A DNA stretch of 64,000 nt. It comes from Patescibacteria group bacterium (GTDB lineage Bacteria > Patescibacteriota > Gracilibacteria > Peribacterales > Peribacteraceae). The notes below the pieces were generated by a model, which ran no database searches, was not told where the DNA came from, and saw nothing but the letters and a program-made list of their open reading frames with translations. Positions 1-64,000 of the stretch are shown one piece after another. How positions within the stretch are numbered: position 1 is the stretch's first letter; each line of letters opens with the position of its first letter. The DNA lies in the NCBI GenBank assembly GCA_023263945.1, contig JALQTW010000001.1:117741-181740 (forward strand), in the 5' to 3' direction. The translations under genes and the position numbers were made by a program.

Positions 1-60
1 GCTGAAGAAAAAGAAGAAGAGAAACCGGAAACGAAGGCTGAAGAAGTGAAATCGGAGTAG
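1..60 (+). CDS. 3' end of an upstream CDS (partial, start outside the window); Glu/Lys-rich tail AEEKEEEKPETKAEEVKSE*
   Basis: Frame 1 is open from the window edge to TAG at 58-60. Too short for a family call. Confidence 0.3.
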   Translation, partial: AEEKEEEKPETKAEEVKSE

Positions 61-71
61 AATGAGCGCCA

Positions 72-2387
72 ATGCAGCTTCCAGATCTCTCATTACTTGT
101 TTTAGACACAGAAACAACAGGCTTTGTGCCGCGTACACATCGCATTATTGAATTTGCAGCAATGAAAATTCAAGGAGGAGAAATGACAAAAGAATACGAG
201 CAGTTACTTGGTATTAAAGGAGAGGTTCCCCCTCACATAGAAGTCCTCACGCGCATTCGTACGGAAGATCTTGCAGGGAAGCCCGTATTTTCGTCCATCG
301 CTTCCACGATTGAAGACATGCTCAGCGATGACCCTATCATTGTGGGACAAAACATCGGGTTTGATATCGGCATGATTAAGGGGGAGGGGCTCGATCTCAC
401 CGATCGTCCTTGGATTGATACATCCATGTTGGCATCGCTTGTGTTTCCGGAACTGGAAAGTTATTCGCTTGGGTATGTGAGCTCGGTTCTTTCTCTCAAT
501 CACACACCAAAGCACCGTGCGCTTGGTGATGTACGCGCAACAACAGAACTTCTCGCAAGATGTTGGGAGAGACTTTTGGAACTCCCGAAACAAGAGCGAG
601 ATCTCCTCATCAGTCTCTCCACAAAAGGACCGGAAGGCTACAAGCGCTTCTTTGCAGCACTTCCGGAGTCATCATCTCCAACGAAACCGATGTGGCTCAC
701 TGCGCCAGCATATCCTTCTGCTTCAAAGAACAACACCATCGTTGAGCTTACAGCTCCTCCCACGAAAGAAATTTCTCTTCTGGAAGAGCCTTTGGGGGCA
801 TCGTTCCTTTCTGAGGTGCTCGCATCGGTTGTGAAGAAAAAAGATGGTGTGCGTCACTGGGTTGCTGTGAAAAATCTGGAAGCAGCCATTCATCGAACAG
901 GAATTCCAGACGGTGTTTCTGTGTTAGTGCCCCCGCATCTTCTCATCGACCCGGTTCATCAGGAACGATTTCTCGCTCAACAGGAATTTACCGCGGATGA
1001 ACTCACACTCGCGATCAAATTGCATCTTTATAAGCCAGTGAAGCAGGCGGATATGCCCATTCATGGTGATGAGCGCCATGTGTTTGAAGGAAAGCTGGCT
1101 GCCAAATGGGGAAGCGATGCATATTTATCGCAAGAACTGACTGATGTCATTCTTTTAGATCACCGTTCTCTTCTGAAACATCTTCATGAAGAAGAATTTG
1201 CACGAACAGGAACGCATCACATGATTCTTGATGATGCATCCATGTTGGAAGATACCGCAACAAAAGCGTGGGGATGGTATGTGAATGTCTCGTCGCTCCG
1301 CGCAGCATCGATTGGCGATACGCAACTCACAAAATTCACCGATCTCTTACAGCTGTGGATTGAAAAAACACGCTCAGGGACAGATCTCCGGTACATCGTG
1401 GGGAGTGATCTCCTGTCGCGCGAAGCGGAAGGACTGCGTACACAACTTGCAGATCTTCACATAGAGCATGAACCCGTGGCGTCCATGATGGAGCATCTTT
1501 CTGCCATCCTCAATCCTGATAACCTCGGTGGCCGTATTGTCTACATAGAGGTTTATATGGATGGAGGCCAATACTTGAATTCAGTGCCACTCGATATCGC
1601 GACGGAGCTGAAAAATGCACTCTACGATCGTTTTCCCACAACACTGCTCATTCCTCCTCAGAGTGATAAAAATCTCCACGCCATTCTTCCTCGTGGAACA
1701 CAGACACAGGTTACGAAACAATCATCACTGGAGTCACGCGTTGCTGTTTGCTTCCCCGATAATTGCGATTTGGAAAAGCGTATTGAATCGTGTGAAGGGA
1801 AAACGATCATTCTTGTTTCCGGGAAGCGGACGATCGAGGACATGTACATCAAGTACGCGGAAGATCTGGAGAAAAAGAATGTGACACTCCTGTGTCAGGG
1901 TCTTTCTGGTGGGCAAGGCCGCATGCAGGCTGAATTTTTAGCTGCCCCCGCACCCGTGCTGATGCTCATGACACCGTGGATGTATGAGGGGTTGGATCTT
2001 CCACCGAATTCAGTCGATCACCTGGTGATTCATGCACTGCCCTTTGATCATCCTTCCCATGCGGTCATCAGCAGGCGCAGTGAGAGATTCCAGAATGCCT
2101 TCATCGAGTATTCCTTCCCGCGCTTGCTACACCGTCTCTTCCGCTTGCTCCGTACGTTTGCACGTCATACACAACCATCCGGCGATGTCTGTGTGACCGA
2201 TACACGCATTGCAACGCGGGATTACGGGAAGGATATCAAGGGTTATCTCGAACAATTCTCCAGGAAAGGATCGACAATAAAAGAAGAGAAAACTGTTCCA
2301 TCAGAATCAATCGAAAAGCCGAAGCTAGTGAAAAAAAGGAGTGTGAAAAAGAAGGGGGATGAGCTGGAGCAGCAGACACTCTTTTGA
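72..2387 (+). CDS. dinG: DnaQ-like 3'-5' exonuclease fused to a DinG/Rad3-like helicase-like domain
   Basis: 771-aa ORF. The N-terminus has the DEDDh motifs (LVLDTETTG, VGQNIGFDIGM, HRALGDVRAT). The C-terminal two thirds resembles the DinG core (HALPFDHP ... RLLRTFARHTQPSGDVCVTDTRI). I could not find a GxGKT/S Walker A. Confidence 0.6.
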   Translation: MQLPDLSLLVLDTETTGFVPRTHRIIEFAAMKIQGGEMTKEYEQLLGIKGEVPPHIEVLTRIRTEDLAGKPVFSSIASTIEDMLSDDPIIVGQNIGFDIGMIKGEGLDLTDRPWIDTSMLASLVFPELESYSLGYVSSVLSLNHTPKHRALGDVRATTELLARCWERLLELPKQERDLLISLSTKGPEGYKRFFAALPESSSPTKPMWLTAPAYPSASKNNTIVELTAPPTKEISLLEEPLGASFLSEVLASVVKKKDGVRHWVAVKNLEAAIHRTGIPDGVSVLVPPHLLIDPVHQERFLAQQEFTADELTLAIKLHLYKPVKQADMPIHGDERHVFEGKLAAKWGSDAYLSQELTDVILLDHRSLLKHLHEEEFARTGTHHMILDDASMLEDTATKAWGWYVNVSSLRAASIGDTQLTKFTDLLQLWIEKTRSGTDLRYIVGSDLLSREAEGLRTQLADLHIEHEPVASMMEHLSAILNPDNLGGRIVYIEVYMDGGQYLNSVPLDIATELKNALYDRFPTTLLIPPQSDKNLHAILPRGTQTQVTKQSSLESRVAVCFPDNCDLEKRIESCEGKTIILVSGKRTIEDMYIKYAEDLEKKNVTLLCQGLSGGQGRMQAEFLAAPAPVLMLMTPWMYEGLDLPPNSVDHLVIHALPFDHPSHAVISRRSERFQNAFIEYSFPRLLHRLFRLLRTFARHTQPSGDVCVTDTRIATRDYGKDIKGYLEQFSRKGSTIKEEKTVPSESIEKPKLVKKRSVKKKGDELEQQTLF

Positions 2388-2498
2388 AAGGACCAATAAA
2401 AAAGAAGCCAAGAACCAAACAATACAAAAAAGAAAAATTCAAAATAAATTTTTTGTGTTTTCACTTACTTGGCTCTTGGTTCTTTTGTATTTTTTCTT

Positions 2499-3893
2499 TT
2501 AATCTGCCCCATCACCCTTCAGCACAACAAAAATCGTCCTCCACAGAATCCATACATCAAGAAGCAAGGACCATTCTTCAATATATTGAAGATCAAGGCG
2601 TACCTCGTCATCGAATTTTAAGTTCGATCGTCCTGAAATCTGTGCAAGTCCTGTCATTCCGGGTTTCACCGTGAAGACACGCCGTGCGTAATCGTTGTAA
2701 TTATCCACTTCATCGGGCAGATGTGGCCTGGGCCCAACAAGGGACATCTGCCCCAGGAGCACATTGAAGAGCTGCGGCAGTTCATCCAGCGTCCAATGCC
2801 GGAGAAAAGCACCGACCCCCGTCACACGCGGGTCATTCTTCATTTTGAAGAGAGGGCCATCGTTCCTGTGACTCAGTGTTACGAGTTTCTCTTTTCGCGC
2901 GTCGGCATCTTTCACCATTGTGCGGAACTTGATCATAGGAAACTTTGTCCGTGCAAATTGCCCGATACGTTTACTGAAATAGAGGATGGGCCATCCGCTT
3001 GTGAGAAGAACAAGCAAGCCAATGAGAAGGAGAAGAGGGCTCAAGAGGATGATAAACAGGATGCTCATGAGGACATCGAAAAGGCGCTTCCATACACGTC
3101 CCCAACCATCCAGTGGTGTTGGTTCAAATGTCAAAATAGGCATCACACCGAAACGTTCCACACTCAAGAGGTGAGGAACATCCACAAAAACGGGAGGCAG
3201 AAAAGAATAGTGAATGTGGTGACTCCGGCAGTACTCAATAAGGGAAAGTGTATCGTCATTCTTCGGATTTGCATCCGTATGCAGTACCACATCAATCGTT
3301 TTTCGTGATGCAATTTTTCGCATATCGGTGAGATCCATACAATGTCCGCTGTATCTGTATCTACGATCTAAAAGAAGCATCCGTTCAACCGAAGAGGGAA
3401 GTGCTGTGCGGCCGAAGGAACAGACGGTCCGTATTCCAATTCCCCGTTCCAAAAGCTCTCGTTGAATAACAAGCAGTAGCCCCCGAATAGACACAGAAAA
3501 CACGACAGAAAGAAATGTTGCCTGTAACAAAAGAATCCGAGAAAAGAAAAGCTGTTTTTGAACAAGGAAGTACCACGCGATGATGATGGCAAGCCACAGA
3601 CACGCAACAATGATGATCTTCTGTATTTCTTTCCAAAACCCCAACGTGAATTTGATGGCATACAATCGGATAATGGCACTCAGTGCGATGAAGAGCGCTA
3701 CGGAGGCAAGAGCGAAATCTTGTATATAAAGAGGAAAGGGCGGCAGGGTTGTTGGTGGCGTGAGGAGCTGTATCCATGGGAGTAAGTCGATATTCATCTC
3801 ACGGAGTCTGTACGCAACAATGAGCGCCAAAAAAACTGCTGCTGCATCCAGAGGGACTTTCAGGACCCCGAAGAGGACTTCGATGCGCTTCAT
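2499..3893 (-). CDS. polyprenyl-phosphate sugar phosphotransferase (bacterial sugar transferase, WbaP/EpsL-like)
   Basis: 464 aa with N-terminal TM helices. C-terminal block [20 protein letters not shown] ... KFRTM ... [38 protein letters not shown] is typical of the family. Confidence 0.8.
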
Positions 3894-3922
3894 GTCTTGA
3901 TAGTATCAAGAAGAGGGCATCT

Positions 3923-3951
3923 TTGTCTTGAAAAGACAAATACGGTATAAT
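3923..3951 (+). promoter_or_regulatory. candidate sigma70-type promoter of rnpB (TTGTCT-17-TATAAT)
   Basis: TTGTCT at 3923-3928, 17-nt spacer, TATAAT at 3946-3951, about 7 nt before the proposed RNA 5' end. Confidence 0.45.
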
Positions 3952-3957
3952 GATGAT

Positions 3958-4372
3958 CTGCTCTTTGGATGATCGCGCTACCTTTAAAAGGTAACGAGGA
4001 ACGTCCGGACACCGATGGAACGCCATATGGGTAACACCCATCCATGCACGCTGAATTCATAATCGTGCATGAGGACCAGTGCCACAGAGACGAACCCGTA
4101 CCGGAGCGCAAGCGACTGGTACTGGGTATGTGAAACGCCTCCGGCTTGAACGGAGGTCTGAGCATCATGTGGATCTTTGATCCGCCAACAATGTTCACGA
4201 CGGTAAACTCATGGTGGTGCAAGGAGGATTTGGGTAGAAGGAGAAAGCGAATGGTTCCGTTCGCCCTTCACCCCTCCGCTTGATCCGTCCAGTAATGGAT
4301 TGGACAGAGAGATGATCATCACCCCGCAAGGGGATACAGAATCCGGCGTACAGAAGGGCAGGATAAAGAGCA
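3958..4372 (+). ncRNA. rnpB: RNase P RNA, bacterial type A
   Basis: Conserved blocks are present: GAGGAACGTCCGGAC (P4 5' strand), GCCACAGAGACGAA, GGTAAACTC, ACAGAATCCGGCGTA (P4 3' strand). Terminal TGCTCTTT/AAAGAGCA pairing forms P1. All ORFs in 3799-4422 are short and mutually overlapping. End coordinates are accurate to about 10 nt. Confidence 0.85.
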
Positions 4373-4390
4373 TCGAAAGGTGCTTTTTTT
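4369..4390 (+). terminator. intrinsic terminator after rnpB
   Basis: AGCATC-GAAA-GGTGCT hairpin followed by a T7 run (4384-4390). Confidence 0.5.
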
Positions 4391-4400
4391 GAAACATCCA

Positions 4401-4472
4401 ATACAAAAGAGCCAAGAACCAAACTGGGTATATTCGATAACTAGTAAACTAATCAACCAATCAACCAAGAAC
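4401..4472. repeat. single-armed word array: ATACAAAAGAGCCAAGAACCAAAC (4401-4424) plus AACTAATCAACCAATCAACCAAGAAC (4447-4472)
   Basis: A 14-mer GCCAAGAACCAAAC also occurs at 2407-2420. A 19-mer AACTAATCAACCAATCAAC also occurs at 20684-20702. No complementary arm is nearby. Confidence 0.6.
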
Positions 4473-4535
4473 GATTCTTCTTGTATCCCTTCATCCCAAT
4501 GGTAGAGTATGTCCTAAGCTCCCCCTCGCCCCCCC

Positions 4536-5297
4536 ATGCCCCACGACGGTTTCGATATCCATCGTGTCCTCAACAAATATTCTCTTACCTTTATTTTGGT
4601 GGTGTTCTTCCTGGTGTCTGCATTGATGTTTGCGTATGCCATGAAGTTGCGTTCTATTTCTCACTCCATCAATTTTTCTGTTGCAGCACAGGCGGGGGAT
4701 CAACTTTTGAATCCCGCAGGACGTAATTTGCCTTCTCAGCACAAGCCACCCGTTCCAGGAGTAGGTCCTACGGAAGGGAATGCAAATGCTTCGCTGAAAA
4801 TCGTAGAATTTACAGATTACCAATGCACGCTCTGCGGACGGTACTTCACAGAGACGTATCAACAACTCAAGGAGAATTACATCGATACTGACAAACTTCG
4901 CTACGAAGTTCGCAACTTCCCGCTCACGAACATTCATCCGAATGCTATGGCCGCTGCAGAAGCTGCGGTGTGTGCTCGTAGACAGGGAAAATTCTGGGAT
5001 ATGCATGCAAAGTTATTCTCCAATCAGAGCAGATGGGGAGATCTTGCAGATCCACTCCCTTCCTTTAAAGACTATGCTACCCAAATTGGTCTGAATGCAG
5101 ATACGTTTGGTGATTGTCTTGATCAAAATCAGCCACAGAAAGAAATTGAGCAGGATATGGCAGATGCCGAGCGAGCAGGGATTGATGGCACGCCAAGCAT
5201 GTGGATCTTTGGCGCAAAAGACAGGGTTCAACAGGTGAATGGAACGTATCCCTACCGGTACTTTGTCCGTCAATTTGCTCGTCTTCTTCGACCATAA
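4536..5297 (+). CDS. membrane-anchored DsbA-family thiol:disulfide oxidoreductase
   Basis: 253 aa with an N-terminal TM helix (SLTFILVVFFLVSALMFAYA) and a thioredoxin-fold CxxC motif in FTDYQCTLCGRYF. Confidence 0.75.
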   Translation: MPHDGFDIHRVLNKYSLTFILVVFFLVSALMFAYAMKLRSISHSINFSVAAQAGDQLLNPAGRNLPSQHKPPVPGVGPTEGNANASLKIVEFTDYQCTLCGRYFTETYQQLKENYIDTDKLRYEVRNFPLTNIHPNAMAAAEAAVCARRQGKFWDMHAKLFSNQSRWGDLADPLPSFKDYATQIGLNADTFGDCLDQNQPQKEIEQDMADAERAGIDGTPSMWIFGAKDRVQQVNGTYPYRYFVRQFARLLRP

Positions 5298-5308
5298 CTT
5301 TCCTCTCT

Positions 5309-7435
5309 ATGCCGTCCCCCAAGCGCTCATCATCTTTGCATCGCGGATACACCATTCTTGAAATGGGTGTTGTGGTGGGACTGCTTGCACTCATCAGTGC
5401 TGTTGTGGTTCCAGACCTCCAGAGCATCCGCTTTAGTAATGACTTGAGCATTGCAGCGACATCGGTCATGCAGGGAGTGAACACCGCAAAAATTCTTGCG
5501 CAGTCCGGAAAGGGCGGCTCCGACTGGGGCTTCAACGTTCCGCATGAAAGAGTCTTCCAGGGAAGCACCTATGACACACGAAATGCAGCGGGAGATCTTT
5601 CGTTCGATCTCCCCGATACGGTAAGCGCTAGCGGACTTTCCGAAGTGACGTTCACGCAATTGGACGGCTACATCAACCGCACCGGTGTGATTATTCTTAC
5701 CGCTCTCAACGGAAAGAGCATTGGTATTGCGATTGATGATCAGGGGATCCCAACACCTGTGGAAGTAACTGATGAACTTGTCGAAGAGGCTACTCAAAGC
5801 AGTTCCTCTTCATCGGTCTCTTCTGTTGTATCCAGTGCGTCTTCCAGCGCTTCTTCACTACAAGTGGCAACAGCGGTCACACTCACATCATCGCCCAACC
5901 CATCTACATATGGATCGACCGTGACACTCACGGCAACGGTTTCACCCAGTACGCTGGCTGGAACAGTGACGTTCCGTGACGGTTCCACAACACTGGGAAC
6001 TGCAACACTTGCAGGAGGAACAGCTGTTCTCACAACGTCATCGCTCATTGTGGGAAATCACAGTTTAACGGCAACGTATGGCAACAATAATTACACGAGT
6101 AACACCAGTAATACACGCATTCACACGGTGAACAAAGCAAGTTGTACTATTGCACTGGCATCATCCTTAAACCCCGCAACGCTGGGGCTTTCCGTACGAT
6201 TTACCGGAACCGTATCACCAACCAGTGCAACGGGAAGCATTACGTTCCGTGAAGGTTCTACAACCGTGGGAACAGCCACCATGGTGAGTGGATCTGCCTA
6301 CGTTGATATCGCCACGCTCACTGTCGGTGCGCATGTGCTCACTGCCGTGTACAGCGGAAATTCGAATTTTAATACATGTACCAGTGCATCGCTCACGCAG
6401 ACTATCAGTGCCCCTGCCAACTCCTCGAGCTCATCAAGTTCTGCGCCGCCTTCTTCCAGTTCTTCGTCCGTTGCAAGTTCCACACCCACCTCCAGTGCTG
6501 CAAGCTCCGTGGCGTCCAGCACTCCTTCCAGCTCTTCCACTCCACCTTCTTCCAGTTCTAGTTCTTCGCAAATATCTTCCTCTTCCTCAAGTTCTTCTAC
6601 TCCACCATCTTCCTCTAGTAGCAGTTCGTCATCCGCCGGTGGTGTTGCCTGGCAAAACCAGAACGTTGGCGTACTCATTCTAGATGCCACTTCTGCGGGA
6701 TCTCTCACACTTTCCGGAAATGGCCACTTGAATATTGCCAATGCAAATGGAACCGTGACGGTGAACTCCAGTCATGCGCAAGCGGTGAAAGTTTCCGGCA
6801 ATGGTATTGTGACTGCCACCACGCTTAACATTAAAGGAAATCCGGGCCGTCAGGTAACGGGAAACGGACATATTTACGCAACCATCAATACGAATGTGCT
6901 CCCAAGTGCGGATCCTCTTGCATCGCTTACTATTCCAACCCCTCCTTCCCAGAGTTACTCCGCTGTTAATGTAACTGGTAACAATCAACTCACTATCAAT
7001 CCGGGTACATATGTAGGAGGTATCAAGGTGTCTGGAAACGGCCGTCTCACCATGAATCCGGGAATTTACTATTTGCAAGGAGGGGGCTTCAAACTGTCCG
7101 GTAATGCCATTGTGACTGCGAACGGCGTCATGATCTACAGTGCGCCATCTCTCTCGACGGACATTATTTCTCTTTCCGGAAATGCAAACCTGACCATTTC
7201 CCCCATGTCCACGGGTATTTATGCGGGTATTTCTATTTTCCAACGGCGTACGTCGAACTTGGGAATCACCATCGACGGGAACGGCATCATCAACCTAGAT
7301 GGTGTGTTCTACGGAGCAGCATCCACGCTCACGCTTGCAGGCAATGCGAACGTGAACCTGCAGTGCCTTCCAAACCCCCGCTTCATTCTGAACAAACTGA
7401 ACTTCACCGGAAACGGTCAGTTCAACGTCCAGTAA
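5309..7435 (+). CDS. giant pilin-like surface protein: prepilin signal, two Ig-like repeats, Ser-rich linkers, TadG-like beta-helical C-terminus
   Basis: An internal ATG at 5309 gives MPSPKRSSSLHRG|YTILEMGVVVGLLALISAVVVP, a class III signal with Glu at +5. Two roughly 90-aa repeats follow (T.TATVSP..A.G.VTFRDGSTTLGTAT...). There are poly-Ser tracts and C-terminal SGNG/SGNA repeats with PGTYVGGIKVSGNGRLTMNPGIYYLQGGGFKLSGNA. Confidence 0.65.
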   Translation: MPSPKRSSSLHRGYTILEMGVVVGLLALISAVVVPDLQSIRFSNDLSIAATSVMQGVNTAKILAQSGKGGSDWGFNVPHERVFQGSTYDTRNAAGDLSFDLPDTVSASGLSEVTFTQLDGYINRTGVIILTALNGKSIGIAIDDQGIPTPVEVTDELVEEATQSSSSSSVSSVVSSASSSASSLQVATAVTLTSSPNPSTYGSTVTLTATVSPSTLAGTVTFRDGSTTLGTATLAGGTAVLTTSSLIVGNHSLTATYGNNNYTSNTSNTRIHTVNKASCTIALASSLNPATLGLSVRFTGTVSPTSATGSITFREGSTTVGTATMVSGSAYVDIATLTVGAHVLTAVYSGNSNFNTCTSASLTQTISAPANSSSSSSSAPPSSSSSSVASSTPTSSAASSVASSTPSSSSTPPSSSSSSSQISSSSSSSSTPPSSSSSSSSSAGGVAWQNQNVGVLILDATSAGSLTLSGNGHLNIANANGTVTVNSSHAQAVKVSGNGIVTATTLNIKGNPGRQVTGNGHIYATINTNVLPSADPLASLTIPTPPSQSYSAVNVTGNNQLTINPGTYVGGIKVSGNGRLTMNPGIYYLQGGGFKLSGNAIVTANGVMIYSAPSLSTDIISLSGNANLTISPMSTGIYAGISIFQRRTSNLGITIDGNGIINLDGVFYGAASTLTLAGNANVNLQCLPNPRFILNKLNFTGNGQFNVQ

Positions 7436-7450
7436 TTTCCCCACCTTTTT

Positions 7451-7990
7451 ATGCGCAAAGTGAAAGCACGATCTCACGCACGGGCACACGCAAAGGCACT
7501 TCCCTTCAAAACAATTGCGTATCCCGTCATCAGCATCGCGGTCATTGTGATTGTCGCCCTGGCATCTATGGTGCTGGCTCAAGAAGAACAGCCTCAGCAG
7601 GAAAGTGTGGATTCTATTGAGGCCTCTGGCACGGAACAAGTTGCGGTAACAGGAGCACTGGTGAGTGGAGATGTCCTGGGTGAGGACAACAGTGAAATTA
7701 TTCTGGCGTCAGACCCTGATGAAGGAATGACGTCTGTTGTGAGTGGAGATCTCACTGCGAACGATAACAATGAAGTCTCCGGTGACACGATTCACGTGAA
7801 AGGAAATGTTACTGCCAGCAATAACAGCCGTGTTCGTCTGACGGCATCGGTCGTGGATGGGAATGTGACCATTTTCGATGCCGCAGAGGTTTCTATCGAC
7901 TCTCAAACAGTCGTTCAGGGCGATATAGAAGGTGTCCTGCTTCGCAGCGAAGATGGATACAGTGTGTATGGAGCGTATCCAGCGGAGTAG
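7451..7990 (+). CDS. hypothetical membrane-anchored protein with short beta-helix-like repeats
   Basis: 179 aa with a basic N-terminus plus a TM helix (YPVISIAVIVIVALASMVLA), then repeated V.GD/V.GN segments. It starts 15 nt after the giant pilin-like gene. Confidence 0.45.
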   Translation: MRKVKARSHARAHAKALPFKTIAYPVISIAVIVIVALASMVLAQEEQPQQESVDSIEASGTEQVAVTGALVSGDVLGEDNSEIILASDPDEGMTSVVSGDLTANDNNEVSGDTIHVKGNVTASNNSRVRLTASVVDGNVTIFDAAEVSIDSQTVVQGDIEGVLLRSEDGYSVYGAYPAE

Positions 7991-8027
7991 TCAGAGAGGC
8001 AATCAACTGGTAGGGTAGGCGCGGTTT

Positions 8028-8102
8028 GCCGCCTTAGCTCAGTGGTAGAGCAACCGCCTTGTAAGCGGTGGGTCCCGAGTTCAAATCTCGGAGGCGGCTC
8101 CA
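8028..8102 (+). tRNA. tRNA-Thr (anticodon UGU), CCA encoded
   Basis: Cloverleaf by hand: acceptor GCCGCCT/AGGCGGC, D stem GCTC/GAGC, anticodon stem ACCGC/GCGGT with loop CTTGTAA, T arm CCGAG-TTCAAAT-CTCGG. Confidence 0.9.
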
Positions 8103-8201
8103 TCCCTGTCTGCCGACAGGCAGGCGGCTTCGTCTAATTACTATGACGCGATATTGCCGCTCCAGTATTTAGGACTTCAGAAATCTGATACAATCAATAG
8201 C

Positions 8202-8525
8202 ATGAAAACATCAACAAAAGGCCTGTGTGTTGTATTTTTCACGGTACTTAGTATCTTTCTTATCATTCTAACCCCACTCCTTATAAAAAGGGGTTTGCAC
8301 TTTATAGCAATGCGAGGATTGGACTTTGAAAAAGATTCCTGCCAAAAAATTTATGATATAAGTAAAATATGCCCTCCACAGCGGTGCAATCAGCTTTTTG
8401 TGTCCTGTATTAATTGCGCAAATGGTAGCGTTTGCACAGAAAAAGATAAAATGAGAGATTTCTTTCATCCTGTTTTTTCCCAGAGTCCAGATTCGAGTGG
8501 AGCTATCCTAGGGCCTTCAGAATGA
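8202..8525 (+). CDS. hypothetical small Cys-rich membrane-anchored protein (AT-rich gene)
   Basis: ATG at 8202 gives MKTSTKGLCVVFFTVLSIFLIILTPLL followed by a region with 8 Cys. Local GC is clearly lower than in the neighbours. No family recognised. Confidence 0.35.
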   Translation: MKTSTKGLCVVFFTVLSIFLIILTPLLIKRGLHFIAMRGLDFEKDSCQKIYDISKICPPQRCNQLFVSCINCANGSVCTEKDKMRDFFHPVFSQSPDSSGAILGPSE

Positions 8526-8641
8526 GATAGAGAACTGCCCAACCGCCTCCAAAAACGAGTGCAATGAGGAGTGCCTTGAAAAGGGTGTTCATAGAGAGGG
8601 GAAAGCATGAGTATACTCTATTTTCCCTTCTCTCGCTTCTA

Positions 8642-10810
8642 TTACAGCGTGAGGGTAAACGTTGTTCCCTTTCCTTCTTCACTCTGAATATCCATTTTTA
8701 CATGAATGACATCGGCAGCAATCTTCGCAATGTAGAGACCTAGGCCATTTCCATCTGTGTCCACCTCCCGTGCGTTATCAGCACGGAAGAGTTTCTCGAA
8801 AATCTTACTCTGGTCTTTCTTTGGAATGCCAATACCGTGATCCTCTACGGAAATAGAGAGAGAGGTATCTTTTTCCTGCACATGAATCGTCACGTTGCTT
8901 CCATCATGAGAGTATTTAATGGCATTGCTGATGATATTCTGCAGAATGAGCTCCAGAAGCTCTGGGTCTGTCCTGCGCATAAGCGTTCCTTTTGTTTGGA
9001 AGTCTTCACACAGCTTGATGGACCGTGTTTTACACTCAAAGAGGAACGTCTTCTCAATTTTACGGATCAATTCAATGACATCAATGGACGTTTCATCATG
9101 AACAGTAAACGTTCCCAATTCCAAGTTCGCAACGTGAAGAAGCGATGTCACCATGCGAATCATACGGTCGTTCGCGGCACCAATTTCCTGCACACTCTTC
9201 TGCTTTTCTTCATCCAATGCACCTTCATCACCACCCAGAAGCATTTCCACATACCAGCGAATGCTGGAGAGAGGAGTGCGGAGCTGGTGTGATGCGAGGG
9301 AAATGAACTGCGACTTCATTTGATCAATACGACGGTCTTCTGTGACATCGCGGAAGAGGGCAATAACACCAAGACATTCACCATTCTTCATAATGGGTGC
9401 TGTTGTGATGAAGATCGGTGCATTTTTGCCGTTCTTTTTCATAATCGAGTAACCAGGATCCAACACCGGTACAACCGGTTCATGGCTTTCCAAAGCGCCC
9501 TTCATCGGGTGATCATTATCGGGGAGTGCTGTGCTGTCTTTTGTAAGGAATCTCAGGATTTCTGTATACGAAATACCTTTTGCTTCGTCTTCTTTCCATC
9601 CTGTGAGGAGACTTCCTGCGTCGTTTAAAAGGATCACGTCGCCTTTTCGATCTGTCACGAGCAAGCCGTACTGAAGGCTCTTAAAGATGGCATCATCTTG
9701 AGCATTCTTTTCCAATACTTCCCGCGTGCGTGCACGAACACGCTCTTCCAGGTTGTCATAACTCTCCTTCAAGCGGCTTGTGAGATCAAAAGCAGTTTGA
9801 TCCACCACTTCCAATTCGTTTCCCGTGAAGATCGTTCGTTCAAAATTCCATTTCTTCGTCTCCAATCCTGAGAGTTTCTGCTTGAGCGAAAGAAGTGGGG
9901 CAGTAATGCGACGTGCCATACTTCCTACAATGGCAATCGAAAGGACAATAATCACCAGACCACCTCCGAACATGGCAAGCGCAAGGCGCCAGATGGGAAT
10001 ATAGGTTTGGTAGCGGTCCACCGTAGCAATAAGCCCCCATCCAACCGAAGGAATATTGCGGGACACGGCGAACACTTTGATATTTGCGTAGTCATAATCT
10101 TCCCGCTCGAATTCATCTCCACGCACAGCCCGACTTGCAAGATCGTCAGATGCGTTTTGAAGAGTGCCGATATATACCATGGAAGGAGAAAGACTGGTTT
10201 CATCACTTGTAAAGAGAAGAACGTCATCTTGGTGTGCTATGACAAGAGACACACGTTCCGCCTCTTCCGTAGATGTAAAGAGACTGGAAAGCAGAATACG
10301 GGTATCAAACACGGCGGCAAGGTTTCCTGTTTGTCGCCCCTTTTCGTGGCGGGGGGTCATGATGATGTACCGGGAGAATCCATCCTGTGTAATAACAGGA
10401 AGAAGAACCGTGGAATCAATTCCCGTGTATTGATCGATTTCATCCAATACATCCTGGGTGGGGAAAGTACCACTTTCCAAAGAAACAGCTCCTGTTTGTG
10501 ACACGCGAAGCAGACTTTCAAAACCAAGAAGCTTCTTGAGAGTGAGTGGGGCCGTGCTCTCTTCTTTTTCTGCAACAACGGCAACCTGTTCGCGTTGCTT
10601 CGTAAGAATGGTCTCTATGAGAGATTCATGACCAGCAACGAGCGAGCGAAGTTGATCGAACGTGTTTCTCCGAATTTCATTCCGTGCAAGCAAGAACGCC
10701 GTCACCACCATCAAGAACACCGTGAGAGCAACAAGGAGCGTCACTTGCACGAAGAGTGTGAAGCGAAGGGATGACCAGGAGCGTGTTTTTGTGGGTGTTT
10801 TGAGATTCAT
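8642..10810 (-). CDS. sensor histidine kinase (two TM helices, extracytoplasmic sensor, HAMP, PAS, HisKA, HATPase)
   Basis: 722 aa. H-box is SHQLRTPLSSIRWYVEML. The N/G boxes are NIISNAIKY ... DHGIGIP ... GNGLGLYIA. It is one of the few genes here with an SD-like AAGAGGA 5 nt upstream. Confidence 0.85.
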   Translation of the reverse strand: MNLKTPTKTRSWSSLRFTLFVQVTLLVALTVFLMVVTAFLLARNEIRRNTFDQLRSLVAGHESLIETILTKQREQVAVVAEKEESTAPLTLKKLLGFESLLRVSQTGAVSLESGTFPTQDVLDEIDQYTGIDSTVLLPVITQDGFSRYIIMTPRHEKGRQTGNLAAVFDTRILLSSLFTSTEEAERVSLVIAHQDDVLLFTSDETSLSPSMVYIGTLQNASDDLASRAVRGDEFEREDYDYANIKVFAVSRNIPSVGWGLIATVDRYQTYIPIWRLALAMFGGGLVIIVLSIAIVGSMARRITAPLLSLKQKLSGLETKKWNFERTIFTGNELEVVDQTAFDLTSRLKESYDNLEERVRARTREVLEKNAQDDAIFKSLQYGLLVTDRKGDVILLNDAGSLLTGWKEDEAKGISYTEILRFLTKDSTALPDNDHPMKGALESHEPVVPVLDPGYSIMKKNGKNAPIFITTAPIMKNGECLGVIALFRDVTEDRRIDQMKSQFISLASHQLRTPLSSIRWYVEMLLGGDEGALDEEKQKSVQEIGAANDRMIRMVTSLLHVANLELGTFTVHDETSIDVIELIRKIEKTFLFECKTRSIKLCEDFQTKGTLMRRTDPELLELILQNIISNAIKYSHDGSNVTIHVQEKDTSLSISVEDHGIGIPKKDQSKIFEKLFRADNAREVDTDGNGLGLYIAKIAADVIHVKMDIQSEEGKGTTFTLTL

Positions 10811-10886
10811 GGATTTCCTCTTATTTTAGCACAAAAACGGAGTTTTTTCCATCTCAAAAAAGCCTCTTAAAAGGCATTTAGCGCTC

Positions 10887-10911
10887 AAAGAAAAAGGCTC
10901 CTTTCGGAGCC
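10887..10911 (-). terminator. intrinsic terminator after the major pilin gene
   Basis: On the minus strand: GGCTCC-GAAA-GGAGCC followed by TTTTTCTTT. Confidence 0.7.
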
Positions 10912-10937
10912 CTTTCTTCTCGTTTTGAGGCGAGTGA

Positions 10938-11381
10938 TTAGCGCGTAACGGTGATGGACGCACTGTTCTCTGCACTTGGTGCAGCAACCGTAATGCGCGA
11001 CGTTGTCGCGTCCTTTACGATCGTGTAATCCGTGCTGTTTGCATCCGTGGAGGATGGGTCAGCAGGCATTGCCACAACGTACGAGCCTGTAAGCACATCG
11101 AGATCGATGAGGCTTGTACAGCTTGTTGCCGTTGTGCGGCAAATTTCCGTTGCCGTGGTCGTAATAGTACTTGGAATCTGACCGTTGTGGTCGATCGAGT
11201 ACTGGTACACGGCGTTCAGAATCGTGTTCACGTCTGAGCGGCGCTGTGCATTGCGGGCATCACCCAACTGCTTGGTCGGGTTGATAGCCACAATCACGAT
11301 TGCAGCCAAGATCGCGATGATTCCGATGACGAGGAGGAGTTCAATCAAGGTGAACCCTCCACGAGGAGAACGACGGATCAT
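10938..11381 (-). CDS. type IV pilin (candidate major pilin)
   Basis: An internal ATG at 11381 gives MIRRSPRGG|FTLIELLLVIGIIAILAAIVIVAINP, a canonical class III signal with Glu+5. It is the last gene of the pilus operon and has a strong terminator. Confidence 0.8.
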   Translation of the reverse strand: MIRRSPRGGFTLIELLLVIGIIAILAAIVIVAINPTKQLGDARNAQRRSDVNTILNAVYQYSIDHNGQIPSTITTTATEICRTTATSCTSLIDLDVLTGSYVVAMPADPSSTDANSTDYTIVKDATTSRITVAAPSAENSASITVTR

Positions 11382-11516
11382 AGAAAGGGGGGAGAAAATG
11401 AGAACACCATCAAGAAAATGATGGTACAACAGCGATTGTAGCAATTATTTGTTCAGTGTCCATAGGATTTTAAGAAAAGAACAAACAGAGGTTTTTCAGA
11501 TATTTGATTGCTTGAA

Positions 11517-11551
11517 AAAGAAGACAGAAGTCAGAAATCAGAAGACAGACG
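11517..11551. repeat. single-armed CAGAAG-word array upstream of the major pilin gene
   Basis: AAAGAAGACAGAAGTCAGAAATCAGAAGACAGACG. It shares the 13-mer CAGAAATCAGAAG with 51880-51892 (and its reverse complement at 51390-51402), and the 10-mer CAGAAGTCAG with 52728-52737. Confidence 0.6.
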
Positions 11552-11560
11552 ATGAATCCC

Positions 11561-12193
11561 TCAACACGAAATAGCCCCCGATCCCGTTTTACAGACCCCA
11601 CTCTGACAGTACGGCCACTTGTAATCGTGAGAGGTGCACGCGGGAGCACTGCATCCGGAACATCCGCCGGATTCGTATGTTCTATCTTGCGGAAGGAGAG
11701 CGCTGCCATCAAAATGTTTTGTGTACGTAATGGGTTTTGGAAGAGGAATGATTGTTTCCAGATCGAATGAAAAGGTCATACTTTTCGATACAGACCCAGA
11801 AACATTCCGGAACACCAGATTTTTCATGATGACATTCTCCGGAAGGACGTAATCCACCGTTCTCTTTTGAACCATGATGAGGTTGCCTGTGGAGGACTTT
11901 GCAAAAACTGTTGCATATTCATTTTCTAGCCGCATTTGAAGCGCAAGAATGGCTCCTGTTGCTCCGGCAGAGGGTGAAAGGATTCTTTCTGCATTGTGAA
12001 TAGAGCGCGAAAAAAGTTGGACTGTTTTTGCGCCGTGTTGTTCAAACTCTGCAATAGAACCCTGACGAACACGGGTGTCTTCTGTTGCAAGTAGCATGAA
12101 GACAAGGGCCGTGCTCACGAAGGCGAGAAGACCCAAGAAGAGGAGAAACTCCACAAGGGTGGTGCCAGATCTGAGAACAAATGTTAGCCGCAT
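11561..12193 (-). CDS. minor pilin / pseudopilin
   Basis: MRLTFVLRSG|TTLVEFLLFLGLLAFV is a prepilin-type signal with Glu+5. It overlaps the upstream gene by 10 nt. Confidence 0.6.
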   Translation of the reverse strand: MRLTFVLRSGTTLVEFLLFLGLLAFVSTALVFMLLATEDTRVRQGSIAEFEQHGAKTVQLFSRSIHNAERILSPSAGATGAILALQMRLENEYATVFAKSSTGNLIMVQKRTVDYVLPENVIMKNLVFRNVSGSVSKSMTFSFDLETIIPLPKPITYTKHFDGSALLPQDRTYESGGCSGCSAPACTSHDYKWPYCQSGVCKTGSGAISC

Positions 12194-12606
12194 AGAGAAA
12201 TTTCAGGAACTTCTTGCCAGGAGGACACTTCTATCTGAGGGAGAAGTGTATCGATAAGTATCTCCAATCGTGAAACAGTAGACCCCACCTGTGCTTCTGT
12301 ACACAATGTCCGGTTCCAGTTTCCAGATCCTCCAATAGGATAAATAGAACATGTGACATTCGTCGTAAATGCGGAGATGGTTACGTTTCCTGTATAGGTA
12401 GGATCATTATGAAGAGCGAGGAGTGCGTAATCTGCACACGCTTCTGCCGCATTGCGTGCACGGAAAGATTCATCCACAGAATAGGCAGTGAGCTCGGAGG
12501 AATTCCCAAGAAGAATCAAAGATGCCGTAATCACCGACGCAATTGCTCCAATAATGAGGATGGAGATGAGCAGGAGGTAGCCGTTTTTGGAGCGATGGAG
12601 CATCAT
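12184..12606 (-). CDS. minor pilin-like protein (PilX-like, no Glu+5)
   Basis: The start at 12606 forms an ATGA overlap with the upstream stop. MMLHRSKNG|YLLLISILIIGAIASVITASLILL. Confidence 0.5.
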   Translation of the reverse strand: MMLHRSKNGYLLLISILIIGAIASVITASLILLGNSSELTAYSVDESFRARNAAEACADYALLALHNDPTYTGNVTISAFTTNVTCSIYPIGGSGNWNRTLCTEAQVGSTVSRLEILIDTLLPQIEVSSWQEVPEISLCG

Positions 12607-14051
12607 GACCCAGGAGAGAGAATACGAAGTTGTGTAGGGGTGACGATGAATAATTTGTCCCGTGACCAATCGTAATAAAGCCCGTTCACATTTCCTCCCG
12701 CGTTATAGGACACAAGAGAAGGAGAACCTCCGCGCATGAGAATGGGGAGATCCAAAATGCGCACCTGCGCATTCGTCGCCGTATCACCAACGAAGAGGTA
12801 CGTTCCTGCAGGGTCCATCGCAAGACCATTCACGTCTCCTACTGCATCAAAAGTCCAGGGTCCTGGAGGGCTACTTGGAAGTGCAGAGTCTTCAATGGAG
12901 TATCCATTGATTGTCATGATGGAACTTCCGTACACGCGCCCGATGATCACACCGGTTTCGGTTGTGATAACAGAGAGTCCATCGTAGACATCGGTGAGAT
13001 CAATACCAATTCCTGTTACGAACGAGAGATCGGTGGGATCGAACACATCCACCACTTTGAGTTCTCCAGGATCATCACTTGTTGCGGTGTAGGCATAGCC
13101 ATCGTGGAGAGCAATGCTGCGCACATCACCGGTCATATTCAGGGAATCCTCAAATGCGAGACTTCCCGGACTTATGGTCAGTGTGAGCAATTCATCACCA
13201 CTCACTTGCTCGTTCGTTCCCACGTATAAGGTAGAGCCGTAGACAGCAATAGATCGTGCCGTGACAGATCCTGCAATGTTATAACTTCCACTCAGAACAC
13301 CAGGACTCATTGTCGATGGTGAGCGCGTATCGAAGACCATCACTTCATTGGACGCATTATCGGTTGCTATAAAAAGTTTGTATCCATCGGCGACAATGCC
13401 GTACCCCGATGCACCGAGATCGAACGTTGAATTGATACGTGTTGGACTTGCAGGATTGGTAATATCAAATATGTAGAGGCCTTTTCCGCCTGCGGCGTGA
13501 TCGGACGTGACAAACGCGTAATTCCCGGAAACCGCAATGTTGTGAAAATCCGGCGTACCACCGGGAGTATTGGAGCCCGTAAGAAGAACGCTGTGCCAGT
13601 TACCGGGGTTTGTCACCGCCTGCCAGTTACTGAGATACGTGGTCACCGTAATAGAACCACTCTCATGAGGATTAAAATTCCACGTTGCACGGGATGTTGC
13701 TTCCCAGATATTTGTTCCACGGGATGTCAGTGTTAAGGTGAGCTGATATCCATCGCTTGTTGTGGTACTTCCAGAGCTGTTCAGAACCCATCTGCCAGAA
13801 CTGTTAATGGCAACTCCATGAGTGCCGGCTGTGAGAGAGGAAAAGCCGTCATCGCGAATGGCACGAAGGGCACTCAGTTGTCTGTCTGCCAAGACCGTTG
13901 CGCGAAGCCGGTTTCCGCTTGCAACCGTGCTTTGTTCTCCTTCAATGAGGACAAGTCCAACACCTCCCAAAAAAATCGCAAACAGAGCGATTGCAAGAAT
14001 CCCTTCCAGAAGAAGGGAACCACCGTGCCGTTTCTGATGCATGTTCTTCAT
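12603..14051 (-). CDS. pilin-like protein carrying an LVIVD-repeat beta-propeller
   Basis: ATG at 14051 forms an ATGA overlap with the upstream stop. MKNMHQKRHGG|SLLLEGILAIALFAIFLGG has Glu+5. The body has repeated blades (GNYAFVTSDHAAGGKGLYIFDITNPASP; GYKLFIATDNASNEVMVFDTRSPS; DGYAYTATSDDPGELKVVDVFDPTDL; GTYLFVGDTATNAQVRILDL). Confidence 0.65.
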   Translation of the reverse strand: MKNMHQKRHGGSLLLEGILAIALFAIFLGGVGLVLIEGEQSTVASGNRLRATVLADRQLSALRAIRDDGFSSLTAGTHGVAINSSGRWVLNSSGSTTTSDGYQLTLTLTSRGTNIWEATSRATWNFNPHESGSITVTTYLSNWQAVTNPGNWHSVLLTGSNTPGGTPDFHNIAVSGNYAFVTSDHAAGGKGLYIFDITNPASPTRINSTFDLGASGYGIVADGYKLFIATDNASNEVMVFDTRSPSTMSPGVLSGSYNIAGSVTARSIAVYGSTLYVGTNEQVSGDELLTLTISPGSLAFEDSLNMTGDVRSIALHDGYAYTATSDDPGELKVVDVFDPTDLSFVTGIGIDLTDVYDGLSVITTETGVIIGRVYGSSIMTINGYSIEDSALPSSPPGPWTFDAVGDVNGLAMDPAGTYLFVGDTATNAQVRILDLPILMRGGSPSLVSYNAGGNVNGLYYDWSRDKLFIVTPTQLRILSPGS

Positions 14052-14875
14052 AGAATTGGCTCTGGAGGAAGACATTCCTGTTTTTCAAAGCGAATGCGAA
14101 GAACGGCATCTTGGAAATCTCCTGCCGCAGGATCATCCAACTCCGCAAGAATGATGATGTCTCCTTCTTCTCCTGCAATGTGTCCGTTGGATGTGAGAAT
14201 ACTCTGCAAGAAAGGCTTTGACGGAGTCGAGAGAATGGCAGCAGGAATGGAATCACCTGCAGTGAGGACAAGAATGTGACTGTCGCCTTCTCCCGTTGTG
14301 ACTTTCTTCTGGTAGGACCATCCGTATCTGCCTTCAAGGGTGAGGAGCATTCTTCCGCCACCTGAAATATTGGAGACTACATCGGACTCACCTCCACGAA
14401 TCGCTTTGAGGGCAAAGAGAGGGCGCCACGTTGCCCCGTTATCCGTACTGATGCTTGCATGAACATCCACCCGGGGACCGCGATACCCCACGGTACTCTC
14501 TGAGCCCAACGCTTCTACGTGTGCGGTGACGTTCACAGCGGGTGTGATACCTCCATCACGATCAATCGTAGGCAATGCAATACATGATGTGTCTGATGGG
14601 ATACTCATTCCAGATGAGGAAGAGGATGAATTTGTTTCTGGGGTAAAAGGCTGTTGTGGTGTGTGATGCAGAGTGGCAGGTTCCTTCTCTTGCCCAAGAG
14701 GCATATCGAGAGGCATGAGAGACGGCATGCGAGTCAAAATGGATGCATCGATGTGCAGATTCTTCGTTGTCATCACAAACACGGCAGCCATAGTTGCAAG
14801 CAATCCCATGACAACAACAAATTCAGCAGTACTGAATCCTTTCAAAAGCCGGTGAATCATTGGATGAAATCTCAT
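14048..14875 (-). CDS. minor pilin / pseudopilin
   Basis: MRFHPMIHRLLKG|FSTAEFVVVMGLLATMAAVFV has Glu+5. It starts 2 nt after the pilC stop. Confidence 0.6.
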   Translation of the reverse strand: MRFHPMIHRLLKGFSTAEFVVVMGLLATMAAVFVMTTKNLHIDASILTRMPSLMPLDMPLGQEKEPATLHHTPQQPFTPETNSSSSSSGMSIPSDTSCIALPTIDRDGGITPAVNVTAHVEALGSESTVGYRGPRVDVHASISTDNGATWRPLFALKAIRGGESDVVSNISGGGRMLLTLEGRYGWSYQKKVTTGEGDSHILVLTAGDSIPAAILSTPSKPFLQSILTSNGHIAGEEGDIIILAELDDPAAGDFQDAVLRIRFEKQECLPPEPIL

Positions 14876-14877
14876 AA

Positions 14878-16131
14878 TTAACGACCAATAGAACCAACAA
14901 CGGAATAAATAGGAACAATAATGGCGAAGGCAACAGTTCCCACAACGCCTCCAATGAAAAACAGAAGCATTGGTTCCAAAATAACAGGAAGCTTGTGCGC
15001 TGTTTCTTCCGCCTTCTTTTCGTAAATATCCGCAATTTTCAGGAGCATATCTGCAAGTGCGCCAGATTTTTCACCGGTGACGACAAGCTGCTGCACAGAA
15101 ACAGGCAGCAACTTATCAGATCCGCGCATACGCCCGAACGATGTAGCGAAGGAATTTCCCACATTCACTTCATCTGCCAGTTTGAAATAGAATTTTTTGT
15201 AAGCAACGGTATCGGTCACCTCGGCAAGCGAGTGAATGGAATCTACAAGAGGAACTCCGGCACGAAGGAGACTTCCCAAAATCACACCAAAACGTGCAAT
15301 GGTTGCCTGCTTTGCAAGTGCACCAACACCGGGAATGTGGAAGATGAGCTTTTGTGTAGGTCCTTTGAGTGGTGTGTATTTACAGAGAATGACAATGACA
15401 ACACAGACAACGCCAAAGGAGGGAACTGCAACAGAGCCATGTGCAGAGAAGAAGTTTGCAATCCAGATGATGATGCGTGTCACAAGTGGAAGCTTTGCAT
15501 GAAGCGAAAGAAGTACACCCACCAGTTTGGGCAACACAAACCACGCAAGGCCCAGTGTGACCACGATGGTGAGAGAAAGCACAATGGTCGGATAAATCAT
15601 TGCCATCTTCACTTTTTGCTTGAGTCCATGATCTTTCTCCTGCTGCTCTGCAAGGTGAGCCATGTTCTTGGAGAGGGAACCCGACTCTTCACCAATGCGA
15701 ATGAGGGCAAGCTCGTACGGAGCAAACAGATGCTGGTTGTCCATAGATCTCCAGAGAGGACTTCCGTTCGAAACCTCCTCCATGATCTGCTTGATAATTT
15801 TACGCATGGGTTTGGATTTCACTTCGGCAAGAATGGTACTGAGTGCATCTGTCACATTCAGTCCTGCCGTTAACAGAATGGCAAGATTCTGAATGAAGCG
15901 GGAACGCTCTTTCCCCATACCAAAGTGGCTGATGGCACCCAAAAGGTGAGATAAATCACCAGACTTTTTTTTGGTAGCAGGCTTTTTAACAGGTTCCTGT
16001 TTGGGAGCTTCCGGGGGGGGTGTTTTTGCTTCTTGTTTGAGGTCTGCAACAGACTTCTTTAATTCAGAAATAGGTGGAGCTGGTTGCGGCTCCGGAGATT
16101 TCTTCCCTTTGGAGAAAGAAAAAATATTCAT
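14878..16131 (-). CDS. pilC: type IV pilus platform protein (GspF/PilC family)
   Basis: 417 aa with two T2SS-F-type repeats and 3 TM segments. It overlaps pilB by 4 nt. Confidence 0.85.
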   Translation of the reverse strand: MNIFSFSKGKKSPEPQPAPPISELKKSVADLKQEAKTPPPEAPKQEPVKKPATKKKSGDLSHLLGAISHFGMGKERSRFIQNLAILLTAGLNVTDALSTILAEVKSKPMRKIIKQIMEEVSNGSPLWRSMDNQHLFAPYELALIRIGEESGSLSKNMAHLAEQQEKDHGLKQKVKMAMIYPTIVLSLTIVVTLGLAWFVLPKLVGVLLSLHAKLPLVTRIIIWIANFFSAHGSVAVPSFGVVCVVIVILCKYTPLKGPTQKLIFHIPGVGALAKQATIARFGVILGSLLRAGVPLVDSIHSLAEVTDTVAYKKFYFKLADEVNVGNSFATSFGRMRGSDKLLPVSVQQLVVTGEKSGALADMLLKIADIYEKKAEETAHKLPVILEPMLLFFIGGVVGTVAFAIIVPIYSVVGSIGR

Positions 16132-17915
16132 GATGTATGAGACGTGGTGTCATCTTTTTTCGCTTCCATGGAAACAACTTCCGGAGGAGCCGCAATACGA
16201 AGAAGTTCTTCAATGGTTGTGAGTCCTGCTTTCACTTTTTCCAAGCCGTCTTCAAACAGATAGTGCATTCCTGCTCCACGTGCCTTGGACATAATTTCCG
16301 TAGACGAAGCACGTTTCACAATGAGATCTTCAATAGCAGGGGTTACTTCCAGAAGCTCATAAATACCAACACGACCGCGATACCCCGTATTTCCACACGA
16401 TGTACAACCCTTTCCGCGGTAGAGCACAATCGGTTCATTTGCAGGGAAGTATGACTCTGCGCCTACGAACAACTGACGCGCATCTGTTGGCTCCACGCTG
16501 TAACTGAAACGGCAGTGGGGACAAATGCGTCGTGCAAGACGCTGCGCCACAATCACCTCCAATGTGGATGCAAGCAAGAACGGCTCTACACCCATTTCGA
16601 TGAGGCGGGGGATGGCGGTTCCGGAATCATTCGCGTGGAGGGTTGAAAAGAGCAAGTGCCCTGTAAGCGCTGCGTTCACGGCAATAGATGCTGTTTCTGC
16701 GTCACGAATTTCACCCACCAGAATGATGTCCGGGTCCTGACGCACAAGAGCACGAAGACCTTTTGCGAAGGTGAGATCGGACGCTGCATTCACCTGAATG
16801 TGATTGATGCCGGGAATTTTGTATTCCACCGGATCTTCAATCGTCGAAATGTTCACATCCGGGCGGTTACGCATCTTGAGAAGTCCATAGAGCGTTGTGG
16901 ATTTACCTGCACCGGTTGGTCCGGTCGTGAGAATCATGCCGAACGGCTTGTGTGCCGCACGTTCCAGAATTTCACGGTAGGAATCCGAAAATCCAAGATC
17001 TGCAAGGGTGAGTGTTCGCACGTATTCGGAGAGCAAACGCATCACCACTTTTTCACCGTCCACAATCGGCACAATGGATACACGAACGTCCATGGTTCCG
17101 GCTTTGGAGTGATAGCGAATGGCACCGTCTTGTGCGGCGTAGTGTTCATCGATGCGCAGGTTCGCTTCAATCTTGATGCGGTTCACAATGCCTTCGTAGA
17201 ATTGTTTTGGGAGTCGTCCTGCTTCGTGCATCACACCGTCCACGCGGAAGCGAATCACCACATCTCCCTCTTGTGGTTCAAAGTGAATGTCCGATGCGCG
17301 GAGTGTCATGGCATCATCAAAAATTTCGTTGAGAATTTCCGGCGCAATTTTTGTCTGGCCTTCAATGAGCGATTGAAAGCGCGTTGAAAGAGGTTTTCGG
17401 TAGTACGAGAATCCTGCCTCAATGGAGTTCTTCGGCGCATATACGAGCTTAATAGTTCCCGAGAAAGGTTTTATATCCGCTTTTGGTTTACTGCCCCATA
17501 GACTCTTTCGCATCGACTTCTTTTCGCCAGCAGGTTCAATGAACTGTGGTTGTCCAATGTTCTGTTTCAACGTTTCTGTGAGTTCGGGAATGGTGGGATC
17601 CGACGTAGCAACCGTCACGGTTTCGTTTTCCCGCTTTACGGCAAGAACCGAGAGAGAACGAGCACACTCTTCCGGAAGAAGTTCGGCAACATCTGGAGTA
17701 GGAGGATGTGCGGGAATATCGTAGAACGGAAGTTTGTAATGTTCAGCCAAAGCATTTTCCAAAAGCTCACGGGTAAGAAGTCCCTGTTCAAACAGGACCA
17801 TCTTCAGATCAATCTTTCGCTCTGCTGCTTCTGCAAGAACTTTCTGCAATTCCTCTGGTGCAAGGTAGTTCTGCTCTAGCAGGATTGCGCCCAATTGTTC
17901 GTTTGTGAGTTGCAT
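16128..17915 (-). CDS. pilB: type IV pilus assembly ATPase (GspE/PilB family)
   Basis: 595 aa with an N-terminal T2SSE_N-like domain, Walker A GPTGAGKST, Asp/His boxes, and the tetracysteine motif CPHC...CTSC. Confidence 0.9.
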   Translation of the reverse strand: MQLTNEQLGAILLEQNYLAPEELQKVLAEAAERKIDLKMVLFEQGLLTRELLENALAEHYKLPFYDIPAHPPTPDVAELLPEECARSLSVLAVKRENETVTVATSDPTIPELTETLKQNIGQPQFIEPAGEKKSMRKSLWGSKPKADIKPFSGTIKLVYAPKNSIEAGFSYYRKPLSTRFQSLIEGQTKIAPEILNEIFDDAMTLRASDIHFEPQEGDVVIRFRVDGVMHEAGRLPKQFYEGIVNRIKIEANLRIDEHYAAQDGAIRYHSKAGTMDVRVSIVPIVDGEKVVMRLLSEYVRTLTLADLGFSDSYREILERAAHKPFGMILTTGPTGAGKSTTLYGLLKMRNRPDVNISTIEDPVEYKIPGINHIQVNAASDLTFAKGLRALVRQDPDIILVGEIRDAETASIAVNAALTGHLLFSTLHANDSGTAIPRLIEMGVEPFLLASTLEVIVAQRLARRICPHCRFSYSVEPTDARQLFVGAESYFPANEPIVLYRGKGCTSCGNTGYRGRVGIYELLEVTPAIEDLIVKRASSTEIMSKARGAGMHYLFEDGLEKVKAGLTTIEELLRIAAPPEVVSMEAKKDDTTSHTS

Positions 17916-17918
17916 GGT

Positions 17919-18362
17919 TTAGGCAGGGGGAAGAAGTGCTTTCACACGTGTGACAATGTCTGCAATGGGAGTGTTGGATTTCACAAAGTAATCTGCGGCA
18001 CCAAGTTCTTTTGCTTTCTTGCGGTCTTCCTCCTGTCCCAAGTTACTCAGCACGATGACGGGCATGGAAATATTGTTCGACTTCATTTCATTGAGAACCG
18101 TGAAGCCATCTACCCGCGGCATGATGAGATCCAACAACATCATTCCGTAGCCAGGGTTCTTTAATTCGGCAATTGCCTCCTCGCCGTTCATCACCACTTT
18201 CACGTTGTATCCCTCATGCTTCAGCTTCATTTCCAGTGCATGCGCCAACGGCTTCTCATCTTCCACCACCAACACAATGCCCTTGGCACTAGGCACAGGG
18301 GTACTTGGTGCTGCTTCTGGAGCCACCGGAGCCGAGAATGGAGTTAGTGTTTGTTCGTCCAT
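17919..18362 (-). CDS. stand-alone response-regulator receiver domain (CheY-like)
   Basis: 147 aa. IVLVVEDEKP ... MMLLDLIMPRVDG ... VIVLSNLG ... GAADYFVK. No output domain. It is the first gene of the pilus operon. Confidence 0.8.
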   Translation of the reverse strand: MDEQTLTPFSAPVAPEAAPSTPVPSAKGIVLVVEDEKPLAHALEMKLKHEGYNVKVVMNGEEAIAELKNPGYGMMLLDLIMPRVDGFTVLNEMKSNNISMPVIVLSNLGQEEDRKKAKELGAADYFVKSNTPIADIVTRVKALLPPA

Positions 18363-18386
18363 ACGGGGACTTCAAGAAATCCTTTT

Positions 18387-18415
18387 ATTGTAGCAGAAAA
18401 ACCCTTTTCGGGCAA
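18387..18415 (-). promoter_or_regulatory. candidate promoter of the REC-pilB-pilC-pilin operon (TTGCCC-17-TACAAT)
   Basis: Read on the minus strand. The -10 lies 24 nt upstream of the REC ATG. Confidence 0.35.
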
Positions 18416-18444
18416 TGGCGTTCTTGCTATGCTTTTTCCGCTCC

Positions 18445-19956
18445 ATGAAGCCCCTTGCACTCATTTCCGTGTCTGAGAAGTCGGGAATTGTTGAATTTGC
18501 GCAAGGATTAGCCAAAAAAGGGTGGGAAATTGTCTCTACAGGAGGAACGTTGGATCTACTTCAAAAAAATGGCTTGGAAGTACTCTCGGTTGAAGACCTT
18601 ACGGGATTCCCCGAATGTTTCGGTGGACGCGTGAAAACATTGCATCCCATGATTGCGGGTGGCATCTTGTTCCGTCGCGATCATGCGGATGATGTGAAAC
18701 GAGCAGCGGAGCTAAAAATTCGTCCTATCGATCTTGTCGTTGTGAATTTGTATCCGTTTGCAGAGACCATTTCGAAACCGAACGTGACGCGAGAAGAGGC
18801 AATTGAACAAATTGATATTGGCGGACCGACACTCTTGCGCGCTGCTGCAAAAAATCATCAGGATGTCACCGTTGTGTGTGATCCATCCGATTACTCCCGC
18901 GTGCTCGATGTACTTGATCAAGAAAAAATAGTATCGGAACTGAGAAAGGAACTTGCAACAAAAGTGTTTCTTCACACCGCACACTACGATAGTTTCATTA
19001 CCTATTATCTGTCCGGAGGGACGAATGACGGGCTTCTTCTGACCAAGGGAAAACGGCTTCGGTATGGGGAAAACCCGCATCAGACAGGAATGTATTATTC
19101 GTATGCAGGTGACGAACAAGAACACTGGAAGGTACATCAAGGAAAGGAACTGAGCTATCTCAATCTGCTTGATGCTGATGGCGCATGGAATACCGTCGTT
19201 GAATTTGAAGATCCAACGGTCGTGATGGTGAAGCATGCAAATCCCTCCGGCATTGCATCGCGCTCAACAATCGAAGAAGCATTTCAAGCGTCATACGACG
19301 CCGATCGTCTTTCTGCGTTCGGGGTGATCATCGCGCTGAACTGTCCCTGCACGAAAGAGATTGTGCAAAAAATGATCGATCAAAAGATGTTCGTGGAAAT
19401 TCTTCTTGCTCCAGTATACGACAGCGATGCGCTTGAACTCCTCAAGAGTAAGCCAAATCTTCGGGTTCTCCAGATGGGAGATTATAATGTGCCACAGCGA
19501 AAAATTCTCTTCCGTTCCGCTCTCTGCGGCATCCTGATGCAAGATTTGGATATGAAAGTCATCACAGAAAAAGATCTTACGGTCGTGACCAAGAAAAAAC
19601 CAACGGAAGAACAAATTCAGGATCTCCTCTTTGCATGGAAGTGTGTGAAGCACTCTAAATCGAATGCTATTGTCTTTGTAAAAGATCGCGTCACTGTCGG
19701 TATCGGTGCAGGGCAAACAAGTCGCGTAGATGCAACGTGGATTGCCGCAAAACGTGCAGGAGAGAAAGCAAAAGGTGCTGTCATGGCGAGTGATGCCTTC
19801 TTCCCATTTCCAGATTCTGTTGAAGAAGCAGCCAAGAACGGCATTGCTGCGATTATTCAGCCAGGAGGATCGATCCGCGATGAGGATGTGATCAAGAAAG
19901 CGGATGAACTCGGCATTGCCATGGTGACGACGGGGGTGAGGGCGTTTTGGCACTAG
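18445..19956 (+). CDS. purH: bifunctional AICAR transformylase / IMP cyclohydrolase
   Basis: The internal ATG at 18445 gives MKPLALISVSEKSGIVEFAQGL...STGGT (MGS-like domain). The AICARFT domain continues to the C-terminal GGSIRD...MVTTGVRAF.H. Confidence 0.9.
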   Translation: MKPLALISVSEKSGIVEFAQGLAKKGWEIVSTGGTLDLLQKNGLEVLSVEDLTGFPECFGGRVKTLHPMIAGGILFRRDHADDVKRAAELKIRPIDLVVVNLYPFAETISKPNVTREEAIEQIDIGGPTLLRAAAKNHQDVTVVCDPSDYSRVLDVLDQEKIVSELRKELATKVFLHTAHYDSFITYYLSGGTNDGLLLTKGKRLRYGENPHQTGMYYSYAGDEQEHWKVHQGKELSYLNLLDADGAWNTVVEFEDPTVVMVKHANPSGIASRSTIEEAFQASYDADRLSAFGVIIALNCPCTKEIVQKMIDQKMFVEILLAPVYDSDALELLKSKPNLRVLQMGDYNVPQRKILFRSALCGILMQDLDMKVITEKDLTVVTKKKPTEEQIQDLLFAWKCVKHSKSNAIVFVKDRVTVGIGAGQTSRVDATWIAAKRAGEKAKGAVMASDAFFPFPDSVEEAAKNGIAAIIQPGGSIRDEDVIKKADELGIAMVTTGVRAFWH

Positions 19957-19959
19957 AAA

Positions 19960-20026
19960 AGTTCTTGGTTTTTAGTTCTTGGTTATTGGTCTTTCTCCAA
20001 TAACTAATAACCAACAACTAATAACT
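19960..20026. repeat. quasi-palindrome between the convergent genes purH and recR
   Basis: Left arm AGTTCTTGGTTTTTAGTTCTTGGTTATTGG (19960-19989). Right arm CCAATAACTAATAACCAACAACTAATAACT (19997-20026). About 24 of 30 positions pair. It contains the 17-mer AACTAATAACCAACAAC, also found at 27639-27655. Confidence 0.7.
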
Positions 20027-20623
20027 TTATAGTTTTCTCCTCCCTGCAATCGCTTCACGGAGCGTTACCTGATCCGCAAATTCAATATCTGCACCCATGG
20101 GAAGACCATGAGCAAGACGGCTAATGGTCGGAACTTTTGATGATAATTCTTGCCGGATGAATGCTGCGGTTGCTTCACCTTCGGTATCAGGATTTGTCGC
20201 GATGATGAGTTCATTGATCGATCCATCCTTACAACGATCAATCAGTTCTTTCATCTTGAGTTGCTCTGGACCCATCCCGTCGAGTGGAGAGAGGACACCA
20301 TGAAGTACGTGATACAAACCTCGATACTTCGTTTTCTCGAACGCCACGACATCGAGTGGACTCTCAACGACCAGAATCATCGACCGGTCACGCGAAGAAT
20401 CCTGACAAATGGGACACAACTCTTCGCTACTTACCATCTGACACGATGCACAGTAATGGATTTCTTTTTTCAGGTTTTGAAGCGCTTCCCCAAGCCGCTC
20501 CGGTGATGCTTTACTAGACCTCAAAAGGTGAAATGTAAGGCGTTCTGCGGACTTTGGGCCAATGCCGGGAAGCTTTTGAAGTTCCTCGATGGTGCGCTGG
20601 ATTTGGGGAGGGAGGAGGGGCAT
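20027..20623 (-). CDS. recR: recombination protein RecR
   Basis: 198 aa with an HhH N-terminus (LQKLPGIGPKSAERL), zinc finger C..C...C..C, and a Toprim domain. Confidence 0.9.
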   Translation of the reverse strand: MPLLPPQIQRTIEELQKLPGIGPKSAERLTFHLLRSSKASPERLGEALQNLKKEIHYCASCQMVSSEELCPICQDSSRDRSMILVVESPLDVVAFEKTKYRGLYHVLHGVLSPLDGMGPEQLKMKELIDRCKDGSINELIIATNPDTEGEATAAFIRQELSSKVPTISRLAHGLPMGADIEFADQVTLREAIAGRRKL

Positions 20624-20626
20624 AAA

Positions 20627-20703
20627 AAGTTGATTGGTTGACTGGTTGATTAGGAGACAAGCAAGTAAACCAGTAAACCAGGCAACTAATCAACCAATCA
20701 ACT
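20627..20703. repeat. quasi-palindrome between recR and smpB
   Basis: AAGTTGATTGGTTGACTGGTTGATTAG ... CTAATCAACCAATCAACTT. The arms can pair in two registers. It shares a 19-mer with 4447-4465. Confidence 0.7.
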
Positions 20704-21143
20704 TAAGAATCCTCACCACGTCTTACTCTTCTTTCCACTTCTCGATCTCGTATTCTCTGCCTCTTATCTAACTTCTTTCTTCCTCGTCCAATACCAAGGA
20801 ACAATTTAATAAATCGTCCTGCGCGTACTTCTAAGGGAATAATCGTCATTCCCTTTTCCTGTTCGATAGCTGTAAGCCGCGCCAGCTCCGATTTTTTGAT
20901 GAGCAATTCGCGATCTTGTTTTTCATCGTACTCGCCACTCACCGTCGCAAAGCGATAGGGTGCGATAGATGCATTCTTGAGCACGGGCGTGCCACCTCGA
21001 AAGGACACGTACGATCCGCTTAAATGAATGTGCCCCGCACGGCACGACTTCACCTCCTGACCACTCAGGACAATGCCGGCTTCAAGAGTATCTATTATCT
21101 CAAAGTCGAACCGAGCCTTTTTGTTCTGTGCGACAACTTTCAT
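20703..21143 (-). CDS. smpB: SsrA-binding protein SmpB
   Basis: 146 aa. KKARFDFEIIDTLEAGIVLSGQEVKS ... basic C-terminal tail. Confidence 0.9.
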   Translation of the reverse strand: MKVVAQNKKARFDFEIIDTLEAGIVLSGQEVKSCRAGHIHLSGSYVSFRGGTPVLKNASIAPYRFATVSGEYDEKQDRELLIKKSELARLTAIEQEKGMTIIPLEVRAGRFIKLFLGIGRGRKKLDKRQRIRDREVERRVRRGEDS

Positions 21144-21173
21144 GTGCTGCAGTATGCCCTGAAGAGGGGATGT

Positions 21174-21201
21174 TTGTTAAAATTATAAAATATGATATAA
21201 T
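21174..21201 (+). promoter_or_regulatory. strong candidate promoter with extended -10 (TTGTTA-16-TGaTATAAT)
   Basis: TTGTTA at 21174-21179, TG at 21193-21194, TATAAT at 21196-21201. Confidence 0.5.
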
Positions 21202-21249
21202 GTTAATAGTTGTTTTTCTCCAAGTTCCTGTTTATGGAAGGAATCTGAC

Positions 21250-21423
21250 ATGACGTACACGGTCGACTCGAACTGGTTGCTTCGGGATGTTCAGTTCGAT
21301 GACAACTGGGATGCAGCGGTGGAGGCCTCCAACCGCCACATCCGTGAGTACGAAGCACGCCAACGAGAAAAGCGCCGCGCCCAAGATGAACGACGTCGCG
21401 CTCGCCGTCTCGTGGCTGCCTAA
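21250..21423 (+). CDS. small hypothetical protein (57 aa, Arg-rich C-terminus), or a small RNA
   Basis: Hand-translated ORF below the track cutoff: MTYTVDSNWLLRDVQFDDNWDAAVEASNRHIREYEARQREKRRAQDERRRARRLVAA*. It is preceded by GGAAGGA and sits between a promoter and a terminator. Local GC is much higher than in the flanks. Confidence 0.35.
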   Translation: MTYTVDSNWLLRDVQFDDNWDAAVEASNRHIREYEARQREKRRAQDERRRARRLVAA

Positions 21424-21452
21424 CCTTCCGGGAACAGGGAAGGGCAACAGGA

Positions 21453-21483
21453 CCCCGTGCGCACTGCGTGCGGGGTTTGTTTG
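21453..21483 (+). terminator. intrinsic terminator
   Basis: CCCCGTGCGC-ACT-GCGTGCGGGG (10 bp including 2 G.U pairs) followed by TTTGTTTG. Confidence 0.55.
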
Positions 21484-21626
21484 ACAAATGTGTCAATAAT
21501 ACTTATCATTATCCTAGTGTTATCATCGAATTTCCTCTTTTGAGGGTGATTCATCCTTTTGGATCAAACGTGATAGCACTTCCAATCTTGGGTGCTTTCA
21601 CAATTCTTTTGGGATCGCACCCATTT

Positions 21627-22445
21627 TTATAGTCCAATCAACTGAAGATACGCATCGCCCACTCCCAAGTAGGCGGCGAATGCTCCTATTGCCAGAAAAG
21701 GGCCAAAAGCGAGCCTGCTCTTTCGTGTTGCGCGGTCCATGGCAATCAAAATGACCCCTACACATGCACCTGTCATATACGCGATTGCCAGCATAGGAAT
21801 TGTTTTTGAAAGTCCTAACCAGAGGCCCAAACTGAACCCTAAGAAAATATCGCCACTTCCCACAATTTTTCCGCGACTGATAAGCCATTGGAATCCAAAC
21901 CATGCTGCACCCACACATGCTCCCAAGAGAGGAGAAAGAAATTGCTGCTCAAGCCACATGGTTCCCAGTGCACCAATTGCAATGATTGCTGTGAAGGCAT
22001 CTGGAATCATCATTTCATAGGCATCGAACACGGTTACCAGAAGAATTCCCCAGAAGACGATTACCGTCATGATTGCCAAAGGGAGATTGTTGCTATGAAG
22101 AAGATACGCAGCAATGAAGAGAATCATCGTTGCAAGCTCCGTGAGTGGGTAGCGCAGTCCAATCGGTTTCTTGCACCGTCTGCAGCGCCCTCCCAAGAGC
22201 ACAAAACTCAAGACAGGAATCAGGTCATACCAGGCAATCACTTTCTTGCAGTGTGGACATTTGGATCTTCCATCAAGCGGTTTCCCTTTGGCCGTTCGGA
22301 TCAAAAGGACGTTTGAAAAACTGCCGACCACAAGTCCGCTTACGGCAAAGAGAATGAGAATAACAGTATGAGGGGGCACCGGTTTAGTGTAGCGGAGCCC
22401 TCTTCTTCCGTGAAAGAGAAACACCAGCAACACCTGCTGCAACAA
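21627..22445 (-). CDS. pilD: prepilin peptidase / N-methyltransferase (peptidase A24)
   Basis: CPHC...CRRC box, multiple TM helices, catalytic-Asp contexts DAYEMMIPD and GSGDIFLG. The track start (22445) overlaps the upstream gene by 62 nt. An in-frame GTG at 22379 would remove the overlap. Confidence 0.8.
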   Translation of the reverse strand: MLQQVLLVFLFHGRRGLRYTKPVPPHTVILILFAVSGLVVGSFSNVLLIRTAKGKPLDGRSKCPHCKKVIAWYDLIPVLSFVLLGGRCRRCKKPIGLRYPLTELATMILFIAAYLLHSNNLPLAIMTVIVFWGILLVTVFDAYEMMIPDAFTAIIAIGALGTMWLEQQFLSPLLGACVGAAWFGFQWLISRGKIVGSGDIFLGFSLGLWLGLSKTIPMLAIAYMTGACVGVILIAMDRATRKSRLAFGPFLAIGAFAAYLGVGDAYLQLIGL

Positions 22446-22902
22446 TGCTGATCATCCAGAGTCCTACTCCAGACTGTGAAAGTGCAGGGTGCTTCTTTAC
22501 CGTTGTTTGCATGACAGCATCGTTCTGAACAGCAACAGGTTGCATCACCACACCATTTGCCTGATTTTCCAAACGCATATCACGACGTGCATTCATGAGT
22601 GCGGCAATGGCAACGGTATCGTTGATGGAAGACTGCGAGGAAGACGATGAAACGGTTTGTGCTTCCAATGCATTTGCAAGTGTTTGCGCTCGATACGCAA
22701 TTTGCCGGACGGATTTATCGTCCACATTCTTATTTGCGAATCGCATGCTATCTACATTGGACTCTGCAATAGGGCTGGAAGGACGAATGAGAAATGCCTG
22801 ACTGTTCGAAAATGCATCAATGCCGGCATAGACCATAAGGGCAATACCAATACCCACAAGGGCACCAAGAAGTTGTTTGAGGAGAGGGGATGTTTGCGTC
22901 AT
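22384..22902 (-). CDS. hypothetical protein with an N-terminal TM helix and a C-terminal TM helix plus basic tail
   Basis: 172 aa. N-terminus LLKQLLGALVGIGIALMVYAGI. C-terminus PALSQSGVGLWMISIVAAGVAGVSLSRKKRAPLH. Confidence 0.5.
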   Translation of the reverse strand: MTQTSPLLKQLLGALVGIGIALMVYAGIDAFSNSQAFLIRPSSPIAESNVDSMRFANKNVDDKSVRQIAYRAQTLANALEAQTVSSSSSQSSINDTVAIAALMNARRDMRLENQANGVVMQPVAVQNDAVMQTTVKKHPALSQSGVGLWMISIVAAGVAGVSLSRKKRAPLH

Positions 22903-22908
22903 CTCTCT

Positions 22909-22937
22909 ATTCTACCATAAAATGATGTTTTTTTCAA
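22909..22937 (-). promoter_or_regulatory. candidate leaderless promoter (TTGAAA-17-TAGAAT-6 nt-ATG)
   Basis: Read on the minus strand: -35 at 22932-22937, -10 at 22909-22914, ATG at 22902. Confidence 0.45.
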
Positions 22938-23315
22938 TCACGGCATGAGGCTACTTTTATAGCGCTCTGGCTCGAATGCTTCAGCTCTTTCCATGGGGAT
23001 CGAAAGATCCCTTTCAGAGATGCCGGGTGGAAGCTGTTGATCGTACCCAAGAAGCAGGAGATCGGGCTTATAGAGTCGCAGTGGTTCCAAAAAATCATCC
23101 GAGTTTCCTAGAACAACGTGCACATCAGGAAATTCTTTTTGTATCGTCAACGACCTCTCTTCCTCAGACTGCCGTGGAGCGCGACCTTTAATTTTCTCCA
23201 CATTTGCATCGCGTCCAACAATCACCGTTACATCACCGCGCTTCATGGCTTCCCGTATTAAAAATCGATGCCCCTCGTGGAGATGATCGAAGGTACCAAA
23301 AATCATCACGTTCAT
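22938..23315 (-). CDS. cytidylyltransferase-family nucleotidyltransferase (HxGH motif)
   Basis: 125 aa. MIFGTFDHLHEGHRFLIREA resembles the TagD / RibL / PPAT-like fold. The substrate cannot be assigned. Confidence 0.55.
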   Translation of the reverse strand: MNVMIFGTFDHLHEGHRFLIREAMKRGDVTVIVGRDANVEKIKGRAPRQSEEERSLTIQKEFPDVHVVLGNSDDFLEPLRLYKPDLLLLGYDQQLPPGISERDLSIPMERAEAFEPERYKSSLMP

Positions 23316-23345
23316 ACTGAAAGGATAGCAGGAAACGTGTGATCT

Positions 23346-25376
23346 TTATTGATCGGTCGAGTCTGCTGTTCCCGCTGTTGGAACCGGAGCCTGCAGATCA
23401 ACCGAAAACAGGCGCTTGTCATCCAATACATAGAGTCGAGCATCATCTGGATCTACATAGATATCTTTGAGCGTTCCAAGATCCTGCGATTCCAAAACGT
23501 ACTGACGAATATAAGAAGACTCACCAAGATCAGAATCACTGGAAGCCACCACAATGCGGCCTTCCTTGGGATTTAGGAAGTAGAGGTTGCCCGTAGGAGA
23601 GGGTTTGAAGACTTTCGTCATGCCAAGCAGCGCACCTTCCGGAAGATTGCGGATTGTGAATGGCTTCTGCTCACCGCGGAGAAGCTTCACCACCTGACCA
23701 TCATCTTTCAGAATGTAGACGTCTCCATCAATGGCCATATCCACAGCTCCCTTCAAGTCTCCATTCACGTTGTACTCACTGGCCGGACTGTAGCGGTTAT
23801 TGAGGCGTTCATATTTGTAAATCTGATTCTTCTCCGGGGAGAGAAGGTACAGGTAACGAAGATATGTCTTGATATCGGTGCCGCTCATCCACCCTGCGGG
23901 ATCTTCCGTCTTCATAATCGTCGGTTCACCGTTAATCACTTCAATGAGACTGTTGCCTGTTGTCATGAAGAGACGACTTTGGAAGCGGGGGAAGGCGGTG
24001 CCATCCAGAATCAGTTCCTGATCGTCCAACTTCACGGGGTCATCCGCAACGTTTAAGAGGACGCGATACATTTGCTGCCGGTCATACACAAGGAACTCGC
24101 CGTCCGAAAGCCCCATGAGTCCCTGTGCCTCTATGTTTGCATTCTTTGCACTCAGGTTCACAACTAAACGTGGTGGAATACGGACAATGTTATTCAGCTC
24201 CTCTTTCTTCTGACGAATGCGATCCAGCAAATTGAGTGCTTCTCCACGGTACAGGCCGCTCTCGTTCTCCATCACCTGTTTTGCCCTATCTTCTGCTCTG
24301 TCCAGAATGGCATTAGCACTGTCATTATCGCCTGTGAGCTGGCGATTCTCCGCTGTTTTGATGTCCGTATCAATCTGCTCCACGAGCGTCTTTAATTCTT
24401 CACGAGACTGACTCTTTTGAGAGAGGAGAGACAGTTGAATAACAATCCAGAAGACCAGGAAAATGCCAACAGCACTTGCAAGAAGAAGAAGATGCGCACG
24501 GCGCTTTCTCTTGGGATCGCGAAGATCACTCAAGAAAGAATCCATTCTGTCACGAAGCCCCATCATCGTATTTCCGCTCTTTCTCTCCTTTCTTTCAAGA
24601 AGTTTCGGCATCTTCACATTGAGTCGTGGCAGGGAAGGGAGAGAGATCTTGGAAAGCAAATTCATCGCGCTGCTTTTTCCTTGTCTTGCGCTGCGACCTG
24701 CTTTCATAGGGAGCTCCCTTCCTCTTCTAGAACCTTCTCCAATACCCATAAGGGCTGCCTGCTTATCGGCATGCACTGCTATATGGAGCAGACAGGCAAT
24801 CTCTTTTTCACTGGAGAGTTCGCTCACAATTTCCTTTAACACATCGCCGCCATGGGTTGTTACTTGTGCAAGCTGCGCGGGCGTAAACGTGCGAAGGAGA
24901 CGCTGTGTACTCAAAATAACGTGATCCTTTCCTTCCAGTGGACCGCTCGCAATGTGTACAAAGGAGGGGATAGGCTTTCCACGCGAGTATTCGGTAATTT
25001 GTGCGGTTGTTCCTTCGCGAATCAAATAAGCTTCCGCACGACCGGCATGAGACAAATGGAGCATGCCGTCTTCTTCAAACACTCCTACAAGAGCGTGAAT
25101 ATCACGGACGGCACCGCTTAAGATAAGCCCGCGGAAAAGACCATTCAGTTCTTTAAGAGCACCCTCCAGGCGGGTGTATGCATCGCCATCACCTTCTGCA
25201 ACGGCACGCTGCAGAATAGAGGTAGATTCCTCCTGGAGTGTCTCTTTCCCGCTCGTACGACCTTCACTATGAAGGATCAAAAACACCTTTTCACCAGTCT
25301 CCTCACCAAGAACAACGGGCACAAGATCTGTGCCTGCTGGCTCGCGGGTTCGTCCTGATGAGACATCGATATTCAT
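23346..25376 (-). CDS. hypothetical single-pass membrane protein: cytoplasmic N-domain, coiled coil, extracytoplasmic beta-propeller-like repeats
   Basis: The internal ATG at 25376 gives MNIDVSSG.... TM helix is AHLLLLASAVGIFLVFWIVIQLSLL. The C-terminal half has about 6 repeats of the type GDVYILKDDGQVVKLL / ARLYVLDDKRLFSVDL. Confidence 0.5.
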   Translation of the reverse strand: MNIDVSSGRTREPAGTDLVPVVLGEETGEKVFLILHSEGRTSGKETLQEESTSILQRAVAEGDGDAYTRLEGALKELNGLFRGLILSGAVRDIHALVGVFEEDGMLHLSHAGRAEAYLIREGTTAQITEYSRGKPIPSFVHIASGPLEGKDHVILSTQRLLRTFTPAQLAQVTTHGGDVLKEIVSELSSEKEIACLLHIAVHADKQAALMGIGEGSRRGRELPMKAGRSARQGKSSAMNLLSKISLPSLPRLNVKMPKLLERKERKSGNTMMGLRDRMDSFLSDLRDPKRKRRAHLLLLASAVGIFLVFWIVIQLSLLSQKSQSREELKTLVEQIDTDIKTAENRQLTGDNDSANAILDRAEDRAKQVMENESGLYRGEALNLLDRIRQKKEELNNIVRIPPRLVVNLSAKNANIEAQGLMGLSDGEFLVYDRQQMYRVLLNVADDPVKLDDQELILDGTAFPRFQSRLFMTTGNSLIEVINGEPTIMKTEDPAGWMSGTDIKTYLRYLYLLSPEKNQIYKYERLNNRYSPASEYNVNGDLKGAVDMAIDGDVYILKDDGQVVKLLRGEQKPFTIRNLPEGALLGMTKVFKPSPTGNLYFLNPKEGRIVVASSDSDLGESSYIRQYVLESQDLGTLKDIYVDPDDARLYVLDDKRLFSVDLQAPVPTAGTADSTDQ

Positions 25377-25448
25377 ACAGGGTGAAACGCTACACGGAAG
25401 AGAAGCGCGCGGCAAGAGGAGAGAAGGTTACAGGATGAATCGGAGGAA

Positions 25449-25481
25449 GTTTATTCATTTACTGGTTTATTCGTTTATTTG
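25449..25481. repeat. single-armed word array GTTTATTCATTTACTGGTTTATTCGTTTATTTG
   Basis: Stuttered TTTATTC/TTTACT words in the divergent spacer. Confidence 0.4.
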
Positions 25482-25596
25482 TTAAAGGCTCTTTCATTCT
25501 CGATAGTGTGAGAGATAAAGAATATCAAAAACAAATTTTTGGAGGAAAAATTCGTTAAGAGAAAGCCAAAAGAAAGGGGTCATGACAAGAAAGTGC

Positions 25597-25625
25597 TTGC
25601 TTCTTTTCCTTTGTGAGAGTACAGT
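25597..25625 (+). promoter_or_regulatory. candidate rnj promoter (TTGCTT-17-TACAGT) with a roughly 48-nt leader
   Basis: TTGCTT at 25597-25602 and TACAGT at 25620-25625, preceded by TGTGAGAG. Confidence 0.35.
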
Positions 25626-25673
25626 AGATGTGACGTCTTATCTGAGACACTTTCCGATTTATTCCTTAATTCG

Positions 25674-27557
25674 ATGAAATCCATCCAGGACTGGGTGAAA
25701 CAAAAGATCAGTCCAACACAACAAAAGAACTCTGTAGCGAATTCACCCGCTATCCAGAGAAATCATTCGCAGAAGCCGCGTGTTCCACATCTGCAAAGAC
25801 CGCAGCAGCGCCCAGGTACTACGCAACGTCCTGGGAATCCTCATCGTCCTCCGCAGACCCAAAAAGAGCGCCCTGTTTCTATGCCGCAAGGCAAGGGACT
25901 TAAAATCTATCCTTTGGGAGGATTTGAAGAAGTAGGACGCAACTGTCTTGTGATAGACGTAGACGGCGACCTCTACATTGTGGATACCGGTCTTCAGTTT
26001 CCCGAAGAAGACATGCCGGGTATCGACTATTTAATTCCTGATATTTCCGCGCTGAAAGGTCGCGAGAAGAACATCAAAGCGATTCTCTTCACGCACGGTC
26101 ACTTGGACCACATTGGTGCCGTACAGCACGTGATTGCGGGACTCCAATTTCCGCCATGTTACGGCACACGCCTGACGATGGCGTTCGTTCGAAAGCGTCT
26201 TGATGAAGAAAAACTCACGAGCCGCACAAAACTGAATGTTGTGGAATTTGGAAAAAAGATTCCTCTGGGTCGTGTACAAGTAGAGTTTCTCCGCGTGACA
26301 CACAGTATTCCAGACTCTGCGGCCATTGCGATCCACACGCCCCACGGGACGATTGTCCACACGGGAGACTTCAAATTCGACTTAACGCCGATGAACGAAC
26401 CTCCTGCAGACTTTCAACGCCTTGCAGAATTGGGTGATGAAGGCGTTCTTGCCATCATCGCAGACTCGACCAATGCAACGAAACCGGGGAATGCACTCTC
26501 TGAGAAAAATATTTCGGAGACACTCTTCAACCTCATGCGTGATGCAAAGGGTCGTCTCATCATTTCTACCTTCAGCTCTCTTCTAAACCGTCTCCAGCAG
26601 ATCATCGAGCATGCAAAGACGCTCAATCGAAAAATCTTCGTTGTGGGTCGTTCCATGGAAGAGAACATTGATATCTGTATGAAGCTTGGGTACATCAATC
26701 CTCCACGTGGACTCATTCGCAAAATGGGACCGGGTATGGAGAAGATTCCCGATCGTGAAATCCTCATTCTCACAACAGGTTCCCAAGGAGAAGAGCGCGC
26801 TGGCCTTGCCCGTATGGGCCTTGGCACGCATCAGCATGTGCGTGTGAAAGAAGGGGATACGGTCGTCTTGAGCAGTAATCCTATTCTTGGAAATGAACGT
26901 GCTGTTGCGAAAGTGGTGAATAATCTCCACTTACTCGGCGCCCGCGTCTTCACGAATCAGGAACTTGCTCTGCACACAACAGGTCACGGGTACGCAAATG
27001 ACATCATGCTCATGCACCGTCTGGTTCGCGCAAAACACATCATTCCAGAACACGGTGAACCATATATGAGAGCTGCGCATGCAGATCTCGCTCGTTCGAT
27101 TGGATACCCGGACAATCAAATCCACTTGCTCACGAACGGAGAAATTCTGGAGTTTGACCAGCAGAAAAATGCACGTCGCTCCAAGACGAAACTTCCCGCC
27201 AACGATATTATGATCGACGGCCACGGAAAAGGTTCTGAAGGGCAGCGCATTCTAGATGATCGTCGCATGATGAGTAATGCCGGTATCATGGTGATTACCA
27301 TCAAAGCGTATGCAGATTCCATGCGCATGATGGGAGATCCACTTCTCCTCTCGCGTGGGCTCATCTACGGTTCCGAGCAGCAATCCATCACGCAAGAGGC
27401 GATTCAGATAGCCAAAAAAGCGTATCAAGAAGAGCTGGATCGTGGGGAAAAAAGCATCAAGAACCTCAAATATGCTGTCTCCGGCGCTTTATTCCGATTC
27501 TTCCGAAAGAAATTGGATAGAGAGCCGATGGTGATGCCGATTATAGTGGAGGTTTAA
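25674..27557 (+). CDS. rnj: ribonuclease J (metallo-beta-lactamase / beta-CASP)
   Basis: 627 aa. FTHGHLDHIGAV motif with beta-CASP and C-terminal domains. It has an unusual roughly 70-aa basic Pro/Gln-rich N-terminal extension. Confidence 0.85.
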   Translation: MKSIQDWVKQKISPTQQKNSVANSPAIQRNHSQKPRVPHLQRPQQRPGTTQRPGNPHRPPQTQKERPVSMPQGKGLKIYPLGGFEEVGRNCLVIDVDGDLYIVDTGLQFPEEDMPGIDYLIPDISALKGREKNIKAILFTHGHLDHIGAVQHVIAGLQFPPCYGTRLTMAFVRKRLDEEKLTSRTKLNVVEFGKKIPLGRVQVEFLRVTHSIPDSAAIAIHTPHGTIVHTGDFKFDLTPMNEPPADFQRLAELGDEGVLAIIADSTNATKPGNALSEKNISETLFNLMRDAKGRLIISTFSSLLNRLQQIIEHAKTLNRKIFVVGRSMEENIDICMKLGYINPPRGLIRKMGPGMEKIPDREILILTTGSQGEERAGLARMGLGTHQHVRVKEGDTVVLSSNPILGNERAVAKVVNNLHLLGARVFTNQELALHTTGHGYANDIMLMHRLVRAKHIIPEHGEPYMRAAHADLARSIGYPDNQIHLLTNGEILEFDQQKNARRSKTKLPANDIMIDGHGKGSEGQRILDDRRMMSNAGIMVITIKAYADSMRMMGDPLLLSRGLIYGSEQQSITQEAIQIAKKAYQEELDRGEKSIKNLKYAVSGALFRFFRKKLDREPMVMPIIVEV

Positions 27558-27596
27558 ACAAGGGAATGCTCGGCAAATGAAAAGGAGTGATGAAAA

Positions 27597-27662
27597 GTTA
27601 TTAGTTTTTAGTTATTGGTTCTTAGAAAAGAAACCAAAAACTAATAACCAACAACCAAAAAA
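27597..27662. repeat. quasi-palindrome between the convergent genes rnj and pyrC
   Basis: GTTATTAGTTTTTAGTTATTGGTTCTTAG ... CCAAAAACTAATAACCAACAACCAAAAAA. GTTATTAGTTTTT (27597-27609) pairs perfectly with AAAAACTAATAAC (27636-27648). Confidence 0.7.
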
Positions 27663-27665
27663 TCC

Positions 27666-28937
27666 TCAGTTGATGACTTTCATCACCCGCCCCTTCACTT
27701 TCATTCCTTCGAACGGCGTCCATCCACATTTGGAATGAAGATCCTTCGCATGAATAGTCCATTCAACGTTTGGATCGATGATGACGATCGATGATGTTCC
27801 AACTTCGATCGGGTTTTTTTCGAGATGGAAGATTCTGTTTGGATTTTCGAAACATAATCGGTAAAGATCGATCGGTGATAGTTTTTTGAGCAACAGAGGG
27901 ATCATCGTCTCCACTCCCGGTACGCCACTCAGCGCTTTAAGAGGATCTCCTGCCTGTTTTTCCGCAAGCGTATGCGGTGCGTGATCTGTTGCGATGCAAT
28001 CCACAGTGCCATCGTGAATGCCTTTCCAAAGAGCTTCCTGATGATCTTTTGTTCGAAGTGGGGGGTTCATCTTCCCAAGTGTTCCGAGTTTTTTGTAATC
28101 ATCGACCGTGAGAAACAAATGATGCGGAGCAACTTCACAAGTGATGGTCACTCCTTCTTTCTTCGCTGCTCTTACGAGATCAATCCCTTGCTTTGTTGAA
28201 AGATGTGCAACGTGAAAGTGTGTTTTGTATTTCTTCGCGAGATCGATTGCGTGTTGGATCGCTTTTGCCTCTGCCTCAGGAGGACGTCGCTCCGAGTGAG
28301 TCGCAACAGATGTTTCTTTACTATCCGCTACCCGCTGAACGCTACCCGCTATCGTACCAGCATCTTCACAGTGCCCCACAAGCGTGATGCCAAGCTCTGC
28401 ACATGCTTCGAACACCGCAGGAAGAAGCCCTTCTTCAATCTTCTGGTTTCCGGTGGAGTGATCGAAATAGACTTTCACACCACAGCAGCGCTTCCGAAGC
28501 CTCTGCATCTCTTCGGAGGAACTTGTGAAGAGCTCACGGAGCCCTAATAGATGCTCTTCTTTCGTAATGCCGAAGAAGAAACGAAGATCGATGTCATGAA
28601 TCTCCGATGCACGTCTTACTTTGTCAGCGAGTGCAGCAACTGTCACCGTTGGAGGATTCGTATTCGGCATTTCACACACCGTGAGTACTCCTCCCGCTCT
28701 TGCAGAGGCTGCTTCTGTCTTCATCGTTGCTTTTTCTTCATAGCCTGGCTCCCGAAAATGCACATGACAATCGATGAAGCCGGGGAAGATGAGCTTCCCA
28801 GAAGCATCGATCGTTTCATCGGCAGGTGTATCAATCAATCCGATCTCCACAATCCTTCCATCGCGGAGCAGAAGATCTGCTTCCTCCAAACCGTCCGAGC
28901 GGATGATGGTGCCATTTTTAATGAGAATGCTCGTCAT
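27666..28937 (-). CDS. pyrC: dihydroorotase
   Basis: 423 aa. PGFIDCHVHFREPG metal-binding motif with amidohydrolase fold signatures throughout. Confidence 0.85.
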   Translation of the reverse strand: MTSILIKNGTIIRSDGLEEADLLLRDGRIVEIGLIDTPADETIDASGKLIFPGFIDCHVHFREPGYEEKATMKTEAASARAGGVLTVCEMPNTNPPTVTVAALADKVRRASEIHDIDLRFFFGITKEEHLLGLRELFTSSSEEMQRLRKRCCGVKVYFDHSTGNQKIEEGLLPAVFEACAELGITLVGHCEDAGTIAGSVQRVADSKETSVATHSERRPPEAEAKAIQHAIDLAKKYKTHFHVAHLSTKQGIDLVRAAKKEGVTITCEVAPHHLFLTVDDYKKLGTLGKMNPPLRTKDHQEALWKGIHDGTVDCIATDHAPHTLAEKQAGDPLKALSGVPGVETMIPLLLKKLSPIDLYRLCFENPNRIFHLEKNPIEVGTSSIVIIDPNVEWTIHAKDLHSKCGWTPFEGMKVKGRVMKVIN

Positions 28938-28942
28938 CGTGT

Positions 28943-29041
28943 AGATATAAGATATAAGACTTAAGACGTAAGTTGAAAGCTAGAAAATAGAAGGGACACG
29001 TTTTTGGTTTCTTAAGTCTTTTATCTTCTGTCTTAGATCTT
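28943..29041. repeat. quasi-palindrome inside the pyrB-pyrC intercistronic spacer
   Basis: AGATATAAGATATAAGACTTAAGACGTAAG ... CTTAAGTCTTTTATCTTCTGTCTTAGATCTT. The core AAGACTTAAG (28956-28965) pairs perfectly with CTTAAGTCTT (29011-29020). Confidence 0.65.
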
Positions 29042-29064
29042 TTCATAACAATATCAACCTTCAC

Positions 29065-29982
29065 CTACGCTTTTCCAAGCAACATTGCTACAAGCGCCAT
29101 GCGTACAGCGATGCCATTTCCCGCTTGCCTGAAATATGCGGCATTGGGCAATACGTCCACATCATTCGTGATTTCTCCCACACGGGGGAGTGGATGCATG
29201 ATGGTTGCCTTTGTTTTTTCTGCGAACTCCTTCCTCACAATGTACTTCAGCTTCAGGCGTTCATATTCCTTGGGATCGTCAAATCGTTCCTTTTGGACAC
29301 GTGTGACGTAAAGCACGTCAGCCTTGAGTGCATCTTCCAGATCATCCGTTTCCGTAAAGGAAATTCCTTTTTCCTTGTAGTACGATGTTACCTTCTCGGG
29401 CATCGTCAGTTCCTTTGGTGACACCAGTGTGCAATGGATATCTTTATAGAGTCCCAGCAGATACGAGAGGGAATGGACTGTGCGTCCAAATTTTAGATCT
29501 CCGACCATCGCAATGCGGAGTCCATCAACCTTTTTGCGCTCCTTCTGGATGGTATACAGATCCAACAGTGCTTGCGTTGGGTGTTGCCCAGGACCATCTC
29601 CCGCGTTGATGAAGGGGACGGAGCTTACTTTTGCTGCGCGTTCGGCGCTTCCTTGTTCCGGGTGACGCATGCAAATGATGTCTGCGTACTGGCTCGCAAC
29701 GACCATCGTGTCTTCAACAGATTCTCCTTTATAGAGAGAGCTAAATTGCAATCCATCCGCAGTCACTTTTGTTCCGCCAAGACGGAGCATGGCTGTTTCA
29801 AAGCTTAATCGTGTTCGTGTGGATGGTTCATAAAAAAGAGAGGCGAGGATTTTTCCTTTCAAAAGGTCCGATCCACCTTTCTTCAAAACTTGTTCCATAT
29901 CTGCGCTCACACTCATGATTAAATCGGTGTCTTTACGGGTCAGTTGCCGTGTCGACACCAGGTGTTTAAAGGGAAGGGGCAT
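29065..29982 (-). CDS. pyrB: aspartate carbamoyltransferase catalytic subunit
   Basis: 305 aa. FYEPSTRTRLSFE, HPTQALLD and HPLPR motifs. Confidence 0.9.
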   Translation of the reverse strand: MPLPFKHLVSTRQLTRKDTDLIMSVSADMEQVLKKGGSDLLKGKILASLFYEPSTRTRLSFETAMLRLGGTKVTADGLQFSSLYKGESVEDTMVVASQYADIICMRHPEQGSAERAAKVSSVPFINAGDGPGQHPTQALLDLYTIQKERKKVDGLRIAMVGDLKFGRTVHSLSYLLGLYKDIHCTLVSPKELTMPEKVTSYYKEKGISFTETDDLEDALKADVLYVTRVQKERFDDPKEYERLKLKYIVRKEFAEKTKATIMHPLPRVGEITNDVDVLPNAAYFRQAGNGIAVRMALVAMLLGKA

Positions 29983-30396
29983 CTAAGATGAAAGTGTAGC
30001 GGTTCCGAGAGATGTTGTCGATGAGGAACGCAGTTCATTCTTACTGGCAAGTTGCGCTCTTGCCCTCTTATAAAATACGTGTAGATCTTCTTTATATCGT
30101 TTCTTTGCTGTATCGAAATCTACCGCACCATTCAATACATATTGGATGAGTGTTTGATAATATTCTGTATTTCCTTGTGTATAGTCCTGGATACTTGGTT
30201 TTATAATGCGGCCGCTTCCACGTTCGTAATACCCCGAAAGATTGCATTGATTTCTTGCTTCTTCTTCCGTTTCTACCCCAATACTTTGTAGCCAAAATCG
30301 ATATAATCGATAATTCTCTTCGAGATAAGGAAGCTGAGCAGATACTTCTTGTAAGTCGTCCGGAGGCAGAAGCCGCAAGTGGAGCTCTTTTGACAT
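29983..30396 (-). CDS. hypothetical protein (137 aa), first gene of the pyrB-pyrC transcription unit
   Basis: Its stop codon directly abuts the pyrB ATG. No recognisable family. Confidence 0.5.
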   Translation of the reverse strand: MSKELHLRLLPPDDLQEVSAQLPYLEENYRLYRFWLQSIGVETEEEARNQCNLSGYYERGSGRIIKPSIQDYTQGNTEYYQTLIQYVLNGAVDFDTAKKRYKEDLHVFYKRARAQLASKNELRSSSTTSLGTATLSS

Positions 30397-30403
30397 TATT
30401 AAT

Positions 30404-30432
30404 ATTTAACATTAAAAATAATAAAATGTCAA
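30404..30432 (-). promoter_or_regulatory. candidate leaderless promoter (TTGACA-17-TTAAAT-7 nt-ATG)
   Basis: Read on the minus strand: -35 at 30427-30432, -10 at 30404-30409, ATG at 30396. Confidence 0.5.
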
Positions 30433-30455
30433 TATACCTGTATACTTGCATTATT

Positions 30456-31196
30456 ATGCCTCTAAAGCAGGATACATTAAAGCAGTTCGTCAAGGCAGGG
30501 GAACAGAAAACAGTGTTTCTTTTGCTTGATGAAGCGTCCTCGAGGGAATGTGTTTTCATTTTGGAAGATCATGCGGATATTCATGTGGTTGTTCTCGCGC
30601 AGGGATCTGGATCGTTCTCGTATCGGTCGAGCCTTGCAGATCATGCTCATATTCATTGGCACATCATCACAAAAGGATCGAACGATGCACATCATGAACT
30701 TATTTCCGAATGCACAGGTGATGATGCTGTGAGCACAGTCGACTGGATTTTTCTTGCGAAGAAGGAAGAAAAAATGGACATCAGTGTGAAGAATGTCTTT
30801 TTAGGAAAACGTGGAGGAGGAGAAGTGACTATCAAAGGAATTGCGCAGGAGAAGGGGAATGTACGAGCGTATGGCTTGATCGATATTGGGCCACAAGGGG
30901 GTGGAACGAATACATACCTTACAGAAGATGTGTTGATGCTGGATCCCACCGCAAAAGTGGATGCCATTCCCGCACTGGAAATTAAAACGAATGATGTGAA
31001 AGCGAGTCACAGTGCAACGGTAAGTAGAGTGACGGAGGAGGATTTGTTTTATTTTGCTGCACGAGGTATTGCAGAAAAACAAGCACGGAGAATGTACGTG
31101 GATGGTTTTTTAAGCGATCTTCTTATCAAGATTCCCACTCCTGCATTTCAGGAGAAAGTAGCGATTGCCCTTCAGCAGAACACAACGTTCCATTAA
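30456..31196 (+). CDS. sufD: SufD/SufB-family Fe-S assembly protein (short, SufD-like)
   Basis: The internal ATG at 30456 gives MPLKQDTLKQF.... The C-terminal block DAIPALEIKTNDVKASHSATVSRVTEEDLFYFAARGIAEKQARRMYVDGF is typical of SufB/D. TATACT lies 9 nt before the ATG. Confidence 0.7.
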   Translation: MPLKQDTLKQFVKAGEQKTVFLLLDEASSRECVFILEDHADIHVVVLAQGSGSFSYRSSLADHAHIHWHIITKGSNDAHHELISECTGDDAVSTVDWIFLAKKEEKMDISVKNVFLGKRGGGEVTIKGIAQEKGNVRAYGLIDIGPQGGGTNTYLTEDVLMLDPTAKVDAIPALEIKTNDVKASHSATVSRVTEEDLFYFAARGIAEKQARRMYVDGFLSDLLIKIPTPAFQEKVAIALQQNTTFH

Positions 31197-31500
31197 GTGC
31201 CATCCAGGTTCTTTTGCGATATACCGTTACTTCTCCCCCCTGAAGTGTTGGTACATGTAACGTGACTTCAACTTCTATGGCATTTCTATCCAGATCAAAC
31301 TGTCCTGAGCACACATAATGGATGCCCTGCCTAAATTCCTCTCGTGTTGCAGGAATATGCACTTTCTTCCCTTCAAATGTTGTCTCTCCGCCCTGACAGA
31401 ATATCTCTCCTTCTAATTCATCCCACAATAACTCTTCTACCCGATGTTGAACGTCAGGCTCTGGGGTATAAGAAGCAATTTCTAAAGTTCTTTTATACAC
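31126..31500 (-). CDS. hypothetical protein (124 aa)
   Basis: An ORF immediately downstream of the 16S gene on the same strand. It overlaps the convergent sufD-like 3' end by 71 nt. Confidence 0.4.
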   Translation of the reverse strand: MYKRTLEIASYTPEPDVQHRVEELLWDELEGEIFCQGGETTFEGKKVHIPATREEFRQGIHYVCSGQFDLDRNAIEVEVTLHVPTLQGGEVTVYRKRTWMALNGTLCSAEGQSLLSPEMQEWES

Positions 31501-31567
31501 TGCTCATGTTGTACTCTTCTCTTCTTGAAAATCAAGATATGAAAAAGCACATCGCTCAAATTCACTT

Positions 31568-31583
31568 CATCGTGTAGTAGAGA
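31568..31583 (-). other. 3' half of the 16S precursor processing stem
   Basis: CATCGTGTAGTAGAGA on the plus strand is the exact reverse complement of 33410-33425. Confidence 0.7.
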
Positions 31584-31774
31584 TTCAACAACCTATCGAG
31601 CCTCCATCGTCTTTCAGACTCCAGCTTCCCCAAGAGGGGAGAGGCTGAAATCTGATGACGAGGAGTGTATCCTCGTTCAATTGGCAATTTTTTGTCCATC
31701 CGCGTAAACGCAGACGAGATCAAAGCATCATCACCTGATACGGGTGAGAGGATGCGCCAGAGAAAACTCCCTGG

Positions 31775-33242
<1,468 letters not shown>

Positions 33243-33409
33243 GAATTCTTTCCTCATCGCGGCGATTGCGGCGAAGTCCGTAAGGACGAAGCCGGAAGCC
33301 GGATGATGGTCATTAAAGTGACCGATAGTGTGGATTCATTATTTAGCGTGGCGAATACCAAACCACGTTTAAACTCAATATAAATAGATAGAGTATTTGG
33401 TCGTATATG

Positions 33410-33425
33410 TCTCTACTACACGATG
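33410..33425 (-). other. 5' half of the 16S precursor processing stem
   Basis: TCTCTACTACACGATG on the plus strand is a 16/16 complement of 31568-31583. The two halves bracket the mature 16S, as expected for an RNase III stem. Confidence 0.7.
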
Positions 33426-33537
33426 CTGTGAAGGAGCGTGTGTGAGGCTCGTCCCAAACGGGATGAGTCACGCGCTCCTCATGTTATTGAGAGCGTGTAG
33501 CCACGAAAGAATGGAGTGGCGTTCTCACAGCCGCGTT

Positions 33538-33566
33538 ATCTTAATAAGGGGAGGGAGCAGCGTCAA
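33538..33566 (-). promoter_or_regulatory. candidate 16S rRNA promoter (TTGACG-17-TAAGAT)
   Basis: Read on the minus strand: -35 at 33561-33566 and -10 at 33538-33543, upstream of the processing-stem 5' half. Confidence 0.4.
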
Positions 33567-33603
33567 GGGTAGAAGGGGACTTTTTAGTGGGGCTTTTTCA
33601 TGC

Positions 33604-33633
33604 TTGACGATCATAGTCTCTGTGAAATACAGT
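33604..33633 (+). promoter_or_regulatory. candidate rpsF promoter (TTGACG-18-TACAGT) with a roughly 45-nt leader
   Basis: TTGACG at 33604-33609 and TACAGT at 33628-33633, preceded by TGTGAAA. Confidence 0.35.
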
Positions 33634-33685
33634 ACGGCTCCGCTTCCCCTTCTGCATTTGCAGGACGGGCTCGCCCACAAGCACT

Positions 33686-34243
33686 ATGCCAACTCTCATT
33701 CCATCATCGGAAGACACGAAAGTGTACGAGGTCTGTGTGATGACACAGCCCGATTTAATGGAAAAGGCAGAGAATCAATTGAATAAAGAGATTGATGGCA
33801 TTTTCAGTGAAGCAGGTGCCAAGGTTGTGTTCAAAGATTTGTGGGGCAAGCGCGGGCTTGCGTACAAAGTGGGTGGTCATGACGAGGGAAAGTTCACCGT
33901 GTTTTACATCGATGCAGATCCATCAAAAATTCGCGCTTTGGACTCGGCACTTCGTCTTGAAAAAGGAGTTCTTCGTCATATGATCGTTATCCCTCCCAAA
34001 GGATACGAAGCAGTGAGTTATGCAGAGAAGTACGAAGCATGGCTCAAGAACCGCGAAACCATGAGCGAAATGCGCGCACGCGAAAAGGCAGAGAAGATGG
34101 AAGAGCGCGTTCGTGAGAAGGCAAAGATGGAAGCAAAGCGCATGGAGGCAAAGAAGAAAGAGAAAAAGGTTGCACCCAAGGCTCCTGCTGCATCGCTTGA
34201 TACAGAACTGGATAAACTTCTTTCGGATCAAGACCTCATCTAA
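33686..34243 (+). CDS. rpsF: 30S ribosomal protein S6 with a Lys/Glu-rich C-terminal extension
   Basis: YEVCVMTQPDL ... WGKRGLAYKV..H.EG.F.VFY core, followed by a roughly 80-aa charged tail. Confidence 0.85.
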   Translation: MPTLIPSSEDTKVYEVCVMTQPDLMEKAENQLNKEIDGIFSEAGAKVVFKDLWGKRGLAYKVGGHDEGKFTVFYIDADPSKIRALDSALRLEKGVLRHMIVIPPKGYEAVSYAEKYEAWLKNRETMSEMRAREKAEKMEERVREKAKMEAKRMEAKKKEKKVAPKAPAASLDTELDKLLSDQDLI

Positions 34244-34245
34244 CT

Positions 34246-34488
34246 ATGGCTCACAAGAAGCAACAACAGCAACAGCAAACGCCTCCTGGCCACAAGCCAT
34301 GCCCATTCTGCGGTACAGAGGTAAAGTACTTTGATTACAAAGACTACCCCACACTCAAGCCCTATATCGACTATTTCGGAAACATCCGCAAGCGCTATTA
34401 CACAGGAGTCTGCTTGAAGCACCAGAAGATGTTGAAGACGGCAATCGAACGAGCGAGGTTTATGGCGATGTTGGCGTATCGCAAGTAG
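34246..34488 (+). CDS. rpsR: 30S ribosomal protein S18
   Basis: 80 aa. CPFCGTEVKYFDYKDYPTLKPYI ... RKRYYTGVCLKHQKMLKTAIERARFMAML. Confidence 0.9.
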   Translation: MAHKKQQQQQQTPPGHKPCPFCGTEVKYFDYKDYPTLKPYIDYFGNIRKRYYTGVCLKHQKMLKTAIERARFMAMLAYRK

Positions 34489-34568
34489 TTACACGGTAGC
34501 AGGTTACATGGTAGCAAGATGTGACTTGCATTTTTTATCGTGCAACGTGCTACCCTGCAACGTGCAAC
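34488..34568. repeat. quasi-palindrome after rpsR with a small terminator at its centre
   Basis: Arms are GTTACACGGTAGCAGGTTACATGGTAGCA (34488-34516) and TGCAACGTGCTACCCTGCAACGTGCAAC (34541-34568), built from GTTRCA/GGTAGCA words. The centre is GCAAG-ATGTGA-CTTGC plus ATTTTTT (34514-34536). Confidence 0.6.
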
Positions 34569-34598
34569 TTTCATTCATCACTTGTTCAAATTCTACAT

Positions 34599-35315
34599 AT
34601 GTCGGGTCACAGCAAATGGCATAACATTCGGGTCAAGAAAAATGCTAGCGATGCAAAGCGTGGAAAGATTTATACGCGCCATGCACGCTTGATCGAAATT
34701 GCTGCACGAACGGGTGGAGACCCTACATCGAACACTACTCTTCGAACAGCCATCGACAACGCGAAAGCGGAGAATGTACCGAATGACAATATCGACCGTG
34801 CCATCAAGAAGGGAACAGGTGAGCTGAAAGGAGAAGCGATGCAGGAAGTAGTGTATGAGGCCTATGGCCCGGGAGGGGCGGCATTCATTATTGCGTGTTT
34901 AACGGATAACAAGAACCGGACACTCTCAAATGTAAAACTCGTGCTTACAAAAAACGGAGGAAGGTTTGCAGAGAGTGGATCGGTCGTATGGATGTTCGAA
35001 CGAAAAGGATTGATTGTCGCTTCCGGCATTCCTTCGGAGAAGGTTGAAGAGATCGAATTAGAATTGATCGACGTGGGTGCGGATGATTTTTCCTTTGATG
35101 ATGGTCACTTGGAAGTGATCACAGCGATGTCCAAATGGACAGCCGTGCGCAATGCATTGAAATCGGAGGGATTTTCGATTGAATCAGCAGGGCTCTCGTT
35201 TATCCCAAAAGATCCACATTTGGTCGATGAAGAAATGATGGGAAAAATCGAGAAACTCATTGAAGCGCTTGAAGAAGACGATGACGTGAGTGAAGTGTTT
35301 ACGAATGCGCAATGA
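34599..35315 (+). CDS. yebC: YebC/PmpR-family transcriptional regulator
   Basis: The internal ATG at 34599 gives MSGHSKWHNIRVKKNASDAKRGKIYTRHARLIEIAAR..., a family hallmark. Confidence 0.85.
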   Translation: MSGHSKWHNIRVKKNASDAKRGKIYTRHARLIEIAARTGGDPTSNTTLRTAIDNAKAENVPNDNIDRAIKKGTGELKGEAMQEVVYEAYGPGGAAFIIACLTDNKNRTLSNVKLVLTKNGGRFAESGSVVWMFERKGLIVASGIPSEKVEEIELELIDVGADDFSFDDGHLEVITAMSKWTAVRNALKSEGFSIESAGLSFIPKDPHLVDEEMMGKIEKLIEALEEDDDVSEVFTNAQ

Positions 35316-35325
35316 AAGCGTATAT

Positions 35326-35649
35326 CTACATTTCCTCAATTCTTACGCCATCGGTTATTGTTATGCCTTTCCTCTCAGCTTGTTCGAATAACTGTCGCAT
35401 TTTTGCGTTTTCAACCTCCCAAAGCTGTCTCACCACATTGGAAGGAAGAGACTGGAGTGTTCTTGCGGCATATGTTAAATTGTGCACGTCGCATCGATTT
35501 GATGTAACGCCGCCCCTTCTTCGTGGCTGAAATACCATTATGAGTAGTTTACCCTTGTCTCCTGTCACCATGTCAAGAGGGCGCGTGATGATATGGGCGA
35601 GATATTTACAAATGCGTGATAGAGAAAAAACGATCAGATAATCGGTCAA
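35326..35649 (-). CDS. hypothetical protein (107 aa)
   Basis: A TTG-start ORF overlapping the PBP stop codon. Lower GC. No family recognised. Real start uncertain. Confidence 0.3.
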   Translation of the reverse strand: MTDYLIVFSLSRICKYLAHIITRPLDMVTGDKGKLLIMVFQPRRRGGVTSNRCDVHNLTYAARTLQSLPSNVVRQLWEVENAKMRQLFEQAERKGITITDGVRIEEM

Positions 35650-44593: not shown

Positions 44594-45844
44594 TTGCACT
44601 TCATGAAACCCCTCTTTCGTACAGCTACTATCGTTTTTTTGCCGCTTCTCACACTCGTTTTGGGTGTGGCTGGCGGTATGAGTTACATGAAGCATCAACA
44701 GGAGATGCAATATGGAGAGCTCGCGAATTTTTATGGTGGGCAGGCGGGGAGTGGGAACACGGTCATGCATGATCCTGAAACGGAGGTAGATCTCACCATC
44801 CTCTGGGATGTGTGGAGGCGGCTTCAGACAAATTACATTGAACCGAAGGAGCTGAAGATTAATGACATGGTATATGGCGCCGTACACGGTGCGGTGGATG
44901 CTATTGGAGATCCCTATACGGTCTTCATGACGCCTACAGAAAACCGGGATTTCCAGTCTGCATTGAATGGTCACCTGGAAGGAATTGGTGCGGAACTATC
45001 ACTGAAAGAAGGTTCCATCACGGTGGTTGCTCCTATTAAAGGATCACCAGCCGCACGTGCAGGACTCCTGCCCAATGACATCATCACGAAAGTGGATCAT
45101 CAGAATATTGAAGGACTTCGTTTGGATGAAGTGGTTTCCAAAATTCGTGGAAAGAAAGGAACGAGTGTTGTGCTGACGTTGTATCGTGACGGAGAAGTGG
45201 AACCGATCGATCTTTCTATCGTCCGTGACAGCATTCAAATTCCCAGTGTGGATTCCAGCATCATCGAAACATCGTCAGGATCCATTGCTCTCATTGCGCT
45301 CAATTTCTTTGGTGATGACTCTGTGTCCGAAATGCGAAAAGCTGTGAATGCTATCGATCAAAAACAAGTGAAAGGTGTTATTCTAGATCTCCGTTTCAAT
45401 GGAGGAGGTCTTCTGGATGCCGCAGTGGATATCACATCCATGTTCCTTAAATCTGGAAAAGTCGTAGAAGTGGAGCGCCGCGATGCACCGCTGGAAACCC
45501 ACTTTGTGAATGGTCAGCCTATTCTGCCCACTCTCCCCATGGTTGTTCTGATCAATGAGGGGTCTGCATCTGCATCAGAAATCGTTGCAGGGGCGCTGCA
45601 AGATAACAAACGTGCAACCATCGTTGGTACACAGAGCTTTGGGAAAGGAACGGTGCAGGAGGTTCTAGACTTACCAGGAGGAGCGAGTCTCCGTGTGACG
45701 GTTGCTCGCTGGCTCACGCCGAATGGACTGAATCTTGGCAAAAAAGGTGTGACACCGGATATCGTTTCCAAGAGAACAACGGAGGACTATGAAAATGATA
45801 GGGATCCGCAACTAGAAAAGGCGGAGGAGGTATTGTTGAAGTAG
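44594..45844 (+). CDS. carboxy-terminal processing protease (peptidase S41) with a PDZ domain
   Basis: 416 aa with an N-terminal TM helix, a PDZ domain (GSPAARAGLLPNDIITKVD), LDLRFNGGGLL, and the catalytic context GSASASEI ... GKGTVQ. Confidence 0.85.
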   Translation: MHFMKPLFRTATIVFLPLLTLVLGVAGGMSYMKHQQEMQYGELANFYGGQAGSGNTVMHDPETEVDLTILWDVWRRLQTNYIEPKELKINDMVYGAVHGAVDAIGDPYTVFMTPTENRDFQSALNGHLEGIGAELSLKEGSITVVAPIKGSPAARAGLLPNDIITKVDHQNIEGLRLDEVVSKIRGKKGTSVVLTLYRDGEVEPIDLSIVRDSIQIPSVDSSIIETSSGSIALIALNFFGDDSVSEMRKAVNAIDQKQVKGVILDLRFNGGGLLDAAVDITSMFLKSGKVVEVERRDAPLETHFVNGQPILPTLPMVVLINEGSASASEIVAGALQDNKRATIVGTQSFGKGTVQEVLDLPGGASLRVTVARWLTPNGLNLGKKGVTPDIVSKRTTEDYENDRDPQLEKAEEVLLK

Positions 45845-45850
45845 CTAGAA

Positions 45851-45903
45851 GCTAGTTGCTAGCAGCTAGAGAGGTTTATCGTAAAAAGAAACTAGCGACT
45901 AGC
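45851..45903. repeat. CTAG-word hairpin between the convergent S41 protease gene and ndk
   Basis: GCTAGTTGCTAGC (45851-45863) pairs at 11/13 positions with ACTAGCGACTAGC (45891-45903). Flanking GCTAGAAGCTAG / CCTCTAGTAAC words extend it. Confidence 0.6.
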
Positions 45904-45920
45904 CTCTAGTAACTACTTTC

Positions 45921-46340
45921 TTAGTATGAAAATAATTCTTCGTCTTTAAAAAATCTCTTTATTTCTTTCTCCGCTGTCTCTGCACTATCCGACGCATGGG
46001 CAACATTGACCATCATGTCCGTACCAAATTCTGCGCGGATTGTTCCTGGTGCCGCTTTGCGGCTATCGGTCACTCCTAACATATCGCGCATGGTTGCAAT
46101 CACGTTGTTTGCTTCCAATGCGAGGGCGATGACGGGCTTGGATGTCATGAACTCTTCAATCTCCGGATAGAAGGGTTTATCCGCAACGTGTGCGTAATGT
46201 TCCTTCCAAAGCGATGCATCAGGCTCAATCATCTTGCAGCCGATGATACGGAATCCCGCTTCCTCAAAACGTGAAATGACTTTTCCACAGAAACGGCCGG
46301 CAACGGCATCTGGCTTTAAGAGGATGAGTGTGCGTTCCAT
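45921..46340 (-). CDS. ndk: nucleoside diphosphate kinase
   Basis: 139 aa. MERTLILLKPDAV ... NVAHASDS. Confidence 0.9.
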   Translation of the reverse strand: MERTLILLKPDAVAGRFCGKVISRFEEAGFRIIGCKMIEPDASLWKEHYAHVADKPFYPEIEEFMTSKPVIALALEANNVIATMRDMLGVTDSRKAAPGTIRAEFGTDMMVNVAHASDSAETAEKEIKRFFKDEELFSY

Positions 46341-46371
46341 AGAGTGCGAGGATGGTAGCGGAAAGAATATT

Positions 46372-46433
46372 AGAATAATAGAGTAATAGAATAATAGGAA
46401 TCACGACCTAGTACTCTAGTATTCTATTATTCT
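46372..46433. repeat. 26-bp imperfect hairpin between the M16 peptidase gene and ndk
   Basis: AGAATAATAGAGTAATAGAATAATAG (46372-46397) pairs with CTAGTACTCTAGTATTCTATTATTCT (46408-46433) at 22/26 positions, with a 10-nt loop. Confidence 0.7.
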
Positions 46434-46454
46434 CCACTTTTTACTTTCTATGCC

Positions 46455-47714
46455 TCAATCCAGTAAGTGGAGTAATGCTTCCTTTTTCTCTTCTTTTCCA
46501 ATCACGGCAAGGCGCAGGTTGCTTGTGATGAGGAGTTTTCGTGCCAGTGCATTCACTTGATCCAGCGTCACATCGTCAATCGCTTTCATGTAATCTGGAA
46601 TATCCCGCACTTTGGGGTAGAGCAGTTGTTGTTTCCCATAGAAATGAGCACGCTCTTCGGAATCTTCCAGGGAGAGTGTTACTTTTCCTTTCAAGAAATC
46701 CTTCGCACGTTTCAGTTCATCTTTTGTAATGCCATCTTTCGCACACACGTCGTACTCATGGCGAATCAGGCTAATCGCTTCATGCAGACGGCTTGTATCT
46801 ACTCCTGCACGGGTCGAGAGAATGCCGACGTCCATGTAGTTATCCGTTGATGTCGAAATGTAATAGCACATGCCTTTTGCCTCGCGGATGTTGAGGAACA
46901 TGCGGGAACTCATGGAGCCACCAAGAACAGCCGCCAAAATCTTCTGCGCAAAGTGATCTGGATCTTGCGAGGAGACTCCCTGCACTCCCAGTACAAGGTG
47001 TGCCTGCTCGGTTGGCTTTGTTCTTAGGAAGAGCCTTTCTGTAGGGCAGGCGCCAAGAGGTTGCCATTCGCGTGCTTTCTTGCCACCCACAGAGCCAAAA
47101 TACGTCTCTGCAAGTTTCATGCCATCTTTCTCTGTAATGTTTCCTGCAAAGGTCACCACTAAGTTATCTGGTGTATAGAACGAATTCTTATGCCGCATGA
47201 AATCCTTCTGATTTACGGAACGAATGACGTCTTCTGTTCCAATGGTGTCCCAGCCAAGCGGCTGATCTCCAAAAAGAAGCTGCTCGAAGTCCCATCCTGT
47301 CTGATACATGGGTGTATCCTGATACATCCTGTACTCCTCAATAATCACACCACGTTCTTTCTCAATTTCTTCTTGTGGGAATGTTGCATGAATCAACATG
47401 TCTGAAAGAACATCGCAGGCAAGCTCTGTGTGTGTTGCTTCTACCTTCACATAATACCCCGCATATTCTTTGCCTGTGAATGCATTGAAGTCTCCGCCTA
47501 TGGCATCAATGGCCATGCTAACCTGCGCAGCAGATGTGTATTTCTTTCCCCCCTTGAAGAACATGTGTTCTAGGAAGTGACTGATGCCGCGCTCAGCGTT
47601 CACTTCGTAGCGCGAACCGGCACCGGCAAACACGAGCACCGTGACAGCAGCGGTTCCTTGAACGGGAGCTATCAGAACAGGAAGACCAGAAGGGAGACGA
47701 TTGAGGGTGAACAT
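46455..47714 (-). CDS. M16-family (pitrilysin/insulinase-like) zinc peptidase
   Basis: The internal ATG at 47714 gives MFTLNRLPSGLPVLIA.... It has the HFLEHMFFKG (HxxEH) motif. The longer track ORF would read through palindromic repeats. Confidence 0.8.
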   Translation of the reverse strand: MFTLNRLPSGLPVLIAPVQGTAAVTVLVFAGAGSRYEVNAERGISHFLEHMFFKGGKKYTSAAQVSMAIDAIGGDFNAFTGKEYAGYYVKVEATHTELACDVLSDMLIHATFPQEEIEKERGVIIEEYRMYQDTPMYQTGWDFEQLLFGDQPLGWDTIGTEDVIRSVNQKDFMRHKNSFYTPDNLVVTFAGNITEKDGMKLAETYFGSVGGKKAREWQPLGACPTERLFLRTKPTEQAHLVLGVQGVSSQDPDHFAQKILAAVLGGSMSSRMFLNIREAKGMCYYISTSTDNYMDVGILSTRAGVDTSRLHEAISLIRHEYDVCAKDGITKDELKRAKDFLKGKVTLSLEDSEERAHFYGKQQLLYPKVRDIPDYMKAIDDVTLDQVNALARKLLITSNLRLAVIGKEEKKEALLHLLD

Positions 47715-47722
47715 CGGGGGGA

Positions 47723-47751
47723 AGTCTAAGGCGGAACATGCCAAATACCAA
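47723..47751 (-). promoter_or_regulatory. candidate leaderless promoter (TTGGTA-17-TAGACT-8 nt-ATG)
   Basis: Read on the minus strand: -35 at 47746-47751 (inside the CCAAATACCAAA word), -10 at 47723-47728, ATG at 47714. Confidence 0.45.
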
Positions 47752-47773
47752 ATTCTAAATTCCAAACGGGAGG

Positions 47774-47823
47774 TAGCGGCAGCTCCGGAGCTGCCGCTAG
47801 CAGCGAGCCATGGCTCGCTGCTA
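47774..47823. repeat. two abutting perfect 26-nt palindromes
   Basis: TAGCGGCAGCTCCGGAGCTGCCGCTA (47774-47799) and TAGCAGCGAGCCATGGCTCGCTGCTA (47798-47823). They share the central TA, and each is its own reverse complement. Confidence 0.9.
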
Positions 47824-47831
47824 CAAAGATA

Positions 47832-47860
47832 TTGGCAACCTATCATCTCTCCTCTACAAT
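47832..47860 (+). promoter_or_regulatory. candidate leaderless promoter of rpmH (TTGGCA-17-TACAAT-9 nt-ATG)
   Basis: -35 at 47832-47837, -10 at 47855-47860, ATG at 47870. Confidence 0.5.
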
Positions 47861-47869
47861 GCCGCGGTC

Positions 47870-48013
47870 ATGTTAGGAAAGACACGTTGGCGTCGGCGTC
47901 TCCGCAGGCACGGATTCCTTGCTCGGAGCAAAAGTAAAACAGGTCGCAAAGTCCTGAAACGTCGTCGTGCACAGGGGAGGAAAAGAATCGCGGTGCAGAA
48001 GAAATTGAAATAG
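47870..48013 (+). CDS. rpmH: 50S ribosomal protein L34
   Basis: The internal ATG at 47870 gives MLGKTRWRRRLRRHGFLARSKSKTGRKVLKRRRAQGRKRIAV... Confidence 0.85.
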   Translation: MLGKTRWRRRLRRHGFLARSKSKTGRKVLKRRRAQGRKRIAVQKKLK

Positions 48014-48080
48014 CCACGAGCTGTGAGCTTTGAGACACGAGCTACGAGTTTTTCTCGTATCTCGAAACTCGTGCCTCAAG
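48014..48080. repeat. CACGAG/CTCGTG-word quasi-palindrome and terminator after rpmH
   Basis: The centre is GCTACGAG-TTTTT-CTCGTATC (48041-48061). The outer words CACGAG (48015, 48036) pair with CTCGTG (48068-48073). Confidence 0.6.
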
Positions 48081-48096
48081 GGTGTATCCTCATTCC

Positions 48097-48408
48097 ATGC
48101 TTGAAGCCCTCCACCGTGTCAGTGCATTCTTCTTCTATCTCTTTGCATGCTTGGCAATTGGAGGAGCAATGCTTTTGCACCGAGACGGAACACCTGCATT
48201 CTGGATTCCCATCGTCCATTCGTTCGATCTTCCATTGATTCTAGTGGCCATGATCTATGGAGGAACAAGTTTGTATGGAGGGCTCGTTCAAAGGGGTATG
48301 CATTCGCGCACGCTCATGCTGGTTATTGCTGTACCTCTGCTTCTTCTCTTTGTACTGTTTGTTTTTTTGAATTTTGCATTCCCCGTGACGCTTCCGTCCG
48401 CACCCTAA
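48097..48408 (+). CDS. hypothetical small membrane protein (3 TM helices)
   Basis: ATG at 48097 gives MLEALHRVSAFFFYLFACLAIGGAML.... The track start is a GTG at 48082. Confidence 0.45.
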   Translation: MLEALHRVSAFFFYLFACLAIGGAMLLHRDGTPAFWIPIVHSFDLPLILVAMIYGGTSLYGGLVQRGMHSRTLMLVIAVPLLLLFVLFVFLNFAFPVTLPSAP

Positions 48409-48940
48409 TGGTACGATCTGGAAAATCCAGGAACTGATTCACCGCACGCGCTACCGTGAAGAGGTAATCGCTCAATCGATTCACATAGACGATAAGTGCC
48501 GTATTCACGTCTTCATCCTGCATCAAATCTACAATCCATCGTTCAGCACGACGACAGACGGTTCGTGCATTGTGGAGGAGCGATGCAGATTCAGATCCAC
48601 CAGGCAGAATGAAGGTCGTCAGCTCGGGCAGATTCTTCGTATGAAGATCAATCCATCGTTCCATGTCTGCAACTTTTTCCAGTCCCATGCGCGGAACATT
48701 CACCGGTTCTTTGAGAGGTGTTGCCAGGTCCGATCCTACTAAAAAAAGTGTATGTTGAATGTCATCCAACTCTTCGCGAATGCTCTGCGGCAAATCATGT
48801 CGTGACAGAATGACCCCTAAGAGGGAATTGAGTTCATCAATCGTCCCGTATGCGTGAAGACGTGCGGCTGCTTTGGAGACGCGATCTCCTCCGAAGAGGC
48901 CCGTGGTGCCTTTATCGCCTGCGCGTGTGTAGATCTTCAT
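48323..48940 (-). CDS. PduO-type ATP:cob(I)alamin adenosyltransferase family protein
   Basis: MKIYTRAGDKGTTGLFGGDRVSK...YGTIDELNS... are family hallmarks. It overlaps pheT by 4 nt and the convergent membrane-protein ORF by 86 nt. Confidence 0.8.
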   Translation of the reverse strand: MKIYTRAGDKGTTGLFGGDRVSKAAARLHAYGTIDELNSLLGVILSRHDLPQSIREELDDIQHTLFLVGSDLATPLKEPVNVPRMGLEKVADMERWIDLHTKNLPELTTFILPGGSESASLLHNARTVCRRAERWIVDLMQDEDVNTALIVYVNRLSDYLFTVARAVNQFLDFPDRTIRVRTEASRGMQNSKKQTVQREEAEVQQ

Positions 48941-51294
48941 GCGTTTTTGAGCAGAGCCACTATTTTACCATGAACGGGGCTCACATCACTCTCGGTCAAT
49001 GTTCTGTCTGGTGCACGGTACGTAAACCGCAGTGTGATGCGCTCATCGTTTCCTTTCTTATAGAGATCGACCGTCTGAATATCTTCCAGAAGTGCATCCA
49101 CTCCCCGTAGTTTCTTGAGAAGTTCCTTCATCGCACTCTTCTTCGTGAGCGCGATAGTTTCATCGTACGAAATGGCCGGGAAGGGAGGAACTGTTTTCGT
49201 CACTTTTGTAGTAGGTTCCCTTTGAAGAAGAAGATCCACATTCAATGTTGCCGCTGCAATAGGGTAAGTGAATCCAAATGCAGCTTGAATGGAAGGATGA
49301 AGTGTGCCGATAGTTCCTACTTTTGTTCCCTGAACAAGAACATCGGCTCGTTGCCCTGGATGAAGTTGTGCATCGCCCTTCTTCAACTGTTGGAGCTCTG
49401 CGGAATGTCCGGCCGCGTTCAGCGCTCGAATGAGATCTTGTTTGAGGAGGAGGAAAGGATGATTCAGAAGTCCCGGTTCGTTTTTACTTGCAAGTACAAG
49501 CGTGAGCGCAAATCTCTCCGGAGAACCTGCTTCAAACACATTTCCCATTTCAAATCCCCGAAGCGCATTCGACGCTGCCGGAAGCTCGCGGCTCAGAACA
49601 TCCAGAAGAGAAGGGAGAAGACTTGGATGCATGAGAGAGAGTTCTTCTCCAAGAGGATTCTGAATGGCGATGCAGCTTGCAGGATCAAACCCCGCTTTTG
49701 TGAGGAGTTCAGGACTGCTAAACGCAAGATTCACAAACTCGATCCATCCATCTTCTTTGAGGGCAGATCGCACATCGGCAATACGAGGATCTCGCACGGG
49801 TGGTTCCAGTCTTGCTGCAGGCATGTCTGCCTTGATGGCGTTGTACCCCACCATGCGTGCAATCTCTTCCACAATATCAGCAGGTTGCGTGAGGTCATGC
49901 TGCCTCCAGAGAGGAGGTTTGATGGAAAGTTTTTTCGTTCCTGTCACTGCGCACCCAACATCTTTCAAAATTTGGATAATCTTTTTGGAAGGAATCTCCT
50001 GTCCGATCATTCGATCGATAAAAGATTGCTCGACGGTGATGGTCTTCGGTTTTCCGTTTGTTCCCCATGTTTCCAATTTCGATGTGATCGTCGCTCCCGG
50101 TAATAGTGTCAGGAAAAGATCCAAAGCCCTGTAAAAGCCCTGTTCACAGGTGACTGGTGCAATATCTTTCTCATAGACCGTTGCGGCATCGGTCCTGTGG
50201 CCCGTTGCAATGATCGCCTTACGAATACTGGCACCGTGAACAACAGCACTGTGGAGAAAGACTGTTCGGGTTGAATCCTTTGTGCCACTTCGCAGTCCCC
50301 CCATGATGCCAAGGAGATCGAAAATACCTTCATCATCGCTTATCACCACAGCACCTTCGGATAGAACTCGTTCAACACCATCAAGTGTGATAATTTTCTC
50401 GCCCTCTTCTGCTATACGCATGGTGATGTTTCCCTGAAAATCAGCAGGATCAAAACTGTGGAGCGGCATTCCTTGTTCGTACTGCACGTAATTTGTGATG
50501 TCGATTGGCAGATTGATCGATCTACACCCACATGCAGCAAGTCGTTCCCTCATCCACGCAGGTGTTTCCGACATGTCATCAAAAGAAATAGTGCATGCCA
50601 GGTAGCGTGGAATGAGTTTTGGAATGCGCGATGTTATTTTGAAGGGGAGAGCATTCTTGGGAAACGTTGGACGTTTTGCAGATTTTTCCTTCTTCCAGGT
50701 TGCAAGCCCCAGTGCAACACACTCGCGTGCCACACCAACATGCGAAAAGAGATCTGGTCGGTTCGTAATGGCGTGGTTATCAATATGGAAGACAACATCA
50801 TCCATGTTTAGTGCTTGTTTGAGAGAAGTACCTACTTTTAGATCCATCGAGGAGAGATCCACAATCGGTCGTTCTCCATCTTCTGGTTTTGGAGCGAACG
50901 GAAGTTCCAATTCTTCCGCGGCGCAAATCATTCCTTCACTCGCTTCCCCACGAATCTTCACAGGCTGTAGTTCCATCACTTCTCCGCCATGCCACTTCAC
51001 TGTTGCTCCACTGTGCGCAAAGGCAACAAGCATACCTTCATAAAGATTCGTTCCTCCGCAAACAACGCGCTTTGTTCCTTTATCAGTTTGCACATCAACG
51101 AGGGACAATTTGTCAGCATTCGGATGCTTCGCGATCTTCATGACTTTTCCTACAACACAGTGTTGTAAGAAGCGTCCCTGTAATTCTGTGTCATCCACCT
51201 CTCCCGTGCCTTTTGTCAGTGCATCAGCAATCTTCAGGGGATCATTCTCTTTCCAGGTGATGAAGTCGGAGAGCCAATTTCGGGAGATCTTCAT
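48937..51294 (-). CDS. pheT: phenylalanine--tRNA ligase beta subunit
   Basis: 785 aa. MKISRNWLSDFI..., with tRNA-binding, B3/B4, B5 and FDX-ACB-like regions. pheS is not adjacent. Confidence 0.9.
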   Translation of the reverse strand: MKISRNWLSDFITWKENDPLKIADALTKGTGEVDDTELQGRFLQHCVVGKVMKIAKHPNADKLSLVDVQTDKGTKRVVCGGTNLYEGMLVAFAHSGATVKWHGGEVMELQPVKIRGEASEGMICAAEELELPFAPKPEDGERPIVDLSSMDLKVGTSLKQALNMDDVVFHIDNHAITNRPDLFSHVGVARECVALGLATWKKEKSAKRPTFPKNALPFKITSRIPKLIPRYLACTISFDDMSETPAWMRERLAACGCRSINLPIDITNYVQYEQGMPLHSFDPADFQGNITMRIAEEGEKIITLDGVERVLSEGAVVISDDEGIFDLLGIMGGLRSGTKDSTRTVFLHSAVVHGASIRKAIIATGHRTDAATVYEKDIAPVTCEQGFYRALDLFLTLLPGATITSKLETWGTNGKPKTITVEQSFIDRMIGQEIPSKKIIQILKDVGCAVTGTKKLSIKPPLWRQHDLTQPADIVEEIARMVGYNAIKADMPAARLEPPVRDPRIADVRSALKEDGWIEFVNLAFSSPELLTKAGFDPASCIAIQNPLGEELSLMHPSLLPSLLDVLSRELPAASNALRGFEMGNVFEAGSPERFALTLVLASKNEPGLLNHPFLLLKQDLIRALNAAGHSAELQQLKKGDAQLHPGQRADVLVQGTKVGTIGTLHPSIQAAFGFTYPIAAATLNVDLLLQREPTTKVTKTVPPFPAISYDETIALTKKSAMKELLKKLRGVDALLEDIQTVDLYKKGNDERITLRFTYRAPDRTLTESDVSPVHGKIVALLKNA

Positions 51295-51340
51295 GAGGGT
51301 AGGGTAGCGGGAGGAGGCAATGGAGGGTAGAGGGATCTCT

Positions 51341-51417
51341 GAAGAAGGCAGAAGACAGAAGGCAGAAATTAGATAACTTAAAACTCTGCCTTCTGATTTC
51401 TGGTTTCTGACTTCTTT
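51341..51417. repeat. CAGAAG-word hairpin between the lipoprotein gene and pheT
   Basis: GAAGAAGGCAGAAGACAGAAGGCAGAAAT ... CTGCCTTCTGATTTCTGGTTTCTGACTTCTTT. CAGAAGGCAG (51356-51365) pairs perfectly with CTGCCTTCTG (51386-51395). Confidence 0.7.
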
Positions 51418-51842
51418 TACTCCTTTATCTCAAACTGCAATGCACGTGCATCCCCATTCGTTTCGTCACCCACTTTCACCACCATCATGTACTGGCCTAC
51501 CGGCCAGTCAGACTCTTTATTTAGCTCAAACTTTGCGAGATCTAAATTGGGACTTGCCGTCACGGAATACGATGTGAAGTAATTTTTATCGTCTCCAAAT
51601 TTCCAGAAAGCAACAACGGGCACTTCCCCTTTTACATTCTCGATCTGTGCATTGAAGACGATGTGCCTATCGGAAGGCTTAAAGACCAACGCGGAGTTTT
51701 TAATCTGATCATGTTCATCGCGCTCAAGACCTGCGCTCAGTGTTCCTACCGTTGTCTCCGGCGCATCCTTCACCTGCCCAGAAACAGATGCCTGACAGGC
51801 GGTGAGGAAGAGGAGAGTCGATGCAAGAATGAGTTTCTTCAT
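51417..51842 (-). CDS. hypothetical lipoprotein
   Basis: 141 aa. MKKLILASTLLFLTAC has a lipobox (LTAC). No family recognised. Confidence 0.65.
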   Translation of the reverse strand: MKKLILASTLLFLTACQASVSGQVKDAPETTVGTLSAGLERDEHDQIKNSALVFKPSDRHIVFNAQIENVKGEVPVVAFWKFGDDKNYFTSYSVTASPNLDLAKFELNKESDWPVGQYMMVVKVGDETNGDARALQFEIKE

Positions 51843-51870
51843 GCAATAAGGATATAACAGGTGATTGATG

Positions 51871-51899
51871 AAAAGAAGACAGAAATCAGAAGGCAGAAG
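51871..51899. repeat. CAGAAG-word arm upstream of the lipoprotein gene
   Basis: AAAAGAAGACAGAAATCAGAAGGCAGAAG. The 17-mer at 51880-51896 is the exact reverse complement of 51386-51402. Confidence 0.8.
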
Positions 51900-52003
51900 C
51901 CAGTGTGGCGGAGAGGCCGGCTCCGCTCCGCTTCGCCGAGCCTGATTCCTTTAAATGTGACAAGCCATCTCGGCGTAGTCCCGCGTAGCGGGACGAAGTC
52001 GGA

Positions 52004-52093
52004 TGGCGGAGAGGGGGGGATTCGAACCCCCGAGACCCTTGCAGGTCTACACGCTTTCCAAGCGTGCGCACTAGGCCACTATGCGACCTCTCC
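52004..52093 (-). tRNA. tRNA-Ser (anticodon GGA), long variable arm, CCA encoded
   Basis: Minus strand: acceptor GGAGAGG/CCTCTCC, anticodon stem CACGC/GCGTG with loop TTGGAAA, variable arm AGACCTGCAAGGGTCT, T arm GGGGG-TTCGAAT-CCCCC. Confidence 0.9.
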
Positions 52094-52155
52094 ATTTGTT
52101 GACAACTTAAGAACACGGGGCAGTATACCCAAAGTACTTTTTCTATCCATATCTT

Positions 52156-52443
52156 ATGTCTGACTTATTGGAATTACGCATAACGGCTTTGGAGCAAGAG
52201 ATGAAGGCTGTTCGCGATCGAAACGAGCGTGTTGAATTAGATAAGACATGGGAAACAAGCTGGATCCGAATGATCGTCATTACCATTCTTACCTACGTTT
52301 TTGCCTCCACTTTCTTATACCTCATTGAAGTTCCTCATTATTTTTTGAGCAGTATCGTTCCGGCGTTCGGATTTATTCTCTCCGTACAATCGATCCCCAT
52401 GATAAAAAAATGGTGGATATCTAAAAGATCTAACAACCAATAA
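52156..52443 (+). CDS. hypothetical small membrane protein (coiled-coil N-terminus, 2 TM helices)
   Basis: 95 aa. A TTGACA-17-AGTATA promoter-like site lies at 52098-52126. Confidence 0.5.
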   Translation: MSDLLELRITALEQEMKAVRDRNERVELDKTWETSWIRMIVITILTYVFASTFLYLIEVPHYFLSSIVPAFGFILSVQSIPMIKKWWISKRSNNQ

Positions 52444-52458
52444 CTAACAACTAAAAAC

Positions 52459-52668
52459 TTACACCGGCTTTCCCTCACTCATCCTCTTTGCCAATGTCCT
52501 CAAGTACGCTGTCGAAACCTTCATTGTTTTGTACGTTCCTGTTTGAGGGTCAAATACGCGCTTCTTCTGAATATTTGCACGGAAGACACGGCGTGTTGCG
52601 CGCAGCGAGTGGCTGCGGCGGTTTCCGCTGGAGTTTCCTTTGCCGGTCTTTTCACAACGATGAGCCAT
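52459..52668 (-). CDS. rpmB: 50S ribosomal protein L28
   Basis: 69 aa. MAHRCEKTGKGNSSGNRRSHSLRATRRVFRANIQKKR. Confidence 0.85.
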   Translation of the reverse strand: MAHRCEKTGKGNSSGNRRSHSLRATRRVFRANIQKKRVFDPQTGTYKTMKVSTAYLRTLAKRMSEGKPV

Positions 52669-52677
52669 TGGGAGGGT

Positions 52678-52706
52678 ACTCTAGCGAGGAAATAAGAGGG
52701 GGTCAA
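52678..52706 (-). promoter_or_regulatory. candidate leaderless promoter of rpmB (TTGACC-17-TAGAGT-9 nt-ATG)
   Basis: Read on the minus strand: -35 at 52701-52706, -10 at 52678-52683, ATG at 52668. Confidence 0.45.
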
Positions 52707-52715
52707 TGCTCCTTT

Positions 52716-52785
52716 CAGAGAAGAAATCAGAAGTCAGTAGGCAGAAGGCAGCAAGAAAACTGTCTTCTGACTTCTGCATTCTTTC
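52716..52785. repeat. CAGAAG-word hairpin in the divergent rpmB / M50 protease spacer
   Basis: CAGAAGTCAG (52728-52737) pairs perfectly with CTGACTTCTG (52767-52776). The inner pair GAAGGCAG / CTGTCTTC matches at 7/8. Confidence 0.7.
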
Positions 52786-52818
52786 CCATTCTCGCGTATA
52801 CTACAACTCTCTCATTCT

Positions 52819-53484
52819 ATGGAATTTTTAACTCCCCCTTTCATCATCGCCATCCTCCTCGCTCTTTCTTGGCATGAGGCAGCACATGCGCTCATCGCAT
52901 ATCGGCTTGGCGACCCCACCGCGAAGTATGAAGGCCGTCTGACACTTAACCCCATCGCGCATTTGGATCCACTTGGCACACTCATGTTTTTATTTGTTGG
53001 ATTTGGATGGGGCAAACCTGTGCCGGTCAACCCGCGCTACTTCAAACACTACAAACGCGACACTGCCCTTACGGCGCTTGCAGGGCCGGTGAGTAATCTG
53101 ATCTTGGCCTTCGTTGCATTCATTTTGCTGGCATTCTTTTTTCCAGCAGCACTTTCAGGATCCGTCGATTCTCTTGTGCATCCCGTGAGCGGAGGAATGG
53201 CATGGCGGAAATTTCTTGTTGAGGTTCTCGCAAATTCACTCTTCCTCAATCTTGGCTTGATGGCGTTTAACTTACTTCCCATCGCTCCGTTGGATGGCTC
53301 CAAAATTATTGCACCATTTATTCCGGCAGGATTTGATGAAATGTATGAGCGATTCTTGCGCCAAGGTCCGTTTATTCTTCTTTTTCTTCTTGTCGCTGAA
53401 CGAGCATTCAACTTTCCGTTTTTGATTTATTGGATTGAGGGGATTATGAATGGGGTCTTGAAGATCATGGGAATTTTTGTTTAG
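52819..53484 (+). CDS. site-2 protease family (peptidase M50) membrane metalloprotease
   Basis: 221 aa. HEAAHALIAYRLGD (HExxH), NLLPIAPLDG, and multiple TM helices. Confidence 0.8.
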   Translation: MEFLTPPFIIAILLALSWHEAAHALIAYRLGDPTAKYEGRLTLNPIAHLDPLGTLMFLFVGFGWGKPVPVNPRYFKHYKRDTALTALAGPVSNLILAFVAFILLAFFFPAALSGSVDSLVHPVSGGMAWRKFLVEVLANSLFLNLGLMAFNLLPIAPLDGSKIIAPFIPAGFDEMYERFLRQGPFILLFLLVAERAFNFPFLIYWIEGIMNGVLKIMGIFV

Positions 53485-53495
53485 TCCGTAGAATT

Positions 53496-53852
53496 CTAAG
53501 GAAATAACAATGTATTCACTTTTTCTTGCAGATCATCAATTTTTTTTGCTGCCTGAGAATCATTATCTCTGATGTATAAAATACAAGCACATTCCATAAT
53601 TGTATTCAGTGTACCTAACACATCGTGACGAACGAGTGAGGCGCGAACTTCGTCACTGACAGATGTAATTTTCGTTAACGCAATCGCGCGACAAAACGTA
53701 TCAAGAACTTCGCCATTCTGACTCAAACGAAACGGTTCATTATTATGAGCAATGCATTCTTCATCCATAGCGTCGAGAATTTCTCGAGCTTCTTGCTCGG
53801 ATTCTATAGCCTTACTGAGTAGCTCGTGAAAGGAGGTAGGGCCATTTGCCAT
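53496..53852 (-). CDS. hypothetical protein (118 aa, helical)
   Basis: A clean ORF with lower GC. No family recognised. Confidence 0.4.
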   Translation of the reverse strand: MANGPTSFHELLSKAIESEQEAREILDAMDEECIAHNNEPFRLSQNGEVLDTFCRAIALTKITSVSDEVRASLVRHDVLGTLNTIMECACILYIRDNDSQAAKKIDDLQEKVNTLLFP

Positions 53853-54008
53853 AATATATACATTTTAAACATATTTTGATTTTTAATCAATGGAGCCGCT
53901 GAAACTAGAAAAGTCCATTGCAACAAGTTTATGCTGCATAGCAGTAAGCTCTCTAGTTTGCTCCCAAGATGCATGCTCAAAGTGCTCAACTCAATAGAGT
54001 GGAAATGA

Positions 54009-54050
54009 TTGCTTTCCATGATAATTCCATATAGAATAATCATGTATTCT
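54009..54050 (+). promoter_or_regulatory. candidate toxin-antitoxin promoter (TTGCTT-17-TAGAAT) overlapped by an inverted repeat AGAATA-6-TATTCT
   Basis: -35 at 54009-54014, -10 at 54032-54037, inverted repeat at 54033-54038 / 54045-54050. This is the typical layout of an antitoxin operator. Confidence 0.4.
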
Positions 54051-54061
54051 CATCATTTTCT

Positions 54062-54346
54062 ATGCTTTCTGAATTCATCTCCATTACAAACCTCCAACGG
54101 CATCTGAAAAAAGTTTTTTATTCCAACAAACCTATCCATCTTGTCTTGAGCAATAATGAAGTGAGCGGCATTGTGTTTTCCAAAGAGGCCGCGGAAAAAC
54201 TCTTGGAATCTGGCGCACTGGATCAACTACGCGAAGAATTATGGGAACTGGACGATAAGGAGACGAGAGATCTTGTAATCCGCAGCAGAAAAGGAAAAAC
54301 GAAATCTGTTCCATTTCGTGATTTTGCGAAGGAATATGGCATATAA
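54062..54346 (+). CDS. type II antitoxin (Phd/YefM-like)
   Basis: 94 aa, immediately upstream of and overlapping the RelE-like gene by 11 nt. N-terminus: ISITNLQRHLKKVFYSNKPIHLVLSNNEVSGIVFS. Confidence 0.6.
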   Translation: MLSEFISITNLQRHLKKVFYSNKPIHLVLSNNEVSGIVFSKEAAEKLLESGALDQLREELWELDDKETRDLVIRSRKGKTKSVPFRDFAKEYGI

Positions 54347-54605
54347 TATTCTCATTGAAGATATCCGCGTATGGAAGAAAGATTGTGCTTCTATTCCACG
54401 CGATCGGCTGCAGCTCGTTGTTCGAAAAATCTACGCTTTAGAGAAAGATCCGTGGGCTAACAATGTTCAGGTAAAACAATTGAAGGAATATGGCATTGCA
54501 GATTTCCGTTTGCGTGTTGGTGACTATCGCGTGCTATTCAATAAAGATGAGGATACAAAAACAATCCAGCTTTTACGGCTGCTACATCGGTCGAAGTTAT
54601 ATTGA
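54336..54605 (+). CDS. type II toxin, RelE/ParE family
   Basis: ATG at 54336. 89 aa: MAYNILIEDIRVWKKD ... DFRLRVGDYRVLFNKDEDTKTIQLLRLLHRSKLY. Confidence 0.7.
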   Translation: MAYNILIEDIRVWKKDCASIPRDRLQLVVRKIYALEKDPWANNVQVKQLKEYGIADFRLRVGDYRVLFNKDEDTKTIQLLRLLHRSKLY

Positions 54606-54612
54606 CTCAATG

Positions 54613-54687
54613 TGGAGCCGCTGACGGGAATTGAACCCGTGACCCCCTCCTTACCATGGAGGTGCTCTACCCCTGAGCTACAGCGGC
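54613..54687 (-). tRNA. tRNA-Thr (anticodon GGU), CCA encoded
   Basis: Minus strand: acceptor GCCGCTG/CAGCGGC, D stem GCTC/GAGC, anticodon stem CCTCC/GGAGG with loop ATGGTAA, T arm ACGGG-TTCAATT-CCCGT. Confidence 0.9.
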
Positions 54688-54714
54688 AAATTGTTTTGAA
54701 TCGAATAAGCCTGC

Positions 54715-54752
54715 CGAGTCTACAAGCTATACGCTACAGGCTACAAGCTATG
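54715..54752. repeat. single-armed word array TCTACAAGCTATACGCTACAGGCTACAAGCTATGAC
   Basis: CTACAAGCTAT is repeated, with a CTACAGG variant. It lies between tRNA-Thr and the sufU stop. Confidence 0.45.
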
Positions 54753-55149
54753 ACAGCATCTCCGTCCAACTTCTTTCCTTCTCGCCCCCTCCCTTCCGTA
54801 CAGCATTCTTCACGGTGTGCAGTGCAAGGAGGGCACACTTGATGCGGCGTGGGCCAACAGGGACACCAAGAAGATCATGCATGAATTTCGGTTCCAATTG
54901 ATCAATCTCTTCAAGTTTTTTACCAATCAATTCTTCGCTGATCATCGACATCCCTGCTTGACTGATGGCACACCCTTCACCGCTCCAGCCAATTTGTTCA
55001 ACCTTTCCATTATTGATGATTAATTGAACAGTCAATTCATCACCGCAACTGGGGTTTTTCTCTTTATGTTCAATGGTGGGATTTTCAAGAGATGTCTTTC
55101 CACGTGGGTGCCTGTAATGGTCCAGAATATTTTCGGCGTAGAGATCCAT
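54748..55149 (-). CDS. sufU: SufU/IscU-type Fe-S cluster scaffold
   Basis: The internal ATG at 55149 gives MDLYAENILDHYRHPRGK ... NPSCGDELTV ... GEGCAISQA ... RIKCALLAL. Confidence 0.85.
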   Translation of the reverse strand: MDLYAENILDHYRHPRGKTSLENPTIEHKEKNPSCGDELTVQLIINNGKVEQIGWSGEGCAISQAGMSMISEELIGKKLEEIDQLEPKFMHDLLGVPVGPRRIKCALLALHTVKNAVRKGGGEKERSWTEMLS

Positions 55150-55371
55150 AAAAGGTATAGAATAGTAGCATGCAACCCGTCGATAAAGTACGGGACACAG
55201 ATGCAAACATGGCCCGGTGGCTTGTGAGTATTTGGGATGTTTATCGCTACTCATCACATGTCATTGGCACCAGAAATGCACTTCGGGGATTGTTTCTCTC
55301 TTCCCTACAAGACAAAAGAGGCATTTTATCTGAAGAGATGTATGACAGGTTATATCTGTTTGCGCAGGCCT

Positions 55372-56613
55372 TTATGCAGATCTTGCAGCAGAATGAGAGC
55401 CATCAAGTTGATGAATACTCTCCTCAAACAATTTCGCAAACTGATCCAATTCCTCAGCAGAATTATACACACCCACAGACAACCGAGACGACGCTAGAAC
55501 CCCCAGACGCTTGTGCAGCGGTTGCGTGCAGTGATGTCCCGCCCGAAGCATCACTCCTTCCTGACTTAGGAGTTGTGTCAGATCATGTGGGTGAATGCCA
55601 TCGAGCGTAAAGCTGATACAGCTGACTTTTTGAAAGGGATTGAGAGCACCGAGGATTGTGACAGGTTTCACGGTAGCACGTTGCAGGATATCGAGGATGT
55701 GAGTCAGGAGTGATTGTTCATGTTTTTGAATTTCATCGAATCCGATTTGTTCGATCCATTCCATCGCCGTACGCAATCCCACTGCTTCGGCAATGGCAGG
55801 AGTTCCTGCTTCAAATTTTCGTGGAAGTTCCGCTGTCGTAAAGTGATTGGTTGTTACTTCTCCAATCATGTCGCCACCACCTAAGAAAGGAGGCATTTTT
55901 TCGAGAAGATTTTCTTTTCCGTATAACACTCCAATTCCTGTAGGGCCATACATTTTATGACTGGAGAAAGCCAAGAAATCACAGTCAAGCTTTTGTACAT
56001 CCATGCGTTCATGTAGAGCCATCTGTGCAGCGTCAATCATGATCACAGCACCTTTTGTATGTGCGAGTTCGATCATCGTTTCGATGGGTGATCGAATGCC
56101 AAGAACGTTGCTTACAGCAGATACACTCACGAGTTTTACAGGATGATCGGCAAGAATTTTTTTGTATTGATCGAGATCGATCATTCCATCGTTGTTGATA
56201 TCAACCCACTCAATTCTTACACCAAGTTCATCTTTCAGCTGCAACCATGGAACAATGTTGGAGTGATGCTCCAGAATCGTCAGAACAATGACATCATCTT
56301 TTTTCAGGATCGATCGTCCATATGTTTTTGCAACAAGGTTGATGCTCTCGGTCGTATTCCTTGTGAAAATAACTTCATGAGATTTTTGTGCGTTGATGAA
56401 TTTCTGCACGACCTTCCGCGCATCGTCATATGCAAGAGTCGCGGCCTCTGCCAGTTTGTGCACGCCTCGATTAATATTTGCATTCGATGTTTTGTAAAAC
56501 TGGTCCATTGCATCCAGTACAACCTGTGGTTTCTGTGTGGTTGCGGCGTTATCCAGATAGATAAGATTAGGTTGAAGTAACGGAAACTGCCTACGAATGG
56601 AGTTAATATCCAT
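55372..56613 (-). CDS. sufS: cysteine desulfurase, SufS type (class V aminotransferase)
   Basis: The internal ATG at 56613 gives MDINSIRRQFPLL...IYLDNAATTQKP. Motifs: SSHKMYGPTGIGVLYG (PLP Lys) and RAGHHCTQP (catalytic Cys). Confidence 0.9.
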   Translation of the reverse strand: MDINSIRRQFPLLQPNLIYLDNAATTQKPQVVLDAMDQFYKTSNANINRGVHKLAEAATLAYDDARKVVQKFINAQKSHEVIFTRNTTESINLVAKTYGRSILKKDDVIVLTILEHHSNIVPWLQLKDELGVRIEWVDINNDGMIDLDQYKKILADHPVKLVSVSAVSNVLGIRSPIETMIELAHTKGAVIMIDAAQMALHERMDVQKLDCDFLAFSSHKMYGPTGIGVLYGKENLLEKMPPFLGGGDMIGEVTTNHFTTAELPRKFEAGTPAIAEAVGLRTAMEWIEQIGFDEIQKHEQSLLTHILDILQRATVKPVTILGALNPFQKVSCISFTLDGIHPHDLTQLLSQEGVMLRAGHHCTQPLHKRLGVLASSRLSVGVYNSAEELDQFAKLFEESIHQLDGSHSAARSA

Positions 56614-56622
56614 TGAGAGGAG

Positions 56623-56650
56623 ATTATAAATGCCAAAGGCCAAATACCAA
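56623..56650 (-). promoter_or_regulatory. candidate leaderless promoter of sufS (TTGGTA-16-TATAAT-9 nt-ATG)
   Basis: Read on the minus strand: -35 at 56645-56650 (inside the CCAAATACCAAA word), -10 at 56623-56628, ATG at 56613. Confidence 0.5.
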
Positions 56651-56734
56651 ATGTCAAACAATAGGAAACAAATGACAATTTGCTCTTAATCTTTAAGTGT
56701 TGTTTGGCCCTTGTCCTTTGGCATTTGGCATTTT
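56628..56734. repeat. quasi-palindrome filling the divergent spacer between sufS and the GT-C membrane protein gene
   Basis: AAATGCCAAAGGCCAAATACCAAATGTCAAACAA (56628-56661) and TGTTTGGCCCTTGTCCTTTGGCATTTGGCATTTT (56701-56734) pair at about 24/33 positions. The 14-mer GCCAAATACCAAAT also occurs at 47740-47753. Confidence 0.7.
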
Positions 56735-56757
56735 CATCCTGTATCCTCAGGACCTCT

Positions 56758-59622
56758 ATGACCGATTCGACTATCAGACGCCTGAGCATGGTGCTCTTCG
56801 GCCTCACCTTGGTGTGGGGCCTTGGGACGTTCATTATCTATTTGGGCGTTCCCGTGCATGGGCTTGTCTATATGACAGATGCACAAAATCAGGCGGTGCT
56901 GCAGGCTTGTCCTGGGGACGGAGCAACGTTGGGAAATCAATTGTGCAGAGGAATTGAGCTTCTCTTCCCTTTTATTGGTCGTCTCTTTGCAACGTCTCAA
57001 CCTCTGTGGGGATACGTCATTATCTCGCTTCTTGCGTATGGCATCTTCCTCCTTGTTCGTGCATTTAAGACAGGACGTTTTGTCATCGAAACAGTGATCA
57101 CACCACTGCACCTCGTTGGAGGATTTGTTCTCTCTATTTGGCTCTTTGGAACGGTGTTGTCATTTGGCTCTCTCTATCGAGATCTCGATGGAGCTCCCTT
57201 CCGTCGCTTCTATGAACCGACGCCGCAGGTTTACAGTTCTGCAGGCGAAGAGGCGCTGAAGGAATTGCAGGACAACTATCAATCACTACTCAATCGCGGT
57301 TGCCTGAGCGAGTTCGCAATGACGAATAATGGAGCGAAAGTGTACAACTTAAGTCCTTTTTGTATTCAGGGGGCGATGTTCGTTCGTGTTGGAACGCAAC
57401 TTGCACTCATCTTCCTCCTCTTCTTTAACTTTCTCATTGCAGGTCGGCTTGTTCTTCGCCTTCTCACCAAAAAGGGAGGGGAAGAATTTTCTCCACTTCT
57501 GGAATGCGTGTTCAGTTTGAGTTTGGGGTCGTTGGTATGGGTTATTGCTTTGTGGGTTCTGGCTGCATTGGGACTGCTTCATGCTCCCATTGAGCTTGCA
57601 CTGTTCTTTGGACTTCCGCTTGTTGCCTTTCCGCAGAGTTTGTATTGGCTCAAAAGCAGCGTACAGAGAAAAATCTACGTTGATGAATCCACGGGCCATC
57701 TCATGTGGCTTCTTGTGTGGCTTCTCATCAGTTACCTTGCACTGAACTTCCTGAACGTAGTGCGTCCTTTCCCCATCGGCTGGGATGATCTTGGAAGTTA
57801 TTTGAATCGTCCCCATCTTCTTGCAAGTTACGGGTCGTTCATTCCGTCCATGCCCACCTTCCAATGGGAGTATCTGGCGGCAATGGCATATTCCATGTTT
57901 GGCCTTGAGAGTATCGCAGGATCTACCTTCGCCATGATCATCAACTGGTCGGCAGGATTCCTCTCTGTTCTTGCTGCATACGCGTTTGGTCGTGTGTTCT
58001 TTGGTCAGAAAGGGGGAATTCTTGCTGCTATTCTGTATTACTTCCTGCCGATGACAGGGCATTTTTCGTTTGCGGATATGAAGATTGATAACGCGTCTTT
58101 CTTCACGTCTGCCCTGAGTGCGCTCGCTGTGTTTATCTATCTCTTTGGAACACCGGGACTGGAATCTCAAGAACATCTAAAAGGTAAAAAAATACTTCTC
58201 CTTCTGGGAGGAGCACTTGCTGCATTTGCATTCGCCATTAAACCGACAAGCGTTCTTATGATTCTCCTCCTCCTTTCTGTTCTCACAGGAAGTGCGATGG
58301 GGGCGTTTGGATTTGCTGCTGTTGCAGTCGCTTCATTTGTTGTCATGACAGCGTTCACACCGTTTAGCATCAATGATATTGCAGAAAAATTGGGAATGCC
58401 TCTCGCAGCGGATCCTGTCTTTGTGCGGCATGTAGCCATGCTTGTTTTTGGTGTCATCGCGCTCATTCTGGGAGCCTTTTCTCTGCGCAAACATCACCAT
58501 CATTGGAAGGCTGCTGTTCTATCCATCCTTTTCTTTGCCATAGGAATGGGTGCTGCGGCGCTTCCATGGATGGCACATAACGCGTGGAGTTATGGGTACA
58601 TCAGAGTCTCCTCCCTTATCAGTTATAAAAACACGCTCTCTCCGTACATGACATTCCTTCAGAAAGAGGACGTGCCGGAAGATCTTGGACTTCCTGAAAG
58701 CAAGATCCATTACCTCCCTCCAGAGCTCAAATTGAACCCTGAAGATCCCGCCTGCAAAACCTCTGCAAAAGTAGAAGAGCTGGATCGCTACTGGGGTTTT
58801 GGAACAGGGTGGAAGCATTACCTCACTCTTCCATGGAGAGCGGTCATGAATAGTGATGCCGTTGGGTACTACGTTACCCTTATGCCAGCATTGCTGCTTC
58901 TTCCGCTTCTTTTGTTGCTTCCATACTTCTGGTCCAGAGAAGGGAGGTGGCTTCGGTTCCTCTTTGCAGGATCATTCGTGTTTCTCATTCAGTGGATTTT
59001 CGTTGCAAACGGCATCATCTGGTATGGGCTTGGCATGTTCCTGGGTTTCTCCATCGCATTGGAAGCACTTGTGCGCAAAGCCCCCGATCCTCCCAATCGC
59101 ATTCTTGCGGGAGTGCTCATCACGCTCTCCATCCTTGTCTGTCTGGCAAACCGCATGTGGCAGTTTGATGTGCAAAAGAATCTCTTTGAGTATCCACTAG
59201 GGAAGGTGAGTGCAAGTGGCATTCGTGAAGTAACCATTCCTCTCTATGACAATATTCGCGATAGCGTTGTCTCACGTCATGAATCCATGCCAGAGCGCCC
59301 CTACACATACCGCATGGGGACCTTCATTCCGTACTTCATTCCAAAAAATGCAGAAATCTTCCCCATTGCGGATAATCAGTTGCAGTTCTTCAACTGTATC
59401 GATCAAGAGAGAGACCACGCGCTTACCCTCAAGCGTCTGCAGGCTCTTGGTTTCAACAGCATGATTTTCGATACGAATACGGCCACCATCGAAAAGGATG
59501 AAAACGGAACACTCCACCAGAAAGTGAATGCATTCCTGAGCTTTGCAAACGACCCTTCCCTGGGTCTCACGCGTGTATACAGTGAACCGGAACTAGGCAT
59601 TGCGTACCTGCTTCTTCCGTAA
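56758..59622 (+). CDS. large polytopic membrane protein, probable GT-C-fold glycosyltransferase (PMT/ArnT-like)
   Basis: 954 aa from the ATG at 56758, with more than 15 predicted TM helices interrupted by loops and a soluble C-terminal domain of about 120 aa. It lies immediately upstream of a GT2 polyprenyl-phosphate sugar synthase-like gene. The family call is by architecture, not by a motif I can name. Confidence 0.5.
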   Translation: MTDSTIRRLSMVLFGLTLVWGLGTFIIYLGVPVHGLVYMTDAQNQAVLQACPGDGATLGNQLCRGIELLFPFIGRLFATSQPLWGYVIISLLAYGIFLLVRAFKTGRFVIETVITPLHLVGGFVLSIWLFGTVLSFGSLYRDLDGAPFRRFYEPTPQVYSSAGEEALKELQDNYQSLLNRGCLSEFAMTNNGAKVYNLSPFCIQGAMFVRVGTQLALIFLLFFNFLIAGRLVLRLLTKKGGEEFSPLLECVFSLSLGSLVWVIALWVLAALGLLHAPIELALFFGLPLVAFPQSLYWLKSSVQRKIYVDESTGHLMWLLVWLLISYLALNFLNVVRPFPIGWDDLGSYLNRPHLLASYGSFIPSMPTFQWEYLAAMAYSMFGLESIAGSTFAMIINWSAGFLSVLAAYAFGRVFFGQKGGILAAILYYFLPMTGHFSFADMKIDNASFFTSALSALAVFIYLFGTPGLESQEHLKGKKILLLLGGALAAFAFAIKPTSVLMILLLLSVLTGSAMGAFGFAAVAVASFVVMTAFTPFSINDIAEKLGMPLAADPVFVRHVAMLVFGVIALILGAFSLRKHHHHWKAAVLSILFFAIGMGAAALPWMAHNAWSYGYIRVSSLISYKNTLSPYMTFLQKEDVPEDLGLPESKIHYLPPELKLNPEDPACKTSAKVEELDRYWGFGTGWKHYLTLPWRAVMNSDAVGYYVTLMPALLLLPLLLLLPYFWSREGRWLRFLFAGSFVFLIQWIFVANGIIWYGLGMFLGFSIALEALVRKAPDPPNRILAGVLITLSILVCLANRMWQFDVQKNLFEYPLGKVSASGIREVTIPLYDNIRDSVVSRHESMPERPYTYRMGTFIPYFIPKNAEIFPIADNQLQFFNCIDQERDHALTLKRLQALGFNSMIFDTNTATIEKDENGTLHQKVNAFLSFANDPSLGLTRVYSEPELGIAYLLLP

Positions 59623-59623
59623 C

Positions 59624-60292
59624 ATGCGACTTGCTGCGGTTATTCCGGCCTTCAATGAGGGGAGCAGGATTGGTTCCGTCATCCAAGCGGTTGCACCCTA
59701 TGTGCATGCTGTCATTGTCGTGGATGATGGCTCTCATGACGAGACTGCATCTGTTGCTGCATCGCATGGAGCGACGGTGCTCACGCATCGTGAAAATTGC
59801 GGCGCGGGAGCTGCCACTATGACGGGGTTAGATGCTGCGCGTCGCATGGAGTTTGATGCCGTCATTACAATTGATGCCGATGGGCAACATAATCCGGCGG
59901 ATATTCCACGCCTGATTGAATCGTTGCAAACAGAAAAGTCCGATCTTGTCATTGCAAACCGCTTTGGCCAGAAGAATTCGATCCCCACAATCCGTCGCCT
60001 CTTTAACGCCATTGGGAATGTGGTGACGTTTGCCGCGACGGGCATGTATCTCTCGGATAGCCAATGTGGTTTTAAGCTCTTTGGTCCCAAAGCGCTTCAA
60101 GAGGTGGACCTGAAAATGTCCGGCTTTGAATTCTGTACAGAAATCATTCGTGAAGCGGTTCAAAATAAATGGAAAGTGACATCGATCCCCACCAAAGTGG
60201 TGTATTCTGACTACACCCTGGCAAAAGGACAGTCGTTTGCAGGTGGCGTGCAGACGGCACTCAAGATCCTCCTCCGTTCCTTCCTCCGATGA
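59624..60292 (+). CDS. GT2 glycosyltransferase, polyprenyl-phosphate sugar synthase-like (DPM1/GtrB-like)
   Basis: ATG at 59624, 1 nt after the upstream stop. AAVIPAFNEGSRIG ... VVDDGSHDET ... ITIDADGQH ... QCGFKLF. Confidence 0.8.
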   Translation: MRLAAVIPAFNEGSRIGSVIQAVAPYVHAVIVVDDGSHDETASVAASHGATVLTHRENCGAGAATMTGLDAARRMEFDAVITIDADGQHNPADIPRLIESLQTEKSDLVIANRFGQKNSIPTIRRLFNAIGNVVTFAATGMYLSDSQCGFKLFGPKALQEVDLKMSGFEFCTEIIREAVQNKWKVTSIPTKVVYSDYTLAKGQSFAGGVQTALKILLRSFLR

Positions 60293-60621
60293 CTATCACT
60301 CCCTACCAAATCATCGTTCCGCTTATCTCTCTCTTCCTTGTCGCGTATGCCTGGAGCCTTGTCATGCGTCAGAAGAAGACGCTATGGGAAGGGTGTCTGT
60401 GGACACTTTTTTGGGGAGTTATTTCCTGCCTCGCATTGTTTCCAAGCAGCCTTCAGTACGTGAGCCGCATCACGGGGATTCGGCGCAATGAAACGGCGGT
60501 TGTTGTCACTGCAATCGGTGTGCTCTTCTTCATGATGTTCTATGTCATTATTCGTATTGAGGAGCTACAACAGCGAATCACCAAGCTAACGAGGGAGGAT
60601 GCGCTGAAAGACCTCAAGTAA
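60289..60621 (+). CDS. DUF2304-like small membrane protein
   Basis: 110 aa with 3 TM helices plus a C-terminal amphipathic helix (RIEELQQRITKLTRE). It overlaps the GT2 gene by 4 nt, the usual partner arrangement. Confidence 0.55.
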   Translation: MTITPYQIIVPLISLFLVAYAWSLVMRQKKTLWEGCLWTLFWGVISCLALFPSSLQYVSRITGIRRNETAVVVTAIGVLFFMMFYVIIRIEELQQRITKLTREDALKDLK

Positions 60622-60679
60622 GAATTGAGAATTTAGAATTGAGAATAAAAAGGATATCTCAATTCTGTATTCTCAATTC
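60622..60679. repeat. 22-bp GAATTGAGAAT-word hairpin
   Basis: GAATTGAGAATTTAGAATTGAG (60622-60643) pairs with CTCAATTCTGTATTCTCAATTC (60658-60679) at 20/22 positions. Confidence 0.75.
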
Positions 60680-60738
60680 ACAATTCTTCCTTTCGCCGGT
60701 CTTTTCTGAGGCTCGTGGACCCGCTACGATACATCTTC

Positions 60739-61887
60739 ATGGACCACCTCACAAAAACTGCTTCCAGAGCTCTTGCTACGGGTAAGAAGATTCTTCTTGT
60801 AAGCCCGTACTGGCTGGAAGATCACCGCTGGATGATCAGCTCTGTGAAATTAAGCGAACTTTGGCAGAGAATGGGGTATTCGGTGACGGTAGTGTGTATG
60901 GGATCGAAAAATCATAGTGAGATGATGTCTGAAACGCTCACAGTGCATTATCGAAAAGATTTCTTTTTTCCAGATCCCTTGAATTACGGCATCGCATTCG
61001 GATTTTCTAAGTATGTAGAGAAAGTCGCACGAGAACTGCAGCCCGATCATGTGATCATCAACAAGGTCTTGTTTTGGTCTTCGCTCGCCATCTTCAGATT
61101 AAAGAAGATGGGTTATTCTGTGTTGCTCGTCACAGATGCACTTGTCGGCATCACGTGGAAACCACGTCATTGGTATTCGAAAGTTATCATGTCTCTTGGT
61201 GCATGGACAGTGGGGAAGAGGGTTCTCCGCGCAGCGTCCCGCATCGTCTTTTTTCATCCTCAGCCATTGGATGTTTTACAGAAGCTGATGATCGATCAGA
61301 AAAGTATTGTCATTCCTACAGGTATCGATCCATCCCTGTTTTCGACGGGTGATCGATCATCGATTCTTCGTATCACGTATGTCGGTCGTCTGGAATCTGT
61401 AAAAGGAGTGGATGATTTTTTGGCAGCAGCGAAGAATGTGAAGGAGAAACATCCCGAAATTGTCATCCAGGTGGTCGGTTGGTACAAAGATCGCCACGAT
61501 CTTGTAGAGAAATATCAATCTCTTGTGACGTTTACGGGTCTTTCGCGAGATATTCCTACGGTCCTCCGTGATACCGATATTTTTGTTCTCCCAAGTTACT
61601 CAGAAGGTCTCAGTAATGCGCTGATGGAAGCCATGGCGAGCAATTGTGCGTGCATAGCAACAGAAGTAGGAGGGAATACGTTTTTGATTGAAAACAATGT
61701 TTCAGGACTTCTCTTCAAGCCGGGGGATAGAACGACATTACAAAGTCATCTCGAAACATTGATCAATGACGTATCACTTCGTACAACACTCGGTGCCGCT
61801 GCGAGGACACGTATTGAAACAATTTTTTCATGGGAGCATGTCATGAAACACTACGCACAGATGTTCGAAACAATGAAGAGAGAATGA
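60739..61887 (+). CDS. GT4-family (group 1) glycosyltransferase
   Basis: ATG at 60739. C-terminal block: VGRLESVKGVDDF ... FVLPSYSEGLSNALMEAMASNCACIATEVGGN. Confidence 0.8.
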   Translation: MDHLTKTASRALATGKKILLVSPYWLEDHRWMISSVKLSELWQRMGYSVTVVCMGSKNHSEMMSETLTVHYRKDFFFPDPLNYGIAFGFSKYVEKVARELQPDHVIINKVLFWSSLAIFRLKKMGYSVLLVTDALVGITWKPRHWYSKVIMSLGAWTVGKRVLRAASRIVFFHPQPLDVLQKLMIDQKSIVIPTGIDPSLFSTGDRSSILRITYVGRLESVKGVDDFLAAAKNVKEKHPEIVIQVVGWYKDRHDLVEKYQSLVTFTGLSRDIPTVLRDTDIFVLPSYSEGLSNALMEAMASNCACIATEVGGNTFLIENNVSGLLFKPGDRTTLQSHLETLINDVSLRTTLGAAARTRIETIFSWEHVMKHYAQMFETMKRE

Positions 61888-61960
61888 TGAGAAATTTTTG
61901 ATCATCTTTTTCAATTCGATCAATCCATCATTTGTTGCTTCCGATGTATACTTTCTCTCC

Positions 61961-63025
61961 ATGAAGCAGAAGATTGTCATCGTTTCCGCGTTTTTGCGTC
62001 CTATGCGCAGCGGTGCCGAAGCAATGGTGGAAGAAGTATCGGTTCGTTTGCGTGATCGGTACGATATTGTCATTGTCACAGCGCGTATGAAGAGGAAACT
62101 TCCCAAGGAAGATCTTCTTGAAGGGACCGTTCGTGTTCGACGAATTGGCCTTGGATTTTCCTTTGATAAATGGCTCTTTCCCTTCCTTGCATTTTTCGCT
62201 GTACGAAGGGAAAAACCTGCTATTGTTCATGCCGTTCTGGAGTCCTTTGCGGGGTTCTCACTGGTCTTCCTGAAGCTCTTCTATCGCTCGCCAAAACGTC
62301 TGCTCACATTGCAAAGCACGAACACCACATTATTGTTACGGGCCATCCACCGGGCAGCAAATGCTATTACCGGTATCAGCTCGGTTCTTCTCCTTCGTGC
62401 ACGAAAATTTGGACGAGATGACGTGATCTACATTCCAAATGGGATCGATCTCCCCGCCATTGAAGAATCTCTCACCAAATTTCAGCGTATTCATGGTCGT
62501 ATTCTCTTTGTCGGTCGCTTGGAGCACGTGAAAGGAGTAGATGTTCTTCTCACAGCGTTTGCGGAATTAACAGATTCAGACCTCTCACTGACTATTGTCG
62601 GAGATGGAAGTGAACGGGAGAAGCTGGAGCAACTCGCGCAGGAACTCCGCATTGCAGATCGTGTGATGTTCCTTGGAAAACTGTTGCCTCTCAAAGTGTA
62701 TGACCAATACGCAAGCGCAGAACTCTTCATCGGCCTCTCCCGCAGTGAGGCGCTTGGAAACGTGTTTTTAGAGGCTCAGGCAGCCGGTTGCGCTGTGATT
62801 GCATCAAACGTGGGAGGTATTCCGGAAATTGTGAAAGATCAGGTCACGGGCATCCTCGTTCCACCGGATGATCCAGATAAAGCCGCCCAGGCAATCCATC
62901 AGCTTCTCATGAATATTTCGCTTCGTACGTCGCTTATTACAGAAGCACGTGAGCATGTGAAAAAATTTGATTGGGATTTGATCGCAGAGAGGTATGCGAA
63001 AGTGTATGAAGGGCTTATAGGATGA
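61961..63025 (+). CDS. GT4-family (group 1) glycosyltransferase
   Basis: ATG at 61961. VGRLEHVKGVDVL ... SEALGNVFLEAQAAGCAVIASNVGGIPEIV. Confidence 0.8.
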   Translation: MKQKIVIVSAFLRPMRSGAEAMVEEVSVRLRDRYDIVIVTARMKRKLPKEDLLEGTVRVRRIGLGFSFDKWLFPFLAFFAVRREKPAIVHAVLESFAGFSLVFLKLFYRSPKRLLTLQSTNTTLLLRAIHRAANAITGISSVLLLRARKFGRDDVIYIPNGIDLPAIEESLTKFQRIHGRILFVGRLEHVKGVDVLLTAFAELTDSDLSLTIVGDGSEREKLEQLAQELRIADRVMFLGKLLPLKVYDQYASAELFIGLSRSEALGNVFLEAQAAGCAVIASNVGGIPEIVKDQVTGILVPPDDPDKAAQAIHQLLMNISLRTSLITEAREHVKKFDWDLIAERYAKVYEGLIG

Positions 63026-63026
63026 G

Positions 63027-63093
63027 AGTTATTGGTTCTTAGTTTTTGGTTGTTGGTTCGTCAACTAATAACTAAGAACTAAAAACCAAAAAC
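63027..63093. repeat. 31-bp quasi-palindrome and terminator between the convergent GT4 and gmk-fusion genes
   Basis: The AGTTATTGGTTCTTAGTTTTTGGTTGTTGGTT arm, a CGTC loop, then AACTAATAACTAAGAACTAAAAACCAAAAAC (63063-63093). 25 Watson-Crick pairs, 3 G.U pairs and 3 mismatches, followed by TTTTTT on the plus strand. Confidence 0.75.
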
Positions 63094-63101
63094 TTTTTTA
63101 T

Positions 63102-64000
63102 TTATCCTTCTACAAGTCCTCGAATCCTCTCAGCACAAACATCTAATTCGTCATTCACCAAAAGATGGTCGAACAAATGCGGATATGTCTCGAATGCAGC
63201 AAGATCTGTTTTGGCGACTTCGATACGTTCCTTGATTTGCTCTTCCGTATCACGTCCTCGTGAGCGGAGCCGATGGAAGAGGGAAGAGAGCATCCTGCGA
63301 CGGCTATTCCCGGGAGGGAGGAGACCACAACTCAAAATGGCGCGTCGTCCCAAATTTTTCTCGAGCCCCTGTAGTAGGTGAATATCGGTTACGACAATGG
63401 GGAGCTTGCCTGCGTTCCACATGGCCTCAATATCGCTCTTGATGTATCCATAGCGTCGATCTTCCGTGGTGGATTGCATAGTCGTTTCGGCAATCATTTC
63501 TCCTGTTGCAAGAAGCTCATCAAATTTTTTCGATGTAATGTACGTGTAAGGTTCCACTTCTTCTCTCTTCGGCTTGCGAGTGGTGTAGATGGGTACTTGC
63601 TCTGCATACGATGAGAAAAGATGCAGGAGCGTTCGTGTGATGGTCGTTTTCCCAACACCAGAAGGCCCCGTGAGTGCCAGGACGTAATGCTGAATTTTGA
63701 TCTGTGGCTCCCGTGCAGCTGCAATGACCACATATTTTCGATCATAGACAATCAGGCCGTTCTCCAGTGTGCGGATTTTTCGAAGACGTGGAGAGACACT
63801 TGCTCCAATCTGGGGAGCAAGGCCGTCTTCTGTCAATTGAGCCATCACTTTCGTCCCATTTTCGAACGCAATAAGAGCAACAGTGTATGGTTTCTGGCCA
63901 AATCCTTTCGGGGCATTTCGAATAGTGGTGAAACTCACAATGGTGCCATCTGCATTCTTTGATGCATGTGTCTTCTTCAGCTGCCTGTGAAGCGAAGGTG
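63102..64000 (-). CDS. gmk: OB-fold (DUF35-like) domain fused to guanylate kinase; 5' end outside the window
   Basis: The reading frame stays open to the window edge upstream of the GTG at 63938. N-terminal part: GTIVSFTTIRNAPKGFGQKPYTVALIAFENGTKVMAQL. C-terminal part: GPSGVGKTT ... YTTRKPKREEVEPYTYITSKKFDELLATGEMIAE. Confidence 0.65.
   Translation of the reverse strand, partial: PSLHRQLKKTHASKNADGTIVSFTTIRNAPKGFGQKPYTVALIAFENGTKVMAQLTEDGLAPQIGASVSPRLRKIRTLENGLIVYDRKYVVIAAAREPQIKIQHYVLALTGPSGVGKTTITRTLLHLFSSYAEQVPIYTTRKPKREEVEPYTYITSKKFDELLATGEMIAETTMQSTTEDRRYGYIKSDIEAMWNAGKLPIVVTDIHLLQGLEKNLGRRAILSCGLLPPGNSRRRMLSSLFHRLRSRGRDTEEQIKERIEVAKTDLAAFETYPHLFDHLLVNDELDVCAERIRGLVEG

Follow-up and report, generated by a model that had tools for sequence, protein, structure and literature searches.

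Heptamer-word arrays and their hairpins in the intergenic spacers of a Peribacteraceae bacterium

Background

What are the stuttering words that occupy so many gaps between the genes of this bacterium, and what might they be for? The 64-kb stretch of DNA analysed here, which we call the window, comes from a Peribacteraceae bacterium that has not been cultured (CPR; class Peribacteria; groundwater-type), and 6.9% of it is non-coding. A preliminary description, made from the letters of the window, held that nearly every spacer longer than about 60 bp is a quasi-palindrome of slightly varied words, that these had been copied between loci, and that they belong to no described repeat class. A literature search found no earlier account of such repeats for the Peribacteria lineage. 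Because independent assemblies (ENA, Logan and JGI) contain identical elements, these are not assembly artefacts.

Results

Repeat unit and census

Repeated, varied words were present in all 22 stretches in which they had been noticed. They had been given as 5-9 nt long; they are real tandem repeats, degenerate, and TRF resolves their unit as a period of 7 nt, in a few cases 8. In a curated set of 40 non-coding spacers totalling 3,855 bp, self-identity at lags of 7, 14 and 21 nt reaches 0.376, 0.347 and 0.316, against about 0.268-0.269 in dinucleotide shuffles (z = 15.7, 9.9 and 6.4, respectively); coding DNA of the window has period 3 only. The non-coding 6.9% contains 21 of the 23 period-7 arrays (p ~1e-22). 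That the elements are arrays of a degenerate 7-nt, sometimes 8-nt, unit confined to non-coding DNA is largely shown.

Heptamer-type repeats occur in about 70% of the longer intergenic gaps, and the reverse complement usually follows, so that a long hairpin is possible. Counted by hand, the spacers that reach 60 bp number 31: 17 have a full inverted array pair, 5 have one arm and 9 have neither; "nearly every" was therefore an overstatement.

Folding

At 19 of the 22 loci at least one strand folds better than 200 dinucleotide shuffles (z < -2), and the mean z is -3.4 on both strands. Full array pairs give hairpins of 20-44 pairs, with stem perfection highest beside the loop and falling off outward. 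If the palindrome register is slid by 7 nt, nearly as many Watson-Crick pairs form as in the best register, compared with about 0.3 for other shifts. Several pairing registers had been foreseen, and correctly so; the permuted, "pseudoknot-like" order arises simply because repeated words allow them, and at minimum energy the loci fold into simple long hairpins. It is largely shown, then, that an array with its reverse complement makes a long AU-rich hairpin, foldable on either strand and in several registers, with about one mismatch per unit.

Word families and individual elements

Ten pairs of spacers have a 14-mer in common (0.05 expected) and six a 16-mer (0.01 expected), and the sequences shared between distinct loci, 14-22-mers, are far above chance. 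Loci linked in this way fall into five word families, four of heptamers and one of 8-mers; other loci in the 64 kb use further words. No strand is assigned to any element.

Family A (CCAAGAA/CCAAACA) is represented by a full hairpin at the convergent junction 2388-2498 (z -3.5 on the + and -3.9 on the - strand), which has a 22-mer in common with spacer 39620-39780 and a 15-mer in common with spacer 4367-4490. The first of these spacers contains the hairpin 39628-39723, 3' of the stop of a TPR gene and followed by T7. The second is a two-family mosaic: its hairpin (4401-4486; TRF; z -3.0, - strand only) has family A on the left and family D 8-mers (AACCAATC) on the right, and lies beyond the canonical RNase P RNA terminator and beyond the stop of gene 4491-5006 (-). 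These three family A copies have similar inverted termini (~ATACAAAAGARCC) and unrelated loops. The full 8-mer hairpin of family D (GTTGATTG) at 20629-20702, in the smpB/recR gap (z -5.7, -6.7), is followed on the - strand by TTTTT and then the recR ATG. Family A2 (GTTCTTG/GTTATTG) provides full hairpins with shared k-mers at convergent purH|recR (19967-20026; 24 pairs; z -6.3, -5.2) and RNase J|amidohydrolase (27596-27656; z -4.2, -7.3), and another at convergent glycosyltransferase|gmk (63026-63095; z -9.5, -4.7), with T6 after it on the + strand.

Family members show local clustering, between 51.3 and 52.8 kb. There, family B (CAGAAGG/CAGAAAT) has a full hairpin with shared k-mers between the gene for a 141-aa protein and pheT (51343-51408; z -4.4, -4.0), a one-armed array in the gap between tRNA-Ser and the 141-aa gene (51871-51899), with an 18-mer in common with 51295-51416, and a full hairpin at the divergent rpmB|M50 peptidase junction (52718-52787; z -3.5, -3.1), upstream of the conserved TTGAC box that precedes rpmB (52668-52459). 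A further one-armed array of this family (CAGAAnn; period 7, 4.4 copies), at the tandem junction 11517-11551, gave no hairpin in the folding test (z 0.1, 1.2). To family C (CCAAAGT/CCAAATA) belong a full hairpin immediately 3' of the RNase H stop (42758-42842; z -3.4, -5.0), one of 41-44 pairs at 56622-56738 (z -4.4, -3.8), which fills the divergent spacer between sufS and a gene for a 980-aa protein, and the one-armed array GCCAAAT/ACCAAAT at divergent M16|rpmH (47738-47767; TRF). The locus of this last array, 47738-47823, had been listed with the others; beyond the array lie two perfect palindromes, GC-rich and unrelated to it.

Full hairpins of other words stand at the tandem junction 28943-29033 (AGATATA/AGACTTA; z -2.3, -3.1), at tandem rpsR|yebC, where rpsR encodes S18 (34488-34561; GTTACAC/GGTAGCA words; z -4.0, -4.2), at convergent S41 peptidase|ndk (45845-45909; CTAGAAG/CTAGTTG; z -2.2, -2.9), between the M16 peptidase gene and ndk (46362-46435; 8-mer AGAATAAT; z -4.6, -4.9), and immediately 3' of the stops of rpmH (48014-48083; GAGCTGT/GAGCTTT; z -2.5, -5.7) and of a DUF2304 gene (60622-60679; GAATTGA/GAATTTA; z -6.7, -5.5). 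One-armed forms are the heptamer array 3' of the rpmB stop (52430-52463; CTAACAA/CTAAAAA; TRF), the 8-mer array GTTTATTC at the divergent junction 25449-25481 and the heptamer array between the nifU stop and tRNA-Thr (54715-54752; CTACAAG/CTATACG); the last two gave no hairpin in the folding test. Like 11517-11551 and 51871-51899, these two had been listed among the spacers concerned and are not palindromes.

Strains and relatives

Strain contigs are about 99% identical, and in one of them (L007) the element 48014-48083 is short by exactly one heptamer. Near-identical strains also have different words in the array 47738-47767, which reads there as a perfect 14-nt tandem duplicate. In the relative L011, whose PheT is 70% identical, hairpins stand at the orthologous pheT|141-aa and rpmB|M50 junctions, and on both arms of both the core word is CGAA/TTCG rather than the CAGAA/TTCTG of the window; the element orthologous to 51343-51408 consists of CGAAAnn words. 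This is a concerted change in which pairing is kept and, together with the shared k-mers, it bears out the suspected copying between loci. The array orthologous to 52430-52463 has a GTTATTG word in L011, and the sufS|980-aa spacer, which holds a 117-bp element in the window, is just 47 bp long there, with a different one-armed array.

Arrays of period 7, 8 or 9 recur in the more distant syntenic Peribacteraceae and Peregrinibacteria loci L022-L025 (PheT ~50-54% identical, GC up to 60%), some at the same junctions as in the window, and unit length in GC-rich relatives is 6-9 nt. At M16|ndk, L022 has the related word AGTATTCT in place of the window's; L025 also has the word of 60622-60679, and in it a 23S_rRNA_IVP gene (PF05635, E 8e-37) lies between two heptamer arms. 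Word families recur at non-orthologous loci of other genomes (8 exact unit matches against 1.05 expected, ~4 of them independent). Conservation in relatives is thus of a particular sort: the same kind of array, often at the same junctions, in different words. We regard it as largely shown that the arrays are a lineage trait of Peribacteraceae, and that slipped-strand mispairing, together with copying or conversion from arm to arm and from locus to locus, lengthens, shortens and homogenises them.

Discussion

What the heptamer hairpins do, a role at transcript ends included, we can only infer. We propose that these slippage-driven heptamer hairpins, similar to the STRR described below, mostly serve as factor-independent transcript-end signals (terminators, 3'-end protecting hairpins or both, often bidirectional). 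We give this tentative reading a probability of about 0.45. The inverted-pair form, which as a rule begins no more than some 30 nt from a stop codon, would then bring about factor-independent termination and/or 3'-end protection. One-armed arrays, and hairpins where genes diverge, would be made of the same material, which promoter or leader regions tolerate or put to another use. Our hand-made junction table has full hairpins at 15 of 30 junctions with a gene 3' end and at 2 of 13 divergent ones (Fisher p = 0.045); in all 15 of the former, the distance between a stop codon and the start of the stem is 0-31 nt. On the strand of the upstream gene T runs follow the hairpins at 39628 (T7), 63026 (T6), 20629 (T5), and 42758 and 27596 (T4). 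The complete-genome annotation of a relative, Ca. Peribacter riflensis, lists NusA, NusG, RNase III and RNase J; rho (K03628) was not found among the rows listed in this possibly incomplete table, and on that basis the Peribacteria lineage appears to be without Rho.

Several observations speak against a transcript-end role. U-tracts are inconsistent, and long, AU-rich stems with mismatches do not resemble canonical terminators, GC-rich hairpins with a T run, which the window also has 3' of RNase P RNA and of gene 10938-11444. Some hairpins stop just 5 nt short of the next start codon (recR; gene 27666-28937), where full termination would shut off the gene that follows. The strands show no sign of selection at the RNA level: the sense strand has 29 G.U and 26 A.C mismatches, and it is the better-folding one at just 5 of 9 tandem junctions. 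Elements stand at convergent, tandem and divergent junctions, as had been noted, and two full hairpins are at divergent ones; that at 56622-56738 comes to within 8 and 19 nt of the two start codons, so a plain terminator role indeed cannot account for all elements, and hairpins like the other, 52718-52787, are found upstream of rpmB also in L011, L022 and L023.

Several other suggestions can be made. Replication slippage biased to about 7 nt, with intrastrand template switching, might simply fill unconstrained AT-rich spacers, and the hairpins would have no dedicated function, their 3'-end bias reflecting where spare DNA is tolerated. The unit-length indel and the change to a 14-nt duplicate between strains, stems decaying outward from the loop, the missing wobble bias, the presence of arrays, one-armed ones included, at every junction type and the 6-9 nt units of GC-rich relatives would all fit, and a Xanthomonas study ascribes bacterial heptamer SSR over-representation to polymerase slippage (PMC4692102, citing Mrazek 2007). 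Yet a compact genome (1.25 Mb in Ca. P. riflensis, PMC4736985) is expected to shed useless DNA; here arrays are a large part of the spacers, junctions are kept across relatives at just 50-70% PheT identity, and the inverted-pair form is by far commonest beside stop codons. We think this origin without function unlikely. A role in RNA processing, stability or translation, with the hairpins as RNase III/RNase J substrates or barriers cutting polycistronic transcripts, or tuning translation at starts without an evident Shine-Dalgarno, seems to us quite improbable. Stems of 20-44 pairs are long enough for RNase III, Ca. P. riflensis has an annotation for that enzyme and the window a gene for RNase J, and within apparent operons the distance from some hairpins to the start codon downstream is 5-21 nt. 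rRNA intervening sequences are excised by RNase III, and the 23S_rRNA_IVP gene between heptamer arms in L025 has their arrangement. Heptamers near start codons have a parallel in Beggiatoaceae. The lack of G.U strand asymmetry is nevertheless unfavourable, and words vary too much among loci for one sequence-specific RNA-binding protein.

Two suggestions place the elements at the level of DNA. Selfish palindromes (REP/REPIN-, MITE- or SDR-like) that owe their spread to a transposase gene elsewhere, and that land where they do no harm, would account for the long k-mers shared by distinct loci, the like termini and unrelated loops of family A, the mosaic 4367-4490, the much shorter sufS spacer of L011 and the recurrence of words at non-orthologous loci. 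But five families plus further words within 64 kb are no single consensus, target-site duplications and a clean empty site were not found, and clustering at 51.3-52.8 kb fits conversion or slippage better than transposition. Moreover, no transposase was found in the window, and the rows listed for Ca. P. riflensis include no RAYT (K07491), IS200 or reverse transcriptase, only three weak "transposase" rows; such mobility is decidedly improbable. We give least credence to protein-binding arrays or promoter parts, in which repeated TTGnnnn would offer multi-register -35 boxes, or sites for nucleoid or insulator proteins. TTG does occur in many GT-strand words (TTGGTTC, TTGACTG, TTGGTAT, TTGACAT), sufS has a TATAAT 8 nt before its ATG with TTGGTA 16 nt upstream of it, within the hairpin arm, one-armed arrays lie in divergent promoter regions of the window and of L023-L025, and vocabulary is partly common across genomes. 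Family B (CAGAAnn) and the elements at 45845 (CTAGnnG) and 48014 (GAGCTnT), however, have neither TTG nor a common motif, 7-bp spacing is off the DNA helical repeat, most elements are at 3' ends, some of them at convergent junctions, for which a promoter is senseless, and promoter-like sites are not in excess (18 against 22 expected, in a promoter scan of 1-20 kb).

Relation to known repeats

REP/BIME elements had been proposed as the nearest concept. We reject that identity: a genome-wide consensus palindrome is absent, and RAYT is missing from the window as from the Ca. P. riflensis rows listed. Nor is the repeat class undescribed. Xanthomonas has inverted pairs of GGGAATC arrays (PMC4692102), and in Beggiatoaceae TAACTGA heptamers repeated just upstream of start codons are proposed sites of a translational regulator (PMC4679880). 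The arrays of Peribacteraceae are the same kind of object as the STRR of filamentous cyanobacteria, intergenic tandem heptanucleotide repeats able to form hairpins, for which authors studying them have proposed a role in termination or transcript stability (PMC2670836).

Heptamer arrays between genes

All 22 spacers that a preliminary description of the window had singled out as made of stuttering words do hold such words. These are degenerate tandem repeats, with a period of 7 nt at most loci and of 8 nt at a minority (Tandem Repeats Finder). Over the 40 non-coding spacers of our curated gene map, bases 7 nt apart (lag 7) are identical at a frequency of 0.376, where dinucleotide shuffles give 0.269 (z 15.7), and harmonics follow at lag 14 (z 9.9) and lag 21 (z 6.4); the coding DNA of the window has period 3 only. 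Although non-coding DNA makes up just 6.9% of the window, it contains 21 of the 23 period-7 arrays (p ~1e-22). There are 23 repeat loci in the 64 kb, and the commonest arrangement, seen at 17 of them, is an inverted pair, that is, an array followed by its reverse complement. Degeneracy is strong, 2-3 positions of the unit being variable. The feature is real, statistically solid and, as the relatives discussed below indicate, lineage-wide.

It is not quite as pervasive as first thought. The statement that nearly every spacer above about 60 bp is a quasi-palindrome was too strong: a manual count took in the 31 spacers that reach 60 bp, of which 17 have the full pair, 5 are one-armed (a single array) and 9 have neither. 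Four of the listed loci (11517, 25449, 51871 and 54715) are one-armed. Locus 47738-47823 is composite: two unrelated perfect palindromes, both GC-rich, come after its one-armed array.

Exact k-mers are common to distinct loci, as had been claimed, the longest being 22 nt. Ten pairs of spacers have a 14-mer in common (0.05 expected) and six a 16-mer (0.01 expected). From such k-mers we grouped five word families: A (CCAAGAA/CCAAACA; loci 2388, 4401 and 39628), A2 (19957, with GTTCTTG/GTTATTG, 27597, 28943 and 63027), B (CAGAAnn; 11517, 51341, 51871 and 52716), C (CCAAAGT/CCAAATA; 42758, 47738 and 56628) and D, composed of 8-mers (4447, 20627 and 25449). Further words are in use at other loci, and no consensus embraces them all.

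Compared with 200 dinucleotide shuffles each, 19 of the 22 loci fold with z below -2, z averaging -3.4 on each of the strands. Every minimum-energy structure is one long hairpin, with 20-44 pairs, best paired beside the loop and with a mismatch about once per unit. The possibility of more than one pairing register was correctly foreseen: if one arm slides by 7 nt, nearly all Watson-Crick pairs are kept (24/33 in the best register versus 23/33 in the shifted one at 19957; 35/58 versus 30/55 at 56622), whereas other shifts leave about 0.3 paired. A pseudoknot-like fold, suggested earlier for complementary words in the permuted order A B ... rcA rcB, finds no place in these structures; the order arises simply because the words repeat.

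Gene content and independent assemblies

The window is a housekeeping stretch of the chromosome carrying pheT, ndk, sufS/nifU, recR, smpB, purH and genes for RNase J, a class A PBP and glycosyltransferases, together with one 16S rRNA, RNase P RNA and three tRNA genes. At four genes (yebC, vanW, the 980-aa gene and that of the M16 peptidase) ORF callers ran the start codon into a hairpin. The curated map places the starts of the 980-aa gene at 56758, sufS at 56613, vanW at 42696, ftsX at 39811 and the M16 peptidase gene at 47714, and adds rpmH (47870-48013, + strand) and rpmB (52668-52459, - strand).

A few observations on the genes themselves may be of separate interest. The rRNA genes are unlinked: the 16S rRNA gene (31775-33242, - strand) is solitary, and within the window, which extends about 31 kb to each side of it, there is no 23S or 5S rRNA gene. 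A small two-gene module (54062-54605, + strand) is placed between an unknown 118-aa gene and tRNA-Thr; its second ORF (54318-54605) matches the ParE toxin (PF05016, E 3e-5), and its first (54062-54346), with no Pfam match, might be the antitoxin. A 95-aa ORF between tRNA-Ser and rpmB (52156-52443, + strand) again has no Pfam match. As only some 85 bp separate tRNA-Ser from the rpmB stop in the syntenic relative L011, this ORF is either a lineage-specific insertion or no gene at all.

Relatives were gathered by protein search and by look-ups of contigs encoding an exact protein. Ten metagenome contigs (ENA, Logan and JGI assemblies) encode exactly the NDK protein of the window and match its DNA at 98.6-100% identity across as much as 11.5 kb, so that independent assemblies reproduce the spacer sequences. 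The samples behind them are ENA ERZ27267552/53, Logan DRR783868 and SRR23702485/77, and JGI 3300045377-94. The closest genome in a collection of species representatives is an uncultured 'Candidatus Peribacteria' MAG whose PheT is 70% identical (locus L011). PheT sequences from Peribacteraceae and Peregrinibacteria turned up by the hundred in a protein search, with identities of about 50-57%, and a metagenome scan with PheT gave distant homologues of about 30% identity only and no close relatives.

Arrays in relatives and strains

Comparison of orthologous spacers, the check that the preliminary description had proposed, supports the feature. L011 and four more distant syntenic loci of Peribacteraceae and Peregrinibacteria (L022-L025, GC 50-60%) all have intergenic arrays of period 7, 8 or 9, some as inverted pairs and some one-armed, while control loci from other phyla have hairpins and no lag-7 signal. 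The positions of the arrays are often kept between relatives and the words changed. At both the pheT/141-aa gene and the rpmB/M50 peptidase gene junctions, CAGAAnn/nnTTCTG of the window is replaced in both arms by CGAAAnn/nnnTTCG in L011, where CGAAATCCGAAAATTTCG is common to the two loci; the swap is a concerted change with complementarity preserved. The M16 peptidase/ndk junction has an 8-mer hairpin in the window and in L022 alike, and the words of the two are related (AGTATTCT). The sufS/980-aa gene spacer is 144 bp in the window and 47 bp in L011, where it has a different, one-armed array (ATCTTnn); in L022 the junction has a GC-rich hairpin. The unit words CAGAAGG, GTTATTG, AAACCAA and GAATTGA recur across genomes at non-orthologous loci, exact unit matches between genomes numbering 8 (about 4 of them independent) versus 1.05 in composition-preserving shuffles.

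L025, a Peregrinibacteria contig of 60% GC, deserves mention on its own. At 2953-3379, between rpsR and yebC, inverted heptamer arrays (GAGCTTT/GAGCGAT ... AAAGCTC/ATCGCTC) flank a gene of 122 aa that belongs to PF05635, 23S_rRNA_IVP (E 8e-37), and also matches bAvd-like. The same junction in the window has a plain hairpin (34488-34561); the GAGCTnT word of the L025 arrays is that of the window element 48014-48083. Elsewhere in L025 (7743-7832, 16402-16443 and 20532-20760) there are inverted arrays with 9-nt units (CAAAGGACC, CCGAAGAAT) and one case with 6-nt units (CCCCCT ... GAGGGG, about 180 nt apart), so that the unit length is not fixed at 7 across the phylum.

In strain contigs about 99% identical to the window, exactly one heptamer (GAGCTGT) is deleted in element 48014-48083, and the array 47738-47767 has different words, reading as a perfect 14-nt duplicate (GCCAAGTTCCAAAT/C). 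Both differences fit unit-step slipped-strand mispairing or conversion. More generally, the strains differ in tracts of about 5% divergence beside stretches identical for kilobases (39723-39834 and 42842-42936, against the near-identical strain contigs L002 and L005). Two of the tract boundaries are no farther than about 100 bp from hairpins 39628-39723 and 42758-42842; with only two cases, this could be due to chance or to gene boundaries.

Positions of the hairpins relative to genes

In a manual table of junctions, 30 include a gene 3' end (8 convergent, 22 tandem) and 13 are divergent. Full hairpins occur at 15 of the former, with 4 one-armed arrays and 11 junctions having neither; the corresponding counts for divergent junctions are 2, 2 and 9. 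Full hairpins are thus in excess beside 3' ends (Fisher p = 0.045), and in the 15 of 17 that are so placed the stem starts 0-31 nt from the stop codon. Several hairpins have T runs behind them on the upstream gene's strand, but T4-T7 on the sense strand is found in only about five elements.

It had been pointed out that divergent junctions also carry elements, and the two full hairpins there are genuine. One (56622-56738) lies 8 nt from the ATG of sufS and 19 nt from that of the 980-aa gene. The other (52718-52787), between rpmB and the M50 peptidase gene, is upstream of a TTGAC box preceding rpmB; this box is kept in L011, L022 and L023, and each of them also has a hairpin there. In some cases, such as recR and the gene at 27666-28937, the next start codon is 5 nt past the end of a hairpin.

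Some array-free spacers have ordinary signals: GC-rich hairpins with T runs after RNase P RNA (~4370-4392) and after the gene at 10938-11444, and in others sigma-70-like promoters, e.g. TTGTCT-17-TATAAT before RNase P RNA. The built-in promoter and terminator scan did reveal the canonical terminators; it models short GC-rich stems only and so is uninformative for the heptamer hairpins.

Three further observations concern starts and a pair of palindromes. A TATAAT box precedes the ATG of sufS by only 8 nt (56611-56627, - strand), and sufS mRNA may consequently be leaderless. An evident Shine-Dalgarno sequence is lacking at several other starts, those of pheT, ndk and recR. Two adjoining perfect 26-bp GC-rich palindromes, TAGCGGCAGCTCCGGAGCTGCCGCTA and TAGCAGCGAGCCATGGCTCGCTGCTA, lie at 47776-47823, in the spacer that separates rpmH from the M16 peptidase gene; they are not built of heptamers, are invariant among strains and are kept in L011 (13478-13527). 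They could be an operator or other DNA site; rpmH often adjoins the replication origin.

Possible origin and function

We consider it reasonably well supported that the arrays would have arisen by slippage in units of about 7 nt together with copying between arms and between loci. Such a process might be the whole story. That the elements are a mutational by-product with no function is nevertheless unlikely in our opinion. Unit-length differences between strains speak for it; arrays kept at the same junctions in relatives, and inverted pairs being commonest beside stop codons, speak against it. We do not use the complete lack of substitutions in four hairpins (320 bp, against a rough dS of 0.036) as evidence of purifying selection. 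It is uninformative because strain differences are packed in recombination tracts and two of the four are surrounded by more than 3 kb of identical sequence. For family B elements of the window and L011, RNAalifold predicted no pairs, as MAFFT failed to bring the repeated words into register.

The function we favour is that of factor-independent transcript-end signals, with the hairpins acting as terminators, as 3'-end protecting structures or as both, often bidirectionally. We infer it from the bias towards 3' ends, the short distance to stop codons and the T runs behind several elements. Many elements are A-rich on the 5' side and T-rich on the 3' side, so both strands would end U-rich. The annotation table for the complete genome of Ca. 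Peribacter riflensis, a relative and not the genome of the window, has NusA, NusG, RNase III and RNase J among the rows listed, and no rho among them. To our knowledge, cyanobacteria also do without Rho. Against a role at transcript ends are the hairpins at divergent junctions and immediately before start codons, the lack of any G.U strand bias, the inconsistent U-tracts and the coexistence of canonical terminators in the window.

Start-proximal hairpins could instead belong to elements of RNA processing, stability or translation. This we regard as quite improbable: a strand signature at the RNA level is absent both from G.U versus A.C appositions (29 versus 26, no bias) and from sense versus antisense folding energies. 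Selfish mobile palindromes, a reading that the inverted termini of family A and the dispersal of words would suit, have a marginally smaller chance still. No target-site duplication was seen, and at the one length-polymorphic junction (sufS/980-aa gene) L011 has a different array rather than an empty site. No RAYT (IS200/IS605-like Y1) was found among the window ORFs (Pfam scan), and there is no K07491/IS200 among the rows listed for Ca. P. riflensis. The least probable of these options is that the arrays work as DNA, as protein-binding or promoter arrays, for which the one-armed arrays at divergent junctions might speak; the excess beside 3' ends points elsewhere.

Other candidates were dropped. 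A barrier of stops in three frames, whereby a stop-bearing heptamer hits every frame within three repeats, fails because a stop triplet is absent from families B and C, whichever strand is read. The lack of regular spacers and of any Rfam match led us to reject a CRISPR, riboswitch or sRNA reading.

A broader speculation can be added to the transcript-end reading. Peribacteria, and perhaps Peregrinibacteria more widely, for which no Rho is listed in the annotation and in which a Shine-Dalgarno sequence is often not evident, may possess a dedicated 'punctuation' system of multi-register heptamer hairpins marking transcript ends, processing sites and some promoters, with active copying or conversion maintaining both the hairpins and a vocabulary common to genomes. 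Its partner might be a nucleic-acid-binding protein such as the four-helix-bundle 23S_rRNA_IVP/Avd-like protein, one of which is encoded inside the L025 hairpin. We see it as a long shot, somewhat behind the by-product explanation and slightly ahead of the other alternatives.

Whatever the function is, conserved positions, concerted change of arms and unit-length strain differences make a compact system in which to ask whether such repeats are debris, selfish DNA or transcript-end signals; the last option concerns a lineage whose only complete annotated genome has no Rho among the rows listed. In practical terms, terminator predictors tuned to GC-rich stems and U-tracts will miss these hairpins, and assemblers and read mappers may break at them.

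Comparison with known systems

REP elements favour gene 3' ends and convergent junctions, and transcript ends can be influenced by them. Like REP, BIME and REPIN sequences, the window elements are short intergenic imperfect palindromes, sometimes mosaic (REPINs: PMC3116915). Unlike them, they have arms made of tandem repeats and no single consensus; with no genome-wide consensus palindrome of 20-40 nt, REP/BIME cannot be upheld as the nearest concept. Intrinsic, often bidirectional, terminators resemble them in the hairpin close behind the stop codon and in the T runs that follow several elements. However, a canonical stem has 5-14 GC-rich pairs and a U-tract of 7-9 nt, whereas the stems here have 20-44 AU-rich pairs with periodic mismatches and several registers, and the U-tract is often missing. 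None of the elements matches Rfam 15, where only 16S rRNA, RNase P RNA and the three tRNAs reach the gathering score.

Tandem heptanucleotide repeats have reportedly been known in cyanobacteria since 1990, and Elhai et al. are said to have found, in 2008, very small dispersed repeats embedded in cyanobacterial heptamer arrays. We know of no case, in cyanobacteria, Xanthomonas or Beggiatoaceae, where the function of such repeats was established. Full-text searches gave no description of them for Peribacteria or other CPR bacteria, and a paper on complete Peribacteria genomes makes no mention of intergenic repeats, palindromes or hairpins. Even so, the elements do not lie outside every described repeat class, as was supposed: the closest is STRR of filamentous cyanobacteria, intergenic 7-bp units of unsettled function, for which roles in transcript stability, translational coupling and termination were proposed (PMC2670836). 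Both consist of tandem 7-nt units, are intergenic and dispersed over many loci, and include hairpins with an inverse-complement array. The next closest are the GGGAATC arrays of Xanthomonas (PMC4692102) and, as a third parallel, the TAACTGA repeats of Beggiatoaceae (PMC4679880), both known since 2015.

In Xanthomonas 70-75 cases per genome are two convergent arrays with a potential stem-loop; the arrays lie mostly between co-directional or convergent genes, rarely divergent ones, and keep their position between species while length and sequence vary (PMC4692102). The window shares with these, and with GGGGAYT of Nostoc, intergenic heptamer arrays, inverted pairs and conserved positions, but Xanthomonas has one dominant G-rich, G-quadruplex-capable word and the window AT-rich, diverse words with no G-tracts. 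TAACTGA is common to distant lineages, namely marine Beggiatoaceae, some cyanobacteria and Bacteroidetes, as abundant intergenic direct repeats, often beside start codons in spacers without a canonical ribosome-binding site (PMC4679880). It is a single word, almost always direct (1 inverted in 170), in contrast to the many words, mostly in inverted pairs, found here. None of the classical words of the three classes is in tandem in the window, neither CCCCAGT, TTGGTCA and CAACAGT of STRR1-3 nor GGGAATC, and TAACTGA is not repeated.

From STRR itself the window elements differ in their host, a member of the Peribacteraceae (CPR/Peregrinibacteria) with a genome of ~1 Mb and not a cyanobacterium, and in their strongly degenerate units, many coexisting word families and prevalence of inverted pairs. 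Here the same architecture is met in a CPR bacterium, whose lineage has genomes of ~1.2 Mb, and it fills about 70% of its longer spacers. If the punctuation system is true, it would be an independent parallel to the cyanobacterial STRR and would give a long-unexplained class of repeats a testable function.

What the first reader, a model, noticed from the sequence alone, without database searches (positions are those of the whole stretch)
2397..2499. Word family A (CCAAGAACCAAA / ATACAAAAGA): an exact 22-mer is shared by loci 37 kb apart
ATACAAAAGAACCAAGAGCCAA occurs at 39628-39649 (+) and as a perfect reverse complement at 2470-2491. GCCAAGAACCAAAC occurs at 2407-2420 and 4411-4424. The 4401-4424 copy, ATACAAAAGAGCCAAGAACCAAAC, is the same element with the GAACC and GAGCC words swapped. 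The three loci have different contexts: a convergent gene pair, the region downstream of rnpB, and the region upstream of ftsX. A 22-nt identity inside AT-rich non-coding DNA is very unlikely by chance in 64 kb.
Basis: seen in the sequence. Interest (0 to 1): 0.6.

Follow-up and report, generated by a model that had tools for sequence, protein, structure and literature searches.

The report
Heptad-armed palindromic repeat between genes
The shared 22-letter word is real: it is the arm of a roughly 110-base hairpin-forming repeat, present about 13 times in this small uncultured bacterium, and it belongs to the widespread but still unexplained seven-base-repeat hairpins found between bacterial genes.

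Summary
The words are the arms of a 90-130 bp imperfect palindrome, "family A". Each arm is four phased heptads (CCAATAC|AAAAGAA|CCAAGAA|CCAAACA) around a variable AT-rich middle.

- **Copies:** about 13 full copies in this 1.46 Mb genome and about 14 loci in the sister species. The 12-mer is essentially absent (at most one copy) from 29 other relatives.
- **Position:** copies start 0-11 nt after stop codons and can fill a whole spacer.
- **Wider class:** family A is one of at least 10 word families of period-7/8 intergenic hairpins in this genome (235 period-7 arrays in spacers, against 6 in shuffles).
- **Turnover:** at half of the orthologous junctions the sister species carries a hairpin of a different family.
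- **Conservation:** arms are conserved in sequence, with no compensatory changes and no bias towards the sense strand. This looks like a copy-propagated repeat, not an RNA shaped in place.
- **Gene link:** sister families enclose PF05635 four-helix-bundle genes (7 of 9 here, 12 of 14 in relatives). Family A has no such gene-bearing copy.
- **Function:** a role as terminator or processing hairpin is plausible but untested.

It is a new member of the known, unexplained heptamer-repeat class.

The parts
2388..2498 (.). Family A copy 1: a complete palindromic element that fills the whole 111-nt spacer between two convergent stop codons
   Evidence: nhmmer E 1e-23. Gene ends are at 2387 and 2499. 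RNA fold is -25.7 kcal/mol (+) and -29.1 kcal/mol (-), z -3.9 and -3.6.
2388..2422 (+). Copy 1 left arm, AAGGACCAATAAAAAAGAAGCCAAGAACCAAACAA; holds GCCAAGAACCAAAC at 2407-2420
2467..2498 (+). Copy 1 right arm, ACTTGGCTCTTGGTTCTTTTGTATTTTTTCTT; holds the reverse complement of the 22-mer at 2469-2490
4398..4486 (.). Family A copy 2, composite or degenerate. Left arm CCAATACAAAAGAGCCAAGAACCAAAC at 4398-4424, an octad array of another word family (AACYAATC) at 4439-4471, and an outer right-arm remnant GATTCTTCTTGTAT at 4472-4485. It lies 32 nt after rnpB.
   Evidence: nhmmer half-length hit, E 1.5e-4. Array listed. Only the minus strand folds (z -3.2, against -0.3 for plus). rnpB is at 3957-4366.
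39620..39735 (+). Family A copy 3: a complete element starting 1 nt after the TGA of the TPR gene and ending 45 nt before the FtsX-like gene
   Evidence: nhmmer E 1.5e-26. Fold is -24.5 kcal/mol, z -2.4 on the sense strand and z -1.3 on the antisense strand. Gene context.
39625..39652 (+). Copy 3 left arm, CCCATACAAAAGAACCAAGAGCCAAAAA; holds the 22-mer at 39628-39649
39697..39725 (+). Copy 3 right arm, TTGTTTGGTTCTTCGGTTCTTTTCTATTG, followed by a T run to 39732

Best explanation
Family A is a genus-specific, gene-less family of heptad-armed palindromic intergenic repeats. Each copy has two inverted arms of about 35 nt. Each arm is four phased 7-nt units (CCAATAC, AAAAGAA, CCAAGAA, CCAAACA), often reaching out to the stop codon itself (TGA-AAGGACCAATAC...). 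The arms flank a free-evolving AT-rich middle of 20-60 nt.

Shown:
- It is a dispersed repeat, with about 13 copies here and about 14 loci in the sister species.
- It sits flush against gene ends.
- Its arms are kept in sequence while the middle drifts.
- It is one of at least 10 word families of period-7/8 hairpins that occupy about 30% of the 60-400 nt spacers.
- Whole spacers are exchanged between families at orthologous junctions.
- Sister families are the arms of cassettes that carry a PF05635 four-helix-bundle gene.

Inferred:
- Copies spread or are homogenised by a copying process that acts on the arms (MITE- or REPIN-like, or conversion). They did not arise in place.
- Family A is a gene-less relative of the PF05635 cassettes.
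- Once transcribed in a 3' UTR, the long imperfect hairpin acts as a stop, processing or stabilising structure in a genome where no Rho domain was found. That role would be a by-product of the repeat, not the reason for its sequence.
For: Repeat family: the 22-mer and related words far exceed chance. nhmmer finds 13 full-length copies that are alike through arm and middle.

Heptad phasing and stop-codon abutment are visible in 24 aligned copies.

Position: element starts lie -5 to +11 nt from the adjacent gene end in most copies.

Class: period-7 arrays in spacers number 235 against 6.4 in shuffles, and period-8 arrays 49 against 0.4. Periods 6, 9 and 10 are not enriched. There are many word families.

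Genus limit: CCAAGAACCAAA occurs 12 times in G000 and 4 times in G001, and at most once in 29 other relatives. The full element matches only G001.

Turnover: 7 of 14 G001 loci share a junction with a G000 copy. At the others G000 holds a hairpin of a different family, and the difference runs from stop codon to stop codon.

Copy-type conservation: orthologous copies are no closer to each other than to paralogues. Arms are 70% identical and middles 41%. There are 0 compensatory pairs.

PF05635 link for the class: 7 of 9 such genes here and 12 of 14 in relatives sit between matched inverted heptad arms. About 5 of 1300 other genes do. Array density tracks PF05635 count across 13 genomes (rho 0.80, p 0.0009). 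Related proteins keep the same arm word across genera.

Function hint: no Rho RNA-binding domain was found. RNase III is present. Heptad arrays and canonical terminators tend to exclude each other at 3' ends (odds ratio 0.44, p 0.026). Other genera have GC-rich hairpins at the same junction.
Against: No autonomous or gene-bearing family A copy was found in G000 or G001, or next to the same word in 30 loci of other phyla. No target-site duplication could be defined. No presence/absence polymorphism with an empty site was seen, only replacement. Movement is therefore inferred and was not observed.

Arm conservation could equally reflect selection for a bound sequence.

The terminator role is weak. 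Simple scans flag no terminator in the elements. Loops are far longer than in canonical terminators. Two of 13 copies, and 24% of divergent spacers, hold such hairpins. Stems show no sense-strand preference for G.U over A.C (27 against 22).
Confidence: 0.6

Rival explanations
1. Family A copies are dedicated bidirectional, factor-independent terminators or 3'-end stabilisers. Selection maintains them in place at each junction, and their similarity reflects a shared requirement of this organism's RNA polymerase or RNases. They are not copied from one another.
For: Eleven of 13 copies abut at least one gene 3' end, within 0-11 nt of the stop. The A-rich arm comes first and the T-rich arm second on both strands, as in bidirectional terminators. 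No Rho domain was found. Heptad arrays and canonical terminators tend to exclude each other. The same junction holds other hairpins in other genera. Folds beat shuffles (z -2.4 to -3.9).
Against: There are no compensatory changes. Variation gives G.U or A.C, never a restored pair. There is no sense-strand G.U bias. The elements are alike through non-pairing parts and have distinct left and right arm variants. Copies also lie in divergent spacers. The terminator scan does not flag them. Whole-spacer swaps between unrelated word families are not expected from evolution in place.
Confidence: 0.15
2. Family A is an array of binding sites for a nucleic-acid-binding protein that reads 7-nt registers. 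Candidates are a cold-shock-domain protein, S1, or a PF05635 protein acting in trans. The element would regulate or organise neighbouring genes or the chromosome.
For: The arms are conserved in sequence, not just in pairing. The phasing is strictly 7 nt. PF05635 proteins and arm words co-vary across genera. Csp and S1 were proposed for TAACTGA heptamer repeats (PMC4679880).
Against: At least 10 unrelated word families coexist, so one reader protein cannot explain them all. Family A has no cognate PF05635 gene. The flanking genes share no functional theme. No binding data exist.
Confidence: 0.12
3. Family A is a REP/REPIN family mobilised by one of the genome's RAYT-like Y1 transposases.
For: The genome has five roughly 147-aa Y1_Tnp genes with HUH-type and Y motifs. 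A REPIN is likewise two inverted repeats forming a hairpin of about 100 nt in an intergenic spacer.
Against: Every Y1 gene examined is flanked by GC-rich palindromes (AGAGCGG...CCGCGG type), and none by heptad or family A arms. Family A arms are 35 nt, AT-rich and heptad-phased, unlike REPs.
Confidence: 0.06
4. The shared words are chance or low-complexity coincidences in AT-rich spacers.
For: The arms are A/T-rich and built from short repeated words.
Against: There were 0 matches in 100 shuffles. Thirteen copies have full-length nhmmer E-values down to 5e-32. The element is at the orthologous junction in the sister species.
Confidence: 0.01

Closest known systems
Intergenic heptanucleotide repeats: STRR of heterocystous cyanobacteria (Calothrix/Nostoc), and the over-representation of 7-nt units among long simple-sequence repeats (Mrazek 2007, as summarised in PMC4679880)
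   Same: The units are 7 nt and tandemly phased. They are confined to spacers, several word families coexist in one genome, the phylogenetic distribution is patchy, and the function is unknown.
   Different: Family A has only four imperfect units per arm, always as an inverted pair around an AT-rich middle. Its outer units are fixed and differ from each other, so it behaves as a defined 110-bp element and not as an expandable array.
Convergent pairs of GGGAATC heptamer repeats in Xanthomonas (PMC4692102)
   Same: Two heptamer arrays lie on opposite strands close together and can form stem-loops. There are 70-75 such pairs per genome. Most are intergenic and are depleted between divergent genes. 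The repeat type is usually preserved between species.
   Different: The Xanthomonas repeats are G-rich, quadruplex-forming, a single word family, and perfect repeats of variable copy number. Here the arms are A/T-rich, there are many word families, and no G4 potential.
TAACTGA direct repeats of Beggiatoaceae, Cyanobacteria and Bacteroidetes (PMC4679880)
   Same: An abundant intergenic heptamer word with a patchy cross-phylum distribution. Csp, S1 and CsrA were proposed as readers.
   Different: Those are direct repeats just upstream of start codons, and only one of 170 sets is inverted. Family A is an inverted pair just downstream of stop codons.
ORF-bearing intervening sequences of 23S rRNA (PF05635 / 23S_rRNA_IVP; Leptospira and Coxiella type; own knowledge plus the family name)
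   Same: Sister word families in this genome have the same build: long inverted arms forming a stem around a roughly 120-aa PF05635 gene. Such a stem is the kind of substrate RNase III excises from rRNA.
   Different: Family A has no ORF in its middle. It lies in mRNA spacers, not in rRNA. Excision was not tested.
MITEs such as Neisseria Correia elements, and REP/REPIN-RAYT systems
   Same: About 100-150 bp with terminal inverted repeats, dispersed in spacers near gene ends. Correia elements can supply terminators or RNase III sites.
   Different: No target-site duplication, no parent IS with the same ends, and no RAYT flanked by family A arms. The arms are heptad-phased.
Bidirectional intrinsic terminators
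   Same: A-rich tract, stem, then T-rich tract, read the same way on both strands, at convergent gene ends.
   Different: The stem is AU-rich, 20-25 pairs long with mismatches, and the loop is 20-60 nt. The consensus terminator scan does not detect it.

Membership tests
Heptamer-repeat (STRR-like) intergenic hairpins | Arms built of tandem, phased 7-nt units | tested here: met
   The arm reads CCAATAC|AAAAGAA|CCAAGAA|CCAAACA in 24 aligned copies. Genome-wide period-7 enrichment is 235 against 6.4 in shuffles.
Heptamer-repeat (STRR-like) intergenic hairpins | Confined to non-coding spacers, dispersed, with several word families per genome | tested here: met
   All 13 copies are intergenic. At least 10 word families are present.
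Heptamer-repeat (STRR-like) intergenic hairpins | Inverted pairing of two arrays of the same word | tested here: met
   Folds. There are 75 clear inverted array pairs genome-wide.
PF05635 (IVS-type) heptad-armed cassette | A PF05635 gene between the inverted arms | tested here: not met
   None of the 9 PF05635 genes in G000 or the 5 in G001 has family A arms. There is no PF05635 ORF in 30 distant loci that hold the same 19-mer. Family A is at most a gene-less relative.
PF05635 (IVS-type) heptad-armed cassette | Excision or cleavage of the stem by RNase III | not testable with these tools
   An RNase III gene is present.
REP/REPIN-RAYT | A RAYT (Y1 transposase) gene flanked by the same repeat | tested here: not met
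   The Y1_Tnp genes examined are flanked by GC-rich palindromes, not family A arms.
MITE | Terminal inverted repeats | tested here: met
   Arms of about 35 nt.
MITE | Target-site duplication and a parent IS with the same ends | tested here: inconclusive
   The ends merge into stop codons and A/T runs, so no duplication can be defined. No longer element with family A ends was found.
Canonical intrinsic terminator | G+C-rich stem of 5-14 pairs, loop of 3-8 nt, then a U tract | tested here: not met
   No terminator-like site was found within 2388-2498, 4398-4486 or 39620-39735. Loops are 20-60 nt.
Structured RNA under selection (any Rfam-type family) | Compensatory base-pair changes, or an Rfam match | tested here: not met
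   0 of 10 consensus pairs show changes on both sides. There is no Rfam hit at the copies.

The most novel reading that the evidence does not exclude
Heptad-armed hairpins such as family A would be the gene-less, trans-maintained derivatives of an unrecognised selfish cassette. The cassette's only gene would be the PF05635 four-helix-bundle protein, which reads arms phased at 7 nt. Cassettes and their empty forms would replace one another at gene junctions, from stop codon to stop codon. In CPR genomes without Rho they would have become the main 3'-end hairpins. This would explain the long-standing puzzle of bacterial heptamer repeats and give the 23S-rRNA IVS protein a function.
Probability: 0.25. 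Interest if true: 0.8.

Novelty: new member of a known kind. Interest (0 to 1): 0.5.

Why it matters
Heptamer repeats between bacterial genes have been reported since 1990 without an accepted function or origin. This small genome shows the phenomenon in a clean form: about 30% of the 60-400 nt spacers are affected, there are many word families, and replacement is visible between two species of one genus. Family A is a tractable member because it has a defined 110-bp unit and about 13 copies, several at orthologous sites. In a lineage where no Rho domain was found, such elements may do much of the 3'-end formation, which bears on operon prediction in CPR genomes. The repeats also break assemblies (two G001 contigs end inside copies) and create false ORF extensions. 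The link between heptad arms and PF05635 genes, confirmed here in six genomes, gives a concrete protein to test.

Tried and rejected
- **Chance or low complexity:** rejected by shuffles and nhmmer.
- **RAYT-mobilised REP:** the Y1 genes carry their own GC-rich palindromes.
- **Canonical terminator or sigma-70 promoter inside the element:** neither was flagged. My hand-read TTGTTT-18-TATTGT is not supported by the scan.
- **RNA structure under selection:** no covariation, no sense-strand G.U excess, no Rfam match.
- **All-frame stop-codon arrays as the reason for period 7:** several words carry stops, but GAACCAA and CAGAAGG do not, so I dropped the idea (inspection).
- **Orientation of family A relative to the upstream gene:** the nhmmer best strand gave 6 of 6, but two are near-ties, and end-type and arm-variant criteria give only 3-4 clear cases. 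I make no claim on this.
- **A gene-bearing family A copy:** none found in G000, G001 or distant loci.
- **Exclusive 3'-end location of the class:** arrays are only mildly depleted in divergent spacers (2.2 per kb, against 3.1-3.4 per kb). These figures rest on my own rough gene calls.

Full report
**Observation**

The 22-mer ATACAAAAGAACCAAGAGCCAA is at 39628-39649 (+). A copy with 2 mismatches is at 4401-4422. None of 100 dinucleotide-preserving shuffles of the window gave a match. GCCAAGAACCAAAC is at 2407 and 4411.

- a convergent pair, exonuclease/DinG-like gene and Bac_transf gene;
- 35 nt after rnpB;
- between a TPR gene and an FtsX-like gene.

The window is C11:117741-181740 of a 1.46 Mb, 47.7% GC assembly. 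I did not verify the name.

**Anatomy**

The words are the arms of a longer unit. A profile built from six copies finds 13 full-length copies with E-values from 5e-32 to 6e-7, plus a few partial ones. The full copies are at C11:43541, 66720, 120124, 157356, 205805, 258424, 372402, 399136, 480418, 603284 and 681821, and at C22:199355 and 241996.

Each copy is 90-130 bp:
- An outer arm of about 35 nt that reads as four phased heptads, CCAATAC|AAAAGAA|CCAAGAA|CCAAACA. The outer unit is CCAATA or AAAAAATA.
- An AT-rich middle of 20-60 nt that varies freely.
- The inverted arm, often with one extra base (GGTTCTTCGGTTC).

Because the A-rich arm comes first on both strands, either transcript would read A-rich arm, loop, U-rich arm.

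Predicted RNA folds:

| Region | Energy, plus / minus strand (kcal/mol) | z, plus / minus strand |
|---|---|---|
| 2388-2498 | -25.7 / -29.1 | -3.9 / -3.6 |
| 39620-39735 | -24.5 / -21.5 | -2.4 / -1.3 |
| 4395-4486 | -8.1 / -23.2 | -0.3 / -3.2 |

The rnpB-side copy is a composite. It has a family A left arm, an octad array of another word family at 4439-4471, and a short right remnant.

**Position**

Of the 13 copies, 5 lie between convergent genes, 6 between co-directional genes and 2 between divergent genes. Most begin -5 to +11 nt from the neighbouring gene end. In many copies the stop codon runs straight into the arm (TGA-AAGGACCAATAC). Copy 1 is the entire 111-nt spacer.

**Family A is one case of a genome-wide class**

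Gapless inverted-repeat and periodicity scans show that many spacers hold hairpins whose arms are tandem 7- or 8-nt units.

Arrays in spacers of 400 nt or less:

| Period | Real | Dinucleotide shuffles |
|---|---|---|
| 7 | 235 | 6.4 |
| 8 | 49 | 0.4 |
| 6, 9, 10 | not enriched | - |

- 151 of 517 spacers of 60-400 nt hold at least one array.
- The variable unit position is usually mismatched in the stem.
- Array density is 3.4 per kb in convergent spacers, 3.1 per kb in tandem spacers and 2.2 per kb in divergent spacers. In tandem spacers arrays sit nearer the stop (median 8 nt) than the next start (35 nt). These figures use my own rough gene calls.

**Relatives**

- CCAAGAACCAAA occurs 12 times in G000 and 4 times in the same-genus G001, and at most once in 29 other relatives.
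- The full element matches about 14 loci in G001 and none in three other genera.
- The G001 orthologue of the DinG-like gene (74% identity over the C-terminal 395 aa searched) has the element right after its stop, and the contig ends inside it.
- Of the 14 G001 loci, 7 share a junction with a G000 copy.
- At five further junctions where both spacers could be read side by side, G000 has a hairpin of a different word family: ACGAGNN, TAGGTKN, GAATTGA with octads, CAGCWRT, or GGCTAGT. The difference runs from one stop codon to the other while the flanks align.
- Orthologous copies are no more alike (57-79%) than paralogues (best 72-81%). Over the seven pairs the outer 40 nt are 70% identical and the middles 41%.
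- The wider AACYAAN word is patchy in the family: 58 hits in G000, 20 in G014, 12 in G039, 13 in G009 and 0 in most others.
- Period-7 arrays in general are present in some genera and absent in others.
- The 19-mer AAAGAACCAAGAACCAAAC also occurs in 30 loci of unrelated phyla, mostly Planctomycetota, and in some of them as A-first hairpins after stop codons.

**Tests of function**

No Rho RNA-binding domain was found in a genome scored 100% complete. RNase III is present.

Among 662 gene 3' ends with at least 30 nt of spacer, 72 have a canonical GC-rich terminator, 154 have heptad arrays, and only 9 have both (odds ratio 0.44, p 0.026). At the DinG junction other genera have GC-rich hairpins or no spacer at all. 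These points fit a 3'-end role.

Against it:
- The consensus scans flag neither a terminator nor a promoter inside the elements.
- RNAalifold keeps only the 10-pair core. It finds no compensatory change, only G.U (4) or A.C (3) variants.
- Stems in co-directional spacers show no sense-strand preference for G.U over A.C (27 against 22, p 0.57).
- The hairpins also occur in divergent spacers.

The RNA role therefore remains an inference.

**How the copies arise**

The arms are conserved in sequence. There are distinct left and right arm variants, orthologues carry no extra signal, spacers are exchanged whole, and one copy has a nested insert (C11:66718-66866 carries a CGAAGNN array inside an arm). 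All of this points to copying or homogenisation, not to evolution in place.

The genome has five RAYT-like Y1 transposase genes, but GC-rich palindromes flank them, not heptad arms. No parent element and no target-site duplication could be defined.

**Link to PF05635**

Earlier notes of this scan claimed that heptad arms enclose PF05635 genes. I tested this.
- G000 has 9-10 such genes. Seven of 9 sit between matched inverted heptad or octad arms, each from a different major word family. About 5 of 1300 other genes do.
- In G001, G004, G009, G010 and G014, 12 of 14 such genes are bracketed in the same way. The other two lie at contig ends.
- Across 13 sampled genomes, the 4 with essentially no arrays (0-1.7 per 100 kb) have no PF05635 gene and the 9 with arrays have at least 2 (Fisher p 0.0014; Spearman rho 0.80).
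- Mutual-best protein pairs keep the same arm word even across genera: GTAGTGA at 62% identity, GAAGACG at 62%, GAATT at 82%.
- None of these genes has family A arms, so family A is at most a gene-less relative.
- I found no paper in the held library that links PF05635 with heptamer repeats.

**Comparison with the known**

Intergenic heptamer repeats are documented but unexplained:
- STRR of cyanobacteria, and the general excess of 7-nt units (summarised in PMC4679880);
- TAACTGA direct repeats (PMC4679880);
- 70-75 convergent GGGAATC pairs per Xanthomonas genome (PMC4692102).

Family A shares the period, the spacer location and the inverted pairing. It differs in being a defined, AT-rich 110-bp unit with fixed outer units. 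It fails the tests for REP/RAYT, for a canonical terminator and for a covarying RNA.

**Verdict**

This is a real, non-random and conserved repeat family. It is a new member of a known but unexplained class. The copy-propagated, gene-less hairpin reading is the best supported (0.6). The terminator or processing role is plausible and untested.

Noticed in passing
G000:C22:264067-267210 (outside the window): A 1047-aa open frame that looks like leucyl-tRNA synthetase contains an in-frame Y1_Tnp (IS200/RAYT-like) domain (7.6e-20) and three period-7 arrays, with no stop codon.
   Followed up: no
G000:C11:82039-82476, C44:47169-47612, C55:18524-18970 (also C33:3496, C66:19299): Five roughly 147-aa RAYT-like Y1 transposase genes. 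The three whose flanks were read are flanked by GC-rich REP-like palindromes (AGAGCGG...CCGCGG type). This is a second repeat system, independent of the heptad hairpins.
   Followed up: partly
G000: C11:23903-24325, C11:389073-389531, C11:456425-457009, C11:363093-363648, C66:9604-10075, C22:240901-241400: PF05635 (23S rRNA IVS protein) genes are each enclosed by inverted heptad or octad arms of a different word family. Two look broken: one has a TGA inside (C22:240986) and one has a frameshift or TAA (C66:9684-9994).
   Followed up: yes
window 51340-51903: A 141-aa lipoprotein-like gene (51417-51842, minus strand) is bracketed by CAGAARN arrays on both sides. Matched arms can therefore also flank ordinary genes, probably as two neighbouring hairpins.
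   Followed up: partly
G000:C11:66718-66866: This family A copy has a GC-rich CGAAGNN heptad mini-hairpin inserted in one arm: a repeat nested within a repeat.
   Followed up: no
L074:690, L077, L087:3288, L088:4598 (Planctomycetota MAGs): The same AAAGAACCAAGAACCAAAC word forms A-first hairpins shortly after stop codons in Planctomycetota loci (clearest in L074, L077 and L088). One MAG (TGS_PLA7) has it inside a longer repeat present 5 times on a 7.3 kb contig (L083).
   Followed up: partly
L035 and L048 (G001 contigs C42 and C32): Two contigs of the sister genome end inside family A copies, so the repeat fragments assemblies.
   Followed up: no
G000:C3:382-1002: A second RNase III gene sits on a small contig, in addition to the one at C44:30158-30799. 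It may be a paralogue or may come from another organism in the bin.
   Followed up: no
window 4367-4390: The short hairpin and T run after rnpB (GCATCGAAAGGTGCTTTTTTT) is missed by the consensus terminator scan, so that scan is conservative for this genome.
   Followed up: no

What the first reader, a model, noticed from the sequence alone, without database searches (positions are those of the whole stretch)
47723..47872. Full promoters end 6-9 nt before start codons, pointing to widespread leaderless mRNAs
Seven genes have both a good -35 and a good -10 at 16-17 nt spacing, with the -10 ending only 6-9 nt before the start codon:
- rpmH: TTGGCA-17-TACAAT-9-ATG at 47832-47872.
- M16 peptidase: TTGGTA-17-TAGACT-8-ATG at 47714-47751 (-).
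- sufS: TTGGTA-16-TATAAT-9-ATG at 56613-56650 (-).
- VanW: TTGGCA-16-TACAAT-6-GTG at 42696-42730 (-).
- rpmB: TTGACC-17-TAGAGT-9-ATG at 52668-52706 (-).
- The 137-aa/pyrB unit: TTGACA-17-TTAAAT-7-ATG at 30396-30432 (-).
- The gene at 22902: TTGAAA-17-TAGAAT-6-ATG.

Three more have a -10-like hexamer at the same distance: sufD-like (TATACT-9), smpB (CATACT-7) and the gene at 44564 (TAGAAT-6). Transcription would start at or within about 3 nt of the start codon. Together with the altered anti-SD, this indicates that leaderless initiation is the default mode here.
Basis: partly seen in the sequence, partly recalled or inferred. Interest (0 to 1): 0.65.

Follow-up and report, generated by a model that had tools for sequence, protein, structure and literature searches.

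The report
Promoters abutting start codons: leaderless genes
In this uncultured groundwater-type bacterium (Peribacteria, candidate phyla radiation), about half of the transcription units have a promoter placed so close to the start codon that the mRNA can have almost no leader. No Shine-Dalgarno signal is used, which is a known way of starting translation but had not been described for this lineage in the papers I could search.

Summary

**Statistics**
- Of 56 curated genes, 23 have a TANNNT hexamer ending 6-9 nt before the start codon. Shuffled upstream regions give 6.2 +/- 2.2, with a maximum of 15 in 2000 shuffles.
- The hexamer marks first genes of transcription units (21 of 42), not operon-internal genes (2 of 14).
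- It is accompanied by a -35 TTG seven times more often than gene-body TANNNT.

**Conservation**
- The window comes from a Peribacteria/Peregrinibacteria genome.
- In 12 syntenic gene families, 70 of 88 orthologues keep the hexamer 5-12 nt from a conserved N-terminus. A control placed 30 nt upstream gives 5 of 88.

**Translation signals**
- Shine-Dalgarno words are not enriched upstream of starts.
- The 16S anti-SD core reads UCUCC instead of CCUCC.

**Limits**
- Where the spacing is 9-12 nt, expect 2-6 nt mini-leaders rather than none.
- About a quarter of first genes are clearly leadered.
- No 5' ends have been mapped.

**Verdict**
This is a new lineage for a known architecture (GeneMarkS-2 "group C"; Actinobacteria, Deinococcus).

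The parts
47832..47872 (+). rpmH (L34) promoter plus start: TTGGCA-17-TACAAT-9-ATG
   Evidence: Pfam L34. 12 of 14 orthologues keep TANNNT 8-12 nt upstream, mostly 9, together with a TTGACN -35.
47712..47751 (-). M16 peptidase promoter plus start: TTGGTA-17-TAGACT-8-ATG
   Evidence: The start at 47714 is supported by the tblastn N-terminus, Pfam and the public gene call of 419 aa. 13 of 18 orthologues have TANNNT at 6-9 nt.
56611..56650 (-). sufS promoter plus start: TTGGTA-16-TATAAT-9-ATG (or TAATCT-7)
   Evidence: Aminotran_5 residues 18-392 match profile positions 1-371. Public gene call of 413 aa.
56718..56760 (+). Promoter plus start of the 954-aa gene divergent from sufS: TTGGCA-18-TATCCT-10-ATG
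   Evidence: Public gene call of 954 aa.
42694..42730 (-). vanW-like promoter plus start: TTGGCA-16-TACAAT-6-GTG
   Evidence: Pfam VanW. Orthologues show TATACT, TACACT, TACGAT or TACAAT at 6 nt.
52666..52706 (-). rpmB (L28) promoter plus start: TTGACC-17-TAGAGT-9-ATG
   Evidence: Pfam L28. 6 of 7 orthologues keep TTGAC-17-TANNNT at 8-11 nt.
22900..22937 (-). Promoter plus start of the 172-aa gene: TTGAAA-17-TAGAAT-6-ATG
22377..22414 (-). Promoter plus start of the next gene, lying inside the 3' end of the upstream gene: TTCACG-17-TACACT-6-GTG
23313..23350 (-). Cytidylyltransferase-like gene: TATCCT-6-ATG
   Evidence: (Pfam residues 5-93 match profile positions 2-90).
25374..25415 (-). 676-aa gene: TTGCCG-17-TAGCGT-10-ATG
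29980..30021 (-). pyrB: TCGACA-17-TACACT-10-ATG, a promoter of its own lying inside the upstream 137-aa ORF
   Evidence: Pfam OTCace_N residues 6-146 match profile positions 1-147.
30394..30432 (-). 137-aa ORF: TTGACA-17-TTAAAT-7-ATG. This is the weakest case: the -10 is non-consensus and the ORF is unsupported.
30441..30458 (+). sufD-like gene: TATACT-9-ATG, divergent from the 137-aa ORF across 59 nt
38559..38600 (-). PBP1A: TTGCAG-17-TACACT-9-ATG. The start lies 16 codons inside the longest ORF.
   Evidence: Orthologues L001 and L007 have the same layout.
38603..38643 (+). Pilin-like 114-aa gene: CTGGCA-17-TAAGCT-9-ATG
39013..39031 (+). TPR gene: TATAGT-10-ATG
   Evidence: 6 of 6 orthologues.
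39769..39783 (+). ftsX-like gene: TAAACT-6-ATG
   Evidence: 3 of 3 orthologues, at 7 nt.
43386..43400 (-). RNase H gene: TAAACT-6-ATG
   Evidence: 8 of 10 orthologues.
44562..44576 (-). DUF1858 gene: TAGAAT-6-ATG. Only 38 nt separate it from the divergent S41 peptidase start.
51292..51306 (-). pheT: TACCCT-6-ATG
   Evidence: 11 of 14 orthologues at 6-10 nt.
51840..51854 (-). 141-aa gene: TATCCT-6-ATG
53850..53890 (-). 118-aa gene: TTGATT-17-TAAAAT-9-ATG
55147..55164 (-). sufU/NifU_N gene: TATTCT-9-ATG
   Evidence: (133 aa, NifU_N).
60725..60741 (+). Glycosyltransferase gene: TACGAT-8-ATG
   Evidence: (382 aa).
61947..61963 (+). Gene at 61961: TATACT-8-ATG
3891..3905 (-). Polyprenyl glycosylphosphotransferase gene: TGa-TACTAT-6-ATG (extended -10)
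58..74 (+). DnaQ/DinG-like gene: TAGAAT-8-ATG
21141..21180 (-). smpB: TTAACA-18-CATACT-7-ATG (-10 with C at position 1)
3923..3957 (+). Control: RNase P RNA promoter TTGTCT-17-TATAAT, ending 5 nt before the RNA's modelled 5' end (3957)
33538..33566 (-). Control: 16S rRNA promoter TTGACG-17-TAAGAT
31775..31800 (-). 16S rRNA 3' end ...GGAUGGAACAUCUCCUUA. The anti-SD core reads UCUCC instead of CCUCC.
   Evidence: Among metagenomic 16S ends with the same helix-45 context, 19 of 31 share the variant.

Best explanation
The window is from a Peribacteria (Peregrinibacteria, candidate phyla radiation) genome. In it, sigma-70-type promoters (-35 TTGnnn, 16-18 nt spacer, -10 TAnnnT, consensus about TAnACT/TAnAAT) sit directly against the start codons of the first gene of most transcription units.

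RNA polymerase normally starts 6-9 nt after the -10. A spacing of 6-8 nt therefore makes the A or G of the start codon the first transcribed base, giving a truly leaderless mRNA. A spacing of 9-12 nt gives a 2-6 nt mini-leader. Either way there is no room for a Shine-Dalgarno site.

The inferred translation mechanism is the one established for leaderless mRNAs elsewhere. A ribosome carrying initiator tRNA (a 70S ribosome, or a 30S subunit with IF2 and fMet-tRNA) recognises the 5'-terminal AUG or GUG directly.

Downstream cistrons are packed at -4 to +4 nt from the preceding stop (ATGA overlaps), which fits termination-reinitiation coupling. A minority of first genes have G-poor, C/U-rich leaders without SD.

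With SD pairing unused, the anti-SD is free to drift. In this sub-lineage it reads UCUCC, and no compensating GGAGA motif appears.

Shown: motif positions, statistics, conservation, absence of SD. Inferred: transcription start positions and the initiation mechanism.
For: (1) Position-specific enrichment. 23 of 56 curated starts have TANNNT at 6-9 nt, against 6.15 +/- 2.24 in shuffles. Longest-ORF starts show a peak at d=6 in the window. In 266 genes of 20 Peribacteria loci the peaks at d=6, 7 and 8 are 11.7%, 7.1% and 8.6%, against about 1.5% per position elsewhere upstream and 0.2-0.8% at internal start-like codons.

(2) Promoter identity.
- A TTG at the -35 position accompanies 20% of start-proximal TANNNT against 2.9% of gene-body TANNNT.
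- The anchored profile shows T at -35 in 57% against 16%, and interior -10 preferences of A and C.
- The best-scoring consensus promoters in the region, including four of the five with 10 of 12 matches, are those next to start codons.
- The same promoter type precedes RNase P RNA (ending 5 nt before its 5' end) and 16S rRNA.

(3) Restriction to first genes of units: 21 of 42 against 2 of 14 operon-internal genes.

(4) Conservation. 70 of 88 orthologues in 12 families keep the hexamer 5-12 nt from the conserved start, against 5 of 88 in the displaced control. The spacing is gene-specific: rpmH 9, rpmB 11, pheT 6-8.

(5) Start codons were verified by Pfam coordinates, by N-terminal conservation, and by independent public gene calls.

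(6) No SD. GGAG, GAGG, AGGA and GGAGA are not enriched and are often depleted. G makes up only 11-17% of the bases upstream. The same method recovers AGGA, GGAG and GAGG in other CPR loci, which serves as a positive control.

(7) The anti-SD core is UCUCC. It is a recurrent lineage variant, found in 19 of 31 metagenomic ends. Ca. Peribacter riflensis is listed in PMC10783764 as SD-scarce (7% SD) and lacking CCUCC.

(8) Divergent start codons lie only 38-155 nt apart, which leaves no room for conventional leaders.
Against: - No transcript 5' ends exist for this organism or its relatives, so the transcription start positions are predicted only.
- Only about a fifth of the start-proximal -10 hexamers have a clear TTG at -35. 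Many rest on TANNNT alone, whose chance rate is not negligible: operon-internal genes score 33% in the loose any-candidate test.
- Spacings of 9-12 nt (rpmH, rpmB, sufS and others) are longer than the 6-8 nt seen in mycobacteria and imply short leaders. How well such 2-6 nt leaders are translated is unknown.
- The total number of promoter-like matches in the region is not above shuffles (17 against 21.5). The significance lies in their position, not their number.
- Curating starts involved some judgement.
Confidence: 0.8

Rival explanations
1. The promoters are real, but they give only minor transcripts. Most mRNA for these genes would come from other upstream promoters or from read-through, so translation is mainly from leadered mRNAs by an SD-independent route, such as unstructured C/U-rich leaders bound through ribosomal protein S1.
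For: Leadered, SD-less genes clearly exist in the same genome: ndk, rpsF, RNase J, S41 peptidase and the pseudopilin gene. So an SD-independent leadered route must operate. C/U-rich 4-mers are enriched upstream of starts that lack a nearby -10.
Against: Many units are divergent with 38-155 nt between start codons, leaving no room for a second upstream promoter. Conservation of the exact -10-to-ATG spacing across species argues that selection acts on that spacing.
Confidence: 0.1
2. The TANNNT hexamer is a non-Shine-Dalgarno translation signal on the mRNA, like the GeneMarkS-2 'group B' motif of Bacteroidetes, and not a promoter -10.
For: It lies where an RBS would lie, 6-12 nt upstream. SD is absent, so some other signal might be expected.
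Against: - A group B motif should precede operon-internal genes too. Here it does so for 2 of 14 against 21 of 42 first genes.
- A -35 TTG(A/G)C element co-occurs at 16-18 nt and is conserved for rpmH and rpmB.
- The invariant positions T1, A2 and T6 are those of the sigma-70 -10.
- The same motif precedes non-coding RNA genes.
Confidence: 0.05
3. The start codons are mis-assigned. The true starts would lie further downstream, or upstream, so the promoters give ordinary leadered mRNAs.
For: Several of these genes have longer possible ORFs (M16 +44 codons, sufS +16, vanW +27, PBP1A +16). Picking starts next to a -10 risks circular reasoning.
Against: - Orthologue N-termini align from exactly these codons.
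- Pfam profiles begin at the expected residue.
- Independent public gene calls give the same lengths.
- Unbiased longest-ORF starts already show the peak.
Confidence: 0.03
4. The pattern is a chance or compositional effect of A+T-rich, G-poor intergenic DNA.
For: TANNNT is a low-information motif. Upstream regions are G-poor.
Against: - Shuffling the same 40 nt upstream regions never reaches the observed count (maximum 15 against 23).
- The control displaced by 30 nt gives 5 of 88 against 70 of 88.
- The peak is sharp, at d=6-8, in a lineage with 55% G+C.
Confidence: 0.02

Closest known systems
Leaderless gene architecture of Actinobacteria (Mycobacterium tuberculosis, M. smegmatis, Streptomyces, Corynebacterium): GeneMarkS-2 'group C' (PMC6028130)
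   Same: A -10 Pribnow box (TANNNT) is localised 6-8 nt upstream of the start codon of first genes in operons. ATG and GTG starts both serve as the first transcribed base. A large share of transcription units is affected (25-50% predicted for group C; about 50% here).
   Different: - In group C the remaining genes carry SD sites, and the anti-SD is canonical. Here no SD signal is detectable at all, and the anti-SD core is UCUCC.
- The spacing distribution is broader here (6-12 nt), with gene-specific conserved spacings of 9-11 nt at rpmH and rpmB.
- The lineage is a small-genome CPR bacterium with about 48% G+C, not a high-G+C Gram-positive.
Deinococcus deserti / Deinococcus-Thermus leaderless transcriptome (de Groot et al. 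2014, cited in PMC6028130)
   Same: A majority of mapped genes are leaderless (167 of 262 mapped genes in D. deserti, PMC6028130). In GeneMarkS-2 group C genomes, to which 37 of 38 Deinococcus-Thermus species belong, a -10-like Pribnow motif lies just upstream of the start codon.
   Different: In Deinococcus this was shown experimentally by RNA-seq and proteogenomics. Here it is inferred from sequence only. As far as I know, Deinococcus keeps a canonical anti-SD.
[quoted passage not shown]
   Same: Same lineage (Peribacteria), same lack of SD, and a non-canonical anti-SD.
   Different: That study classifies by 16S/mRNA pairing energy. It does not report promoters abutting start codons or leaderless transcription for Peribacteria. 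The present data supply the likely alternative initiation mode.
Flavobacteriia / Bacteroidetes non-SD initiation (GeneMarkS-2 'group B')
   Same: No SD usage, and in some Flavobacteriia an altered anti-SD.
   Different: Group B genomes have leadered mRNAs with an A-rich non-SD motif before all genes, including operon-internal ones. Here the motif is a promoter -10, it comes with a -35, and it is confined to first genes.
Archaeal leaderless transcription (Haloferax, Sulfolobus; GeneMarkS-2 'group D')
   Same: Leaderless mRNA is the majority mode for first cistrons, and short 5' UTRs of up to about 5 nt are treated as leaderless.
   Different: The archaeal TATA/BRE promoter lies about 26 nt upstream. 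Here the promoter is a bacterial sigma-70 type.

Membership tests
Bacterial genomes with prevalent leaderless transcription (GeneMarkS-2 group C) | A Pribnow (-10) motif localised about 6-10 nt upstream of the start codons of first genes in operons | tested here: met
   21 of 42 first genes at 5-9 nt, shuffle z of about 7.5, and a peak at d=6-8 in 266 genes of related genomes.
Bacterial genomes with prevalent leaderless transcription (GeneMarkS-2 group C) | The motif is absent upstream of operon-internal genes, so it is a promoter and not an RBS | tested here: met
   2 of 14 internal against 21 of 42 first genes. One search shows the same trend in the related loci.
Bacterial genomes with prevalent leaderless transcription (GeneMarkS-2 group C) | The motif is part of a sigma-70 promoter, with a -35 element 16-18 nt upstream | tested here: met
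   (20% against 2.9% with TTG). (T at -35 in 57% against 16%). (conserved TTGAC at rpmH and rpmB). Only a minority of sites have a strong -35.
Bacterial genomes with prevalent leaderless transcription (GeneMarkS-2 group C) | Primary transcript 5' ends coincide with the start codon (5' UTR of 0-5 nt) | not testable with these tools
   No transcriptome or TSS data for Peribacteria were found. The only CPR TSS set cited is for Nanosynbacter lyticus.
Bacterial genomes with prevalent leaderless transcription (GeneMarkS-2 group C) | The remaining (leadered or internal) genes use SD-type RBS | tested here: not met
   SD words are not enriched. C/U-rich 4-mers are enriched instead. This is a difference from typical group C genomes.
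SD-scarce organisms lacking CCUCC (class iv, PMC10783764) | The 16S 3' end lacks the CCUCC core | tested here: met
   ...GGAUGGAACAUCUCCUUA; the variant recurs in 19 of 31 related metagenomic 16S ends.
SD-scarce organisms lacking CCUCC (class iv, PMC10783764) | A low fraction of genes with SD-like sequence upstream | tested here: met
   GGAG 3.8%, GAGG 5.7%, AGGA 7.5% and GGAGA 0% of starts. These are at or below the rate at internal codons.
Non-SD RBS genomes (GeneMarkS-2 group B, Bacteroidetes-like) | The same non-SD motif at a short distance before all genes, including operon-internal ones, on leadered mRNAs | tested here: not met
   the motif is confined to first genes and is linked to a -35 element.

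The most novel reading that the evidence does not exclude
Peribacteria may have given up Shine-Dalgarno initiation altogether. In this reading:
- First cistrons are read from leaderless mRNAs, or from conserved 2-5 nt mini-leaders. The fixed 9-11 nt spacing at rpmH and rpmB suggests a selected short 5' tag.
- Downstream cistrons are read by stop/start coupling.
- The remaining genes are read through G-poor, C/U-rich leaders that act as a so far undescribed non-SD signal.

The anti-SD is caught in the act of decaying. Close relatives with the same helix-45 sequence carry either CCUCC or UCUCC. That would make the clade a natural experiment on which is lost first, SD use or the anti-SD.
Probability: 0.25. 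Interest if true: 0.65.

Novelty: new member of a known kind. Interest (0 to 1): 0.45.

Why it matters
**Gene prediction.** Gene finders that rely on RBS signals mis-place starts, or miss short genes, in such genomes. In the public calls for this same DNA, no gene of rpmH's or rpmB's size and position is listed, and ORFs of 103 and 95 aa are called on the opposite strand nearby. Knowing that Peribacteria are 'promoter-at-the-start-codon' genomes would improve annotation of thousands of CPR genomes assembled from metagenomes.

**Biology.**
- It extends prevalent leaderless initiation to a deep, uncultured, small-genome lineage.
- It links this to a drifting anti-SD. It supports the view that leaderless initiation is a widespread, possibly ancestral, mode.
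- It gives a practical rule for predicting promoters and operon boundaries in organisms that cannot be grown.

Tried and rejected
- **Compensating SD.** I looked for a GGAGA motif matching the altered anti-SD. It occurs upstream of 0% of starts, so this was rejected.
- **Excess of promoter-like matches.** I tested whether the sheer number of promoter-like matches is elevated. It is not: 17 against 21.5 in shuffles. Only their position relative to start codons is significant.
- **GeneMarkS-2 supplementary tables.** I tried to see how Peribacter is classified there. The supplements are not held.
- **Literature.** Searches combining 'leaderless' or 'Shine-Dalgarno' with Peregrinibacteria, Peribacteria, Patescibacteria or CPR found only the PLoS One 2024 listing of Ca. 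Peribacter riflensis as SD-scarce.
- **Canonical versus altered anti-SD in metagenomic 16S loci.**
  - TANNNT at 6-9 nt: 5 of 48 against 19 of 87.
  - SD-like words: 17 of 48 against 15 of 87.
  - The trend is in the expected direction. But the ORF sets are crude, include rRNA-internal ORFs and mixed lineages, and are too small, so I did not rely on it.
- **Pyrimidine-tract signal.** I tested whether it is sharply localised before start codons. It is only modest, and the coding strand is pyrimidine-rich in general.
- **The two 26-nt palindromes between rpmH and M16.** I looked for them in relatives and found none.
- **16S in the Peribacteria loci.** I looked for 16S genes there to compare anti-SD sequences and found none.
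Full report
**What the window is.** The 64-kb window has 45-50% G+C. It carries a 16S rRNA gene (31775-33242, minus strand), RNase P RNA and three tRNAs. The M16 peptidase encoded at 46455-47714 is at best 74% identical to proteins of uncultured Candidatus Peribacteria / Peregrinibacteria genomes. So the organism is an undescribed species of this candidate-phyla-radiation (CPR) lineage. The same DNA exists in an ENA metagenome assembly (ERZ27267552, contig k141_544088). Twenty Peribacteria loci (L001-L020) are syntenic with window positions of about 35.6-53.5 kb, which made a comparative test possible.

The start codons are the critical point, because several of these genes have longer possible ORFs. 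Three kinds of evidence support them.
- Pfam profile coordinates fit, for example Aminotran_5 residues 18-392 against profile positions 1-371, and OTCace_N 6-146 against 1-147.
- Orthologue N-termini align from exactly these codons.
- Independent public gene calls on the same DNA give identical lengths. Examples are M16 419 aa, SufS 413 aa and NifU 133 aa, plus unnamed products of 954, 118, 221 and 382 aa.

The weakest of the seven is the '137-aa/pyrB' case. TTAAAT lacks the A at position 2 of the -10. The ORF has no Pfam hit, no homologue in the loci, and only a faint coding signal. pyrB itself has its own TCGACA-17-TACACT-10-ATG.

**Is it more than chance?**
- With longest-ORF starts and no curation, TANNNT ending exactly 6 nt upstream occurs at 15% of genes, and a shoulder runs to 12 nt. 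Internal ATG/GTG/TTG codons show about 0.5% per position.
- I curated 56 genes from homology and context. Of these, 23 have TANNNT at 6-9 nt and 35 at 5-12 nt. Shuffling the same 40-nt upstream regions gives 6.15 +/- 2.24 (maximum 15 in 2000) and 11.4 +/- 2.9 (maximum 21).
- Anchoring on promoters instead, 9 of 53 TTGNNN-16..18-TANNNT matches have a start opening at least 100 codons 5-10 nt downstream, against 2.7 expected (P = 1.4e-3). This count excludes the short rpmH and rpmB.
- The number of promoter-like matches is not itself elevated. The signal lies in where they are.

**Are the hexamers promoters?** Four lines of evidence say yes.
- They mark first genes of transcription units (21 of 42 at 5-9 nt, a further 9 at 10-12 nt) and not operon-internal genes (2 of 14).
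- A TTG at 16-18 nt upstream accompanies 20% of them, against 2.9% of gene-body TANNNT.
- When sequences from the window and the Peribacteria loci are aligned on the hexamer alone, a -35 signal emerges. T is 57% at -35, against 16% in the control. The hexamer interior shows A (52%) then C/A (53%/38%), giving TAnACT/TAnAAT, followed by a C-rich discriminator.
- The same promoter type precedes RNA genes in the window. TTGACG-17-TAAGAT lies upstream of 16S rRNA. TTGTCT-17-TATAAT ends 5 nt before the modelled 5' end of RNase P RNA. The latter is an internal control showing that a promoter abutting its product is normal here.

**Conservation.**
- For 12 gene families predicted leaderless in the window, 70 of 88 Peribacteria orthologues have TANNNT 5-12 nt from the conserved start. 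The same test displaced 30 nt upstream gives 5 of 88.
- The flanks are not alignable, yet the spacing is gene-specific: rpmH mostly 9 nt, rpmB mostly 11, M16 6-9, pheT 6-8, RNase H 6-8. rpmH and rpmB also keep TTGAC at -35.
- Families predicted to be leadered behave differently (ndk and S41 peptidase: 5 of 24).
- Across all 266 genes called in L001-L020, 27% of longest-ORF starts have the hexamer at 6-8 nt. That is about six times the upstream background.
- A weaker peak is seen in other Peregrinibacteria and other CPR loci.

**No Shine-Dalgarno.**
- GGAG, GAGG, AGGA, AGGAG and GGAGA are not enriched between -20 and -3, and are often below the rate at internal codons. G drops to 11-17% upstream of starts.
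- In the same analysis the other-CPR loci yield AGGA, GGAG and GAGG as the top enriched 4-mers, so the method can detect SD where it exists. The Peribacteria set yields CCCC, TTCC, TCTC and TCCC instead.
- The 16S 3' end reads GGAUGGAACAUCUCCUUA. The core is UCUCC, where bacteria normally have CCUCC (the canonical sequence is from established knowledge).
- A metagenome scan found the same helix-45 context 31 times, 19 with CAUCUCC and 12 with CACCUCC. The change is therefore a lineage variant and not an error, and it is young.
- PMC10783764 lists Ca. [quoted passage not shown]

**How it most likely works.**
- *Shown.* Promoter motifs abut the start codons. There is no SD. Operon-internal genes are packed tightly: stop/start overlaps of the ATGA type or gaps of 0-4 nt at 60289, 59624, 48940, 40751, 16131, 17915, 14875 and 12606 (coordinates).
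- *Inferred for spacings of 6-8 nt.* RNA polymerase starts 6-9 nt after the -10. At these spacings the start-codon purine is the first transcribed base.
- *Inferred for spacings of 9-12 nt.* The mRNA would carry a 2-6 nt mini-leader.
- *Inferred for translation.* Ribosomes carrying initiator tRNA would bind the 5'-terminal AUG or GUG, as established for leaderless mRNAs in other bacteria and archaea.
- *Inferred for downstream cistrons.* They would be read by termination-reinitiation.
- *Exceptions.* About a quarter of first genes are leadered without SD:
  - ndk, 13-26 nt C/U-rich leaders across species
  - rpsF, 52 nt
  - RNase J, 48 nt
  - the pseudopilin gene, about 53 nt
  - S41 peptidase

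  A second SD-independent route must therefore also exist.

**Comparison with what is known.** The architecture is that of GeneMarkS-2 'group C' genomes (PMC6028130). There, a Pribnow box lies 6-8 nt from the start of first genes. The type is typical of Actinobacteria (90%) and Deinococcus-Thermus (97%), with 25-50% leaderless operons predicted. Here the share is at least as high.

It differs in three respects.
- The non-leaderless genes have no SD.
- The anti-SD is altered.
- The spacing range is broader.

It is not the Bacteroidetes-type 'group B' pattern, because the motif avoids operon-internal genes and comes with a -35.

I found no paper describing leaderless transcription or promoter placement in Peregrinibacteria or any CPR lineage. 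The paper on the complete Peribacteria genomes does not mention promoters or ribosome-binding sites.

**Verdict.** It adds a new lineage to a known kind of organisation, with a notable combination: a leaderless majority, no SD at all, and a drifting anti-SD. Interest is moderate. The decisive experiment is 5'-end mapping.

Noticed in passing
window 47774-47823: Two abutting perfect 26-nt palindromes lie midway between the divergent M16 and rpmH promoters: TAGCGGCAGCTCC|GGAGCTGCCGCTA and TAGCAGCGAGCCA|TGGCTCGCTGCTA. They are the only palindromes with arms of at least 10 nt in the window. As DNA hairpins they fold at -26.4 kcal/mol (z = -6). They are absent from the orthologous intergenic regions of relatives and occur only in this genome's own contig. 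Their function is unknown; an operator, a cruciform or a small inserted element are possibilities.
   Followed up: partly
window 31775-31800 (-) and loci L082-L112: The 16S anti-SD core is UCUCC instead of CCUCC. Among 31 metagenomic 16S 3' ends with an identical helix-45 context, 19 carry CAUCUCC and 12 carry CACCUCC. The change is therefore recent and polymorphic within the clade.
   Followed up: partly
window-wide, e.g. 4509-4535, 11382-11420, 46341-46366, 51295-51330, 60269-60288; also ndk orthologues in L001-L017: Sequences just upstream of start codons are G-poor and C/U-rich. CCCC, TTCC, TCTC and TCCC are 2-4 times enriched, including before leadered and operon-internal genes. These words resemble the anti-SD rather than its complement. 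The effect is modest, and it partly reflects a generally pyrimidine-rich coding strand.
   Followed up: partly
window 47870-48013 and 52459-52668; L081: The public gene calls for this DNA list no gene of rpmH's (47 aa) or rpmB's (69 aa) size and position, and call ORFs of 103 and 95 aa on the opposite strand nearby. This looks like a practical consequence of RBS-based gene finding in a genome without SD.
   Followed up: no
window 52004-52132 (-) and 3923-3957 (+): RNA genes also have promoters close to their 5' ends. tRNA-Ser has TTGGGT-17-TAAGTT ending 10 nt before the tRNA. RNase P RNA has TTGTCT-17-TATAAT ending 5 nt before the modelled 5' end.
   Followed up: partly
L012 around 9860-10000 (rpmH-M16 intergenic region): A relative carries a different large inverted repeat, made of short tandem units (agtactagagtactggattactgg... 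and its complement), in the same intergenic position. This spacer seems prone to acquiring palindromic sequence.
   Followed up: no
loci L021-L056 (other Peregrinibacteria): TAAC is 7-fold enriched, and TTAA, CTAA and TAAT about 3-fold, within 20 nt upstream of starts that lack a nearby -10. This is probably the TAA stop codon of closely packed upstream genes, but a non-SD motif was not excluded.
   Followed up: no

What the first reader, a model, noticed from the sequence alone, without database searches (positions are those of the whole stretch)
47774..47823. Two abutting perfect 26-nt palindromes lie immediately upstream of the rpmH promoter
TAGCGGCAGCTCCGGAGCTGCCGCTA and TAGCAGCGAGCCATGGCTCGCTGCTA are each exactly self-complementary. 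They share the same TAGC..GC..GC frame and overlap by 2 nt. They end 8 nt before the rpmH -35 box, in the divergent spacer with the M16 peptidase gene. Perfect, loop-less 26-mers are more typical of dimeric protein operators or cruciform-forming sites than of terminators. At about 65% GC they contrast with the AT-rich word arrays next to them.
Basis: seen in the sequence. Interest (0 to 1): 0.6.

Follow-up and report, generated by a model that had tools for sequence, protein, structure and literature searches.

The report
Conserved two-copy double-palindrome DNA element
Two back-to-back perfect DNA palindromes between the rpmH and M16-peptidase promoters of an uncultured Peribacteria (CPR) bacterium form a sharply bounded 52-base element that has stayed almost unchanged while its surroundings were scrambled, has a second copy elsewhere, and most resembles a low-copy REP-type hairpin repeat, not a promoter part or a terminator.

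Summary
P1 (47774-47799) and P2 (47798-47823) are perfect 26-nt palindromes sharing 2 nt. About 0.001 such palindromes are expected by chance in 64 kb.

They lie between two back-to-back promoters that appear to make leaderless mRNAs, 8 nt from the rpmH -35 box and 22 nt from the M16 -35 box. They are therefore probably not part of either mRNA.

New findings:
- **Conservation.** A relative whose synonymous sites are saturated (37% identity at 4-fold sites) keeps 49 of 50 bases. The block is the longest exact match in 7 kb of shared gene order, while the rest of the spacer cannot be aligned.
- **Presence/absence.** A strain whose M16 gene is 99.7% identical to that relative's lacks the block.
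- **Second copy.** Public assemblies hold exactly one more copy, at equal depth, with unrelated flanks and the same GTAG...CTAC boundaries (47773-47824).
- **Relatives.** Other Peribacteria carry different GTAG...CTAC perfect palindromes at gene ends.

Best reading (about 0.4): a low-copy, tail-to-tail pair of GTAG-headed REP-type hairpin units, kept constant by sequence-specific recognition. An operator for a dimeric regulator is the main rival (about 0.25).

High copy number, a defining REP feature, is not met.

The parts
47773..47824 (.). 52-nt element GTAG...CTAC: the unit that is both conserved between lineages and repeated at a second locus
   Evidence: A 37-nt exact match with the 88%-aa relative starts at G47773. 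Within the 50-nt palindrome pair, 49 of 50 bases are identical to L162/L163/L165 and 50 of 50 to L166. The second copy aligns from 47775 to 47824; the last loose letters before it are ...TCGA, so G47773 matches and T47774 is replaced by A.
47774..47799 (.). P1, a perfect 26-nt palindrome (11-bp stem plus CCGG centre when folded); with G47773 it reads GTAG at its 5' end on the + strand
47798..47823 (.). P2, a perfect 26-nt palindrome (centre CATG); with C47824 it reads GTAG at its 5' end on the - strand. Its centre is the only position that differs in the L162 lineage (CCATGG to CCCTGG).
47832..47860 (+). rpmH promoter, TTGGCA-17 nt-TACAAT, ending 9 nt before the ATG (leaderless type)
   Evidence: The same TTGnnn-17-TAnnnT-9 nt-ATG layout is seen in orthologous spacers.
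47870..48013 (+). rpmH (ribosomal protein L34, 47 aa)
   Evidence: tblastn finds orthologues in 19 related loci; Pfam Ribosomal_L34 on the orthologue in L171.
47723..47751 (-). Inferred M16 promoter on the - strand: TTGGTA (47751-47746), 17 nt, TAGACT (47728-47723), then 8 nt to the ATG
   Evidence: Read from the sequence. TA[C/G]ACT lies 6-9 nt before the M16 ATG in most of the 14 orthologous spacers..
46455..47714 (-). M16 (pitrilysin/insulinase-type) peptidase, 419 aa; the 463-aa reading frame from 47846 is a spurious extension through the palindromes
   Evidence: Homologues align from residue 1, and other assemblies aa.
47740..47767 (-). Four 7-nt words (- strand: GTTTGGA ATTTAGA ATTTGGT ATTTGGC), which are repeated -35-like TTGGnAT heptamers; this stretch is hypervariable between strains

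Best explanation
The 52-nt block at 47773-47824 is a discrete, low-copy repeated DNA element, not part of either promoter. Its build matches a tail-to-tail pair of two different REP-type units. Each unit is a short, GC-rich, perfectly palindromic hairpin with a GTAG head. The heads point outwards, one on each strand, and the tails overlap by 2 nt.

**Shown:**
- The palindromes are perfect and their position is as described.
- The block is almost invariant across lineages whose synonymous sites are saturated.
- The boundaries of conservation and the boundaries of repetition coincide at GTAG/CTAC.
- One further copy exists at an unrelated locus, at the same sequencing depth.
- The block is absent from a near-identical strain.
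- Other Peribacteria carry GTAG...CTAC palindromes.

**Inferred:**
- The element arose by duplication or insertion.
- It is held constant because a protein reads its sequence in hairpin or cruciform form. The most likely candidate is an HUH tyrosine nuclease of the RAYT/TnpA-REP kind. A host factor that has come to depend on the element is also possible.
- Where it sits, it probably also acts as a passive spacer, or as a cruciform that absorbs supercoils, between the two back-to-back leaderless promoters. It is not needed for their activity.
For: **Reality and position.**
- Perfect palindromes far beyond chance.
- They lie upstream of both -35 boxes, so neither predicted leaderless mRNA contains them.

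**Conservation.**
- Window versus the L162 lineage: the M16 gene is 76% identical in nucleotides, 4-fold sites are 37% identical, rpmH is 77% identical, and the right-hand spacer is 38/46 identical. The left-hand spacer cannot be aligned.
- The block itself is 49/50 identical, with the single change at the centre of P2. This gives P = 2e-5 even against the coding-level identity.
- It is the longest exact match (37 nt) in 7.26 kb of shared gene order.
- By contrast, the hairpin after rpmH keeps its shape in that lineage but not its sequence.

**Repeat behaviour.**
- Logan contigs of five runs from three studies break at the block.
- They show exactly one more copy, with flanks ...CGTCGA and GATAGGGG.... 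Its depth is 91 and 85, against 88 and 94 for the M16/rpmH copy in DNA run X7, and 5.3 and 5.1 against 3.8 and 4.9 in X2.
- L164, whose M16 gene is 99.7% identical to L162's, lacks the block.

**GTAG heads.**
- G47773 and C47824 lie inside the conserved and repeated unit.

**Relatives.**
- L005 carries GTAGCGGAGAGTTCGAACTCTCCGCTAC, with the same GTAGCGG/CCGCTAC frame as P1.
- L088 carries a pair, GTAGAGACGCGAGATCTCGCGGCTCTAC and GTAGAGACGCGCGAATCGCGCGTCTCTAC.
- The L005 palindrome lies just after a stop codon and the L088 pair lies between convergent genes.

**Literature.**
- REPs are 20-50-nt palindromes preceded by GTAG. [quoted passage not shown] Dimers made of two different units occur, with spacers as short as 1-2 bp (PMC8266576, PMC3733652).

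**Unchecked leads from this scan.**
- A RAYT-type gene with REP doublets is reported on another piece of this genome.
- Miniature REP/RAYT systems are reported in other CPR genomes.
Against: - Only two copies are seen; REP families usually have tens to thousands. There is no other unit in the 64-kb window or in about 1 Mb of related loci.
- The copy studied here lies between divergent genes, whereas REPs lie mostly after genes.
- In canonical REPs the GTAG head is unpaired. Here TAG is part of the stem.
- The second copy has GAAG, not GTAG, at its left end.
- In runs X1 and X3 the contig runs straight through the block and no second-copy contigs appear. The second copy may therefore be missing in some strains, possibly including the window's own.
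- Retention at the same site with 98% identity is also what a host-selected binding site would show.
Confidence: 0.4

Rival explanations
1. Operator array for a dimeric or tetrameric transcription factor. Each palindrome binds a dimer on double-stranded DNA. The complex sits just upstream of the rpmH -35 box (P2 centre near -57, P1 centre near -81) and about -70 and -94 from the M16 start. It co-regulates the two divergent promoters and one further locus, forming a two-site regulon.
For: - Exact dyad symmetry and conservation of all 44 stem positions; the only change is at a dyad centre, where dimeric proteins usually make no contact.
- A fixed 8-nt distance to the rpmH -35 box in both lineages, while the distance to the M16 -35 box varies.
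- Only two sites per genome, as for small regulons such as HrcA/CIRCE.
- Location between two promoters.
Against: - The half-sites of P1 and P2 share only 7 of 13 positions, or 10 of 14 with a gap, so a single protein binding both is doubtful.
- Continuous, GC-rich, perfect 13-bp arms are unusual for operators.
- The block does not overlap either core promoter.
- No regulator gene is nearby; no DNA-binding regulator gene lies within about 10 kb of the block.
- A near-identical strain (L164) and all more distant relatives keep both promoters without the block.
- The right flank of the second copy has no -35-like box at the matching position.
- The unit ends exactly at GTAG/CTAC at both loci, as expected for an inserted element.
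Confidence: 0.25
2. A structure-only element. In one version it is a two-way RNA hairpin barrier that stops antisense or read-through transcription (from the pheT operon on the - strand, or from the S41 peptidase gene on the + strand) before it runs into the opposite promoter. In the other version it is a DNA cruciform that absorbs the negative supercoils generated between divergent promoters.
For: - Because each unit is a perfect palindrome, the same very stable hairpins form on either strand: -38 kcal/mol as RNA (z = -4.5) and a DNA fold with z = -3.6.
- Genes on both sides could send read-through transcripts into the spacer.
- Orthologous spacers in relatives often hold long imperfect inverted repeats.
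- Contigs from RNA-seq runs cover the spacer, although DNA carry-over cannot be excluded.
Against: - No U-tract follows either hairpin on either strand.
- A purely structural role would allow compensatory changes, yet none of the 44 stem positions changed across saturated divergence. The hairpin after rpmH was completely rewritten over the same distance.
- GC-rich 26-bp palindromes are short and slow to extrude as cruciforms (general knowledge).
- The block is absent in L164 and in more distant relatives with the same gene layout.
Confidence: 0.12
3. Core site of a site-specific recombinase, such as an att, dif-like or integrase target. Two inverted binding arms flank a 4-6-bp centre, and the second copy would be the partner site.
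For: - Each unit can be read as 10+6+10 or 11+4+11, as in tyrosine-recombinase core sites.
- There are two copies that are identical over the right-hand 32 nt and differ only on the left.
- Presence differs between strains.
Against: - No integrase, recombinase or mobile-element gene was found in the 64-kb window.
- The copy studied here is flanked directly by housekeeping genes on both sides, so nothing is integrated there.
- Fully symmetric centres would give no directionality.
- No match in phage, plasmid or viral collections.
Confidence: 0.05
4. Neutral by-product of the mutational process that fills this genome's spacers with short repeated words and near-palindromes (replication slippage and template switching), with no function of its own.
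For: Spacers in this genome and its relatives are full of word arrays and inverted repeats (first-reader note). Template switching can make a near-palindrome perfect.
Against: Neutral sequence would not stay 49/50 identical when 4-fold sites are 37% identical. It would also not recur with the same boundaries at a second locus. The neighbouring word array differs at 7 of 28 positions, and the spacer stretch 47717-47759 at 11 of 43, between strains with a 99.8% identical M16 gene, while the block is unchanged.
Confidence: 0.04

Closest known systems
GTAG-tagged REP elements and their dimers (BIME/REPIN), especially the short, perfectly palindromic group 3 REPs of Stenotrophomonas, Pseudomonas and Marinomonas, and tail-to-tail heterodimers with 1-2-bp spacers (Di Nocera et al. 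2013, PMC3733652; Corneloup et al. 2021, PMC8266576)
   Same: - 26-nt GC-rich palindromic units within the 20-50-nt size range.
- A GTAG tetranucleotide at the 5' end of each unit.
- Two different units in opposite orientation with almost no spacer.
- Intergenic and dispersed to more than one locus.
- Presence varies between strains.
- The sequence is kept across species.
   Different: - Two copies instead of tens to thousands.
- TAG of the head is base-paired inside the stem.
- The two units overlap by 2 nt.
- This copy lies between divergent promoters, not after genes.
- No cognate RAYT has been shown.
- The host is a small-genome CPR bacterium.
CIRCE, the HrcA operator (TTAGCACTC-N9-GAGTGCTAA)
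   Same: A roughly 27-nt perfect inverted repeat. It is highly conserved, typically present once or twice per genome, and active as DNA and possibly as RNA. The outer letters TAGCA...TGCTA are shared with P2.
   Different: Only 5 of 9 arm positions match. The length is 26 nt, not 27. The flanking genes are not chaperone genes. No canonical CIRCE was found in the window.
Intrinsic (Rho-independent) bidirectional terminators
   Same: Very stable GC-rich hairpins that read the same on both strands.
   Different: No U/A tracts. Placed between divergent genes, upstream of both promoters. Conserved in sequence, not only in shape.
parS/ParB-type centromere sites
   Same: Perfect palindromes, few per genome, strongly conserved, and often near rpmH-type origin-proximal genes.
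   Different: No similarity to TGTTNCACGTGAAACA. 26 nt, not 16 nt. No dnaA, parAB or GC-skew turn nearby.

Membership tests
GTAG-tagged REP / BIME (REPtron) | Palindromic unit of 20-50 nt preceded by a conserved GTAG tetranucleotide | tested here: met
   P1 reads G47773+TAG... on the + strand, and P2 reads GTAG (47824-47821) on the - strand. Both flanking bases are conserved in the L162 lineage. Caveats: TAG is paired within the stem, and the second copy has GAAG on its left.
GTAG-tagged REP / BIME (REPtron) | Units commonly paired in opposite orientation (REP plus iREP dimers) | tested here: met
   Two different units with heads pointing outward and tails overlapping by 2 nt. Heterodimers and 1-2-bp spacers are documented.
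GTAG-tagged REP / BIME (REPtron) | High copy number dispersed over the genome | tested here: not met
   One site in the 64-kb window. Exactly one further copy at 80% likeness or more in contigs of five runs. The whole genome could not be scanned.
GTAG-tagged REP / BIME (REPtron) | A cognate tnpA-REP (RAYT) gene flanked by the same units | not testable with these tools
No Y1/HUH domain was found among the window's ORFs. An unchecked first-reader note reports a RAYT on another piece of the genome, with differently tagged units.
GTAG-tagged REP / BIME (REPtron) | Located mainly downstream of ORFs, in convergent or same-direction spacers | tested here: not met
   This copy is in a divergent spacer. 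The context of the second copy is unknown. The GTAG palindromes of relatives L005 and L088 do lie after gene ends.
HrcA operator CIRCE | TTAGCACTC-N9-GAGTGCTAA upstream of chaperone operons | tested here: not met
   At best 5 of 9 per arm by eye. No match with 3 or fewer mismatches in the window. The neighbours are rpmH and an M16 peptidase.
Intrinsic terminator | GC-rich hairpin followed by a U-tract, downstream of a gene | tested here: not met
   The terminator scan reports nothing at 47774-47823. No T-run follows on either strand. Both neighbouring genes point away from the block.
Operator of a dimeric regulator | Dyad-symmetric site positioned to affect a promoter, with a cognate DNA-binding protein | tested here: inconclusive
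   The dyad symmetry and the position next to the promoter are met. No cognate protein is identifiable, and the site is dispensable in L164 and in other relatives.
parS | 16-bp TGTTNCACGTGAAACA palindrome | tested here: not met
   No resemblance. The only 2-mismatch hit in the window is at 1685, at the chance level.

The most novel reading that the evidence does not exclude
The block is not selfish DNA. It is a lineage-specific, strongly constrained control site read by an unknown factor of this CPR clade. For example, it could be a hairpin or cruciform switch that senses the supercoiling generated between two back-to-back leaderless promoters and couples ribosomal-protein and peptidase expression with a second locus. 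In this reading the GTAG-headed palindromes of Peribacteria form a small regulatory code derived from REP-like ancestors.
Probability: 0.12. Interest if true: 0.7.

Novelty: new variant of a known kind. Interest (0 to 1): 0.45.

Why it matters
CPR bacteria have tiny genomes, few recognisable regulators and, in this lineage, apparently leaderless mRNAs. What their intergenic DNA does is almost unknown.

This block is the most conserved stretch, coding sequence included, in 7 kb of shared gene order between two lineages with saturated synonymous sites. It sits in a spacer that is otherwise hypervariable even between strains. That makes it a clean, short, testable candidate for a protein-DNA recognition system in an uncultured lineage.

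If it is a REP-type element, it would show that REP/RAYT-like systems can persist at a copy number of two in reduced genomes, and at promoter-proximal sites. That bears on whether such repeats are parasites or have been taken over by the host.

If it is an operator, it would define a new regulator-site pair.

Tried and rejected
No genome-wide count of TAGC-N18-GCTA or GTAG palindromes and no RAYT search were possible.

**Attempts to reach the second copy.**
- It is not in the window or in any of 172 fetched loci, allowing 5-6 mismatches.
- A synthetic six-frame peptide query built from its reconstructed sequence found nothing.
- Four different ways of laying contigs failed to reveal its 4 differing letters.
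- Extending the window leftwards by exact-protein look-up failed because the start codon was called differently.

**Readings rejected.**
- Coding: the 463-aa M16 frame through the palindromes is a gene-calling artefact. Homologues start at MFTLNRL, and the extension is not conserved.
- An upstream ATG at 47810 in frame with rpmH is lost in L162.
- Known RNA family: no Rfam hit.
- tRNA or tmRNA: none here.
- CIRCE and parS.
- Replication origin: no dnaA nearby and no turn in GC skew.
- Phage, plasmid or viral origin: no match.
- Assembly artefact: the block is present in independent assemblies.
- A larger TAGC...GCTA or GTAG...CTAC family within the window: none found, and the count is at or below the shuffle expectation.

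**Literature.**
- Searches for palindromes or leaderless promoters in Peribacteria/Patescibacteria found nothing relevant.

Full report
**What is there.**
The window comes from an uncultured Candidatus Peribacteria/Peregrinibacteria bacterium of the candidate phyla radiation (CPR). The best genome-collection relatives of its M16 peptidase are Peribacteria metagenome-assembled genomes at 74% amino-acid identity or less.

At 47774-47799 and 47798-47823 lie two exactly self-complementary 26-mers, P1 and P2, that share the dinucleotide TA. About 0.001 palindromes of this length are expected in 64 kb of this composition. In 100 shuffles the longest palindrome was 22 nt, seen once. Apart from one hairpin inside a gene, they are the only hairpins in the window with a perfect stem of 9 bp or more and a loop of 8 nt or less.

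**Surroundings.**
- rpmH (47870-48013, + strand) encodes a 47-aa L34 protein.
- The M16 peptidase gene runs on the - strand from 47714, not from 47846. All homologues align from MFTLNRL, and other assemblies aa. The 463-aa frame exists only because the palindromes happen to contain no in-frame stop codon.
- The rpmH promoter, TTGGCA-17-TACAAT, ends 9 nt before the ATG.
- On the other strand, TTGGTA-17-TAGACT ends 8 nt before the M16 ATG.
- The same promoter layout, with 6-9 nt between the -10 box and the ATG, recurs on both sides of 14 orthologous M16/rpmH spacers and at several other genes of the window.

Both mRNAs are therefore probably leaderless. The palindromes lie in the 80-nt gap between two back-to-back -35 boxes, 8 nt from the rpmH box and 22 nt from the M16 box. 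This is inferred from sequence; no transcription-start data exist. Contigs from RNA-seq runs do cover the spacer, but they may contain DNA.

**Conservation.**
Protein search and exact-protein look-ups gave close relatives.

- *Same species.* A JGI contig (L166; M16 gene 99.8% identical) and the Logan contigs of runs X3-X7 differ from the window at 11 of 43 positions in 47717-47759. That stretch holds the M16 promoter and a 7-nt word array. The block is identical in all of them.
- *Sister lineage.* L162, L163 and L165 come from three independent assemblies. Their M16 is 87% identical in amino acids and 76% in nucleotides. Only 37% of 4-fold degenerate sites are identical, which means saturation. 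This lineage keeps 49 of 50 bases. The single change is at the centre of P2 (CCATGG to CCCTGG). Meanwhile the left spacer cannot be aligned, the right spacer is 38/46 identical, and rpmH is 77% identical.
- *Longest match.* The longest exact match in the 7.26-kb syntenic region, coding sequence included, is 37 nt and is this block. It starts at G47773.
- *Significance.* The chance of 49/50 identity is 2e-5 even at the coding-level identity, and 1e-20 at the neutral level.
- *Contrast.* The hairpin after rpmH keeps its shape in the sister lineage but has a wholly different sequence.

The block is therefore under a sequence-specific constraint, not merely a structural one.

**It behaves as a discrete, repeated, dispensable unit.**
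- *Absence in a close strain.* L164 has an M16 gene 99.7% identical to L162's, yet lacks the block. Its spacer differs throughout, apparently because a recombination tract replaced the spacer and part of rpmH.
- *Absence in distant relatives.* None of the more distant Peribacteria with the same divergent M16/rpmH layout has the block.
- *A second copy.* Logan contigs of runs X2, X4, X5, X6 and X7, from three studies, all break at the block.
  - Two contigs enter a shared 32-mer (47793-47824) and two leave it. One pair is the M16/rpmH locus.
  - The other pair has unrelated flanks (...CGCATGGTCGAAAAACGGATTAATCGTCGA on the left, GATAGGGGTACATGCCCAATCCCACATCCC... on the right).
  - Its depth is the same: 91 and 85 against 88 and 94 in X7, and 5.3 and 5.1 against 3.8 and 4.9 in X2.
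  - So there is exactly one further copy, in the same genome, that is at least 80% alike.
- *Shape of the second copy.* It matches 47775-47824 with four differences, all within 47775-47792. One of them must be at 47792, from the logic of the contig overlaps. Its left end reads GAAG where this copy reads GTAG. The repeated unit is therefore the same 52 nt (47773-47824) as the conserved unit.
- *A caveat.* In X1 and X3 the contig runs through the block and no second-copy contigs appear. The second copy may be missing from some strains, possibly including the window's own.

I could not recover the second copy's letters or its neighbouring genes.

**What it resembles.**
The unit begins with GTAG on the + strand and with GTAG on the - strand. 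Each half is a short, GC-rich, perfect palindrome. This is the grammar of GTAG-tagged REP elements:
- REPs are 20-50-nt palindromes preceded by GTAG.
- Units pair in opposite orientation, often as heterodimers with different stems.
- In some families only 1-2 bp separate the partners (PMC8266576 and PMC3733652).

Other Peribacteria in the fetched loci carry different GTAG...CTAC perfect palindromes at gene ends. L005 has GTAGCGGAGAGTTCGAACTCTCCGCTAC, which shares the GTAGCGG/CCGCTAC frame with P1. L088 has a pair of related units 45 nt apart, between convergent genes.

Notes from other readers of this scan are unchecked. They report a RAYT-type HUH gene with REP doublets, of a different tag, on another piece of this genome. 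They also report miniature REP/RAYT systems in other CPR genomes.

**Membership is not established.**
- Copy number is two, not tens or more.
- This copy is in a divergent spacer.
- TAG of the head is paired within the stem.

I therefore say it is built like, and probably works like, a REP tail-to-tail heterodimer. I do not file it as a proven member.

**Rivals.**
- *Operator (0.25).* An operator for a dimeric regulator explains the dyads, the sequence constraint, the fixed distance to the rpmH -35 box and the low copy number. It fits poorly with several facts. The two half-sites differ (7 of 13 shared). The perfect arms are long and GC-rich. No regulator gene is nearby. Strains and relatives with the same promoters do without the block. 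The unit has element-like GTAG/CTAC boundaries at a second locus whose right flank has no matching -35 box.
- *Structure only (0.12).* A two-way RNA barrier or a supercoil-absorbing cruciform fits the very stable folds and the gene layout. It does not explain why none of the 44 stem positions changed.
- *Recombinase core site (0.05)* and *neutral by-product (0.04)* are unlikely.
- *Excluded.* CIRCE, parS, any Rfam family, tRNA or tmRNA, a coding role and an assembly artefact were tested and excluded.

**Verdict.**
However, the block is not a private feature of the rpmH promoter.

It is a sharply bounded, almost invariant 52-nt element present in two copies. It is best explained as a low-copy REP-type hairpin doublet (confidence about 0.4). 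Its effect on the two flanking leaderless promoters is probably secondary.

It is of moderate interest. It is a new variant of a known kind if the REP reading holds, and more interesting if a dedicated host factor reads it.

Noticed in passing
window 47740-47767; also upstream of the genes starting at 56661 (- strand) and about 56758 (+ strand): The AT-rich 'word arrays' next to the palindromes are tandem 7-nt repeats of a -35-like heptamer (TTGGnAT on the strand of the gene they precede). Examples are TTGGAAT-TTAGAAT-TTGGTAT-TTGGCAT before M16, TTGGTATTTGGCCTTTGGCAT before the cysteine desulfurase gene, and TTGGCATTTGGCAT before the 980-aa gene. They look like stuttered -35 boxes.
   Followed up: partly
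window 47658-47759: A strain-level hypervariable patch. Strains whose M16 gene is 99.8% identical to the window's differ at 14 positions within these 100 nt (the M16 N-terminal codons, promoter and word array). They show no difference from 47760 to 47958. The word array changes in a concerted way (CCAAATA/CCAAATT/CTAAATT to CCAAGTT/CCAAATG/CCAAGTT), and the M16 -10 box switches from TAGACT to TACACT.
   Followed up: partly
L058 2886-2927, L068 2373-2414, L079 2939-2980: Three distant CPR lineages (43-48% M16 identity, from different assemblers) each have an unrelated perfect palindrome of exactly 42 nt, 20-115 nt upstream of their M16 gene. In L079 it ends at the A of the ATG. The identical length, 2 x 21, could be biological, or it could be linked to assembly with k = 21.
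   Followed up: no
L088 1781-1882: A Peribacteria relative has two related GTAG...CTAC palindromes, GTAGAGACGCGAGATCTCGCGGCTCTAC and GTAGAGACGCGCGAATCGCGCGTCTCTAC, 45 nt apart between convergent genes. This is a REP-like pair with variation in the stems.
   Followed up: partly
window 48014-48080: The spacer after rpmH is an imperfect hairpin built from CACGAG/CTCGTG words, with the T5 run in the loop and not after the stem. One strain has a 7-nt deletion at 48018. The L162 lineage has a different sequence of the same shape.
   Followed up: no
window 45845-45920: The convergent spacer between the S41 peptidase and NDK genes is a near-palindrome of GCTAG/CTAGC words (AGCTAGAAGCTAGTTGCTAGCAGCTAG ... 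CTAGCGACTAGCCTCTAG). It shares the GCTAGC word with the P1/P2 junction.
   Followed up: no
window 48082-48408 and 48323-48940: rpmH is not followed by rnpA. It is followed by a small membrane-protein gene with no Pfam match, whose 3' end overlaps the convergent cobalamin adenosyltransferase gene by 86 nt.
   Followed up: no
L170/L171, between M16 and rpmH: In one relative at 75% identity, a 118-aa ORF of unknown function is inserted between M16 and rpmH. The divergent spacer is therefore a recurrent insertion site in this family.
   Followed up: no
runs X1 and X3 on window 47300-48300: In these two runs the contig crosses the palindromes without a break, and no contigs of the second copy are laid. 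In five other runs they are. The second copy may be polymorphic between strains.
   Followed up: partly
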